A DNA stretch of 38,740 nt, from positions 1 to 38,740 of the IMG/VR virus record IMGVR_UViG_3300031460_000089. One strand, written 5' to 3'. Shown here piece after piece: positions 1 through 38,740 of this stretch (positions within the stretch are counted from its first letter, which is position 1; the number at the start of each line of letters is the position of its first letter). The position numbers and the translations under genes are program-made. The notes beneath the pieces are model-generated. The model did no database searches. It saw only the letters and a program-made list of their open reading frames with translations, and had not been told where the DNA came from. Source of the stretch: a virus. Its lineage: Duplodnaviria > Caudoviricetes.

Positions 1-324
1 TTACCGGCCAGTAGCTTCACGGACCGCAGAGCGCCGCGAATCGCGACCCTGACCTCCGCCGGGACCCTCGTCTCCGGCGGAGGCTTCACCTGTCTTCAGC
101 CACTCATACGACACTCCGGTGGTCAGCGACCACGCCAGCAGCGCCGGCCGCTTCGGGTCACCTGAGCCGCCCTCGTAGGCGCTGATCGACCGACGTGAAA
201 TTCCGGTCGCCTCAGCTAGTTCCTGCTGGCTCAAGGCTGCGTTCTCTCGCGCTTTGCGCAGTCGATCGGCCAGCGTCCAGGACGGCACTCTTCCGGCCTG
301 AAGGCCGTCACGCGCGGTAGTCAT
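1..324 (-). CDS. XRE-family HTH immunity repressor, prophage (truncated) form, 107 aa
   Basis: LADRLRKARENAALSQQELAEATGISRRSISAYEGG is an XRE HTH; divergent from a Cro/Xis-like gene. ATG at 324 preferred because of a leaderless-type promoter upstream. Confidence 0.92.
   Translation of the reverse strand: MTTARDGLQAGRVPSWTLADRLRKARENAALSQQELAEATGISRRSISAYEGGSGDPKRPALLAWSLTTGVSYEWLKTGEASAGDEGPGGGQGRDSRRSAVREATGR
2..15 (+). repeat. Putative attL core TACCGGCCAGTAGC, inside the repressor 3' end
   Basis: Identical to 38642-38655; contains TAC-N6-GTA symmetry; overlaps the last repressor codons. Confidence 0.85.
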
Positions 325-423
325 AAGGGCAATGGTGCACTCCTGCGCCAACCTGCGCAAGCGATCAAGAAAACATTCATGCGCACTCTTGCGTCACACT
401 GCCGTACGTGCAAGACTGCTCAT
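325..423. promoter_or_regulatory. Divergent promoter/operator region of the genetic switch
   Basis: Minus strand: TTGCGC-N17-CACCAT-N7-ATG(324). Plus strand: TTGCGT(389)-N17-AAGACT(412), with TGN extension, -N6-ATG(424). TGCGCA palindromes at 354, 380 and 425. Confidence 0.65.
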
Positions 424-627
424 ATGCGCACAATCGCCGATCTGCTCACAACCGCTCAGGTGGCAGAGCGCTACAACGCTAGCGTCGCCACCGTCAACAA
501 GTGGGCTGCCTCCGGGAAACTCCCGGTCGCGCTCACCGTGCCCGGAGGTCGTCTCTACGACCCCGACGAAGTTGCCCGCTTCATGTCCACCCAGACCCGG
601 CTCATCCGTGTGGCAGGTGCGGCGTGA
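424..627 (+). CDS. Cro/excisionase-like HTH DNA-binding protein, 67 aa
   Basis: LLTTAQVAERYNASVATVNKWAASGKLP...GGRLYD resembles MerR/HTH_17 Xis-type proteins; first rightward early gene; ends in AA. Confidence 0.85.
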   Translation: MRTIADLLTTAQVAERYNASVATVNKWAASGKLPVALTVPGGRLYDPDEVARFMSTQTRLIRVAGAA

Positions 628-1046
628 GGACCGCAGGCCTGCCGCTGAACATGCAAGCAAAGATCCTGCTCACCACCGATGGCTGCTGGTACTGGACGGG
701 TGCCGTGACGTCCAAGGGCTACGGATCGGTTGCGGCCGGCGGCAAGGTCGTTAGCACCCACCGCCGCGCCTACGAGTTGCTTGTCGGCCCGATTCCAGAC
801 GGCCTGCAGATCGACCATCTCTGCGAGAACAAGCGGTGCTGTAATCCGGCCCACCTCGAAGCGGTCACCGGCCTGGTCAACATGTCCCGGACTGCCCAGG
901 CGCGGAAGACGCACTGCATCAACGGGCATCCGTTGTCCGGCACCAACCTACTGATCAAGCCGCGTGCCAACGGCAAGGTAATCCGCAACTGCCGGACCTG
1001 CCGCGACGACCAGCGCAATGCCTCACGCCAGAAGCTCGCGTCGTGA
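624..1046 (+). CDS. HNH endonuclease with C-terminal Zn-binding motif
   Basis: CWYWTG...GYG...HRRAYE...IDHLC...CCNPAHLE followed by HCINGH...CRTC; GTGA overlap with the upstream gene. Confidence 0.9.
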   Translation: MRTAGLPLNMQAKILLTTDGCWYWTGAVTSKGYGSVAAGGKVVSTHRRAYELLVGPIPDGLQIDHLCENKRCCNPAHLEAVTGLVNMSRTAQARKTHCINGHPLSGTNLLIKPRANGKVIRNCRTCRDDQRNASRQKLAS

Positions 1047-1085
1047 TCGCTACCCCGGCCCGCAAAGCCTCCTGAAACGGCGAAC

Positions 1086-1108
1086 CGCCCCTGCTGTGAA
1101 CAGGGGCG
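1086..1108. terminator. GC-rich hairpin in the early intergenic region
   Basis: CGCCCCTG-N7-CAGGGGCG; a weak U-rich tail is present only on the minus strand. Confidence 0.4.
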
Positions 1109-1142
1109 CCGCAATCACCAACAACCAGAACGGAGCTTACCA

Positions 1143-1595
1143 ATGATCCCCACCAACGACCGGAGGTTCCCACCATGCTTACCTCAGTCCTCACCGCCTG
1201 CGGAATTTTCCTCTTCGGATGCCTCGGCATCGGAGAGCTCGCAGAGTGGTGTCTCCGACGCGCTGAAAGACGCCGAGAGCTATCGAAGAAGCGCCATCCG
1301 TCTTACCCGCGCGCAGCGGAACGTCGTCACGCTGGCGAACGCATTCAATAAGCAGAAGGACGACTTCGGCGTCGACCGGCTCCTCGCCGTCATCGACGCC
1401 ACCGCCGACCAGGCAGCGCACACCGAGCGGTTGCAGACCCTCGTGGACCTGCTGATGGCCGAGTGGCACGCCTCCAACAGCTACATCCGCGGCGAGTTCC
1501 CCAACGTCGGAGGCCCGGCGTGGCAGGCACGCGCTGACGCATCCGCAGCCGTCGCGCTCGGCCTCGTCGCGTACCGAACGGAGATGCAGGCATGA
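1143..1595 (+). CDS. Hypothetical protein, 150 aa
   Basis: GGAG RBS upstream, GC-rich third codon positions, ATGA overlap with the next gene. Confidence 0.65.
   Translation: MIPTNDRRFPPCLPQSSPPAEFSSSDASASESSQSGVSDALKDAESYRRSAIRLTRAQRNVVTLANAFNKQKDDFGVDRLLAVIDATADQAAHTERLQTLVDLLMAEWHASNSYIRGEFPNVGGPAWQARADASAAVALGLVAYRTEMQA
1175..1351 (+). CDS. Possible nested small membrane protein, 58 aa
   Basis: GGAGG RBS at 1162-1166; hydrophobic N-terminus MLTSVLTACGIFLFGCLGIG and basic tail; out of frame inside 1143-1595. Confidence 0.4.
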   Translation: MLTSVLTACGIFLFGCLGIGELAEWCLRRAERRRELSKKRHPSYPRAAERRHAGERIQ

Positions 1596-1999
1596 CCGCC
1601 ACTGAACCGGCAACGATGCCAGAGCTATTGCGGGCCGTTGCTGACCTGCTCGAAGCGCACCCGGACCTGCCGGTGCCGCAGGCCTCCGACGATGGTGTCC
1701 GTTGGTTCACAGCGCGCACTCCGACCGAAATCGCAAAGGTAATGCGAGCAGTGCAGGGGCCATGGGCGAAGAACGACCCGAATGCATCCGACTACGACCG
1801 AGGCTCCGCGACGTTCACCACCACGCTACTCGGCCACCCCTTCACCATTTACGTTGATCGCGGGAGTGTCTGCACACGCACGGTTGTCGGTACCCGTGAG
1901 GTCGTCAAGACCATCCCAGTGGCCACCGAAGAGGTCACCGTTACCGAAGACATCATCGAGTGGGAATGCCATTCCGTGCTCACCCAGGCGGGTGCCTGA
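1592..1999 (+). CDS. Hypothetical phage protein, 135 aa
   Basis: Start/stop overlaps with both neighbours; typical codon bias. Confidence 0.8.
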   Translation: MTATEPATMPELLRAVADLLEAHPDLPVPQASDDGVRWFTARTPTEIAKVMRAVQGPWAKNDPNASDYDRGSATFTTTLLGHPFTIYVDRGSVCTRTVVGTREVVKTIPVATEEVTVTEDIIEWECHSVLTQAGA

Positions 2000-2178
2000 T
2001 GGACCACGACCACGAGCCGACCCGCGCCATGGACCTCGACGAACGCTGCTCCGGACTCCGCGGCCAGCAGCACAACCCACAAGACCCCGGCTGCCGCGTC
2101 GCCTCCATCTTCGCAGACGGCAAAGGCTGGAACCGCTGCCACATCTGCCACCCCCAACCAGTTGGAGCAGTTGCATGA
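1999..2178 (+). CDS. Small Cys/His-rich hypothetical protein, 59 aa
   Basis: TGATG and ATGA overlaps; CHICH motif. Confidence 0.65.
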   Translation: MDHDHEPTRAMDLDERCSGLRGQQHNPQDPGCRVASIFADGKGWNRCHICHPQPVGAVA

Positions 2179-3110
2179 CCAGCCGCGAAGTGCTGCCCCC
2201 CAACGCTCCCCGTGACGTGTGGCTCGCCGCCCGCCGCAACGGCATCGGCGGGTCCGACGTGTCCGCCATCCTCGGTATGTCCCGCTGGTCCTCTGCCCGC
2301 TCAGTGTGGCTAGAGAAGCTCGGCGCACCAGAGCAGCCCGCGTCGTGGCCCATGATCCGCGGCAACCACCTCGAACCCGCACTGCGGGACTGGTACACCG
2401 CAGAGACCGGTGTGCCAGTCGTCCAGGTTGGCCTGCAGCAGCACGTCGATGAGCCGTGGATGCAGTACAGCCCAGACGGCTTCATCGGCCAGTTCGGGCT
2501 ATTCGAGGGCAAGACGACCAGCTTCTTCATGCGCGACGAATGGGACGAGGAGCAGGTCGCCGACCACGCCGAACTGCAGGTGCAATGGGGCCTGCTGGTG
2601 ACCGGCCGGCTGTGGGCTGACGTCGTCGTCGCAATCTCCGACGACGACCCCGTCATCCGCCGCGTCTACCCCGACAAAGGCCTGCAGTCGTCGATCCGTG
2701 AGGCGTGCCAACAGTTCTGGAACGTCAACGTCGCCGGCCGGGTCGAGCCGCCGGTCACCTGGGTCGACGCCGACGCCATCAAAAAGAAATACCCGACCGT
2801 CGAGAAGACGGTCCACGTCGGCGACTCCGACCTGGACGAGGCGACGAAAACCTACCAGCACGCCGCGCAGGTGGTGAAGGACTACACCCAGATCAAGGAC
2901 ACCGCCGCGACTGTCATACGCAACGCCATGAAAACCGCCGACCACCTGGTGATCAACGGCGAGACCGCCGCCACCTGGAAGCAACAGAGCGCCCGCGTCG
3001 TCGACATGGAAGCGCTCGCAGCTGATGTCGACATCGAGCAGTACCGCAAGGACCGCACCAGCCGGGTCCTGCGCATCCCGAAAGCCCGCAAAGAATTCAA
3101 GGAGAACTGA
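2175..3110 (+). CDS. YqaJ-like (lambda-exo/RecE-type) recombination exonuclease
   Basis: WLAARRNGIGGSD, RGNHLEP, SPDG...EGKT and QVQW motifs; directly upstream of RecT. Confidence 0.93.
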   Translation: MTSREVLPPNAPRDVWLAARRNGIGGSDVSAILGMSRWSSARSVWLEKLGAPEQPASWPMIRGNHLEPALRDWYTAETGVPVVQVGLQQHVDEPWMQYSPDGFIGQFGLFEGKTTSFFMRDEWDEEQVADHAELQVQWGLLVTGRLWADVVVAISDDDPVIRRVYPDKGLQSSIREACQQFWNVNVAGRVEPPVTWVDADAIKKKYPTVEKTVHVGDSDLDEATKTYQHAAQVVKDYTQIKDTAATVIRNAMKTADHLVINGETAATWKQQSARVVDMEALAADVDIEQYRKDRTSRVLRIPKARKEFKEN

Positions 3111-3970
3111 TGGGCACCAACCTCACCGCCAGAGCAGCAGGCGCAGTGGCACAGCAGCAGAACGACGGCAAGCCGACCCTGGTCCAGTTGATCGAGCAGA
3201 TGAAGCCGCAGATCCAGCGGGCCCTACCGAAGCACATGGACGCCGACAAACTCGCGCGGATCGCCCTCACCGTGCTGAGGCAGACCCCGAAACTTGCGCA
3301 GTGCTCGGCTGAGTCGTTCCTCGGCTCGCTCCTCACCTGCGCGCAGCTCGGATTGGAACCGGGACCGCTCGGTGAGGCATACCTGGTGCCTTTCGGCAAT
3401 GTGTGCACGTTCATACCTGGATACAAAGGCCTTTTGAAATTGGCTTGGCAGTCGAATCAAATGCGCACCTTCCAGGCGCATGTGGTCCGGGACGGTGACA
3501 TGTTCGATTACGAATTTGGACTGGAGCCGTTTCTGCGTCACAAGCCCACCCGTGAGACACCCGGCAAACCGACCGACATCTATGCGGCGGCGACGTTCCT
3601 GAACGGTGGATCTGCGTTCGAGGTCCTGTCGGTGCCCGACGTCGAGCTGATCCGGAAGCGATCGAAGACACCGAACGCTGGCCCTTGGGTGAGCGACTGG
3701 AATGAGATGGCGAAGAAGTCGGTCATCAAACGGCTGGTCAAGCTGCTGCCGCTGTCCACCGAGTTGCAGCAACTACAGCGGGCGGTGCAGCTCGACGGGT
3801 CCAGCCGTGTCGACCTCGCACCGATCACTGAAGCCGCCGTCGATTACGTCGACACTGACGATGCTGCGATCGAACCTGGGTCACCCGCGCCGGCCACGAC
3901 GGACGAGCCGTATGACGCTGAGGCTGAGGCCGCCGCGATGTGGGACGCCACGAACGAGCCGCCAGCATGA
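3110..3970 (+). CDS. recT: RecT single-strand annealing protein
   Basis: ALPKHMDADKLARIALT...CAQLGLEPGPLGEAYLVPF...GYKGL...GPWVSDWNEMAKKSVIKRLVKLLPLS; acidic tail. Confidence 0.95.
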   Translation: MGTNLTARAAGAVAQQQNDGKPTLVQLIEQMKPQIQRALPKHMDADKLARIALTVLRQTPKLAQCSAESFLGSLLTCAQLGLEPGPLGEAYLVPFGNVCTFIPGYKGLLKLAWQSNQMRTFQAHVVRDGDMFDYEFGLEPFLRHKPTRETPGKPTDIYAAATFLNGGSAFEVLSVPDVELIRKRSKTPNAGPWVSDWNEMAKKSVIKRLVKLLPLSTELQQLQRAVQLDGSSRVDLAPITEAAVDYVDTDDAAIEPGSPAPATTDEPYDAEAEAAAMWDATNEPPA

Positions 3971-4335
3971 GCGCCGAGCTTGTAGGGCCGGTCGCGACAG
4001 TGCATTTCACCGGCGGCCCGCGTGCCCGCGACCGGTTCAACTATCCACGGGTGGCTTACAGTCGGCCGCGGAATACCATAGACCCCCGGCATGACGCCTG
4101 CACCGACCATCACGTCGCATGCGACTGCCGGGAAGCGCTGTTCGCCGAGAATGAGTCGGAGGCGCGAAGCGAGTTCGGCGCCATACAGAAGGCGTTCGAG
4201 GCAATCCTCGCCGGGCATGACACCCATGGCACCGACGACGGCCGCCCGGGTTGCCTGTGCACCGGCTGTCAGATCGCGCGCCGCGCGCATATCTATGTCG
4301 GCAACGCTTACCACAGCCCAGTGGCCGACCGATGA
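3967..4335 (+). CDS. Hypothetical Cys/His-rich protein
   Basis: ATGA overlaps; CTDHHVACDC and CLCTGC motifs. Confidence 0.75.
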   Translation: MSAELVGPVATVHFTGGPRARDRFNYPRVAYSRPRNTIDPRHDACTDHHVACDCREALFAENESEARSEFGAIQKAFEAILAGHDTHGTDDGRPGCLCTGCQIARRAHIYVGNAYHSPVADR

Positions 4336-4508
4336 CCGCCGAGGCGAGCGCGCTGGGTGCGCTCATCGACGAGGCGGAAGTGGACTGGCTACGGGACGCG
4401 CTCCACGCCGTTACCGGGATCTGCGCACACCACTCCGGCGCGTTCACCAACCAAGTAATCGAAGCCCTTTTCTACGAGTTGGCCCCAATTGAAGGAGAAG
4501 ACCAGTGA
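4332..4508 (+). CDS. Hypothetical protein, 58 aa
   Basis: ATGA/GTGA coupled in the early operon. Confidence 0.65.
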   Translation: MTAEASALGALIDEAEVDWLRDALHAVTGICAHHSGAFTNQVIEALFYELAPIEGEDQ

Positions 4509-4660
4509 GCAGCTTACGGATTCGCCGTGTACGCAACCTGTTCCGGGTCGAACGGAACTTCGGTCGTGGCCAGGTGTTGGTGGTCGATCGGTTCACAACG
4601 CGACAGGCGGCAGAGAACTTGATCGCATATCTGAAAGCACATGACAGGACGGGACTGTGA
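4505..4660 (+). CDS. Hypothetical basic protein, 51 aa (not in ORF track)
   Basis: GTG after an AAGGAG RBS; MSSLRIRRVRNLFRVERNFG...DRTGL fills the gap with overlaps at both ends. Confidence 0.65.
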   Translation: MSSLRIRRVRNLFRVERNFGRGQVLVVDRFTTRQAAENLIAYLKAHDRTGL

Positions 4661-4857
4661 TGGCATCCGGCAGGGGCCTCGATGACCGCGAGCCGAAACC
4701 GAAGGCCGATTGGCAGACCGAGGCCGGCTACCCGTCGAGATGCCCCGAGTGCGGTGACTGCGACTGGCCGTGCGACGACTGCTACGACGCCGGCACCGCT
4801 TTCGACGACGACTCTTACCGCGACCTGATCATCGACGACCAGATGGGTGTCCGATGA
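4660..4857 (+). CDS. Small Zn-binding hypothetical protein
   Basis: CPECGDCDWPCDDC; coupled overlaps. Confidence 0.65.
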   Translation: MASGRGLDDREPKPKADWQTEAGYPSRCPECGDCDWPCDDCYDAGTAFDDDSYRDLIIDDQMGVR

Positions 4858-5030
4858 ACGACGACGATCCGTGTTCGCGTTGTGAGGGCTGCGGCCAAAT
4901 CGCAGACACCGACGACGGGGAGCCGTGGAGCTTCTGGCTGGACTTGCCATTGCGGTCCGCAGCAGCCGTGACGCTCGGATTGGTTAGGCCGATCGACTGC
5001 CCCTCCTGCAACGGGGTGGGGTCCCGATGA
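4854..5030 (+). CDS. Small Zn-finger protein with DnaJ-type CxxCxGxG motifs
   Basis: CSRCEGCG and CPSCNGVG; ATGA overlaps. Confidence 0.7.
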   Translation: MNDDDPCSRCEGCGQIADTDDGEPWSFWLDLPLRSAAAVTLGLVRPIDCPSCNGVGSR

Positions 5031-5221
5031 CCGCCCCCCGTGGCATTCTGCGGCTCATCCCGTCAACGTTTGAGGCGTACGCCGAGCCCGATTTCGACAT
5101 CGACCTGGGCACGTTCGACAGCGACGACCTGTGGGGCTTCCCGCCGTTCGCGTGGCGCCTCCCCGCCGCCGCGTTGGCTGTGGGCATCGCCGCCGGGTGG
5201 CTGCTACGAGGTGCCCGGTGA
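5027..5221 (+). CDS. Small protein with C-terminal transmembrane segment
   Basis: Hydrophobic LPAAALAVGIAAGWLL; coupled overlaps. Confidence 0.65.
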   Translation: MTAPRGILRLIPSTFEAYAEPDFDIDLGTFDSDDLWGFPPFAWRLPAAALAVGIAAGWLLRGAR

Positions 5222-5562
5222 CCGCCGACTACGTGATGGTCCCGTGCATCCTCTGCGGCCGGGAACGCCCCATCCTCACCGGAACCAACATCCGCGTCTG
5301 GGCCGCGTGGCGACGCCCATGCAAAGCCTGCCACGTCCAAGCCAACCTGAGGAACCTCACCAGCGCCCACCAAGACGAGGTCGACGAGGTAGCCGTCCAA
5401 CGCCTCATCTCCGGGCAGCCACCCGCCCACACCACCCGCGCGGAACGCCAACTCGCCGTCCGGCAACTCCTCACCCACCGCATGACCAACCGGGAAATCG
5501 CCGAACGTCTGCACCTCGCCCAACGCACCGTTGAACGGCTCCGCGCCCGGGCCGCGTCATGA
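5218..5562 (+). CDS. Zn-finger plus HTH DNA-binding protein
   Basis: CILC...CKAC, then MTNREIAERLHLAQRTVERLR (HTH). Confidence 0.75.
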   Translation: MTADYVMVPCILCGRERPILTGTNIRVWAAWRRPCKACHVQANLRNLTSAHQDEVDEVAVQRLISGQPPAHTTRAERQLAVRQLLTHRMTNREIAERLHLAQRTVERLRARAAS

Positions 5563-5732
5563 CCACCAAACCGAAGCTCGACCCCGCCCGCGCCGCCCTC
5601 CGCCAGGTCGAAGCGCAGCAGGTCGCCTGCCCACGCTGCCGAGCCGCTGTCGGCGTCCCCTGCCGGTCGCTCGACGGCAAGGACATCGCGTATCACCCCG
5701 AGCGGTACGCCCGGCACCGGAACGGATGGTGA
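5559..5732 (+). CDS. Small Zn-finger protein, 57 aa (not in ORF track)
   Basis: MTTKPKLDP...ACPRCRAAVGVPCRS...YHPER; ATGA overlap. Confidence 0.7.
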   Translation: MTTKPKLDPARAALRQVEAQQVACPRCRAAVGVPCRSLDGKDIAYHPERYARHRNGW

Positions 5733-5734
5733 CC

Positions 5735-6169
5735 ATGGCTGAGCTGTTCATCCCCGGCACTCCCGTCCCCCAGGGCTCCATGAAGGCGTTTGCCTACCAG
5801 CCGAAGGGCGGCGGCCGGGCCCGCGCATCGGTCACCTCCGACAACGGCAAGACGATGCCGTGGCGCTCCCAGATCGCCGCCACCGTCCGCCAGCACGTCG
5901 GCGAGCACATCGTGTGCCCCGAAGGCCCTGTGAGCCTCACGTTGCTGTTCGTGATGCCACGCCGGGCCGCCGAGCCGAAACGTGTCACACCCGCCCACAC
6001 CCGCAAGCCGGATGGGGACAAACTCACCCGTGCTGTTTGTGACGCCCTTTCCGGGCTGATCTACACCGACGACGCCCAGATCGTCGCCTGCACCTATCAA
6101 AAGCGCACTGCAGCTATTGGGGAGCAGCCCGGGCTGCACCTGCAATGGTGGTCGGCAGAGGCGTTCTGA
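5735..6169 (+). CDS. rusA: RusA-like Holliday junction resolvase
   Basis: IPGTPVPQGS and KPDGDKLTRAVCDALSGLIYTDDAQIV catalytic motif. Confidence 0.92.
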   Translation: MAELFIPGTPVPQGSMKAFAYQPKGGGRARASVTSDNGKTMPWRSQIAATVRQHVGEHIVCPEGPVSLTLLFVMPRRAAEPKRVTPAHTRKPDGDKLTRAVCDALSGLIYTDDAQIVACTYQKRTAAIGEQPGLHLQWWSAEAF

Positions 6170-6202
6170 TGACGAAATATCAACGGAGAGTGAGGATTCG
6201 CG

Positions 6203-6290
6203 TGATAGAATCGGGGCGGCCCCGGAGAGCACTGGACATGCTCAATCCGGGACCTAACTCCCCTGCTAGCACAGGAAGGAGCTGCCTGTC
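6203..6290 (+). promoter_or_regulatory. Promoter and structured leader of the HNH gene
   Basis: TGN-TAGAAT at 6203-6211; hairpin 6221-6251; second hairpin 6258-6281 pairs the GGAG RBS. Confidence 0.55.
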
Positions 6291-6908
6291 ATGGTAGCCA
6301 ACTCCGAACCAACCCGTAAGCCGATCTCCAAAAGGCTGCGATTCGAGATCCTCCGCCGGGACAACCACGCTTGTCGGTACTGCGGAGGCGTGGCGCCTGA
6401 TGTGAAGCTCACCGTGGACCACGTCCTACCCATAGCCCTTGGTGGAACCGACGATGCCAGCAACCTGGTCGCGGCCTGCGCGGACTGCAACGCAGGCAAG
6501 TCCAGCAGCAATCCCGACCAGCAGATCATCGCGCAGGTATCAGAGGACGCACGCCGATGGGCCAACGCAGTTAAGGCGTCTGCCATGGTCATCGAGCAGG
6601 AGCACGAAGCCATCCACGATTACGTCAGCGAGTTTACCGACCTTTGGGCCTCCTACGACTATGGCCACAATCGGGAATACTCAATTCCGATGGACGACAA
6701 TTGGCGAAATGCCATCGAGACTTTCTACAAACGGGGGCTACCAATCAACGTGCTTCTGTCTTCTGCGCAGATAGCCCTGGAAAATCAACGCATCGGAGCC
6801 AATGCAGCGTTCCGATACTTCATGGGCATCGCCTGGAACCGGCTCACTGACATCGAGGCACTCGCTAAGCAGGTCTACGACATCCAGATGAGCACATCCG
6901 ATGAGTGA
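6291..6908 (+). CDS. HNH endonuclease-domain protein
   Basis: RFEILRRDNHACRYCG...VDHVLP...GG...NLVAACADCNAGK; lower-GC C-terminal domain. Confidence 0.9.
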   Translation: MVANSEPTRKPISKRLRFEILRRDNHACRYCGGVAPDVKLTVDHVLPIALGGTDDASNLVAACADCNAGKSSSNPDQQIIAQVSEDARRWANAVKASAMVIEQEHEAIHDYVSEFTDLWASYDYGHNREYSIPMDDNWRNAIETFYKRGLPINVLLSSAQIALENQRIGANAAFRYFMGIAWNRLTDIEALAKQVYDIQMSTSDE

Positions 6909-7335
6909 CGGCCAGCCAAGTTCGTTCGACGATCGGATCTATATCCGGCTCGATCAGGGCATGCCCGAGAACCGCAAGATTGTCGGCCTGTCAGATTCCG
7001 CGTTCCGGCTATACATCGAGGCGATCTGTTGGTGCTCGCGTCAACGCTCGAACGGCGCCATCCCACCGGCTGCCCTGAAGAAGCTGGGACCAGCCCGAGC
7101 CGTCAAGGAGATAACCACTGGCCCCGGCGCCCTGCTGGAGTCAGACGGAGACAGCTGGTGGGTGCACGACTACCTGCAGCACAACAGGTCCTCGACCGAG
7201 ATCGACGTAATCAAGGAGGCTAAATCCGATGCTGGAAACAAAGGTGCACATGCCCGTTGGCACGTGGGGCGCCGCAAGCCGGACCCCAAGTGCGATCTGT
7301 GTTTCCCGGCTCTCAAGGTGGCGTCAGGTGGATAA
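6901..7335 (+). CDS. Putative replication initiator (replisome-organiser-like N-terminal domain)
   Basis: YIRLDQGMPENRKIVGLSDSAFRLYIEAICWCSR...WWVHDYLQHN resembles actinophage initiators (recalled, not searched); followed by origin-like DNA. Confidence 0.7.
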   Translation: MSDGQPSSFDDRIYIRLDQGMPENRKIVGLSDSAFRLYIEAICWCSRQRSNGAIPPAALKKLGPARAVKEITTGPGALLESDGDSWWVHDYLQHNRSSTEIDVIKEAKSDAGNKGAHARWHVGRRKPDPKCDLCFPALKVASGG

Positions 7336-7521
7336 CAGCCAGATGGCACATGCCATGCGCGGCGCATGCGATAGCCATTGCGTAGGCAATGGCGAATCGG
7401 TGCGATGCGATAGCAAAGACAGTTACAGTTACAACAACAGTTACAGTTACAGCTGTTTAAGAGCTAAATGCTTAACTCATCGACATAACGATACGTTAGT
7501 AACGCGAGGGCCTCGATCGAT
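7336..7521. other. Candidate replication origin
   Basis: Clustered palindromes (7343-7356, 7354-7368, 7374-7393), ATGCGATAGC twice (7366, 7405), ACAGTT-like hexamer array 7419-7454, then AT-rich DNA. Confidence 0.65.
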
Positions 7522-7899
7522 ATGACGATGACGAAATCTCAGGCGATCAACCTCACCAACTACGTCCGCGGTATTCGCCCCGAATGGGACTTCCACGGCG
7601 TCATGGCCGCCCTGCTCAAGCTCGCCGCACTCGACCCCGTCGAGGCTGGGCAGATGGCTCTTGCTGCAGCCGGCGACGCAGCTGCACGCACACCCGCCGC
7701 CATGACCAACGGCGTCTACCGGCCCGCATGGCGACCAGCGACAACCGACCAGTCCGAGTACGCCCGCCACGTCCGGGCCGAGCAGGTCGCCCACCGTGCC
7801 GTGCTAGAGCAAACCCGGCGGGACGCGTCGACCGCCGACCCACAAGGATCCCACCGCGGCTACGTCGCAGCAGTGCAAGCACTCAGGAGCGCAACATGA
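7522..7899 (+). CDS. Hypothetical protein in the replication module
   Basis: GAGG RBS, typical codon bias, ATGA overlap with the next gene. Confidence 0.75.
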   Translation: MTMTKSQAINLTNYVRGIRPEWDFHGVMAALLKLAALDPVEAGQMALAAAGDAAARTPAAMTNGVYRPAWRPATTDQSEYARHVRAEQVAHRAVLEQTRRDASTADPQGSHRGYVAAVQALRSAT

Positions 7900-8405
7900 C
7901 CCGCGCAGAAGCCACCGACCCGCGTATCGAGGCGGTCACCAGGGTGTTGTGCGGGATCGAAGGCAACGATCCGCACACGACCGATCTGGTCATCTATCGC
8001 AACATGGCTCGGTACGTCCTGAAAGCGGCCGACGAGGCTACCCATGAGGTATCGCAAGTGACCCGCCCATGGTCGCCGGCCGAGATCGCCGGGGCGAAAG
8101 CGATTCCACTTCCACTTCTCAGTTGGGCGAATTTGACGCCCGCATTCCAGAATTGGTGCCTCGGCACCGCCCGCGCCGTCCTCGACGCTGCTGGCACCGG
8201 GCTGCGCGCCGAGATCGCCGCCGAGCCAACCCCGGACTGCGCGAACTGCGGCCACCAGAGGGACCGCCACGGCAAGAGGGAAGTCACGTTCGGAGGGACC
8301 CGGCTCGAAGAGTTCTGCATTCACGGGTACCTCACCGATGTCCAATGTGAATGCACGGCCTATTCCGTGCAGGTCCGTGGCGCCGGGGCAGGTGAGCAGG
8401 AATGA
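7896..8405 (+). CDS. Hypothetical protein with C-terminal Cys/His motif
   Basis: AGGAG RBS; CANCGH...H...C...CEC. Confidence 0.7.
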   Translation: MTRAEATDPRIEAVTRVLCGIEGNDPHTTDLVIYRNMARYVLKAADEATHEVSQVTRPWSPAEIAGAKAIPLPLLSWANLTPAFQNWCLGTARAVLDAAGTGLRAEIAAEPTPDCANCGHQRDRHGKREVTFGGTRLEEFCIHGYLTDVQCECTAYSVQVRGAGAGEQE

Positions 8406-8644
8406 CGCCGTTAGGTGCGATCTTGGCTGAGGTGAATGATATCTCCGGCCTGTTCACCAATCGCATCGTCACCAGCGGCAACGTCTCCGGCAAGTGCGTC
8501 GGTACCCGAATCCACGGCACATATTGGGACGCCGCGACCGGCAGGACCGTACCCGCTGCGTCACTGGTGCTTCTCGACGTTGATGGCATAGAGCAGTGGG
8601 CTCCGATGGTGGGAGCGACGATCGAGGCAGGTGAGCAGCAGTGA
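8402..8644 (+). CDS. Hypothetical protein, 80 aa
   Basis: Coupled overlaps on both sides. Confidence 0.65.
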   Translation: MTPLGAILAEVNDISGLFTNRIVTSGNVSGKCVGTRIHGTYWDAATGRTVPAASLVLLDVDGIEQWAPMVGATIEAGEQQ

Positions 8645-8868
8645 CCTGCCCCTCGTGCACACGGCCAACACCGGACGGCCTCGTCTGCCAGTCATGCATC
8701 GACCGGCTCAGAGCCGATCTGACGGCTTTACCGGGCTACTGGGCCGAACTACCCACGACCATCCGCCGACAAGCACAGACGGGCGATGGGAGCGGCGGGA
8801 AGGCCCACGAGGCGCCACTGCCGTTCGACCTGACCGCCGCGACCGTCCGGGACTCGGTGAACGCATGA
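8641..8868 (+). CDS. Zn-finger hypothetical protein, 75 aa
   Basis: CPSC...CQSC; GTGA/ATGA overlaps. Confidence 0.65.
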   Translation: MTCPSCTRPTPDGLVCQSCIDRLRADLTALPGYWAELPTTIRRQAQTGDGSGGKAHEAPLPFDLTAATVRDSVNA

Positions 8869-9548
8869 CGAGGGCACCCGACCTGAATACCGCGGTGGAC
8901 GCGCTTATCCAGCGGACCCGGATCAAGGTGTACCGGGAGGACACACAGAAGCACATCTGGCAGACGATCCCCTCACTGTGGGAGCAGCTGGAAATGTCGG
9001 CGATGTGGCGTGGAGGCGGCAGCTCAGGCGCCGGTACCTTCGGTAGCCGACCAACCATCAGCACCGGCGTCGTGTCTCTCATCATCGACGTCTCAACCGC
9101 AGCATCCGAAGGCGCACAAGAGCACGCAGGGAAGGCGCATCGCTCGGTGCCTGGCAACCTTCGGGCCATCGCTGCGAAGCTGATGGTCGGCAAAGACCTG
9201 GACCAGCTCGACTGGTGGCAAACGTCGCTGCAACGGTGGGCTCGGGATGCCCGCGCAGAGCTGAAGCTCGACCCAGTGCGCCCGCGATTCGCACGCGGTA
9301 TCCACTGCCCAGACTGCGGCGCTGACACCGCCACCACCGAACAAGACGGGGAAACCGTGCGCACACCTGCCATCGCTATCACCTGGACCGGACCCGACGA
9401 CGATGAGCACCATCCCGACACCGACTGGAAAGTGCGGGCAGTCGAGTGCCGCGTGTGCGCTGCGACGTGGTGGCGAGGCCCTGATCTGGATCGGCTGGTA
9501 TCGGACATGTTGCAGGCGAACAAGTCTCGTGAGATAATGGCTGGATAG
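8865..9548 (+). CDS. Zn-ribbon protein, candidate late-gene regulator
   Basis: CPDCG...CRVCAATW; last early gene before the late promoter/terminator. Function inferred from position only. Confidence 0.65.
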   Translation: MTRAPDLNTAVDALIQRTRIKVYREDTQKHIWQTIPSLWEQLEMSAMWRGGGSSGAGTFGSRPTISTGVVSLIIDVSTAASEGAQEHAGKAHRSVPGNLRAIAAKLMVGKDLDQLDWWQTSLQRWARDARAELKLDPVRPRFARGIHCPDCGADTATTEQDGETVRTPAIAITWTGPDDDEHHPDTDWKVRAVECRVCAATWWRGPDLDRLVSDMLQANKSREIMAG

Positions 9549-9587
9549 ACCCCCGCATCTGCGCTAACAGACCGGGGGCGTGGCCGC

Positions 9588-9758
9588 GATGAGTGGTCAT
9601 ACAGCAACGATGATCCTGATGACATCACTGATGAGCGTGCACGCCGTTACACCTGGAACCTGAGCTTGTACCTTCCACGCTGTTGGAGCTGTCATCGCAG
9701 GTTCGATGGGACGATCACCAACATTCGGATGATGAGGTGCTATTCTGGCCTCAAGTAG
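9588..9758 (+). pseudogene. Start-less C-terminal remnant of an HNH-like Zn nuclease
   Basis: Frame reads DEWSYSNDDPD...YLPRCWSCHRRFD; no in-frame start codon between the upstream TAG (9546-9548) and this motif. Confidence 0.55.
9738..9746 (+). promoter_or_regulatory. Candidate late promoter, extended -10 TGCTATTCT
   Basis: TGN-TANNNT upstream of a hairpin, a terminator and the packaging operon. Confidence 0.5.
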
Positions 9759-9792
9759 GTGAGCTGTCTTTACTGGACGGCACCTTGCGACG

Positions 9793-9822
9793 GCCCTGGA
9801 CTTCGGTTCGGGGCTTTTGTCG
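9793..9822 (+). terminator. Intrinsic terminator in the late leader
   Basis: GCCCTGGAC-TTCG-GTTCGGGGC stem with C(UUCG)G loop, followed by TTTTGTCG. Confidence 0.75.
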
Positions 9823-9868
9823 TCTCATCCGGGCCAGGAGCCGACCAACACACAACACGAGGTGAACG

Positions 9869-10354
9869 ATGCCTCGTGGACGACCAGTCGAACCCGAAAA
9901 GCGCGCGTTGGTGTTGAAGCTCCACGCTGCCGGTGACGGTCGTAATGCGATCGCTGAGGCGTCGGGTGTGTCCGCGTCGTCGGTGACGGCGATTGTGGCT
10001 GAGGCTGGTAGGTCGTTTGATCGGTCAGCTACGCGGGTCGCTGTGGATGCGCGACGGGTCGACTTGGCTGCGATGCGCGCCGAGTTAGCTCGTGGCCTGT
10101 TGGTGGACGCCGCGTGGTTCCGTGAGCAGGCGAGGTTGCCCGGTCAGCGGATGACGGTCAAGGGCGTGCTGGTCGACCTGAGTCGGCCCGAGGCTGGCGA
10201 TGCGCGGAACTGGATGACGTCGCTTGGTATCGCTGTGCAGCGGTCGATGGAGTTGGAGAAGTTCGATTCGGATCGTGGTGTGGGTGATGCGGTCAGTGTG
10301 TTGGATTCGCTCAGTGCGGCGTTGAAGACCGCCGCTGATGTGCTGGACGCCTGA
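9869..10354 (+). CDS. Probable terminase small subunit (N-terminal HTH)
   Basis: GRNAIAEASGVSASSVTAI HTH then helical region; GAGG RBS; first late gene, upstream of terL. Confidence 0.7.
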   Translation: MPRGRPVEPEKRALVLKLHAAGDGRNAIAEASGVSASSVTAIVAEAGRSFDRSATRVAVDARRVDLAAMRAELARGLLVDAAWFREQARLPGQRMTVKGVLVDLSRPEAGDARNWMTSLGIAVQRSMELEKFDSDRGVGDAVSVLDSLSAALKTAADVLDA

Positions 10355-10505
10355 TCAGTACTTGCTCGGCCGGGGTGAGCCAATGGGGCGAGTCGTGCTG
10401 GTGTCGAACCTCGCCAGTGGCCGTCACGATGTCGTTCACGTGCCCGCCGGGTGGACATTCGCAGCCTCGGAAGTAGTCGCCCGCTAGTCCAGGGCTTTCG
10501 TTCAT
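10311..10505 (-). CDS. Small hypothetical protein, antisense to the late operon
   Basis: GAGAGGAAAG RBS; ATGA-coupled to 10502-10615; CEC...H motifs. Confidence 0.5.
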   Translation of the reverse strand: MNESPGLAGDYFRGCECPPGGHVNDIVTATGEVRHQHDSPHWLTPAEQVLIRRPAHQRRSSTPH

Positions 10506-10615
10506 GGCACTTTCCTCTCGTTGCGGGTCTTGAGCACGGCGACGCAGATCAGTTGTGTCGCCTGCGCACCGATGAGCGCCGCGAAGATCACGATCTCCCA
10601 GGTCAGTGCATTCAT
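10502..10615 (-). CDS. Small membrane peptide, 37 aa (not in ORF track)
   Basis: MNALTWEIVIFAALIGAQATQLICVAVLKTRNERKVP: one hydrophobic helix and a basic tail; GATGAT-N6-ATG leaderless-type -10. Confidence 0.55.
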   Translation of the reverse strand: MNALTWEIVIFAALIGAQATQLICVAVLKTRNERKVP

Positions 10616-10659
10616 TGGCTTATCATCCCACGTCACACCCACAATCAGGAGGAAACATC

Positions 10660-10839
10660 ATGACCGAACCGACCGTGCAGCCGGAAGCCTTCGAGACGCA
10701 GGACGCCCCGAAGGTGGAGGAGCCGAACCGCCCCGACCTGCCGCCGGAGTCGTGGCCCGCGCAGGTCCCCGACGACGAGAAGGCCTCCGACGCGCCGGAG
10801 CCGGCCGTGCAGCCGCAGACCGAACTGCCCCCGCAGTGA
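10660..10839 (+). CDS. Acidic Pro-rich small protein, 59 aa
   Basis: Strong AGGAGG RBS; predicted disordered from composition. Confidence 0.65.
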   Translation: MTEPTVQPEAFETQDAPKVEEPNRPDLPPESWPAQVPDDEKASDAPEPAVQPQTELPPQ

Positions 10840-10946
10840 CCAGCCCGCAGCCGGTCGAGCCCGTCGAGCCGGTGACACCCGACGACCGGCGGAAGAATGA
10901 TCTGCAGCACGAAGACGCACCCGACGGAGAGCAGACAAGGCGCTAG
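10836..10946 (+). CDS. Small hypothetical protein, 36 aa
   Basis: GTGA overlap with the previous gene. Confidence 0.4.
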   Translation: MTSPQPVEPVEPVTPDDRRKNDLQHEDAPDGEQTRR

Positions 10947-10957
10947 TGTGGAACGTC

Positions 10958-11050
10958 TTCGTAGTAGCCCAAGGACGAACCTGGTCCAAAGGAGACAGAG
11001 GCACTCGGTTCAAGCCGGGGTCAGTGCAGGTTCGATTCCTGCCTACGAAG
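10958..11050 (+). tRNA. Atypical tRNA-Leu(CAA)-like RNA with expanded D-loop
   Basis: Acceptor TTCGTAG/CTACGAA; TAGCCCAA...AGAGGCA D-arm ends; CTCGG-TTCAAGC-CGGGG anticodon arm with one G-G mismatch; variable TCAGT; T-arm GCAGG-TTCGATT-CCTGC; no encoded CCA. Confidence 0.65.
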
Positions 11051-11057
11051 GTTGACC

Positions 11058-12338
11058 ATGGGCGGCATGGACCAGGTCCTGCGGATCATGTCGCCCGCCC
11101 AAATCCGGTCTATCGCCCGCGCACCCCAGGCGAAGATCAGCCTCTGGGAAGGCAGCGTCTCAGCCGGCAAAACCATCGCCAGCCTGTTCGCGCTGCTCCT
11201 GGCCATCCGCGACGCCCCACGGAACGGCCTCATAGTCATCATCGGCAAGACGTTGGCCACCGTGCACCAGAACGTGTTCTTCAACCTGCAAGACCCGAAG
11301 ATCTTCGGGACACTGGCCAACCAGGTGCAGTACACCCGCGGCGCGACGTCCGGCCGCATCCTGGGCCGCGAAGTGCTGGTGATGGGCGCCAACGACAAAC
11401 GCGCCGAAGAGAAGGTCAGAGGCGCAACCGCAGCGCTGATCTACGTGGACGAGGCGACGATCCTCCCCGACGAAGCGTTCTTCAACATGCTCGTCACCCG
11501 CCTCCGCATCCCAGGTGCCCGGATGCTGGCCACCACGAACCCGGGCGCCCGGAATCATTGGCTGCGGATCAACTGGATGCTCCGGCCCGCTGAGGTCGAG
11601 ATGCAGGTCTTCTCGTTCCGCATGTCCGACAACCCGTCGCTCACACCCGAGTACATGGCCAGCATGGAACGCACTTTCACCGGCGTGTTCTACCAGCGGT
11701 TCATCCTCGGCATGTGGACCAACGCCGAAGGCGCCATCTACGACATGTGGATGCCCGAGAAGCACGTCATCCCGTGGATGGACCTGCCGGAGATGCACCA
11801 GCTCGTCGGCGTCGGCATCGACTACGGCACGCAGCACGCATCGTCGGCGATCATGCTCGGGTTGGGTGTGGACCGCCGGCTGTACCTGGTCGATGAGTGG
11901 CGGCAGGACCCGTCGAAGCCGCCGCACCTGAACCTCACCGACGTGCAACAGTCCCAGATGATCAAGGCGTGGCTGACGCAGTCGCACCTGCCGTATCTGA
12001 CCGGCCTGAAACCGCAGTGGTTGGTGTGCGACCCGGCGCCGCGGCACTTCCGTGAGCAGCTGTACAACGACGGCGTCGTCACCCAGGCCGCCGACAACGA
12101 GGTGGCCGGCGGTATCCGCACCGTCGCGTCCCTGCTCGGCCAAGGCAAGCTGCTGGTCGCCGACCGCTGCCACGGGTTCATCGAGGAAATCCCCGGCTAT
12201 GTGTGGGATGCCAAGGTGGCGGAACGCGGTGAGGACAAGCCAGTGAAGGAAAAGGACGACTCGATGGACGCCGCCCGGTACATCGTGCATTCAACACGCG
12301 AGTTCTGGCGCCTAGACCTTCAACTCCAAGCCGCGTAG
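11058..12338 (+). CDS. terL: Terminase large subunit (PBSX-like)
   Basis: Walker A GSVSAGKT, Walker B LIYVDE, TTNP motif, nuclease GIDYG and DDSMDAARY. Confidence 0.95.
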   Translation: MGGMDQVLRIMSPAQIRSIARAPQAKISLWEGSVSAGKTIASLFALLLAIRDAPRNGLIVIIGKTLATVHQNVFFNLQDPKIFGTLANQVQYTRGATSGRILGREVLVMGANDKRAEEKVRGATAALIYVDEATILPDEAFFNMLVTRLRIPGARMLATTNPGARNHWLRINWMLRPAEVEMQVFSFRMSDNPSLTPEYMASMERTFTGVFYQRFILGMWTNAEGAIYDMWMPEKHVIPWMDLPEMHQLVGVGIDYGTQHASSAIMLGLGVDRRLYLVDEWRQDPSKPPHLNLTDVQQSQMIKAWLTQSHLPYLTGLKPQWLVCDPAPRHFREQLYNDGVVTQAADNEVAGGIRTVASLLGQGKLLVADRCHGFIEEIPGYVWDAKVAERGEDKPVKEKDDSMDAARYIVHSTREFWRLDLQLQAA

Positions 12339-12346
12339 GGGGTTTC

Positions 12347-14074
12347 GTGCCGCTCCCCCTGCCGAACTCGCCGTGGCCGCCCCGCCAGTTGCAGAACATT
12401 CTGCCGCAGATGGCTGTCTGGTCGGCGTGGTACGGCGGCGACGTCAACCAGCTGGCGCACGTCTACGGCGGATCCACCGATCCGACAGCACAAAACTTCT
12501 TCGCCTCCGACGCTGGTGGGTTTAAAGCCACAGTCGGCCGAACCCTGCAGCGCTGGTTCCACGGCGAGCCAACACGCGGCCCTGACCGCAGGATCAAACT
12601 GCACGTGCCGATCGCCGCGGACCTGTGCCAGTCGAGTGCCGATCTGGTGTTCGCCGACCCGCCGACGTTGACCATCGGGAAGGACACCGCCCCGAAACGG
12701 TTGGCGCCGGCCGGGCCTGGCGAGTCACGGCAGAAGCCAGGCAGGTTTGGCACGGCAGTCACCTCGACCACGACGCCGACGCAGGACCGGCTGAACTACT
12801 ACACCGGCGACGACCTGTACACGAGGTTGGCGGAGGCTGCTGAGCTGGCTGCTGCGTTGGGCGGCGTGTACCTGCGGGTGTCGTGGGCGCAGGACATCGC
12901 CAAAGAACCGTTCCTCACCGTCGTAGACGCTGACTGCTCCATCCCTGAATTCAAGTTCGACACCCTGACGGCGGTCACGTTTTGGCAGGTCATCGCCACC
13001 GAAGGTCAGACGGTGTGGCGGCACCTCGAACGGCACGAGCTGGACTCGGAAGGCTTCGGCATCATCGTGCACGCCCTGTATCAGGGTGAGCGGGACAACA
13101 TCGGCCACCCGGTGCCGCTGCTCGACCAGCCGGAAACGGCCGGGTTCGTGGACGTCGACCACCCGGAAGGCATCTTCTCCACCGAATCGGCCGGCCTGGC
13201 CGTCGCCTACATCCCGAACCAACGGCCGCACCGCAGGTGGCGGACGGATCCTTTGGGGCGGCATCTGGGGCGGTCGGATCTGGACGGCGTCGAGCAGATG
13301 ATGGACGCCTTGGACGAGACGTACACGTCGTGGCAGCGGGACATCCGGTTGGGTAAGTCGCGGCTGATCATCTCCCGCTCGTTGACGGAAGACAACGGCA
13401 GTGGTCAAGGGTCGACCATCAACCTGGAGCAAGAGGCTTACGCGCCCGTGAACGCGATGCTGGCGAACGCGACCGCAGTGGACGGCCTGATGTCGCAGGT
13501 GCAGTTCAAGATCCGGGTACAGGAGCACCTGGACACCGCGATGAACCTGCTCGAGCAGATCGTCCGGTCCGCCGGCTACGCAGGTCACGCGTTCGGTATC
13601 ACCCCGCAGACGAAAGGCTCCAAGACGGCCACCGAGGTGGAGTCGATGGACCGCCGTTCCCTGTTGACCCGGGACCGGAAGATCCGTTTGCAGTCGGGGC
13701 CGATCTCCTACATCGTGACGAAGCTGCTCGCCGTGGATCAGGCGATATTCAACCGGCCCAACATTGTGCTCGACGACGACGTGCAGGTGACGTTCCCCGA
13801 TGGTGTTCAAGAGTCGCAGATCACCTTGGCTCAGACGGTTATGGCGTTGCGGACAGCTGAGGCCGCGACAACGGAGACGCTCGTCGGCATCGTCCATCCC
13901 GATTGGGATCCGGATGATGTGGCTGCTGAGGCCGCGCAGATCCTGAAGGAGCAGGGCTCCGCTGTGCCTGCTCCTGACCAGTTCGGGCAGCCACCTGCCG
14001 ATGCTGCGCCTGCTGTGCCCGGTAGCACGCCCGCTGCCGGTTCCAATCCCAACGCCCAGGGAGCAACACCATGA
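12347..14074 (+). CDS. Portal protein
   Basis: 575 aa directly after terL; LGRSDL...LDETYTSWQRDIRLGK and KTATEV motifs of A118/SPP1-like portals. Confidence 0.9.
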   Translation: MPLPLPNSPWPPRQLQNILPQMAVWSAWYGGDVNQLAHVYGGSTDPTAQNFFASDAGGFKATVGRTLQRWFHGEPTRGPDRRIKLHVPIAADLCQSSADLVFADPPTLTIGKDTAPKRLAPAGPGESRQKPGRFGTAVTSTTTPTQDRLNYYTGDDLYTRLAEAAELAAALGGVYLRVSWAQDIAKEPFLTVVDADCSIPEFKFDTLTAVTFWQVIATEGQTVWRHLERHELDSEGFGIIVHALYQGERDNIGHPVPLLDQPETAGFVDVDHPEGIFSTESAGLAVAYIPNQRPHRRWRTDPLGRHLGRSDLDGVEQMMDALDETYTSWQRDIRLGKSRLIISRSLTEDNGSGQGSTINLEQEAYAPVNAMLANATAVDGLMSQVQFKIRVQEHLDTAMNLLEQIVRSAGYAGHAFGITPQTKGSKTATEVESMDRRSLLTRDRKIRLQSGPISYIVTKLLAVDQAIFNRPNIVLDDDVQVTFPDGVQESQITLAQTVMALRTAEAATTETLVGIVHPDWDPDDVAAEAAQILKEQGSAVPAPDQFGQPPADAAPAVPGSTPAAGSNPNAQGATP

Positions 14075-14553
14075 CCATGATTGCCAACAATTCTGAGCAA
14101 ACGACTGATACCGCCGCTGTCCTGTTCGGCATCGTCGTCCAGCTCACCTTTGAACGCGACCTTGCCCGCAAGGAGCGCGACGAAGCCCGCGAGCAGCTGT
14201 CTCTCACCTCCAGTCAGACCCGTTGGCGTGTGGCCGATCTTGAGCAGCAGGCTACGAAGCTGCTGGCCCGCGAGGGTGTCCTCAGTCGAGAACGCCACGA
14301 CGCTATCAATGCGCTCGATGATGCCCGCAAGGAACGGGACGTGGCGCTGGAGAATGACTGGCCGTCATGCAGCCACCGTTCCGACATTGGTGAGCTGCTC
14401 GGATGGGTCGGCAAAGACCTGAGCAGCAAGACGATCGACACCATCACGCAGGTGCGAATCACCTACTCCGATCCGGCTACCTTCGGCCTCGTCGAGATCT
14501 TCTTCGCCACCACCTGGCACCAAGTGAATGATTGCACCGTCCGTAAACCCTGA
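14071..14553 (+). CDS. Hypothetical coiled-coil protein inserted after portal
   Basis: Coupled overlaps; ARKERD occurs twice. Confidence 0.65.
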   Translation: MTMIANNSEQTTDTAAVLFGIVVQLTFERDLARKERDEAREQLSLTSSQTRWRVADLEQQATKLLAREGVLSRERHDAINALDDARKERDVALENDWPSCSHRSDIGELLGWVGKDLSSKTIDTITQVRITYSDPATFGLVEIFFATTWHQVNDCTVRKP

Positions 14554-15593
14554 TGGCTGATGACGGTGTCGACGTCGGGCAGCGCCTCGCACGGCAACTG
14601 AAAGACCTCTACGCCACCGCCGAACTGAACCTCATCACCGCCGTCACCAAAGCGCTGAAGAGCGGGATGGACGCTTCGGGGCTGCACTTCCGGCCGGCAG
14701 CGTTCCGGGCATTGCGTGCCACAGCGCAGCGGGTCGCCGGTCTGCTCGCCCACGATTCCACCGCCATGGCCACCCAGATCGTCCAGGAGGCTGTGCGGCT
14801 CGGCTCGGTGCAGGCCATCACCGAGCTGGCCGCCGAAGTGCAAGCCTTGCCTGTCGTCGCACCTGCCGTCGAGCAGATCCAGCAGGATCTGGTCGCCAAG
14901 CTCGCCCAGACGGAGTTCCGCACCATCCGCTGGGCGCCCGACGTCTACCAGCAGGCGATCATGCCGCAAGTGCAGCACATCCTCGCCGGGGAGATGTCGC
15001 CGCTGGAGGCGCAGCAGGCAGCGTGGGAGAAGCTCGCATCCAACGGCGTCACCGGGTTCGTCGACAACACCGGCCGTGGCTGGGAACTGCAGTCGTACGT
15101 GGAGATGGCTACCCGGACGGCGACTCAGCGGGCGTGGAACGAGCAGCACACCGCCGAATACCGGGCGGCCGGGGTTGATCTGGTGATGGTGTCGACGGCG
15201 CCGGACTGCTGCGAGCTGTGCGCGCCGTTCCAGTCGGCTGTGCTGTCAATCGGCGCGGTGCCGGCGGATATGCCCGATGTGCTGATGTCGGTCGACGACG
15301 CGAGATCAGATGGGCTCCAGCACTATGCGTGCCGTTGCAGTTACACGGCGTTCTTCGAGGGTGTCACCGAGCCGTTCCCCACCAAGGTCGATCCGGTGAT
15401 GCGTGAAGACCGGGAGCAGCTCCGCTACCTCGAGCGCGGTGTGCGGCAATGGAAACGCCGCGAGGTCGCCGCTCTGACACCGGCAGCGAAGAAAGCAGCC
15501 GGGGTCAAGGTCCGGCTCTGGCAGTCAAGAATCCGGCAGCACGTCGCTTCTACCAACACCGTCCGAAAGCCATACAGGGAGCAGATCAAATGA
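14553..15593 (+). CDS. Minor capsid / head morphogenesis protein (MuF-like)
   Basis: GVTGFVDNTGRGWELQSYVEMATRT, CELC, HYACRC and QLRYLERGVRQWKRR. Confidence 0.88.
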   Translation: MADDGVDVGQRLARQLKDLYATAELNLITAVTKALKSGMDASGLHFRPAAFRALRATAQRVAGLLAHDSTAMATQIVQEAVRLGSVQAITELAAEVQALPVVAPAVEQIQQDLVAKLAQTEFRTIRWAPDVYQQAIMPQVQHILAGEMSPLEAQQAAWEKLASNGVTGFVDNTGRGWELQSYVEMATRTATQRAWNEQHTAEYRAAGVDLVMVSTAPDCCELCAPFQSAVLSIGAVPADMPDVLMSVDDARSDGLQHYACRCSYTAFFEGVTEPFPTKVDPVMREDREQLRYLERGVRQWKRREVAALTPAAKKAAGVKVRLWQSRIRQHVASTNTVRKPYREQIK

Positions 15594-15772
15594 CCGCAGC
15601 CGATGACCAGCGCACCGCACGGGTAGCAGAAGCGGCAATCCTCGCGGCGCACGAGGGGGCTCACGTGATGTTCCAGCTTTACACGGCGTACATCACCGCA
15701 GGGTTCACAGCAGATCAGGCAATGGCCGTCGTGCTGACGGTAATCAAGACAGATGTCGAGGCGTCTCGATAG
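15590..15772 (+). CDS. Small hypothetical protein, 60 aa
   Basis: ATGA overlap; LYTAYITAGFTADQAM motif. Confidence 0.7.
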   Translation: MTAADDQRTARVAEAAILAAHEGAHVMFQLYTAYITAGFTADQAMAVVLTVIKTDVEASR

Positions 15773-16321
15773 ATGACCCTTCACACTCCCGTCCCGGCCG
15801 ACGTTTGGTGTGTTCGGACGACTGGCACAGCAGCCCGAGGTATCCGCCTCGGCACCGCACTGCGTGACCTGTTCCACGGCGGCAGCAACGCCGCCGACAT
15901 CGACAACCACGTCATCGTCGTCGATCACAAAACACCCGACGGCGTGTGGTGGGGAGTCGAAGGCCGCCCGGGTGGCGTCGGGCAAACCACCCTCACCCAG
16001 TACATGGACGACCCGTTCACCATTACCAACTTCGAGCAGCCGAAGACCGACGACCAACGCGCCCAGGTCTTGGCGTGCGTCCCGCAGATCCTTGGCAAGC
16101 CGTACGACTGGACAGCGATCATGGTCGCAGCCGCCGCCGACCTACACATCCCCGAGATGTTCGCGCAGAACTGGAAAGGCCAGGGCGCGCCCGGTCACCT
16201 GATCTGCTCCGCCGTCGCCGACTGGGAATACCACCACGTCGGGCTGGCCAACCCAGCGCCGGACAGGTTCTGCACCCCAGCCGACTGGATCGACTTCATC
16301 TCGCGGAAGTGCTGGCTATGA
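15773..16321 (+). CDS. Permuted papain-like NlpC/P60 (YiiX/YaeF-type) hydrolase
   Basis: N-terminal NH, then VEG, LGKPYDW, C-terminal LICS and TPAD: His precedes Cys, as in permuted NlpC/P60 enzymes. Confidence 0.72.
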   Translation: MTLHTPVPADVWCVRTTGTAARGIRLGTALRDLFHGGSNAADIDNHVIVVDHKTPDGVWWGVEGRPGGVGQTTLTQYMDDPFTITNFEQPKTDDQRAQVLACVPQILGKPYDWTAIMVAAAADLHIPEMFAQNWKGQGAPGHLICSAVADWEYHHVGLANPAPDRFCTPADWIDFISRKCWL

Positions 16322-16509
16322 ACCGCATCGAGCATTACATCGCCGCCGACCAGATCCTCGCCAAGGTGAACGACGTTCACCCCACGATGGTCGAGTCCTA
16401 CCTCGCTGAGGCCCACATCCATGCGCTGCTCGCCACGGCTGCGGTTGAGCCGCCGACGATTCCCATGCAGCGAAGCCGCACAGAAGAATGGTTGGAGGCA
16501 TCACGATGA
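16318..16509 (+). CDS. Small hypothetical protein, 63 aa
   Basis: ATGA overlaps on both sides. Confidence 0.7.
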   Translation: MNRIEHYIAADQILAKVNDVHPTMVESYLAEAHIHALLATAAVEPPTIPMQRSRTEEWLEASR

Positions 16510-17153
16510 CCGTCACCGGTATCAACTCGACGCAGCAACACCGGGCACAAGCCGTCCTCAACCGCACCGCCGCCCGCGGTTTCCCCGCCGCAGCCGGCCG
16601 GATCGCGATCGCGGTGTGCCTCACCGAATCGTCGCTGCTGATGTACGCGAACCGCAACAACCCGGCCTCGATGGCCATCCCGCACGACGCGGTTGGGCAG
16701 GACCACGGCTCGGTCGGCCTGTACCAGCAGCAGGTCGGCGGCGCAGTCAACTCCACCGCCAACTGGGGCACCACCCAGGAATGCATGGACGTCACCCACT
16801 CCACCGACAGTTTCCTCAACGCCCTGAACCGGCTTCACGGCTGGCAGAACATGCCCACATGGCAGGCCGCGCAGGAAGTGCAGGGCAGTTTCGACCCGAC
16901 CGGCGGCAACTACAAGCGGAACATGACCCTGGCCAGTTCGATCGTTGACGCGTTGTGGCCGCAGCCAGCGCCGCAGCCGGCATCCGCGACGCACACGCAG
17001 GTCGGCAGCTACACCGTGCAGTCCGGCGACAGCCTGACGACGATCGCCTACCGGTACCCGGAGGCGTGGATCACCGCCGGCAGCATCACCACCCTCAACA
17101 ACCTGTCCGACCCGAACGCGATCTTCCCGGGTCAAGTTCTCCGCATTGGCTAG
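16506..17153 (+). CDS. Lysozyme-like domain plus LysM peptidoglycan-binding protein
   Basis: TESSL...DHGSVGLYQQ...WG...MD putative catalytic domain; C-terminal YTVQSGDSLTTIA...NNLSDPNAIFPGQVLRI LysM. Confidence 0.82.
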   Translation: MTVTGINSTQQHRAQAVLNRTAARGFPAAAGRIAIAVCLTESSLLMYANRNNPASMAIPHDAVGQDHGSVGLYQQQVGGAVNSTANWGTTQECMDVTHSTDSFLNALNRLHGWQNMPTWQAAQEVQGSFDPTGGNYKRNMTLASSIVDALWPQPAPQPASATHTQVGSYTVQSGDSLTTIAYRYPEAWITAGSITTLNNLSDPNAIFPGQVLRIG

Positions 17154-17192
17154 TAGTCCCATCCACACGCCCAGGTCCAGGAGGCCAACCGC

Positions 17193-17855
17193 ATGACCGC
17201 ACCAGCAGACCAGCAGACGCCCGAGCAGATCGCAGCAGCCGAGGCAGCAGCCACCGCAGCCAGCGCAGCCGCCGAGGCAGCGAGGGCCAGCGAGCCGCCC
17301 CGCAAGGAGACGTTCACCGCCGACGAGATGGCCGCCGTGCGCCGCGAGGCCGCAGCGAACCGCGTCAAGGCCAACGACGCCGAGACCGCCCGAGCAGCTG
17401 AAGCGGACCGCGTCAAAGCGATCCTCAAGGCCGCCGGGATCGGCAACGACGACGACCCTGTGAAGGCTGCCGAGGCCGCCAATGCGAAGGCAGCGGCCAC
17501 CGAGGCTCGACTCCTCGCTGTGCAGCGGGAGAACGCCCTGGGTCGCGCCGCGAGGAACCTCAACGCCGACGAAGACCTGTTGACCGCTGTCCTGCTGCGC
17601 GACGGGTCGCTGAACCAGCTCGACCCGAACGCGGCGGACTTCAAAACTTCCCTCGACGCCCTGGTGAAGCAGGCCATCGAGGCGAACCCCAAGCTCAAAG
17701 CGACGTCAGGCCGGGCGCCTGGCACGAGCGGGGGCGACTTCGGCGGCGGGCCCGGCGAGTCGACGCAGATCACCGAAGCGCAACTCAAAACCATGAAGCC
17801 AGAAGCGATTGTCGAGGCCCAGAAGAAGGGTCTCCTTCGCAACCTCCTCGGGTAA
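17193..17855 (+). CDS. Head scaffolding protein
   Basis: Ala-rich coiled coil, RREAAANRVK, SGGDFGG; AGGAGG RBS; just before the capsid gene. Confidence 0.85.
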   Translation: MTAPADQQTPEQIAAAEAAATAASAAAEAARASEPPRKETFTADEMAAVRREAAANRVKANDAETARAAEADRVKAILKAAGIGNDDDPVKAAEAANAKAAATEARLLAVQRENALGRAARNLNADEDLLTAVLLRDGSLNQLDPNAADFKTSLDALVKQAIEANPKLKATSGRAPGTSGGDFGGGPGESTQITEAQLKTMKPEAIVEAQKKGLLRNLLG

Positions 17856-17876
17856 CCCCCGGAAAGGAACAACCAC

Positions 17877-18734
17877 GTGAGCATTCAGCGCTTTCGGCCG
17901 GAGATTTGGTCCGCCAATCTCCTGGTCGCACTCCGCAAGACGCTGATCTACGGATCGAGCGTCAACCACGACTACGAGGGCGAGATCGCATCCGCCGGCG
18001 ACACCGTCCGCATCACCTCCATCGGCCGGCCGACCATCGCCAACTACATCCCCAACACGACGGTGATCGTGCCGGAGCAGGTCAACGACTCCCAGCGCGT
18101 GCTGGTCGTCGACCAGTCCAAGTACTTCGCCTTCGAGGTCGATGATGTCGATGCCCGGCAGGCCGCCGGGAACGTGATCCCCCAGTCGATGAACGAGGCC
18201 GCGTACGCCTTCGCCGACATCATCGATCAGTACATCGCCTCCTTCTATACCGGCATCCAGGCGTCCAACGTCGTCGGCCCGGTCACCGTCACCACGACTG
18301 GTGCGACACCGAACTACGGCGACGTCTACGACAAGTGCCTCGTCCCGATCCGGGTATCCCTGGACCGCGCCAACGTGCCGATGGAAGGCCGATGGGCCAT
18401 CGTCGCCCCCGAGGTGTACGGCGTCCTGCTCCGCGACTCCCGCTTCGTCAAGGTCAACGAGTCCGGCGGCTCCGAAGGCTTGCGCAACGGTGTTGTGGGC
18501 CGCGCCGCAGGGTTCGACATCCAGGTGTCGAACAACGCCCCGAGCCCGGTCGCCGGCCAGTACGCAGTGGTTGCCGGGAACAACACGGCGGTCACGTTCG
18601 CCAGCCAGATCAACAAGGTCGAGGCCTACCGGCCGCAATCGTCCTTCGCGGACGCCGTCAAGGGTCTGATGCTGTACGGCGCGAAGCTCATCCGCCCCGA
18701 CTCGATGGCATCCGCCCTCGTCACCGTCATCTGA
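17877..18734 (+). CDS. Major capsid protein
   Basis: FRPEIWSANLL, DYEGEI...GDTVRI, GVVGRAAGFDIQVSNN, FADAVKGLMLYGAK. Confidence 0.93.
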   Translation: MSIQRFRPEIWSANLLVALRKTLIYGSSVNHDYEGEIASAGDTVRITSIGRPTIANYIPNTTVIVPEQVNDSQRVLVVDQSKYFAFEVDDVDARQAAGNVIPQSMNEAAYAFADIIDQYIASFYTGIQASNVVGPVTVTTTGATPNYGDVYDKCLVPIRVSLDRANVPMEGRWAIVAPEVYGVLLRDSRFVKVNESGGSEGLRNGVVGRAAGFDIQVSNNAPSPVAGQYAVVAGNNTAVTFASQINKVEAYRPQSSFADAVKGLMLYGAKLIRPDSMASALVTVI

Positions 18735-18749
18735 TAGGAGAGGACAACC

Positions 18750-19103
18750 ATGGCACGCACAGCAATCACGTACAGCGCCGCCACCGTCAACGGGTCGCTC
18801 GCCGACCCCGCCGGAACCGCAGTCGTCGCAGGGGCAGGCAACGGCGGCCAGATCGCTCAGGCCCCGTTCGAGACGCTGTTCCTCCGCGTCGTCGGCACCG
18901 TGGCGGGCAACCTCACCGTCCTGTCGGGGAAGCAGCCGCTCGCTTTGGCATCGGGGCAGGGCGGCCTCGCCGTCGCCGTCCCGGCAGGCACGGTGTGGGT
19001 CGGCCCGTTGGAGTCGGGCCGGTTCGAGCAGAACGACGCCTCCCTGATCTTCGAAACCGATCAGGCGATGACGGTCACCGCCTTCCGCGTCCCGAGGCAC
19101 TGA
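18750..19103 (+). CDS. Virion protein, possible capsid decoration
   Basis: Strong RBS, directly after the capsid gene, Gly/Ala/Val-rich. Confidence 0.7.
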   Translation: MARTAITYSAATVNGSLADPAGTAVVAGAGNGGQIAQAPFETLFLRVVGTVAGNLTVLSGKQPLALASGQGGLAVAVPAGTVWVGPLESGRFEQNDASLIFETDQAMTVTAFRVPRH

Positions 19104-19564
19104 TGTCACGCACCATCTGGCTGCGCGGTGAGGGCGGTGCGCTGATGGAACATGAGCTGCCCTTGCACGAGACGATCAGCGACAAGCTGCGTCAGGGCCA
19201 CATCTCCCGCGTCAATGCGGACGGCACCCCGTTCGCGCTGGCCGAAGGCGAGGACCCGTCGCCGACGTCAGACGGTCTGCGGCCGAAGGACAACGCGGTC
19301 AAGGCCGACTGGATCGCCTGGGCTGTGACGTGCGGCGCGGCGGTCGAGGAGGCCACCGCGATGACCAAGAGCCATCTGATCGAAACTCACGGCGGCACCG
19401 TCCCCGAGCAGGTCGGCTCGTCGAAGCTGGTCCTGACCGACCCGGATCCGGTGCTCCCTCCGGGGACGATGGCCGGGCCGGGCGACCGGGTGCAGCTGGA
19501 GGACGTCCCACCGCCCACGCAGGTCGAGGGCGACGTCGACACCACGCTGAATCCGAAGAAGTAG
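19103..19564 (+). CDS. Hypothetical head-module protein
   Basis: TGATG overlap; KADWIAWAV...MTKSHLIE motif. Confidence 0.75.
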   Translation: MSRTIWLRGEGGALMEHELPLHETISDKLRQGHISRVNADGTPFALAEGEDPSPTSDGLRPKDNAVKADWIAWAVTCGAAVEEATAMTKSHLIETHGGTVPEQVGSSKLVLTDPDPVLPPGTMAGPGDRVQLEDVPPPTQVEGDVDTTLNPKK

Positions 19565-19578
19565 AGGGGTAGGCAGCT

Positions 19579-20013
19579 GTGCTGATCTATGCGACTCCAG
19601 CAGATCTGACCGCATGGACCGGTACGGCTGCCCCCACCAACGCTGTGCAGCTGCTCCGGAGCGCTTCGCTGCTGGTCGCCGAGGCAACGAACAACGCCTA
19701 CTACGACACGGTCGGCCTGGGCAACTACTACACCGAGGCGATGCCCAGCGACCCGACTGTGCTCGGTGTGTTCCGCGATGCGACGTGCATCCAGGCTGAG
19801 GCGTGGATCGCGTTGAAGATCGACCCGACCACCGCCGGTGTCGTCGCGCCCTCGGTGGCCTCGCAGAAGCACATCGGCACCGCGTCGATCACCTACGCCG
19901 ACGCCGCAAGCTCCGCCGCTGCGAAGACGTTGGCCGCCACCCAGCTGGTGCCCGACGCGATGCGGCTGCTGCAACAGAACCACCTCATCTCCACCCTTGT
20001 GTGGCAATGGTGA
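19579..20013 (+). CDS. Head-to-tail adaptor
   Basis: IYATPADL...LLRSAS...DATCIQAEAW...IGTASITY; position in the neck module. Confidence 0.78.
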   Translation: MLIYATPADLTAWTGTAAPTNAVQLLRSASLLVAEATNNAYYDTVGLGNYYTEAMPSDPTVLGVFRDATCIQAEAWIALKIDPTTAGVVAPSVASQKHIGTASITYADAASSAAAKTLAATQLVPDAMRLLQQNHLISTLVWQW

Positions 20014-20342
20014 GCGACCTCGCGGAGATGTTCGCCGAGATCGGCCACACCGTGCAGGTGCAGACCCGCACCGGTGGTTCCGCCTACAGCAACGTCTATG
20101 GCCCTGCCGTGACCGTGGCCGGGTTCATGGAGGAAAAGCGCCGCATCATCCCCAACAGCACGGGGACGATGGTCGAATCCTCCGCCACCTTCTACGGCCC
20201 GCCCGAGGCGTACCCGCTGTTCACCACCGGCTCGAAGGTCACATTCACCGCTGACGGGTCGGTGTCTGAGGTGCTATCGGTGTCCCGGTTCGACTCCGGA
20301 GGCCTTGGCCTCCCCGACCATTGCGCAGTGACCCTGCTGTGA
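20007..20342 (+). CDS. Head-to-tail stopper / head closure protein
   Basis: HTVQVQT...GGSAY...YGPAVTV; follows the adaptor. Confidence 0.7.
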   Translation: MVSDLAEMFAEIGHTVQVQTRTGGSAYSNVYGPAVTVAGFMEEKRRIIPNSTGTMVESSATFYGPPEAYPLFTTGSKVTFTADGSVSEVLSVSRFDSGGLGLPDHCAVTLL

Positions 20343-20344
20343 CC

Positions 20345-20515
20345 ATGACCAGCCGCATCGGCATGCGGAAGCCGACACCGCCCGCACCGCCCCGGCCACC
20401 AGGACGCCCCGAGTGGATCGCCCACGCCGTCGCTCAAGGCATGACCGTCGAGGATGCCCGTTCGGTCGGGGACGACCCGCTGCGCCGATGGTTCGAGGAA
20501 GGCGACGACCAGTGA
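20345..20515 (+). CDS. Small hypothetical protein, 56 aa
   Basis: Fills the gap, GTGA overlap; EWIAHAV motif shared with 19103-19564. Confidence 0.6.
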   Translation: MTSRIGMRKPTPPAPPRPPGRPEWIAHAVAQGMTVEDARSVGDDPLRRWFEEGDDQ

Positions 20516-20850
20516 CCTTCTCGGCGAAGTGGAACCCCGACATCGAGAAGCTCACCCGCGGCGCAGCAGCGCAAGGCATCACCCGCGGGATGATGATCGT
20601 GCAGGGCCGCTCGATGGACAACACCCCCGTCGACACCGGCAACCTCAAAGCCTCCCAGACCGTCCAGCCGGCCACACCCGCCGACCTGACCGCGACCCTT
20701 TACACCGACGTGCCGTACGCCATCTACGTCCACGAGATCATGACAAACAACCACCCCGTAGGCATGGCGAAGTTCATGGAACTGGCGCTGAACTCAGAAG
20801 GCGAGAAAGCTGTCGCCATGATCGCCACCACCCTCGACGCGGCGCTGTAA
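20512..20850 (+). CDS. HK97 gp10-like neck/tail-completion protein
   Basis: TPVDTGNLKAS, YAIYVHE and AKFME motifs. Confidence 0.82.
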   Translation: MTFSAKWNPDIEKLTRGAAAQGITRGMMIVQGRSMDNTPVDTGNLKASQTVQPATPADLTATLYTDVPYAIYVHEIMTNNHPVGMAKFMELALNSEGEKAVAMIATTLDAAL

Positions 20851-21293
20851 TGGCGTTCACCACCGACCTGTGCGCCGGCCTCGCCCAGTACCTCGTGGGC
20901 GTCGGCATCGGCGTCTACAACCCAACCGGGACCTACCAGCCCACCGACGTCGCATTCATCATCGGGACCGTCCCACAAGACCCCGACAGCGTGATCTGCC
21001 TGACGCCCTACGCCCTCCCCGAATCCAGTCCCAACCCATTCCAAGCCGATGAGCAGCTCGGCGTCCAATTCTGGCTGCGCGGGGCAAACGGTGACCCGCG
21101 TCCAGTCCTCGACCTGGAGAACAACATCTACGGCGCACTTCACGGCCTCGCAGATGTCGCCTTCGGGTCCGCTTTCATGTTGCTGGCCTGGCGCCACAAC
21201 GACGCTTCGATGGGGCAGGACTCCAGGGGCCGCAGTCAACGCGTAGCGAACTACTACCTACGCGTGCACCACCCCACCGCGCACACCGAGTAA
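20850..21293 (+). CDS. Tail terminator-like protein
   Basis: GLAQYL...PQDPD...VQFWLRG...MGQDSRGR...NYY; immediately before the major tail gene. Confidence 0.75.
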   Translation: MAFTTDLCAGLAQYLVGVGIGVYNPTGTYQPTDVAFIIGTVPQDPDSVICLTPYALPESSPNPFQADEQLGVQFWLRGANGDPRPVLDLENNIYGALHGLADVAFGSAFMLLAWRHNDASMGQDSRGRSQRVANYYLRVHHPTAHTE

Positions 21294-21305
21294 CTCAAAC
21301 CTCCC

Positions 21306-21341
21306 GAGCACCCGAAGCCACTGCGGCTGTCGGGTGTTTCG
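21306..21341 (+). terminator. Hairpin upstream of the major tail gene
   Basis: GAGCACCCGA-AGCC...GGCT-G-TCGGGTGTTT. Confidence 0.45.
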
Positions 21342-21363
21342 TCATGCCCGAAAGGAAAACATC

Positions 21364-22104
21364 ATGGCAGTACGTTCCATGCTCGCCAAGGACTGGCAAG
21401 TAGACGTCGACACGGCGTCGAACCCACCCGCCCCCGTATGGGTGCAGATCCGCGGCCTCAAGTCCATGCAGGAGCAGATCTCCGAGACGGAGATGGACGA
21501 CTCCGACTTCGACTCCGGCGGCTACGGCTCCGACATCGTCACCCAGCGGAAGGTTGTCCTGGTCCTCACGTCCTCGCGGAAGCAGGTGGTCGGCGCTGGT
21601 TTCGCTGACGATCCGGGGCAGTCGTTCGTACGCACCACCGGCCGCCTCGTCGGCTACACGGCGTCGATCTTCGCCCGCTACTACCGCAAGGACGGCGCCC
21701 CCGACGCCTACTACGGGGAATGCCACGTCGATGGTGTCGGCGGCGGCGGCGGTAACGTCACCGACCTGGAAGGCTTCTCGCCGACGCTGAAGTTCCACGG
21801 CCAGCCGCAGTCGATCCTCAACCCGCTGAACATCGCGGCCGCGGCGATCGTCTCCGGCATCTCCCCGTCGACCATGCCGATCGCCGGCGGCATCCTGGTG
21901 GCCCTCAATGGCACCGGGTTCAACACCGTCGCCGCCTCCGGTGCGGTCGTCGTCGCCGGTGTGACCGTCGTCTACACGGTGGAGTCGAACAACCGCATCA
22001 CGTTCATCTCCCCCGCCCACGCGGCCGGATCCGGTTTCCCTGTGGTCGTCACCAACACCACCGGAGCATCCACGACCGGTGCCACCGCGGCGTCGTTCGC
22101 CTGA
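21364..22104 (+). CDS. Major tail (tube) protein with C-terminal Ig-like IPT/TIG domain
   Basis: GAAAGGAA RBS; DDSDFDSGGY, DPGQ; C-terminal SGISPSTMPIAGG...LNGTGF...ITFISPAHAAG. Confidence 0.88.
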   Translation: MAVRSMLAKDWQVDVDTASNPPAPVWVQIRGLKSMQEQISETEMDDSDFDSGGYGSDIVTQRKVVLVLTSSRKQVVGAGFADDPGQSFVRTTGRLVGYTASIFARYYRKDGAPDAYYGECHVDGVGGGGGNVTDLEGFSPTLKFHGQPQSILNPLNIAAAAIVSGISPSTMPIAGGILVALNGTGFNTVAASGAVVVAGVTVVYTVESNNRITFISPAHAAGSGFPVVVTNTTGASTTGATAASFA

Positions 22105-22110
22105 TGAACC

Positions 22111-22144
22111 CCTGGCCGGCGATCGGGCGTGGTCGCCGGCCAGG
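22111..22144 (+). terminator. Strong 14-bp hairpin after the major tail gene
   Basis: CCTGGCCGGCGATC-N6-GGTCGCCGGCCAGG, no U tract. Confidence 0.5.
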
Positions 22145-22192
22145 ACCCATCTCTCTCGCGCCCAACCCTCAACGCCCTGAAGGGGTACCACC

Positions 22193-22705
22193 ATGGCATT
22201 GAAGAACCTCCGCGAAACACTGCAGGATTCCCTGCTGCAGCTACCGATCGGTGGCAAGACGTACACGGTCCCCGAGGCGTCGGTGGAGACGTGGCTGTGG
22301 CTGAAGGTCATCTACGACCGGGCGCCGAAACCCGGCCAGGACCAGCCCGAAGGGGACGCCGAAGCGGAGGATCTCGCCAACACCCCGGAGACGGAGATGC
22401 ACAAGCGGGTACTCGGTCCCGTCTACGACGAGATGGCCGCCGATGGTGTGAGCATGCGTGAGGTTCGCATCGCCGGGATGACCGCCTCGATCGACACCAT
22501 GTACGGCCGGGAAATCGCCGAGGACTACTTCAACGCGGGCGGCAACTGGGGAAACCTGCAGGCCCTGACGGAAACGCAGGGCGAAACGACGGACACTCCC
22601 CCGACTGCGGCCCCGTCGACCCGGACACGGGCATCGCGGAATGGTGCAACTGCGAAGACGGCGACGGCAACACGTGGGAAGACTGCCTCGAACACTGGGA
22701 GCTGA
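22193..22705 (+). CDS. Tail assembly chaperone (G), 170 aa
   Basis: LPIGGKTYTVP, VLGPVYDEMAADGV; between major tail and tape measure genes. Confidence 0.88.
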   Translation: MALKNLRETLQDSLLQLPIGGKTYTVPEASVETWLWLKVIYDRAPKPGQDQPEGDAEAEDLANTPETEMHKRVLGPVYDEMAADGVSMREVRIAGMTASIDTMYGREIAEDYFNAGGNWGNLQALTETQGETTDTPPTAAPSTRTRASRNGATAKTATATRGKTASNTGS

Positions 22706-22908
22706 TCGTCCCTGACCTGTTGCAGCACTTCGGGGTCGACGTCTACTCCGGGATCTTGAAGCAGCGCCCAGCCCGCTGGTTCCGTGGCCTGCTCGTCGGC
22801 CTGTTGACGATGGAATCCCGGCTTCACCGAACGATGTATCCGACGCCTGAGCAGGCGCAGTCAACCCCGCACGCTGACATGGATGAGGACGGTGACGTAT
22901 GGCGCTGA
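22193..22908 (+). CDS. Tail assembly chaperone GT via -1 frameshift at G GGA AAC (22549-22555)
   Basis: X XXY YYZ heptamer in the correct frame; the -1 frame stays open to TGA 22908 (...HWELIVPDLLQHFGVDVYSG...). Confidence 0.85.
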
Positions 22909-25900
22909 CCGCCGGGCAACTGATGGCCACCCTCAGCCTCGACATGGCGCCGTACGAGGCCAGTCTGACGCGGGCGAAGGAACGGGCACGGCAGGACGGC
23001 GCCCAGATCGCCATGCACCTGCGGGTCGAGCCGCAGATGGACCATGCCGGGTACACCGCGAGCCTGTCCCGGATGGTGGAGGAGGCGAAGAAGGCCGCCG
23101 CCCGCATTCACGGCGAGATGTCCACCATCCACATGGAGCGGTTGGACTTCGGCGCTGGTGGCATCGCCAATGTCGGCAAGGTCCGCGGGCAAATTCGGTC
23201 GATCAGCGGCGATATGGATCGGCTGCGGCGCCTCGTCCACGCGCCGCTGGTGATCGGCGGCGCTGAGGACGATCGGCTCAGGTCTGAGCTGGCGCAGTTG
23301 CAGGCACGGATAGAACGGCTCCGGGCTTCGGCGGCCCGGCCGGTGCGGGTAGCGACGACCGGTGGCGGCGCAGCCGAGTCGTCGTCTCCGGGGGCGCTGT
23401 CCAAGATGGGCAGCGGGGTTCTCCGCAACGTCGGCTACATGGCCGGCACCGCCGCCATCTCCGCCGTAGGTGCCGCGCTGGTGTCGACCATCAAGTCGAC
23501 CGCCGACTTCGAAACGGAGATGAACACCCTCGGCGCCGTCGCCGGGCCGGTCGGCATGGCCGGGACCACCATCGCGCAGGTATCAGCGAAGGCCCTCGCC
23601 CTCGGCGCCGACTTCACCATCGCCAACGCCTCCGCCTCCGACGCCGCGGTGACGATGACGGAGCTGGTGAAGGGCGGCCTGTCCGCAGCGCAGGCGATGG
23701 ACGCTGCGAAGGGTTCACTGCAGCTCGCCTCGGCCGGCGGGATCTCCTTCGTCCAGGCCGCCGACCTCGAATCGGCTGCGCTCGCACAGTTCGCGCTGAA
23801 GGGCACCGACGCCGGCAAGGTCGCCGACATCCTGGCCAACAGCGCGCACGCCGCACGCGGCACCGTAGGCGACCTCGGTACCGCCCTCACCTACGCCGGT
23901 TTGAATGCTCACCAGGCGGGCTGGTCGCTGAAGGAAACCGCGACGACCCTCGCCGAGTTCGCCAAGTTCGGGCTGACCGGCTCGCTGGGCGGCACCACCC
24001 TCAAAGACTTCACCATGCGGGTCGAGAAGGCCGCGGTCTCCACCGGCGCCGCTGGGGAGGCATACAAGCAGCTCGGCCTGGACGTCTACAACCAGGACGG
24101 CACCCTCAAGTCCGCCGCGCAGATCTCCGACCAGCTGGCGACGGCGCACAAGAAGCTGGCGCCGATGATCTACAACTCGGCGATGCAGACGGTGTTCGGC
24201 GCCCGGGCGATCAACGGCGCCAACATCATGGCGATGCAGGGATCCAAGGGCTGGAATGAGCTGGCCGACAAGATCAGCAAAGGTGCTGGCGCGGCAGGGT
24301 TCTCGGCGGCCAGGATGCAGGGGCTCGGCGGCGCGTTCGCGAACCTGCAGAACCAGGTCGAAACCGCTCAGATCCAGCTTGGTGAGAAGTTCTCCCCCGC
24401 CCTGCAGCACATCGTCAACCAGATCGCCGACGCCGTCCCGACGATCGCTAACTTCATGGCCGGACCGAGCATCGGGACTGGGTTCTCCCATCTCGGCGAC
24501 TTCTTCGGACCGATCATCACCGGCGCATCCGATCTGATATCGAAGGCGTGGCCGTACATCTCCGACTTCATCACCTCGGTCGGGCATGGGTTCGGATCCA
24601 TCCTCGACTTCATCAAGCCCGTCGCTGACGGTATCGGGGCGTTCTTCAGCGGCATCTCCAACAACGGCGCTGTCGCCATGATCGGCGGTGTGCTGGACGG
24701 GATCGGTAAGGCGTTCTCCGGTGTGCTGCAGTTCGTGGCACCTGTCGGCAAGGTGCTCGGGGCGGTCATCGGCGTGCTGGGGAACCTGCCGTTCCCCGTC
24801 TATGCGGGCGTTGCGGCACTCGGCGCGTTCCTGTTGCTGCGCGGCCCGCTGAACCAGATGCTGCTGCAAGCCACCTACGGTTATGCCCGGCTCGGCACGT
24901 CGATCATGGAGACGTTCGCCGGCGGGCCGATGGCTGCCCTGAAGTCCGGCGGGTCCGCCCTGATGGGCGCGCTCGGCGGCCCATGGGGCATCGCCATCAC
25001 CGCCGCCTCGGCCGGCCTCGCCTGGTTCATGACCCGCTCACAGGGCGCAACGAAGGCCACCGTCGACTTCAGCTCGGCGGTCGATGCGAACACTGGGAAG
25101 CTCAGCAGCAACGCCACCGCGCTGATCTCTACTCAGGTGAAGGACGCCGAGGCCGCCTACGTCAAACTTGGTGGCGCACTGGGCGACTACACAGCCGCCG
25201 TCGCCGGGAGCATCCCCGCCCAACAGCGGGTCAACGCCGTGTTCGCCGACGCCGAGACGCAGGCGATCGCAGGGTCCTCCGCGTGGCAGAAGTACGGCAA
25301 GGTGTTCGAATCCTTCGGCATCACCACAGGGCAGGTCTCCGCTGCCGTTGCAGCGGGCGGCAACTCGCTCGACGTCCTGTTCAACAAGGTCACCAAGAGC
25401 ATCAGGTTCGATGGCCAAGGGAAGATCGCCGCCGAAGGGCTCATCTGGTCGATGCAGTCCTTCAAGGGCTCAACGATGGACGTGAATGCCCAACTGGATA
25501 CCTACCGCAAGAACCTCGGCGACATCTCCGGTAAGCAGAAGGCCGGCGCCGACGCGGCCAATTTGGCGGCCGCCGCGCAGAAGGCACTCAACGGCTCCAC
25601 GAAGGACGGAGCCGAATTCACTGGCGCCCTGGGCCGGGCATGGACGTCGGCGCAGCACCTGGCGATCACGGCCATAGGTCCGCTGACGGAACTGCAGGTC
25701 CGGTACGGCGAGATCGCCAAGGGCGCTCAGCTCGCGGGGGATGATACCTCTGCCTTCTACGAGATCGTAAAGGGTGCCAAGGGGAAGCCGGACACCATCG
25801 TCACCCCGATGACGCAAGCGTTCGCCGATTACAAGCAGGCCGTGACCGACGCCGACACCACCACCCAGCAATTCATCATGACGATGGATAAGCTGGCCGG

Positions 25901-28900
25901 CCGGAACGTCCCGGTCGAGGATGCCATCCGGGCGAACGCCGCCGCCGCCCGGGGAATCGGCGCAGCTGGCCGTAAGCAGCAGGCCGACGCCGCGGCGCTG
26001 CAGGACGCCAAGGACGCCGTTGCGAAGGCGCAGGCGGGGCATGTCGGCACTCAGGACGATGCGACCGCGGCGACCGACAAGGCGACCATCGCCACCGACA
26101 ATCTGGCCAAGGCAGAAGCGGCCCTCGCGAAGCTGCAGGGCGGCGGGGCGGCGCTCAGTCAAACCCAGGTCACCGCGGCTCAGGACAAGTCAACCATCGC
26201 CGCTGGCCGGCTGGCATCCGCTGAGGCGTCCTTGCAGAAGATGCAAGGGTCCGGGAAGGCCACAGCCGCCGGGCTCGCCGCGGCGCAGGCCCGAGTGGAT
26301 TTGGCGCAGCAGGCAGCGACGACCGCAGCCAACAAGGCCGCCGCGGCGCAGTCTGGGGTCGGCTCGGCGTCTACCGCCTCCGCATCGCAGATCGCCGCGG
26401 CGCAGGCGAAGGTCGATCTGGCGCAGCAGGCAGCTACCAAGTCAGCGAATGCTGCAGCGACGGCGAACTCGAACATCGGGAAGCAGACGAAGGGCGACAC
26501 CGCCTACAACGATGCCCTCGCCGCCGCCAAGCTGAAAGTGGCCGACGCCAACAACACCCTTGCCGACTCCGCTGACGCCATCGTCACAGCCGATGAGCTG
26601 TATCAGAAGACCGCCGCGATGAACGTGACAGTCCTGTCCGAGCAGGCCGACAAGCAGCACGGATTTGCCTACGCAGTCAAGGTCGGCACAGCTGAGATGC
26701 AGAAGCAGCGGGACGCGTTCATCGCGCAGCAGCCCGCCGCCGACATCGCATCAGGTGCCGCCGCTCGGCTCGCCGACCACTACGGCCTGATCCCGAAGAC
26801 CGTCCTCACCCTGCTCACCGGCGACCCGAAACTTGCGGTCGAGGCCGCGAAGGTCGCCAAGGACGCGTACGACAAGGCCACGCTGGACCGGATCACCACC
26901 TTGAAGGTGAGCACCTCCGACGCCATCGCTGACGTCAACAAATATGGCCTGGACCTGTTCCGGATGCCGACGAGCATCGTCACGAAGTTCATCGCCGACA
27001 ACGCCGCGGCCAAGAAGGAAGGGTTCAACCTTTACAACGTCTACAACCGGACCACCGGCAACTGGGTCGCCCAGTTCCTCACCCCCTCGGCTGCCGCCGC
27101 CCAGCAGAAGGCCGGCGACCTGGTCCGCCAGTATGACCGGAACCAGGGCACCTGGACGGCGAACCTCGTCGCAGTCAACCTCGCCTCTGCCCAGATCGAC
27201 GCGGTAGCGGCGTCTCTCGCAGCGGTCAAGGACAAGACCGTGCACCTGACGGTCGATGCGAACGGCACTGCTGGCGCGACGGTTGTGCAATCGGACGGGT
27301 CATTCTCCACCAAGGGCGGTGGCAAGGGATACGCCACTGGCGGCCCCATTCACGGCCCCGGCACCGGGACCTCCGATTCGATCCCGACGTGGCTGTCGAA
27401 CGGCGAATTCGTCAACACCGCCAAGGACTACAGCCGCAACAAGGGCGCCATCGACTACATCCACGCCGGTGGCACCATCCCGAAGATGGCTAACGGTGGC
27501 CTAGTCGGCGGCCCGACGACCACCATCAAGATGACCGGTAACGGCGATATCTCGGCGACGCTAGCAGCAGTGCAAAAGATCTACAGCAACGCCGACAAGT
27601 CCGCCGCCGCTATGAACGCCGCCGCTGCCGCGATGGTGTCAATGAGCCCATCCGGTCTGCTCGGCTCACAGGACCCGTCCTCGTGGGGCTGGGGCGTCGG
27701 GAAGAACATCGTCCCATTCGCCTTCCACGGCATCGACTTCCCCGCCGGTGTCGCAGCCGGCACCGAGTCGATCTGGTCGTCGTTCCTGTCGCAACTGGAA
27801 CCGATGATCCAGGGCGGTATCCGTCCGGGTGAGGACTGGGGTTTCGAGAACCGCGACAACGTGAACTCTCCGGGCAACAAGTCGTTCCACTCGTACGGTT
27901 TGGCGTTGGATGTGAACGCGCCGGAGAACGGAAACGGGTCAGCCCCGGGCAGCGGCCCCGGACAGATCCCGTCCACTGCGGGCGCGTTGGCGCGACAGTT
28001 CAACATGCTTTGGGGCGGCGACTTCACCGGCACGAAGGACCCGATGCACTTCGAGCTCCACCAGCGTCCGGGTGGTTCAGGTGGAGCCAGCCTCGCCGGT
28101 GGAGTGGCCGCCGGTGCCGCCCCTGCTGCATCGTCCGGTGTGGACCAGTGGGTCCCAATGATGGACAGGGTCATCGCAGCCAAGGGTCTGCCTGTTGCGT
28201 ACATCGAGCCGATCATGGCCGCGCAGATGTCCCACGAATCGTCGGGCAACCCAGCTGCGATCAACAACTACGACATCAACGCGCAAAACGGCGACCCATC
28301 GAAGGGGCTTCTGCAGTTCACCGGTGCCACCTTCCGACGTTTCGCGGACCCGGGATTCAACAGCAACATCTGGGACCCAGAGTCGCAGATGCGGGCGTTC
28401 CTCAACTACGTTCCCGCCACCTACGGCGACTTCAGTTACCTGACGAAGATCGGCAACGGCGCGTACGCCACTGGCGGTCCGGTCCAAGCGCCTGGCACCG
28501 GAACGTCTGACGGTGGACTCGCCCGGGTATCGAACGGCGAGTTCGTCAGCACCGCAGCCGACTACAAGCGGAACCGCAACGCGATCAACTACATCCACTC
28601 GGGCGGCACCATCCCCGGGTATGCGGCCGGCGGGCCCGTCCTGCCGTCCACCAGCTCCCTGGCAGGCATCCCAGCGCCAGGCCAGGGCGCACGGCTGTCC
28701 GAGGTCATCAACGCGTTGCAGCTGCTCACCCAGGCCATCACCGACGCTCGGACCGCGGCCACCGACAAGCGGGCGCTGGAGAACACCGCGTGGGACAACC
28801 TGAACAACGTCGCGCAGGCCGGGCGGGACCACCGCGGCAATGCACGGCTCAACCTCGCCGCCGCGCAGGAGATCCAGCGGGCGGAAACGAGGAAGACGTC

Positions 28901-29939
28901 GGCGCAGACACGGGCGGCTGATGAGGCGCGGATCGAGTCGATCCAGCGGGTCAACGGGAAGATCGCCGCGTCCGACCGGCTCGCGCTGGCCAAGGCCAAC
29001 CGGGAATGGCTCCTGGCGCAGCGGACCCGCATCTCCTACGACGCGGCTGCCTCGGCCGCCGAGCGGTTCCAACGCTCACAGCAGCACGCATTCCAGTCGC
29101 AGCAGTCCATCGCCAACCACCTGGACACCATCAACAACTGGATCGCGACCAACCAGGCGAACGTCGCCAACCTCAAGAGCAACCGCGCCCAGGTGATGGG
29201 CGGTATCTCCTCCACCGTCTCAGGGTTCGACTCCGGCATCCTGGGCCACCCCGACACCCGCAACACCATCGCCAACATGATCAAGGGCCAGCTGTACGAC
29301 GTCGCTCAGGCGCAGAAGTTCAACGTCAACATCGGCAAGGACCGGAAGCTCGGGCTGTCCAACGACATGCTGCAGCAGATCGCCGCGGCCGGAGTCGACG
29401 GCGGCGGAGTGTTCGCCGCCGCCATCGCCAAGGGCACCCCCGCTCAGGTCAAGCAGCTCAACAAGCTCGCCATCCAGATGCACCGCATCGGCGACAACGT
29501 GGGCGCTACGGTCGGCGGCGCGATGTACGACAACGGCATCAAGGTCGGTGAGGGCATGATCGCCGGGCTGATGTCTACCCAGAAGCACCTCGAGGCGTCG
29601 CTGTGGAAGTACGCCATGGGTGCGCTGGGGACGATGAAGAAGGCCCTGAAGATCAAGTCCCCGTCGCAGCTGTTCCACGACGAGGTCGGTGTTCAGATTG
29701 GTTTGGGTGTCCGCAACGGCATCAACTCCCAGATCCCCGCGGTGGCCCGCGCCACCTCGAACCTCGTCACCGTCCCCCACGCCCGATTGAACGGCTCGGG
29801 CGGTTCCGGTGGCGCTCCCCGCTTCGACGTCAAGGTGTTCATCGGCAACAAGGAGATCACCGACATCGCCCGCGTCGAGGTCGAGCACAGCATGACCGGA
29901 CTGGGCCACGCTCTACGGAAGGTCAAGGCGCAAGGATGA
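22899..29939 (+). CDS. Tape measure protein with M15-type peptidase and lytic transglycosylase domains, 2346 aa
   Basis: TP901-like core (ADFETEMN...GGTTLK); SFHSYGLALDVN...WGGDF...DPMHFE; HESSGNP...SKGLLQF. Confidence 0.95.
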   Translation: MALTAGQLMATLSLDMAPYEASLTRAKERARQDGAQIAMHLRVEPQMDHAGYTASLSRMVEEAKKAAARIHGEMSTIHMERLDFGAGGIANVGKVRGQIRSISGDMDRLRRLVHAPLVIGGAEDDRLRSELAQLQARIERLRASAARPVRVATTGGGAAESSSPGALSKMGSGVLRNVGYMAGTAAISAVGAALVSTIKSTADFETEMNTLGAVAGPVGMAGTTIAQVSAKALALGADFTIANASASDAAVTMTELVKGGLSAAQAMDAAKGSLQLASAGGISFVQAADLESAALAQFALKGTDAGKVADILANSAHAARGTVGDLGTALTYAGLNAHQAGWSLKETATTLAEFAKFGLTGSLGGTTLKDFTMRVEKAAVSTGAAGEAYKQLGLDVYNQDGTLKSAAQISDQLATAHKKLAPMIYNSAMQTVFGARAINGANIMAMQGSKGWNELADKISKGAGAAGFSAARMQGLGGAFANLQNQVETAQIQLGEKFSPALQHIVNQIADAVPTIANFMAGPSIGTGFSHLGDFFGPIITGASDLISKAWPYISDFITSVGHGFGSILDFIKPVADGIGAFFSGISNNGAVAMIGGVLDGIGKAFSGVLQFVAPVGKVLGAVIGVLGNLPFPVYAGVAALGAFLLLRGPLNQMLLQATYGYARLGTSIMETFAGGPMAALKSGGSALMGALGGPWGIAITAASAGLAWFMTRSQGATKATVDFSSAVDANTGKLSSNATALISTQVKDAEAAYVKLGGALGDYTAAVAGSIPAQQRVNAVFADAETQAIAGSSAWQKYGKVFESFGITTGQVSAAVAAGGNSLDVLFNKVTKSIRFDGQGKIAAEGLIWSMQSFKGSTMDVNAQLDTYRKNLGDISGKQKAGADAANLAAAAQKALNGSTKDGAEFTGALGRAWTSAQHLAITAIGPLTELQVRYGEIAKGAQLAGDDTSAFYEIVKGAKGKPDTIVTPMTQAFADYKQAVTDADTTTQQFIMTMDKLAGRNVPVEDAIRANAAAARGIGAAGRKQQADAAALQDAKDAVAKAQAGHVGTQDDATAATDKATIATDNLAKAEAALAKLQGGGAALSQTQVTAAQDKSTIAAGRLASAEASLQKMQGSGKATAAGLAAAQARVDLAQQAATTAANKAAAAQSGVGSASTASASQIAAAQAKVDLAQQAATKSANAAATANSNIGKQTKGDTAYNDALAAAKLKVADANNTLADSADAIVTADELYQKTAAMNVTVLSEQADKQHGFAYAVKVGTAEMQKQRDAFIAQQPAADIASGAAARLADHYGLIPKTVLTLLTGDPKLAVEAAKVAKDAYDKATLDRITTLKVSTSDAIADVNKYGLDLFRMPTSIVTKFIADNAAAKKEGFNLYNVYNRTTGNWVAQFLTPSAAAAQQKAGDLVRQYDRNQGTWTANLVAVNLASAQIDAVAASLAAVKDKTVHLTVDANGTAGATVVQSDGSFSTKGGGKGYATGGPIHGPGTGTSDSIPTWLSNGEFVNTAKDYSRNKGAIDYIHAGGTIPKMANGGLVGGPTTTIKMTGNGDISATLAAVQKIYSNADKSAAAMNAAAAAMVSMSPSGLLGSQDPSSWGWGVGKNIVPFAFHGIDFPAGVAAGTESIWSSFLSQLEPMIQGGIRPGEDWGFENRDNVNSPGNKSFHSYGLALDVNAPENGNGSAPGSGPGQIPSTAGALARQFNMLWGGDFTGTKDPMHFELHQRPGGSGGASLAGGVAAGAAPAASSGVDQWVPMMDRVIAAKGLPVAYIEPIMAAQMSHESSGNPAAINNYDINAQNGDPSKGLLQFTGATFRRFADPGFNSNIWDPESQMRAFLNYVPATYGDFSYLTKIGNGAYATGGPVQAPGTGTSDGGLARVSNGEFVSTAADYKRNRNAINYIHSGGTIPGYAAGGPVLPSTSSLAGIPAPGQGARLSEVINALQLLTQAITDARTAATDKRALENTAWDNLNNVAQAGRDHRGNARLNLAAAQEIQRAETRKTSAQTRAADEARIESIQRVNGKIAASDRLALAKANREWLLAQRTRISYDAAASAAERFQRSQQHAFQSQQSIANHLDTINNWIATNQANVANLKSNRAQVMGGISSTVSGFDSGILGHPDTRNTIANMIKGQLYDVAQAQKFNVNIGKDRKLGLSNDMLQQIAAAGVDGGGVFAAAIAKGTPAQVKQLNKLAIQMHRIGDNVGATVGGAMYDNGIKVGEGMIAGLMSTQKHLEASLWKYAMGALGTMKKALKIKSPSQLFHDEVGVQIGLGVRNGINSQIPAVARATSNLVTVPHARLNGSGGSGGAPRFDVKVFIGNKEITDIARVEVEHSMTGLGHALRKVKAQG

Positions 29940-30856
29940 TCACGATCGCCGCGACCGTCGACACCGCAGTGCCACAGCCACGTATCCGCCTCGACGTGAC
30001 AGCCAACGCCACAGCGCCCGGCGTGGACCCGGCCGCCAGGTTGTCCATCTACCGCGTCAACCCGGACGGATCACAGAAGCGCGTCATCGTCGATGCCAAC
30101 GCGAAACTGATCGGCGGCAGCTGGACCGGGTTCGACTACCACTGCCCGTTCAACGCCCAAGTGCAGTACATCGCATCAGCGTCGGCGGTCAACTCTTCGA
30201 TGACCCCCGCGTCCTTGCCCTCCTCGGTGTCGTGGCTGATCCACCCGAACAACCCGGCGCTGTCCGTGCAGCTCGATGCGGTCGCCGACTTCGCAGACCA
30301 AGCCTTCGACGGCGCCGCCGTGATCTCCTTCCCCTACAGCGGCGTCTACCCGATCTCGCTCACCGAAGGTGTGCAGCGCGCACCGACCGGGCAACTCACC
30401 GCCCGCGTCAACACCAGAGCAAAAGCCAACGCCATCCTGTCACTGCTGGCCGATGGTGGCCCGATGCTGATGAACCTCGCCAGCAAAGACCCGGCAGCGT
30501 GGTGGGACCAGCCGTGGGCGTGGATCCAACGCACCACCGTCACACCCACCAACACCGCGAAGAACCTCACCGGCGCCAGCCGGAAGTTCGTCATCCCCTA
30601 CCAGGTAATAGACACCCCGGCCGGCGCCGCGCTGCCACTGTGGACCTGCGACAACGTCACCGCTACCTACACCACCTGCGACCAGGTGACGGCCACCTAC
30701 TCGTCATGCTCCGGCCTCACCACGAACACGATCAACACCCCCGCGACCGGCGGGTTGGTCCTCACCCCCGACGGCACCTACGCCGGTCTGTACACCGGAT
30801 CCTTGACCCCGCTGACCCCCGACCCGGCCCACCCCGGCCTGTACTTCCTCAGCTGA
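29936..30856 (+). CDS. Minor tail protein (distal-tail-like)
   Basis: First gene after the tape measure; DYHCPFN, SWLIHP; ATGA overlap. Confidence 0.8.
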   Translation: MITIAATVDTAVPQPRIRLDVTANATAPGVDPAARLSIYRVNPDGSQKRVIVDANAKLIGGSWTGFDYHCPFNAQVQYIASASAVNSSMTPASLPSSVSWLIHPNNPALSVQLDAVADFADQAFDGAAVISFPYSGVYPISLTEGVQRAPTGQLTARVNTRAKANAILSLLADGGPMLMNLASKDPAAWWDQPWAWIQRTTVTPTNTAKNLTGASRKFVIPYQVIDTPAGAALPLWTCDNVTATYTTCDQVTATYSSCSGLTTNTINTPATGGLVLTPDGTYAGLYTGSLTPLTPDPAHPGLYFLS

Positions 30857-31980
30857 TGTATCCGGTCTCGAACCTGTGGGCCGCCGCGATCCCCGTCTCC
30901 CACGGCGTAGCGAACCGCGTCGAAGCGTGGGACACAGACGCCGACTACCTGATCGGCACACTCCCCTACACGGCCGGCGGAGTGCAGGACCAGTGGGTGT
31001 CCGGGGCCCGCCGAACCCTGTCCCTCACCGTCACCCCCACCGGCTATGTGAAGCAGATGCTGCGCCCCGGCGTGGAGCTGCGACCGTTCTCCGGCATCAA
31101 CTACGGCTCAGGGCAGCCGGAGATGCTGCCCTTGGGACGGTTCCCCCTGGTAGACACCACGATCGGTATCCGCCCCGACGCCACGATCAGCCTGAGCTTG
31201 CAGGACCGGTGGCAGTGGGTTGTTTTGTCGCCGTTCATCACCCCCCGATCCTCAGATGTCGGCGTCACCGTCGTCGCCCAGATCATCCGGCTCCTCACCG
31301 AAACCGGGCAGTGGGCCGCCTCGCAGGTCACCAACCTGTGCACCTCCACAGTCAAGGTCACCGCGCAAGTCTGGGACACCGACCGACAGCAAGCCATCTT
31401 CGACCTGTGCACATCCATCGGCGCGGAAGTGTTCATCGACCGGCTCGGCAACCCCGTCATCCGCCCGCGGCTCACAGCAGCCACCCCGGTGGCGACATTC
31501 GCGCCCGGAGTGCGGCTGAAGGGGATGTCGGTCAGTACGTCAGCCGCCGACGTCTACAACGCGGTCCGGGGGACATCGACACTCACCGACCCGGCGTTCA
31601 TCATCCCCGACTACCTGGCCCGGATCACCGACCCGAACCACCCCGCCTTCCCCGGCAAAGGCATACCGCTCCGCTCCTACCTGCTGGCGTCGCCGCTTTT
31701 CACCGATCCGGTGCAAATGAAAAACGCGACGCAGAAGGTGCTGTCGAAGATCTCTCGGCAGGCGCGGCAACTCACCATCGACCCGACCGGACCGGACCCG
31801 TCCCTCGACGCCTCCGACACCGCGCAGGCCCTGTGGCCGGCGGATGGCAGCGCACCCTACGGCCTCGGCGGAACCACGGAACGCGGGCAGATCTCCACCG
31901 CCAACCATCCGCTGACCTTGACCGACTCCTGGCAGATCGTCACATCATCCAGCCGATCCGATGAGGACTACACACCATGA
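30856..31980 (+). CDS. Minor tail protein (baseplate hub-like)
   Basis: RRTLSLTV, PLGRF, LQDR, VYNAV, SPLFT motifs; position. Confidence 0.8.
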   Translation: MYPVSNLWAAAIPVSHGVANRVEAWDTDADYLIGTLPYTAGGVQDQWVSGARRTLSLTVTPTGYVKQMLRPGVELRPFSGINYGSGQPEMLPLGRFPLVDTTIGIRPDATISLSLQDRWQWVVLSPFITPRSSDVGVTVVAQIIRLLTETGQWAASQVTNLCTSTVKVTAQVWDTDRQQAIFDLCTSIGAEVFIDRLGNPVIRPRLTAATPVATFAPGVRLKGMSVSTSAADVYNAVRGTSTLTDPAFIIPDYLARITDPNHPAFPGKGIPLRSYLLASPLFTDPVQMKNATQKVLSKISRQARQLTIDPTGPDPSLDASDTAQALWPADGSAPYGLGGTTERGQISTANHPLTLTDSWQIVTSSSRSDEDYTP

Positions 31981-32255
31981 CCTACCTCGACGACATAGCT
32001 GCCGCGATCATGGCGCAGGCAGGCCCATACAGCCCCGTGAAGGTGGGGAAAGTCGAGTCGGCCTCGGCCGATTCGAGCGGTGCCCGCACCGTCACGGTCA
32101 GCTTCGACGGCAGCGCCTCGGCGCCCGCCACCTGGTCGTCGGCGTTCGACGTCGCCATGGCCACCAAGGGCTACCCGGCCGTCACGGGAATGAAAGTGCT
32201 TCTCCTGTTGCCCTCCGGGCAACCGTTCATATCCGACATCATCATCGGGAGCTGA
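31977..32255 (+). CDS. Small minor tail protein
   Basis: ATGA overlap; small beta-rich protein after the hub. Confidence 0.7.
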   Translation: MTYLDDIAAAIMAQAGPYSPVKVGKVESASADSSGARTVTVSFDGSASAPATWSSAFDVAMATKGYPAVTGMKVLLLLPSGQPFISDIIIGS

Positions 32256-32259
32256 CACC

Positions 32260-32916
32260 ATGCCCAGTAACACACTGATATCCGCGCTGCCCTATGCGGC
32301 CGGACCTGACCAGCCGTCGATCCCGTTCCACACCAACAACTTGGCGCAGAAGCTGGACCCGCTGGTCATTCCGCCGTTCGGGTCCGCAGCTGCCAGGGAC
32401 GCAGTGATCACCGCCGCGGTTCGCGCAGCCGCACCGAACGGCGGGGAAGGACTGCACAGCTACATCGTCAACTCCGGCATGTGGGAGTACGACGGCGTCA
32501 CCTGGCAGCCGATGGGTTTGCGGGTCGCGCTGTCCCGCACCTACCACGACGTGACCGCGCTCTCGAACTCCACCTCACCAGGCGCCGTTCCCGGTTTGCA
32601 CGGCCAACAGTTCACCCTCAACCGAAGCCGGACCTGTCGGGCCACCATCACCAACTTCCAGATCTCCGGGGCCGCCGGTGACCAGTGGCAGTTCTACGTG
32701 AATCAGGACGGCGGACCGATTGTCATCATGGCCCAGAACGTGTTCGTCAACTCAGGGGGCGCCGGGTCGCAGCGCATGACCATGCAGTCGGCGCCGTTCC
32801 CCTTGACCGCAGGGACCCACGCGATGGGCGTCTACATCCTCCGCGCATCCGGCACGGGCGGCTACGTCACCCTGCTCGACGCGACCCTCACCATCACCGA
32901 CGAGGGGCCGGCATGA
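32260..32916 (+). CDS. Minor tail protein
   Basis: LPY...LAQKLD...FGSAAARDA...YDGVTW and a beta-rich C-terminus. Confidence 0.75.
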   Translation: MPSNTLISALPYAAGPDQPSIPFHTNNLAQKLDPLVIPPFGSAAARDAVITAAVRAAAPNGGEGLHSYIVNSGMWEYDGVTWQPMGLRVALSRTYHDVTALSNSTSPGAVPGLHGQQFTLNRSRTCRATITNFQISGAAGDQWQFYVNQDGGPIVIMAQNVFVNSGGAGSQRMTMQSAPFPLTAGTHAMGVYILRASGTGGYVTLLDATLTITDEGPA

Positions 32917-33557
32917 CCGTCGACGACCCTTCGCTCTTGCAGCCGAAATCGGATCCCACAGTTCGCACAAACGAGGCGGTCAAAGCTGCGACCGAGCAGT
33001 TGCGCCGGGAGCTGCAAAGCATGAGGGAAATTCTCGAGACGCGCCTCGATGCGATCGATACCGCGACGACCCTGCGGCTGCAAGGCTACGACGCTCAACC
33101 TGCGGCTATCGAGCGGGCAGTCAGGCAATTGGAGGAATTAACCGATGAAAAATTTGCATCCATCACGCAAACTTTTCACGAGCGAGATGTTCGCCTTAAC
33201 GAAACGGCCGTAGCATCGAAGCAAGCAATTGATGCAGCATTGCAAGCCGCGAAAGAATTGGTGGGGCAGCAGAACAATTCGAATGTGGAGGCCGCAGCGA
33301 AGGCGGAAAGGGCATTCACCAAACAGATCGACCAAACATCGGTGCTCATCAGCGCGCTGGAAAAAGGGTTGACCGACCGCATCCTCGAACTGAAGGAGCG
33401 GATGGACCGGGGCGAAGGCTCCATGCTGGGCACCTCTGCGACTCAGGTGCAGCACCGCGCGGCGACCAGCATCGCATGGCAGATCGCCGCCGCGGTCGGT
33501 GGGTTCGCGGCCCTCGCGCTCGGCATCCTCTCCGCCATCCTCGCGATGAAACCGTAA
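32913..33557 (+). CDS. Coiled-coil protein with C-terminal transmembrane anchor (lysis-associated)
   Basis: Long heptad region ending IAWQIAAAVGGFAALALGILSAIL; precedes the endolysin. Confidence 0.75.
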   Translation: MTVDDPSLLQPKSDPTVRTNEAVKAATEQLRRELQSMREILETRLDAIDTATTLRLQGYDAQPAAIERAVRQLEELTDEKFASITQTFHERDVRLNETAVASKQAIDAALQAAKELVGQQNNSNVEAAAKAERAFTKQIDQTSVLISALEKGLTDRILELKERMDRGEGSMLGTSATQVQHRAATSIAWQIAAAVGGFAALALGILSAILAMKP

Positions 33558-33673
33558 TTCAACTACCGGTCACTCATGACCTCAACCCTTTATCAGCCCG
33601 GACCGATCGGCGAAGGCTACGACGGCCCCCGATGGCCGTGGCTGACCGGACCCCAACCCAAGAGAGGAACACC

Positions 33674-34717
33674 GTGCTCACTGAAAACGGATTCACCGCA
33701 GACAGCCCACTCGTCAACGCTGTCCGCCCCGCCTACGGATACGCACCAGGCGACAGCTCCCGCCACTTCAACCAGGACAGCATCGACGTCAAGGCCGGAG
33801 TCGTCCACTCCGTAGAGTGCCGCCTCGGTGACATGATGTCCGGGCCGGACGGGTCCGACAGCGGCCTCCTCGGCGACGACTGGATGGATCAGCAGAGCAC
33901 CGAAGCCTCCGTTCACTACGGCACCGACCCGGACCACACCGTTCAAGGCGTCAAAGAGAAGGACGGATGCTGGGGCGCCGGGCCCAACGCCAACGCGATC
34001 GGCATCCACTGCGAGCAGACCGGGCAGGCCGCGATGTCCCGCGACGAATGGACAACCCCGGATGCGATGAAGCAGCTGCGCCGCACCGCAGCGCTGTTCG
34101 CCGATGTCTTCACCCGGCACGGAATCCCGTTCCAGTGGGCGACTGACCTGCAGATCCAGTCCGCCGCCGCCGGCGGGCCCGCGTGCGGCCTCACCTACCA
34201 CGAGGACTGGACCCGGAACTTCCCGGGCGACACCACCCACACTGACCCCGGCCCCGGGTTCCCCGGCAAGCCGATCGGCCCGTACGTCCCTGGGCAGACG
34301 GACCTGTCCGGGGATCTGCTGCTGCCGCTGATGAAGCAGTACGCGGCAGGCACCTCCGGTTCCACCCCCGTTACCCCAACGATCCCGCTCACCCCCGACG
34401 CACCGGCCCCGGTGCTCGTGTTTCCGCCCCCACCACCGAAGGAATGGTCAGACATGGCATCGAAGGAAGACATCCAGGCCGCGATCGCCGCAGCCCTCAA
34501 AACCGACACCCACACCAATGCGTCCGGCTGGAACGTGTTCGCACCCAACGGTCGCGGCATCGGCGCATCCGTGAACGGGTCCCGCGTCTGGTCGGGACTC
34601 ACCCCGCAGTCCTGGCAGGCGCTGCAGAAGGCCTGCGCCGCAGCCGGCCAGACCTATCTCAACTGGGGGAGCCTGCCGTCCGATCAGGTTCTCCGTCTCT
34701 TCGGAAAGCAGGTCTGA
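33674..34717 (+). CDS. Endolysin, N-acetylmuramoyl-L-alanine amidase (Amidase_2 type)
   Basis: GAGAGG RBS; VVHSVE, SVHY, WGAG..AN..GIHCE, HTDPGPGFP; Pro-rich linker then a C-terminal domain. Confidence 0.88.
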   Translation: MLTENGFTADSPLVNAVRPAYGYAPGDSSRHFNQDSIDVKAGVVHSVECRLGDMMSGPDGSDSGLLGDDWMDQQSTEASVHYGTDPDHTVQGVKEKDGCWGAGPNANAIGIHCEQTGQAAMSRDEWTTPDAMKQLRRTAALFADVFTRHGIPFQWATDLQIQSAAAGGPACGLTYHEDWTRNFPGDTTHTDPGPGFPGKPIGPYVPGQTDLSGDLLLPLMKQYAAGTSGSTPVTPTIPLTPDAPAPVLVFPPPPPKEWSDMASKEDIQAAIAAALKTDTHTNASGWNVFAPNGRGIGASVNGSRVWSGLTPQSWQALQKACAAAGQTYLNWGSLPSDQVLRLFGKQV

Positions 34718-34719
34718 TC

Positions 34720-34977
34720 ATGAACTGGGGATACGCGAACAAGACCATTGCGGCGCTGGTCACCGCGTTCGGCGGCGCATACGCCACGGCGAACCTCGAC
34801 GGTGTTGTGACTGGCAGCGAATGGGTCGCCATCGTTGTTACCACGGTCGTCGCTGTCGGTGCGGTGTTCACCATCCCGAACGCGCAGGGCGAGCCGAAGC
34901 CCGAGCCGCTGGTCCTCGACCCCACCGATGGTGTCCTGGTCTTGCCGGAACCCGGCGGGAAGCATACCGCCGCATGA
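34720..34977 (+). CDS. Holin
   Basis: 85 aa, two hydrophobic segments (KTIAALVTAFGG; EWVAIVVTTVVAVGAVFTIPN), directly after the endolysin. Confidence 0.8.
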   Translation: MNWGYANKTIAALVTAFGGAYATANLDGVVTGSEWVAIVVTTVVAVGAVFTIPNAQGEPKPEPLVLDPTDGVLVLPEPGGKHTAA

Positions 34978-35297
34978 TCCTCCGGCCCGGAGCCAATTAC
35001 GTGAAGACCGGCACCGGGCCGGTCACCGCCGTCCTCCCGCCGGGGCAACCCGTGGGCACCATCATCACCGTCCAGAAGGCAGACGAATCCGACTACGCCA
35101 TCACAGTCTTCGGCAACGTCAAAGGCGCCTACGCCGGGCTGCCGCTCCTGCATCAGTCCTCGGATGCGCTGCAGTTCAAGGCCGCCGCTGACGGGTCGTG
35201 GTGGCCGGTCACCAACGACCCGAACCAAAGCAGCGCGGGCTCCGCGGCATTCACCCCCGACACGGCCCATCCCGGCCTCTACATATTAGGAGCCTGA
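34974..35297 (+). CDS. Small putative tail-appendage protein, 107 aa
   Basis: ATGA overlap; C-terminal TPDTAHPGLY motif shared with 29936-30856. Confidence 0.7.
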   Translation: MILRPGANYVKTGTGPVTAVLPPGQPVGTIITVQKADESDYAITVFGNVKGAYAGLPLLHQSSDALQFKAAADGSWWPVTNDPNQSSAGSAAFTPDTAHPGLYILGA

Positions 35298-35301
35298 CCC
35301 C

Positions 35302-37098
35302 ATGGCCGTTGAATTCGTCACGGTGAACGGCACAACATCACCTCCCTTCCAGCTCCCCGCGGTTGTCCTGACGGCACTCGAAACAGTTCTCGCACCCTTG
35401 GCCTCCCCGACCCTCACCGGGACCGTCACCGTGCCGACGCCGACAGCCGCGGGGGCCGCCGCGACGAAGGGTTACGTCGACTCGTCCAAACTCGTCTACA
35501 ACGTCAAGGACTACGGCGCGGTCGGTGACGGCACCGCAGATGACACAGCAGCCATCCAGGCCGCCATCAACGCGGCCGCTGCCGGCTACAAGGGGCAAGT
35601 ATGGGTGCCACCTGGGACATACCTCCACACCGGCGTGACGATCCCCTCGGATGGCGTCTCGATCGTCGGCGTCGGTCCGAACGTCTCAATCCTGCGGTGC
35701 AACCACGCAACCAACGACATGATCACAGCCACGGGCGTGTCATTCGTGCAACTTCGACACCTGCAACTAGAGTCGACCAGCGCCAGCCGCACCGCTGGTT
35801 CTCACTTGAAATTCACGAACGTCCTCCAGTACCTGCTGGACGATATTCGGTTCTTGGGCGGCCCAACATTCGGAACATTCAACGGCTGCCAGATCGGCTA
35901 CGTCTCTCGTATCCGCTGGGCAGCCTACGTCACTCCGCTACTGGATTTGTTCTACTGGGTCGGCTGCACCTCCACCTACTTGGATAGCGTGATTGGCAGC
36001 CTCGGGAATATGGTGGTCCCTACGGGGCATGCCGTCTATCACTTTGATTCCAATTGCGACACGATCCGGGCGACGTTGGTGGGCACCGCTCAGGGGCTCA
36101 GCGGTGGCGGGGTCAGCTTGTGGTTCTCCAACACACAGGCCAACTCGTTCGCACCTCGTTGGGTTTTCCTGTCCGACTGCTACTTCGAGGCCGGCGCCCC
36201 CGGCGACGTGAACGGCACACCATCCGTCGTCATCGACAACACGCTCGCCTTCCGCGCCACGAACCTCTACGTCGCATCCGCTATTCAAGGCATCGTCATC
36301 AACGGCGGAAGCGACATGCGATTCGTCAACGCCATGGTGCTGAACCATTCGCAGGAAGGGTTCAGGATCAACGGCGGCGACCTGATCAGTATCACGCAAA
36401 GCACAATCTCCGATACCTCCCAGGCCACCACCAACACCTACTCAGGTATCTACATCGGCGCAGCAGCAGGGCGGGTGGCCATCTCCGACAGCTACATCGG
36501 GGACAAACTCATCGGCGCAGCCAACAAGATGAAATACGGGATCGAGAATAACGCGCCGGTCGTCACGCAGCGCGGCAACACCTTCGAGCACCAAGCCACC
36601 GGCGCAATAGGTGGCATCGGAGGGACCGCCGCATTCCGGGACAACGCCGGGAACAGCGCCCTCGAATTCACCGGTGCCGGGTCCGTGCAAATCAACAAGC
36701 CCACCGTGTGGGCCTTTGCGAACGGCGGGAACTCCGATGCTTTCTGGATGCTGGGAAGTACGGGCGGCGCCTACCGGTTCTTCAATGTCGGCGGGTCCGC
36801 CGAATTGGCGCGCATCAGCCAGGACGGCGCGCTGTCGCTGTTCAGCACAGCCGCCACCCCCGCCGCCATCGCCGGGCAGGCCCGGTTCTTCTCCTCCGGC
36901 GGTATCCCGAAGGTTGTCACCGGAGCCGGCGCGGTCATCGACCTGTCGGTTGCCAGTGCAGCGGCCAAGTTCGCGACAGCGGCCAGGCCATCAGCGGCGA
37001 CCGCGGGTGCCGGCGCCTCGATCTACGACACCACGCTGTCCAAGCCGGTCTGGTCTGACGGCACCGCATGGCGGGACGCAACTGGCGCTGCCGTCTAG
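35302..37098 (+). CDS. Tailspike / depolymerase with right-handed beta-helix (pectate-lyase-like)
   Basis: YNVKDYGAVGDGTADDTAAIQAAINAA...VWVPPGTY, repetitive beta-strand pattern, C-terminal YDTTLSKPVWSDGTAWRDATG. Confidence 0.88.
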   Translation: MAVEFVTVNGTTSPPFQLPAVVLTALETVLAPLASPTLTGTVTVPTPTAAGAAATKGYVDSSKLVYNVKDYGAVGDGTADDTAAIQAAINAAAAGYKGQVWVPPGTYLHTGVTIPSDGVSIVGVGPNVSILRCNHATNDMITATGVSFVQLRHLQLESTSASRTAGSHLKFTNVLQYLLDDIRFLGGPTFGTFNGCQIGYVSRIRWAAYVTPLLDLFYWVGCTSTYLDSVIGSLGNMVVPTGHAVYHFDSNCDTIRATLVGTAQGLSGGGVSLWFSNTQANSFAPRWVFLSDCYFEAGAPGDVNGTPSVVIDNTLAFRATNLYVASAIQGIVINGGSDMRFVNAMVLNHSQEGFRINGGDLISITQSTISDTSQATTNTYSGIYIGAAAGRVAISDSYIGDKLIGAANKMKYGIENNAPVVTQRGNTFEHQATGAIGGIGGTAAFRDNAGNSALEFTGAGSVQINKPTVWAFANGGNSDAFWMLGSTGGAYRFFNVGGSAELARISQDGALSLFSTAATPAAIAGQARFFSSGGIPKVVTGAGAVIDLSVASAAAKFATAARPSAATAGAGASIYDTTLSKPVWSDGTAWRDATGAAV

Positions 37099-37141
37099 CG
37101 CGTCCGGCTGGCCACCGAACGACGGTGCCACGCCGGTGCCC

Positions 37142-37183
37142 GCCCCCCGTCACCCTCGGTGGCGGGGGGCTCTTTTGCGTTTT
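37142..37183 (+). terminator. Intrinsic terminator ending the late operon
   Basis: GCCCCCCGTCACC-CTC-GGTGGCGGGGGGC followed by TCTTTTGCGTTTT, between convergent genes. Confidence 0.85.
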
Positions 37184-37667
37184 AGCCCCACTGCCCGATG
37201 GTCGTGCACACCTTTTGCACCGCCGCGTATTTCACGAACAGATCTTTCACGTCAGCATTTGTGATGGCCGACATGTCAGCAAAGGTCTCGACCGTGGCGT
37301 TCAGAGCGTTCACCGCGGTGGCCACCTCGTGGCCAGCCGATCCGCTGGTGATGTTGAGCTTGGCGTAGTCGTTCACCGGCTGGTAGTAGGTCAGCGGGTT
37401 GGTTGTCTTTTGGTCAAGCTCGTGCAGCTGGAGAATCAGGCCCGATTCGAACCCGTTTCTGACGGCGTGACAGACCGCGCTGTCAGCGGGGTTGGCAGCT
37501 GAACTGGAAACGGAACTGGCAGGTGCAGCCGCGGTTACCGTGGAAACTTCGGTTCGGGTCGCTGTTCTCGTGACGGTCATGGTCGTTGGAGCGGCAGCCT
37601 GAGTGCTGCCACACGCAACCAATCCCGCTGCCATGAGAACGAGGGCTGCACTGCGTAGAACTGTCAT
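37182..37667 (-). CDS. Lipoprotein, candidate lysogenic-conversion or superinfection-exclusion factor
   Basis: Signal peptide with lipobox LVAC, Thr/Ser/Ala linker, helical domain with two Cys; GAAGGA RBS; downstream of int. Confidence 0.8.
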   Translation of the reverse strand: MTVLRSAALVLMAAGLVACGSTQAAAPTTMTVTRTATRTEVSTVTAAAPASSVSSSAANPADSAVCHAVRNGFESGLILQLHELDQKTTNPLTYYQPVNDYAKLNITSGSAGHEVATAVNALNATVETFADMSAITNADVKDLFVKYAAVQKVCTTIGQWG

Positions 37668-37720
37668 CGTGATCCTTCAGTCGGGAGACTGCAGTATGAG
37701 CCACGAACGCCGTCAGTGCG

Positions 37721-38542
37721 CTAGCTCGTCTCCGGGAGACCGGCGTCCCACGCACCAACGGCATGGCGCGCTGTCTCCGAGTTCGGCTTCACATAGATGG
37801 CGGTGCTCGTCGGGGACGCGTGACCCATCTGTTCCTGCACCAGGCGGATGTCGGAACTAACCCGGTAGAGCCCAGTGCCGTAGGTGTGCCGCAAGCTGTG
37901 GCAGGTCCATGGCATGTCCAACTCCCGGAAGTGGACCGATATCAGTTGGGTCACCCTGATCGGCTTCACCTCCCACAGCCGGCCCTTGAGCCGCATGAAC
38001 GGTTTAAGCCGAGAGACCAGGCCGCCACCAATCAGCACCGTCCGGTCACGGCCGCCCTTGCCGTCCCGCACCTCGATCAGCATCTGGTCCAGATCGACGT
38101 CCTCCGCGCGGAGCCGGGCGATCTCACCAGCCCGCAAACCTGAGAACGCTGCGAGCGCCAGCCACGTCTGAATACGCGGTCGACCAGCTAGGATCGCAGT
38201 CATCACGTCTTTGATTGGTGCGGGCCGTGGCCTCCCCACCGGGGCCTTCACTACCTGGACGGCTTCGCGCATCGTGTGATCGCATGCACGACCCATCCGG
38301 CACCATTCGAGAAACGCCCGCAGTTCCCGCGCGTAGACGAACCGTGTCCATTGGTGCCGCTGCATGGTGCGGACCTGCCATGCGGACAGCTCCTCTGGTC
38401 GGCAGGTGAGGATCGGCTTCTGTAGGTCTCTGGTGATCGATGTTAAGGCGCTGACCCTGGTCCGAATGGTGTCCGGCCGAAGCCCCTTCACCCGCATGCT
38501 GTTTGCGTAGTCGGCAATCTCGTTGCCTGAGGTATTTAGCAT
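37721..38542 (-). CDS. int: Tyrosine integrase, short form without an obvious arm-binding domain, 273 aa
   Basis: GLRAGE (R), DGKGG (K), HSLRH, MGH and AIY catalytic set; ATG 38542 preferred because the longer ORF crosses attR. Confidence 0.93.
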   Translation of the reverse strand: MLNTSGNEIADYANSMRVKGLRPDTIRTRVSALTSITRDLQKPILTCRPEELSAWQVRTMQRHQWTRFVYARELRAFLEWCRMGRACDHTMREAVQVVKAPVGRPRPAPIKDVMTAILAGRPRIQTWLALAAFSGLRAGEIARLRAEDVDLDQMLIEVRDGKGGRDRTVLIGGGLVSRLKPFMRLKGRLWEVKPIRVTQLISVHFRELDMPWTCHSLRHTYGTGLYRVSSDIRLVQEQMGHASPTSTAIYVKPNSETARHAVGAWDAGLPETS

Positions 38543-38586
38543 GGGGCTAGTGTGGGGTATATCACTCGACTGGCCTAGCCCCGTGA

Positions 38587-38643
38587 TCAAGCTGCAACCT
38601 TCGCAGTTACCAAGCCGCCTCTGACCTGCATGTTTGCTAGATA
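38587..38643 (-). other. Detached 3' end of the repressor gene (YLANMQVRGGLVTAKVAA*)
   Basis: In frame with the repressor once the two att cores are joined. Confidence 0.85.
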
Positions 38644-38655
38644 CCGGCCAGTAGC
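38642..38655 (+). repeat. Putative attR core TACCGGCCAGTAGC
   Basis: Identical to 2-15; 100 bp upstream of the int start. Confidence 0.85.
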
Positions 38656-38740
38656 CTTTGCCGGTAACATGCTGGAACCGGCATTCGTGCCGCCGCCCCG
38701 GCCCGCGTTTCACGCGTTTCACCTTCCCGCGGACGAGCGA

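Follow-up and report, generated by a model that had tools for sequence, protein, structure and literature searches.

Does the insertion of this prophage into its host chromosome itself decide between lysis and lysogeny? The question is raised by an immunity repressor gene that is interrupted at one end of the window (the whole stretch of 38,740 nt that we analysed, an IMG/VR record classed as provirus and 91% complete) and leaves a remnant at the other. The preliminary description proposed that integration exchanges a single base and thereby shortens the repressor by a degradation signal. We consider it very probable that integration trims and stabilises the repressor and in this way acts as the lysis/lysogeny switch, as in phage BPs and its relatives.

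With both strands considered, the window has exactly two copies of the 14-nt direct repeat TACCGGCCAGTAGC, at 2-15 and at 38642-38655 of the top strand. When the first 200 bases are compared with the last 300, no match is longer, and the runner-up has 9 nt. The proposal that these repeats form the att core of a prophage is confirmed, because empty site and attL were both recovered from other assemblies. The empty site is present in all four runs matched to the right end (X1 is possibly the window's own source) and also on contig L101, and attR is defined by the repeat search together with the right-end run alignment. attL was found in three of the four runs matched to the left end, while X4 has no record at all at 1-45. 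Two attL records, in X1 and X3, begin 15 letters left of base 1, as expected from a branch at the empty site, and that of X6 extends 16,093 letters further left. Thus the flanks are now available, where only one base of left flank had been visible before. To the left of base 1 the sequence continues as host RNase D and not as further phage genes, and comparison of runs and L101 places the recombination junction within the 14-nt core. The attP joint, also sought, was seen in none of the four right-end runs; contigs lose rare variants, so its absence is not implied. In viral contigs the core pattern matched 97 times, never with matching flanks, integrase or repressor, which we take as chance, and the strict attB pattern had no match in GTDB genomes. 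Between the cores, the phage body (624-37502, top strand) encodes HNH, RecE/RecT, RusA, terminase, portal, capsid, tail, tape measure, endolysin and a tailspike-like protein; the 38.6-kb prophage is complete-looking.

The core lies within the repressor coding sequence, with the 5´ part at attL and the 3´ remnant at attR. In the integrated state the repressor (324 to 1, minus strand; XRE/HTH; Pfam HTH_19, 1e-15; phrog_2328 repressor, 5e-24) has 107 aa and ends EATGR-TAA. Joining of the prophage ends gives a protein of 125 aa that ends ...GRYLANMQVRGGLVTAKVAA, with its stop at 38589-38587. The difference comes from the triplet after CGG, which the host base makes TAA and the phage base TAT. This host-derived T at position 1 provides the third base of the repressor stop on the minus strand and, on the plus strand, the second base of an RNase D Val codon; it is the final left host base in the loose ends of all four runs and in L101. 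The predicted exchange of TAT for TAA and loss of the ...KVAA tail hold in this respect. The 18-residue remnant (38587-38643, minus strand) includes the ...KVAA end and is likely to be a destruction tag; at attR, the repressor frame is the only one of the three on the minus strand that ends in AA. The long form also exists in nature, since a 125-aa protein with the same tail and one different residue (P0232, a protein-level record) occurs in JGI/IMG and Logan on two contigs.

On the excised circle the gene order is cro <> rep - int, and rep and int are adjacent and co-oriented. Repressor and first lytic gene diverge from a 99-nt control region (325-423) with TGCGCA palindromes at 354 and 380 (others at 255 and 425), which may contain operators and promoters; promoter scans, including sigma-70, gave no site at threshold. 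The first lytic gene (424-627, plus strand; alternative start 379) encodes a Cro/excisionase-like HTH protein of 67 aa (Pfam HTH_17, phrog_66). On the other side of the repressor, a 44-nt spacer (38543-38586, minus strand) separates the stop of the long form from the integrase start and has the arms of an imperfect inverted repeat on its two sides (38535-38550 / 38575-38590). A hairpin coupling integrase translation to the long repressor was considered and found unsupported: the fold has z -0.7, 47 of 200 shuffles are equally good and variant C38582T disrupts an end pair.

The tyrosine integrase (37721-38542, minus strand, ATG at 38542) has 273 aa and all catalytic residues (R137, K162, H215, R218, H241 and Y250). 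Its sole Pfam match is PF00589 and no arm-binding domain was detected, which upholds, at the level of sequence, the earlier view of an integrase lacking this domain and fits an armless tyrosine integrase. It is 29-31% identical to the integrases of BPs (29%), Whack and prophi62-3 (31%), and its residues 7-263 align to residues 3-267 of the last one. The family profile matches PDB 5vfz ('Gp33'; positions 17-268, E 3e-33), which we take to be Brujita integrase. Because XerC/XerA-like chains score equally or higher, assignment to the Brujita-type subgroup is tentative. Scans for relatives gave only distant ones, both in viral contigs and in GTDB genomes (five loci). An 81% identical integrase, P0002, is encoded on a contig of 5.68 Mb.

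The core is located at the end of a host gene for RNase D, and attB overlaps its last codons and stop, with a thiolase gene next. The attL core itself brings the final codons as well as the TAG (12-14), and the RNase D C-terminus is therefore unaltered in the lysogen. The right flank (38656-38740, plus strand) is intergenic DNA that leads to the thiolase gene and to a long fatty-acid-oxidation-like ORF, and its first 40 bases are all identical to L101. In searches for tRNA and Rfam families neither the window end nor L101 gave a match, so attB is not a tRNA gene. The host is likely a Nakamurella-like rock bacterium; no Nakamurella genome was among the 301 genomes of the class searched (best RNase D identity 64%) or in orders of 39 and 58; five of these genomes are flagged as unpublished, and nothing stated here relies on them. 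At the 141 loci of integrase relatives in viral contigs neither RNase D nor thiolase occurs (a repressor homolog occurs at six), so that use of the same site by relatives finds no support there.

The mechanism has been described before, in phages of Mycobacterium and Gordonia, and the present locus is an unusually well-documented further example. Published key features are attP in the repressor gene, a bacterial stop at attL and a shorter prophage repressor (PMC9934374); here we find the core in the repressor, a host-supplied stop at attL and ...KVAA on the long form. The switch between stop and sense by one base, with loss of a tag, has been published as well (PMC9262239, Fig. 3 legend; PMC8092301). 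BPs (cluster G; int32-rep33-cro34) has the same gene order and attP inside rep (PMC3694055, PMC4557955, PMC9262239), and in both systems a sense codon becomes a stop when the first base of the host takes its third position (Cys/TGA in BPs, Tyr/TAA here). Both repressors lose a tail (33 aa in BPs, 18 here), and BPs gp33 is 39% identical to ours over 87 aligned positions (E 2e-14). On the other hand, the BPs Rep ends DKAS instead of KVAA, and its core has 35 bp and lies in tRNA-Arg. Two strict BPs-type traits, an AA-type integrase tag and attB in a tRNA gene, are thus absent here, but neither is required in the wider family (PMC8092301).

Similar in this respect are the M. abscessus prophages of clusters MabC, MabH, MabK, MabN or MabO, for which integration-dependent immunity is predicted at short-core sites other than tRNA genes (attB-8, -12, -13 and -14; PMC8092301). 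There, as here, the first bacterial base forms the stop and integrases have no ssrA tags, and Imm-24 shows the same combination of AA-tagged repressor and untagged integrase (PMC8092301). The prophi62-3 record annotates attP within the repressor. Their att sites and host differ from ours, and attB-8, in the 3´ end of MAB_2979 (methionine sulfoxide reductase), replaces seven residues (PMC8707978), whereas RNase D is unchanged. CyranoPS and the Brujita-type armless ('simple') integrases resemble ours in having core-binding and catalytic domains only (PMC8138268; bioRxiv 10.64898/2026.10.29.762952), although the CyranoPS core has 35 bp and lies in tRNA-Lys. The same HTH<>rep-int cassette is present in Gordonia/Rhodococcus phages with predicted integration-dependent immunity, such as Whack (PMC5559632). 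The best repressor and integrase matches among isolated phages are actinophages, all below 60% protein identity, and for the head module the best match at DNA level is 64% identical with a coverage of 15%; hence there is no close isolated relative.

By analogy with BPs and its relatives, we suggest the following model. The long repressor would be degraded through its ...KVAA end by a ClpXP-type protease, and the armless integrase would recombine simple sites. After insertion, the 107-aa repressor would be stable and keep the rightward promoter repressed, and int would be separated from the repressor promoter. Rare accumulation of integrase could then excise the prophage and restore the tag. 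In BPs this mechanism was tested experimentally (PMC3694055, PMC4557955), and the effect of repressor truncation was tested in CyranoPS (bioRxiv 10.64898/2026.10.29.762952).

The empty site carries a 13-bp dyad in which 12 of 13 positions pair around an 11-nt centre; its right arm, B´, lies at 38660-38672 (minus strand). The phage P arm (38636-38648, plus strand) is identical to the left dyad arm at 11 of 13 positions and is a candidate core-binding site; such 13-bp arms are what the integrase would likely bind. For a P´ arm on the phage side of attL, the best resemblance was 9 of 13, within background. T38657A had suggested a 7-bp overlap that tolerates a mismatch and leaves bases of host type at attL; this idea was rejected, as attL of X3 equals window 1-45 with no differences. 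The dyad could also be an operator-like element of the host that is used as attB. One recombination would then have two effects, a stabilised repressor and a changed control of the host's fatty-acid oxidation genes, the latter by altering the left arm at two bases and putting 38.6 kb between these genes and RNase D. A third copy of an 11-nt half-site lies 96 nt closer to the thiolase gene. Over the dyad, RNase D has its five C-terminal residues, which are found again in another Nakamurella species and are absent in some strains, as if DNA and not protein were conserved. The fold of attB has a z of only -1.5 in an 81-nt context, and a value of z -4.6 comes from a window picked after the dyad was known. 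Such a double switch seems to us unlikely.

Returning to the single switch, it might be that integration trims and stabilises the repressor and the sensing of cell state takes place elsewhere, with a stable integrase and the 424-627 excisionase or another control deciding. Such a division of roles would suit an integrase that ends GLPETS and has no AA tag. For this reason integrase proteolysis as a sensor of cell state, one part of the switch model, is unsupported here; the preliminary proposal withstood every contradiction looked for in the sequence. It would also suit the 424-627 protein, whose best PHROG match is 'excisionase and transcriptional regulator'; since excisionase as well as regulator families are matched, it may be a directionality factor. 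In the original description of the BPs-type switch, xis, cII and cIII are lacking and the integrase acts by itself in integration and excision; several early genes of the present phage carry no assignment. Yet this protein sits where cro sits, though no similarity to BPs Cro is seen, and an arm-binding domain as partner of Xis was not found. Untagged integrases also occur in published members (PMC8092301), and that of BPs (398 aa), reported as proteolytically tagged, ends VAGF. The TS end may even be a drifted tag, as near relatives end AS, A or AA. AA ends were found in 15 of 54 integrase proteins, compared to 2 of 120 RNase D controls. An upstream AA-ending frame at 9 of 32 integrase-relative loci comes from a crude count with some duplicate loci and no control, and we do not use it as support. 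Overall, we regard a sensor outside the integrase as quite improbable.

Another possibility is that attP at the repressor gene's 3´ end is merely tolerated, the tail being dispensable, both forms functional and the AA incidental. The tail is indeed short, lies beyond a low-complexity linker and has GC3 of 0.50 vs 0.67 in the body, and the full-length repressor of CyranoPS is still partly protective. But AA ends occur in 19 of 33 repressor homologs and in only 14 of 1,508 stop-delimited segments from six frames. In addition, the tail is intact in P0232, and three variant lysogens have no codon-changing difference listed in 38587-38655, a stretch too short for significance. We therefore find mere tolerance very improbable. 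That the repeat arose by chance or misassembly, with the true boundaries elsewhere, has a negligible probability: the window has 18 direct repeats of at least 15 nt, so that 14 nt alone is not rare, but a shared 14-mer in 11 of about 200,000 random 20-nt/150-nt pairs makes the placement of this core rare, and its empty site, attL and long-form protein in other assemblies already refute such an origin.

Taken together, what is new is the host, the RNase D site, the 13-bp attB dyad and a relative in which another repressor is joined to the same attP tail. A literature search for integration-dependent immunity in a Nakamurella-like host found no report. In the relative (runs X3 and X6), 46-710 with the N-terminal part of the repressor and the cro region is replaced, and 16-45, the phage side of attP with the repressor codons just before the core, is kept; the final 15 repressor codons are retained in frame. 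This means that immunity specificity is exchangeable while the module for recombination and tagging stays constant. With attB, attL, attR and the attP-encoded long protein all recovered from environmental data, the locus represents a well-documented natural case. An AA-tagged repressor next to an untagged integrase offers a simple system to ask what limits integration without an ssrA-like integrase tag, and the RNase D site, which keeps the host protein intact, could be of use for a Nakamurella integration vector.

The ends of the window carry the 14-nt direct repeat noted in the preliminary description (2-15, attL; 38642-38655, attR), and the two repressor readings proposed there were recovered: 107 aa in the integrated state (324 to 1, minus strand) and 125 aa, ending in ...KVAA, across the joined ends. 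The switch between TAA and TAT, with the long reading stopping at 38587-38589, is likewise as had been described. The ends form an att site with the crossover inside the core; integration switches the codon and removes the repressor tail, and the gene order places the repressor at the extreme left and the integrase at the extreme right, both on the minus strand. By itself, a 14-mer repeat is common, as the GC-rich window contains 18 internal direct repeats of at least 15 nt. Its placement at the two ends is uncommon: among about 200,000 random pairs, 11 share a 14-mer. Few stop-delimited segments end in AA (14 of 1,508).

The preliminary description had proposed a search for the flanks and for an empty attB. 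The left flank proved to be non-phage, and the empty site was found in metagenome runs and in one further contig. Right-end sequence is partly present in 19 runs, all labelled rock metagenome, six of which (X1-X6) were compared with the window; the window may itself derive from X1, and a single campaign may have produced the 2022 runs. In all four runs compared at the right end (X1, X2, X3, X5), a contig carries the core between a non-phage left flank and the right flank of the window, and at this empty site the core is preceded by T, as it is at window base 1. The X1 empty-site piece is 46 letters long, exactly as predicted from 31-letter words unique to the empty site; its depth is 78 versus 14 for the prophage, a ratio that is not a proportion of cells. 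At the left end, X1 and X3 records start 15 letters upstream of base 1, matching the branch predicted from the same host flank, and the X6 record extends 16,093 letters further left; no X4 record was seen in this left-end comparison. A metagenome scan returned one contig with the empty site, L101 (JAABUK010000051.1), which matches the window at every one of the 40 bases that follow the core on its right side. At 38657, the second base past the core, variant lysogens have A. Further out, the X1 host contig departs from the window at 38697 and 38714, and L101 departs from it around a duplication of 9 nt at 38704-38721. These differences (38657 and 38697-38725) reflect either an assembly slip or variation among host strains.

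An RNase D gene of L101 (438 aa; 3'-5' exonuclease, HRDC and C-terminal domains) has its final codons and its TAG within the core. Because this stop sits inside the core, the RNase D C-terminus is ...QVTGQ in both empty and integrated states; in the lysogen, RNase D and repressor lie tail to tail. No tRNA or Rfam family was found at attB in the window end or L101. A thiolase gene begins about 200 nt beyond the core, followed by a 725-aa ORF that by eye resembles a fatty-acid-oxidation subunit. The empty attB forms a dyad (L101 4997-5033) whose 13-bp arms pair at 12 of 13 positions around an 11-nt centre; 96 nt further downstream, nearer the thiolase gene, lies a third half-site of 11 nt (4904-4914). 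At 38636-38648 the phage carries an arm that agrees with the left dyad arm in 11 of 13 bases, including 4 of the 6 that lie outside the shared core, which makes these arms candidate integrase binding sites. No such arm turned up on the phage side of attL. The QVTGQ end recurs in RNase D of Nakamurella sp. UYEF19 and is missing in two strain variants (proteins P0058, P0194, P0195), which looks as if DNA were conserved at the dyad.

Named RNase D homologs are from Nakamurella, the best two at 79-81%, and one 90%-cluster member is labelled Nakamurella sp.; from these we infer a Nakamurella-like host. An RNase D of the same cluster lies on a 17,806-bp Logan contig, and the X6 attL record is equal in size, a circumstantial match. 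For both an 81% identical integrase (P0002) and an 80% identical RNase D with a different C-terminal end (P0074), the contig on record is 5,684,855 bp long; this may be a single complete genome that carries a related prophage. L101 has a gene that by eye is MsrB-like (7942-8364, minus strand), three genes upstream of RNase D. The M. abscessus site attB-8 falls within the 3' end of an MsrB-like gene (PMC8092301, PMC8707978); the resemblance is probably coincidence.

In its 90% cluster the 107-aa repressor is joined by P0232, a 125-aa protein (JGI/IMG and Logan) on two contigs, the longest of 40,078 bp. It equals the joined reading except for Q92H and ends in ...KVAA. Assembly words are usually longer than the 14-nt repeat, so P0232, known from its protein sequence, probably reflects real attP DNA; the attP joint was absent from all four right-end runs examined. 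Among repressor homologs, 19 of 33 end in AA, and many contain stretches such as CAIRDSNPEPAD or LPRLDSNQQP, which we take to be translated attP cores of tRNA origin. Over 87 positions, the repressor shares 39% identity with BPs gp33. Close to its gene lies a Cro or excisionase candidate (424-627, plus strand). TGCGCA palindromes, 4 of the window's 13 within the first 430 bases (255, 354, 380, 425), are candidate operators. Hexamers CACCAT, AAGACT and CACACT, read by eye, stand 6-7 nt upstream of the ATG of rep, cro and int and resemble leaderless promoters.

In the preliminary description the integrase (273 aa, 37721-38542, minus strand) appeared to lack an arm-binding domain, and PF00589 is indeed the only domain found. 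All six catalytic residues are present, and identity to the integrases of BPs, Whack and prophi62-3 is 29-31%. Among the listed integrases, the window's included, 15 of 54 end in AA and 29 of 54 in A; for 120 RNase D controls the counts are 2 and 19. The window integrase has no AA tag, since it and three near-identical copies end in GLPETS. Upstream of the start codon its frame runs on without a stop, across attR and as far as the last window base (339 codons, 37721-38740, minus strand). A gene caller could overcall the integrase here, and the record's right end may be a mere contig end. An imperfect inverted repeat (38535-38550 / 38575-38590) pairs the long-repressor stop region with the integrase start codon; its folding is not significant (z -0.7).

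IMG/VR classes the window, which is the entire record, as a provirus, 91% complete. The tailed-phage gene set is complete (RecE/RecT, RusA, terminase, portal, capsid, tail, tape measure, endolysin), and 22 of 28 scanned ORFs have PHROG matches. No close isolated phage was found, the top DNA match to the head module having 15% coverage and 64% identity. That module includes a muralytic-like protein (16488-17153; endolysin/transglycosylase PHROG matches); a pectate-lyase-like tailspike follows the endolysin (35302-37098), and two HNH genes are present (624-1046 and 6291-6908). Immediately downstream of int, 37155-37593 is a variable slot, which in X3 and X5 is filled by 522 different letters and differs in X2 too. 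Accessory or defence genes expressed in the lysogen typically sit in such a place; the 161-aa ORF there (37182-37667, minus strand) has no Pfam or PHROG match.

A relative in X3 and X6 retains window 1-45, with 46-710 (repressor N-part, control region, cro) replaced, in X6 by 686 other letters. In X3, the 30 visible replacement letters translate in frame into a similar Gly/Pro linker. To judge from these sequences, a different repressor therefore likely shares the same attP tail, and the same-site relative is likely of a different immunity type.

By analogy with BPs, the long repressor form would be degraded, the short form would be stable and repressing, and the armless integrase would recombine without directionality. 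Published work describes a three-gene switch with tagged repressor and integrase (PMC3694055), in BPs a third-base Cys/TGA switch at a tRNA attB (PMC9262239) and gp33 forms of 136/103 (PMC4557955). The window phage, in contrast to BPs, uses an RNase D end; because it has neither a tRNA site nor an integrase tag, the strict BPs type is ruled out. The M. abscessus systems listed in PMC8092301 likewise have non-tRNA sites, short cores and untagged integrases, with the stop supplied by the first host base. An attB in RNase D was not encountered in the literature searched, which included PMC10654092 and the PMC8092301 supplements; subscription papers, the PMC5559632 figshare tables and the supplements to PMC10654092 and to bioRxiv papers may contain one. 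Comparison extended to PMC5559632, PMC9635641, PMC8138268, PMC10654092, PMC8707978 and bioRxiv 10.64898/2026.10.29.762952, and the literature searched held no report of integration-dependent immunity in Nakamurella. With the three key features set out in PMC9934374 as membership criteria, the window phage joins the integration-dependent immunity family, taken in the wider sense, as a well-supported new member.

What the first reader, a model, noticed from the sequence alone, without database searches (positions are those of the whole stretch)
10952..11060. tRNA-like RNA with a hairpin inserted in the D-loop, overlapping the terL translation start region
Seen: perfect 7-bp acceptor stem (extendable by 1-3 bp), canonical T-arm, 5-nt variable loop and CAA anticodon, but about 30 nt between the D-stem strands, including a GGAC-N7-GTCC hairpin; G-G mismatch in the anticodon stem; no CCA. 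The 3' strand overlaps the GAAGG 6 nt before the terL ATG. Established: cellular tRNA-Leu has a long variable arm and a short D-loop. Inference: a non-canonical tRNA or tRNA mimic, for example an RNase P/Z processing signal gating terL translation or a decoy against tRNA-targeting defence; a decaying tRNA is also possible.
Basis: partly seen in the sequence, partly recalled or inferred. Interest (0 to 1): 0.7.

Follow-up and report, generated by a model that had tools for sequence, protein, structure and literature searches.

The report
Non-decoding leucine-tRNA body before terminase
A phage carries a conserved RNA built on a leucine-tRNA frame, with an extra hairpin in its D-loop and the marks for decoding lost, whose stem is predicted to cover the start signals of the DNA-packaging enzyme gene and likely helps keep that gene's output low.

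Summary
The cloverleaf is real: one hit in the window, none in 200 shuffles. What is unusual is an ~20-nt D-loop insert with a hairpin, a displaced GG, G73 (A73 in 85 of 86 relatives), and an anticodon arm predicted to refold into 6 bp with a 4-nt loop. It is unlikely to decode. Eight related runs keep it. Only 3 of 95 sites vary, all structure-neutral, against 9 of 28 terL third positions. Three unrelated phage RNAs have the same Leu body with a covarying D-loop hairpin, but they are free-standing and keep A73. Here the element ends a 703-nt cassette that separates terS from terL, which abut in 44 of 51 relatives. Its acceptor stem is predicted to bury terL's weak RBS, and an open frame runs through it to 2 nt before the terL ATG. 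Best reading: a cis-acting, RNase P/Z-cleavable brake on terL (0.4). Rivals are a decoy RNA and a relic. There are no RNA data.

The parts
9869..10354 (+). HTH protein in the terS position (putative small terminase)
   Evidence: Weak Pfam HTH hits, below cut-off; phrog_5536. Its homologue ends within 60 nt of terL in 44 of 51 related loci; here it ends 703 nt away
10660..10839 (+). 59-aa acidic Pro-rich ORF of the cassette between terS and terL, with a strong RBS
   Evidence: 7 homologues only, 67-98% identical; RBS -10.3 kcal/mol
10836..10946 (+). 36-aa ORF overlapping the previous stop; its stop lies 1 nt before the candidate read-through start
   Evidence: Sequence; no family hit
10948..11055 (+). 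Candidate read-through uORF (35 codons) spanning the whole tRNA-like body; stop 2 nt before terL ATG 11058
   Evidence: Frame open. Start GTG here, ATG in 7 of 7 runs covering it; stop TGA, TAA in 2 runs. Peptide not constrained and no protein homologue. Translation not shown
10947..10957 (+). 5' extension predicted to pair with 11050-52 and with the terL start 11056-60
   Evidence: Predicted in all 5 allele sets folded; window alleles at 10947, 10948 and 10956 are wobble-compatible. Partly trivial, because CATG is self-complementary. Replaced by other sequence in run X7
10958..10964 (+). Acceptor stem, 5' strand (U1)
   Evidence: 7/7 pairs; invariant in 8 runs
10965..10972 (+). U8-A9, D-stem 5' strand and A14-A15 of the short-arm Leu family
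   Evidence: Same motif as the 86 canonical phage genes
10973..10987 (+). Inserted D-loop hairpin, 4 bp with a 7-nt loop
   Evidence: Stem invariant; only loop positions 10981 (8 of 8 runs) and 10982 (7 of 8) differ; P 0.98 with majority alleles
10988..10995 (+). Rest of the insert: purine linker holding a displaced GG and a strong SD-like stretch with no start codon after it
   Evidence: Sequence; anti-SD duplex -9.2 kcal/mol
10996..11003 (+). Leu-type 3' D-arm (C20-A20a-G21-A22-G23-G24-C25-A26)
   Evidence: Family motif
11004..11019 (+). Anticodon arm: ancestral Leu(CAA) loop, predicted to refold into 6 bp with a 4-nt loop
   Evidence: the T11005C variant (2 of 8 runs) turns U.G into C-G; the same 7-nt loop occurs in a canonical phage Leu(CAA), L185
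11020..11025 (+). Short variable loop ending in U48
   Evidence: Matches family motif NCAGT
11026..11042 (+). Canonical T-arm
   Evidence: 5/5 pairs; invariant in 8 runs
11043..11051 (+). Acceptor 3' strand, G73 discriminator and the weak terL RBS (AAGG)
   Evidence: G73 against A73 in 85 of 86; RBS -4.3 kcal/mol; unpaired probability about 0 with majority alleles, 11047-49 mostly open with window alleles in a 250-nt context
11058..12338 (+). PBSX-type terminase large subunit; start at 11058 or 11067
   Evidence: phrog_2; PBSX-family homologues; 11058 reads GTG with one extra upstream base in 3 of 8 runs

Best explanation
This is a conserved RNA structure derived from a short-arm phage tRNA-Leu(CAA); it is predicted not to decode and likely acts in cis on the late transcript as a brake on terminase (terL) expression. 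Shown: the Leu body, the D-loop insert, loss of A73, conservation across related strains, and its place at the end of a cassette that has separated terL from the terS gene it normally abuts. Predicted: the acceptor stem, extended through G73 and G74, buries terL's only (weak) RBS, and a further helix covers the start codon. Inferred: the intact acceptor/T-arm stack makes it a substrate for RNase P and, lacking CCA, RNase Z. A 3' cut would leave a terL message with a 7-nt leader and no RBS. On uncut messages, ribosomes restarting at 10948 after the 36-aa ORF would read through the body, unwind it, stop 2 nt before the terL ATG and re-initiate. Terminase output would then depend on the race between folding/cutting and read-through, and would stay low relative to structural proteins.
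For: Ancestry: family motifs, and 75 of 88 in-silico D-loop cuts called Leu(CAA). Non-decoding: G73 (A73 in 85 of 86), where A73 is the main LeuRS determinant and G73 an antideterminant (PMC9976931, passages); U1-A72 in 0 of 86; no position-30 mismatch in 86; 4-nt-loop register about 7 kcal/mol more stable. Selection: 3 of 95 sites vary against 9 of 28 terL third positions (Fisher p 7e-5, runs X6-X9) and against 5 of 16 adjacent non-coding sites (p 0.0015). The 3 changes lie in the hairpin loop or keep a pair. Upstream DNA is replaced in X6 and X7, in X7 up to exactly 10957. Cis position: terS abuts terL in 44 of 51 relatives; no tRNA-like RNA lies closer than 576 nt to terL in 160 loci. The terL RBS scores -4.3, against -10 to -14 for 7 of the 11 other starts scored. 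T10956C in 7 of 7 covering runs completes pairing over the RBS. The uORF start (GTG/ATG) and stop (TGA/TAA) are kept through changes; rough chance 0.23 x 0.23 x 0.05 = 0.003 before allowing for hindsight. RNase P cuts acceptor+T-arm model substrates and phage C4 RNA (PMC11143913, passages). RNase Z processes CCA-less tRNAs (PMC4919913, passages).
Against: No expression, end-mapping or reporter data. The three other D-hairpin Leu bodies (L166, L170, L196) lie among early or recombination genes, keep A73 and the canonical GG, and have no terL in the 1.5-kb flanks, so the hairpin is not tied to terL control. The terL start is uncertain (11058 or 11067). 11058 reads GTG with shifted spacing in 3 of 8 runs, and an equally weak RBS serves 11067. 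X7 has lost the 5' extension and the uORF start as aligned here. With the window's own alleles the T-arm is predicted to misfold and the RBS is partly open in a longer context. The displaced GG may spoil the elbow that RNase P/Z clamp. Against the 95 nt upstream, conservation is not significant (3 against 10 sites, p 0.08). The 8 runs are close strains (X2 and X3 identical; X5 and X7 from one study). A cis brake does not by itself explain why the D-arm and hairpin stem are invariant.
Confidence: 0.4

Rival explanations
1. A trans-acting tRNA mimic or decoy: cut out of the late transcript as a ~95-nt RNA that binds or distracts a tRNA-handling protein (anticodon or D-loop nuclease, acceptor-end toxin, synthetase), the D-loop hairpin blocking cleavage or providing a handle. 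The overlap with terL's start is incidental.
For: The whole body, including D-arm and hairpin stem, is invariant. The same design recurs free-standing in three unrelated phage records, with 3 compensatory pairs in the hairpin between L166/L196 and L170, shortened anticodon arms, A73 and CC(A). tRNAs and odd tRNA-likes lie upstream of terL in 8 of 160 relatives. Phage tRNAs counter tRNA-targeting defence (PMC10264068, PMC11555353; search listing and abstract starts only).
Against: G73 paired into an 8-9-bp stem and no CCA make charging unlikely here. Published counter-defence tRNAs work by decoding (abstract level). No target is identified. Homology between the window's hairpin and the L166 group is not shown: different stem, displaced GG.
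Confidence: 0.3
2. A relic: a tRNA-Leu(CAA) gene that suffered a D-loop duplication and lost identity, kept only because it overlaps terL's initiation region and the strains diverged recently.
For: The insert resembles a slipped copy of the D-loop (CCAAGGA at 10969, CCAAAGGA at 10986). No homologue beyond close strains: none in 160 terL loci, 401 Actinomycetota genomes (11 hits, 11 control hits) or 251 genomes of one order. The window's alleles predict misfolding.
Against: Third positions and flanks have drifted while 92 of 95 positions have not. Positions far from terL's start (D-arm, hairpin stem, anticodon stem) are equally fixed. The one stem change keeps the pair.
Confidence: 0.2
3. A working tRNA-Leu(CAA) for UUG codons, with the insert tolerated or removed.
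For: The ancestral CAA loop is intact in the 7-nt register and identical to that of a canonical phage Leu(CAA), L185. The terS-like gene uses TTG for 8 of 16 Leu codons and portal for 13 of 48. LeuRS ignores the anticodon arm (PMC9976931).
Against: G73, U1-A72, G30.G40, displaced G18G19 and the more stable 4-nt-loop fold, all fixed in 8 runs. No splicing route is known to me for a 20-nt bacterial D-loop insert (recalled).
Confidence: 0.06
4. A two-state switch in which the insert pairs with the T-arm (anti-T-arm) to toggle tRNA-like folding.
For: In the window strain 10972-83 is complementary to 11027-40 (8 + 4 bp) and dominates the predicted ensemble; X8 alleles give a 66:34 mix.
Against: C10981G (8 of 8 runs) and T10982C (7 of 8) break two of those pairs without compensation, and the alternative drops to P 0.01.
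Confidence: 0.04

Closest known systems
Short-variable-arm tRNA-Leu of Actinomycetota and phages (Rfam RF00005 tRNA)
   Same: U8-A9, D-stem, A14-A15, C20-A20a-G21, 5-nt variable loop ending U48, T-arm and CAA loop; best canonical match 35 of 54 compared positions (L265)
   Different: 23 nt instead of 2-5 nt between A15 and C20, with a hairpin; GG displaced; G73; U1-A72; anticodon arm predicted to refold; overlaps a gene's initiation region
D-loop-hairpin Leu-body RNAs in L166, L170, L196 (found here; no Rfam match)
   Same: Leu D-arm with a hairpin inserted between A15 and G18, non-canonical anticodon arm, GWCAGT variable region, 7-bp acceptor
   Different: They have 6-bp hairpins with a GACG loop, canonical GG, A73 and CC(A), and lie among early or recombination genes; common origin with the window's element is not shown
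Phage RNase P substrates such as P1/P7 C4 antisense RNA, and tRNA-like processing signals in polycistronic RNA
   Same: tRNA-like acceptor/T stack embedded in a longer phage transcript (PMC11143913, passages)
   Different: No Rfam C4 match; clear tRNA-Leu ancestry; position over a terminase start
Non-decoding phage tRNA-like RNAs (T5 RNA1, T4 species 1 RNA)
   Same: tRNA-shaped, anticodon region unfit for decoding, function unknown (T5 RNA1 from an unchecked earlier scan note; T4 species 1 recalled, and one search found no paper)
   Different: In T5 RNA1, as noted, the extra hairpin replaces the anticodon loop; here it is in the D-loop and the element overlaps a translation start
Allo-tRNAs (8/4 and 9/3 cloverleaves; PMC5389517, abstract and passages)
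   Same: Non-canonical cloverleaf in bacteria and phages; acceptor extendable to 8-9 bp
   Different: T-stem is 5 bp, not 4 or 3; the defining oddity is the D-loop, which that paper's main text never mentions (0 occurrences of 'D-loop')

Membership tests
Canonical tRNA-Leu (short arm) | 7-bp acceptor, 5-bp T-stem with TTCRA loop, U8-A9 | tested here: met
Canonical tRNA-Leu (short arm) | A15 and U48 present (Levitt pair); A20a-G21 | tested here: met
   Sequence positions 10972, 11025, 10997-98; pairing itself not testable
Canonical tRNA-Leu (short arm) | Discriminator A73 | tested here: not met
   G11050, fixed in 8 runs; A in 85 of 86
Canonical tRNA-Leu (short arm) | Short D-loop with G18G19 directly before position 20 | tested here: not met
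   23 nt against 2-5 nt; nearest GG 3 nt earlier
Canonical tRNA-Leu (short arm) | 5-bp anticodon stem with 7-nt loop | tested here: not met
   G30.G40 (0 of 86 have a position-30 mismatch); 6-bp/4-nt fold about 7 kcal/mol more stable; prediction only
Canonical tRNA-Leu (short arm) | Aminoacylation and decoding | not testable with these tools
   No RNA run holds the stretch
Allo-tRNA (8/4, 9/3) | 12-bp branch with a 4- or 3-bp T-stem | tested here: not met
   T-stem is 5 bp
Rfam families incl. tmRNA, YrlA/Y RNA, C4 antisense, group I introns | Covariance-model match | tested here: not met
   No match over the element at E<=5; ARAGORN finds no tRNA or tmRNA
att-site tRNA remnant | 3' tRNA fragment at a prophage end, near the integrase | tested here: not met
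   Both halves present; ~11 kb from the left end and ~27 kb from the integrase at 37721-38722; single copy
Mobile palindromic hairpin inserted into tRNA genes | Further copies of the hairpin elsewhere | tested here: inconclusive
   In this record only the element itself matches exactly; 5 other places at 3 mismatches were not followed up; host genome not available
RNase P / RNase Z processing signal | Coaxial acceptor + T-arm; no CCA (RNase Z) | tested here: met
   Sequence; P(acceptor) 1.0 and P(T-stem) 0.98 with majority alleles, 0 with window alleles
RNase P / RNase Z processing signal | Actual cleavage at +1 and after position 73 | not testable with these tools
   Needs end mapping

The most novel reading that the evidence does not exclude
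A phage tRNA gene has been domesticated into a translational gate: ribosomes read a short ORF straight through the tRNA body to restart on terminase, while host RNase P/Z cut the same body out to shut that route. It is one use of a wider, undescribed class of D-loop-hairpin Leu-body RNAs in phages.
Probability: 0.2. Interest if true: 0.8.

Novelty: new variant of a known kind. Interest (0 to 1): 0.52.

Why it matters
tRNA finders miss these RNAs (ARAGORN and Rfam both did), so phage tRNA-derived elements are under-counted. If the cis model holds, it shows a tRNA fold turned into a regulator of the packaging motor, replacing lost terS-terL coupling, and it can be tested with one reporter. If the decoy model holds, the D-loop hairpin points to a counter-defence that does not need decoding. 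Either way it bears on why phages keep non-canonical tRNA-like genes.

Tried and rejected
ARAGORN at low thresholds gave hundreds of noise calls and was discarded. blastn of the element against 50,697 phage records gave only T-arm-length hits; L170 and L196 gave no full-length hit. An exact 17-mer scan of viral contigs found 0. TerL searches found no relative above 59% in viral contigs. The genome scan was cut off at 26 of 64 parts. The metagenome scan returned only the window's own record and one 47% relative. So the 68-93% TerL relatives P0002-P0004 could not be read at DNA level except through laid contigs. Pattern scans of viral contigs gave 9, 34, 120 (27 of 64 parts), 79 and 10 hits; only L166, L170 and L196 had a D-loop hairpin. 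The 11 hits were judged by eye, not folded. A sequence-only model run on 99 of 162 terL loci plus the window found only the window. One search had an off-by-one in T-arm parsing and was redone. One search used misregistered columns and is uninformative. No RNA holder was listed; this says nothing about expression. The sigma-70-like site at 10872-10901 was rejected as a dedicated promoter: 9/12 match, variable, and separated from the element by inserts in X6 and X7. No protein homologue was found for the frame through the element. Literature searches found no paper describing D-loop-hairpin phage tRNAs; subscription journals and supplements were not seen (e.g. the 'irregular tRNAs' of PMC5389517 may be in its supplement).

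Full report
Setting. The window is a 38,740-base provirus record. It has RecE/RecT, RusA, a PBSX-type terminase, portal, tape measure and an integrase at the right end. Its TerL relatives are mostly actinobacterial, and the runs holding it are labelled rock metagenome.

Observation. The acceptor + T-arm + U8 pattern occurs once in the window and in 0 of 200 shuffles. ARAGORN and Rfam miss it. When 14-24 nt are cut from the D-loop in silico, 77 of 88 versions are called tRNA, 75 as Leu(CAA).

Ancestry. A pattern scan of viral contigs (120 loci from 27 of 64 parts) yielded 86 distinct canonical genes of one family with the same D-arm and a 5-nt variable loop: TAA 54, CAA 13, TAG 11, CAG 5, GAG 2, AAG 1. 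The family is also cellular, in 8 of 41 Actinomycetota genomes (7 without the unpublished G005). PMC7450476 (passages) likewise says only several M. tuberculosis Leu tRNAs have long arms, whereas the review PMC9976931 states long arms generally. So the short arm is ordinary. The element's 7-nt loop equals that of a canonical phage Leu(CAA), L185.

What is altered. There are 23 nt between A15 and C20 (2-5 in the 86), including a 4-bp hairpin. The nearest GG sits 3 nt earlier than canonical. The discriminator is G (A in 85 of 86); A73 is the main LeuRS determinant and G73 an antideterminant (PMC9976931, passages). The first pair U1-A72 occurs in 0 of 86, and a mismatch at position 30 in 0 of 86. 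Slipping one base gives a 6-bp stem with a 4-nt loop, about 7 kcal/mol more stable. Decoding is therefore unlikely; this is an inference from sequence and folding.

Related strains. Contigs of 8 runs cover the element (X2 and X3 are identical, X5 and X7 share a study). Within 10957-11051 only three sites differ: 10981 (8 of 8), 10982 (7 of 8), both in the hairpin loop, and 11005 (2 of 8; U.G to C-G). In one search, 9 of 28 terL third positions vary (p 7e-5). Over both of 16 adjacent non-coding sites vary (p 0.0015). Against the partly coding 95 nt upstream the difference is not significant (10 sites, p 0.08). One to three differences per contig were unlisted, probably near stretch ends. Upstream DNA is replaced by 178 letters in X6 and 298 in X7, in X7 up to exactly the first base of the stem. 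With majority alleles the predicted fold has hairpin, anticodon stem, T-arm and acceptor (P 0.98-1.0). With window alleles the insert pairs with the T-arm instead (P 1.0), so the window strain is the outlier and the switch idea is not conserved. The D-stem itself is not favoured in any prediction.

Other members. Three phage records (L166, L170, L196) carry a Leu body with a 6-bp hairpin between A15 and G18, shortened anticodon arms, A73 and CC(A). Their consensus with the window is a cloverleaf with a D-loop hairpin; 13 of 27 pairs show a two-sided change, 3 of them in the hairpin between L166/L196 and L170 (the window's insert aligns poorly there). They lie near RecT-, Bet- or NinB-like genes and have no Rfam match. 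Common origin with the window's element is possible but not shown. None was found in 401 Actinomycetota genomes (11 hits, 11 control hits), 251 genomes of one order or 160 terL loci. Earlier scan notes mention D-loop hairpins in other phage tRNAs; these are unchecked leads.

Context. Among 51 terL loci with a detectable homologue of the HTH gene, 44 have it ending within 60 nt of terL; here it ends 703 nt upstream. The gap holds small ORFs (the 59-aa one has 7 homologues only) and the element. tRNAs or tRNA-likes lie upstream of terL in 8 of 160 relatives, never closer than 576 nt. TerL's RBS is weak (-4.3 kcal/mol, against -10 to -14 for 7 of the 11 other starts scored, anti-SD motif recalled) and lies in the acceptor 3' strand. 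With majority alleles it is fully paired, and 10947-51 pairs with the start codon region in all five allele sets folded. That helix is partly trivial because CATG is self-complementary. A frame starts 1 nt after the 36-aa ORF's stop (GTG here, ATG in 7 of 7 covering runs), runs 35 codons through the body and stops 2 nt before ATG 11058 (TGA; TAA in X2 and X3). The rough chance is 0.003, before allowing for hindsight. The peptide is unconstrained and has no homologue. Against this: X7 lacks that 5' part, and 11058 is GTG with shifted spacing in 3 runs, so 11067 may be the true start.

Mechanism. RNase P cuts acceptor+T-arm substrates and phage C4 RNA (PMC11143913, passages). RNase Z trims CCA-less tRNAs and clamps the elbow (PMC4919913, passages). 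I commit to a cis brake on terL through occlusion, likely processing and possible read-through coupling (0.4). A trans decoy (0.3) explains the invariant D-arm and the free-standing look-alikes better. A relic (0.2) cannot be excluded with close strains alone. A decoding tRNA (0.06) and a conformational switch (0.04) are unlikely. All functional steps are inferred; no RNA data exist.

Verdict. A real, conserved, non-decoding tRNA-Leu derivative. It fails membership as a tRNA-Leu and as an allo-tRNA, and is a new variant of phage tRNA-like RNAs. Searches found no description of it; supplements and subscription papers were not seen. Interest 0.52.

Noticed in passing
L066:1746-1858 (+); L081:1760-1870 (+): tRNA bodies about 630 nt upstream of terL with a long hairpin in place of the anticodon arm. 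A short motif in that arm also follows the tRNAs in L004, L027 and L052.
   Followed up: partly
L044:535-592 (+): tRNA-like RNA lacking most of the anticodon arm, upstream of terL (Rfam tRNA 44 bits).
   Followed up: no
L166:1487-1579 (-); L170:1494-1586 (+); L196:413-504 (+): Leu-body RNAs with a covarying 6-bp D-loop hairpin, 3-4-nt anticodon loops, A73 and CC(A), among early or recombination genes; no Rfam match.
   Followed up: partly
L174:1081-1177 (Mycobacterium phage Acolyte, MH509441.1): Unannotated multi-hairpin RNA closed by an 8-bp stem, sharing 26 of 27 nt of variable loop, T-arm and acceptor 3' strand with the window's element; no Rfam match.
   Followed up: partly
L400, L423, L427/L439: Further Leu-type bodies with non-decoding anticodon arms; L400 also lacks G18G19 and has G73.
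   Followed up: no
window 9869-10354: The terS-like gene uses TTG for 8 of 16 Leu codons, unlike terL (3 of 42).
   Followed up: no
window 9792-9825: Terminator-like hairpin with a T-run just before the terS-like gene; probable early/late boundary.
   Followed up: no
window 10502-10642 (-): 46-aa reverse-strand ORF with a hydrophobic stretch inside the terS-terL cassette; no family hit.
   Followed up: no
viral contigs L232-L430: Short-arm tRNA-Leu in phages covers six anticodons (TAA, CAA, TAG, CAG, GAG, AAG), against the textbook statement that Leu tRNAs have long arms.
   Followed up: partly
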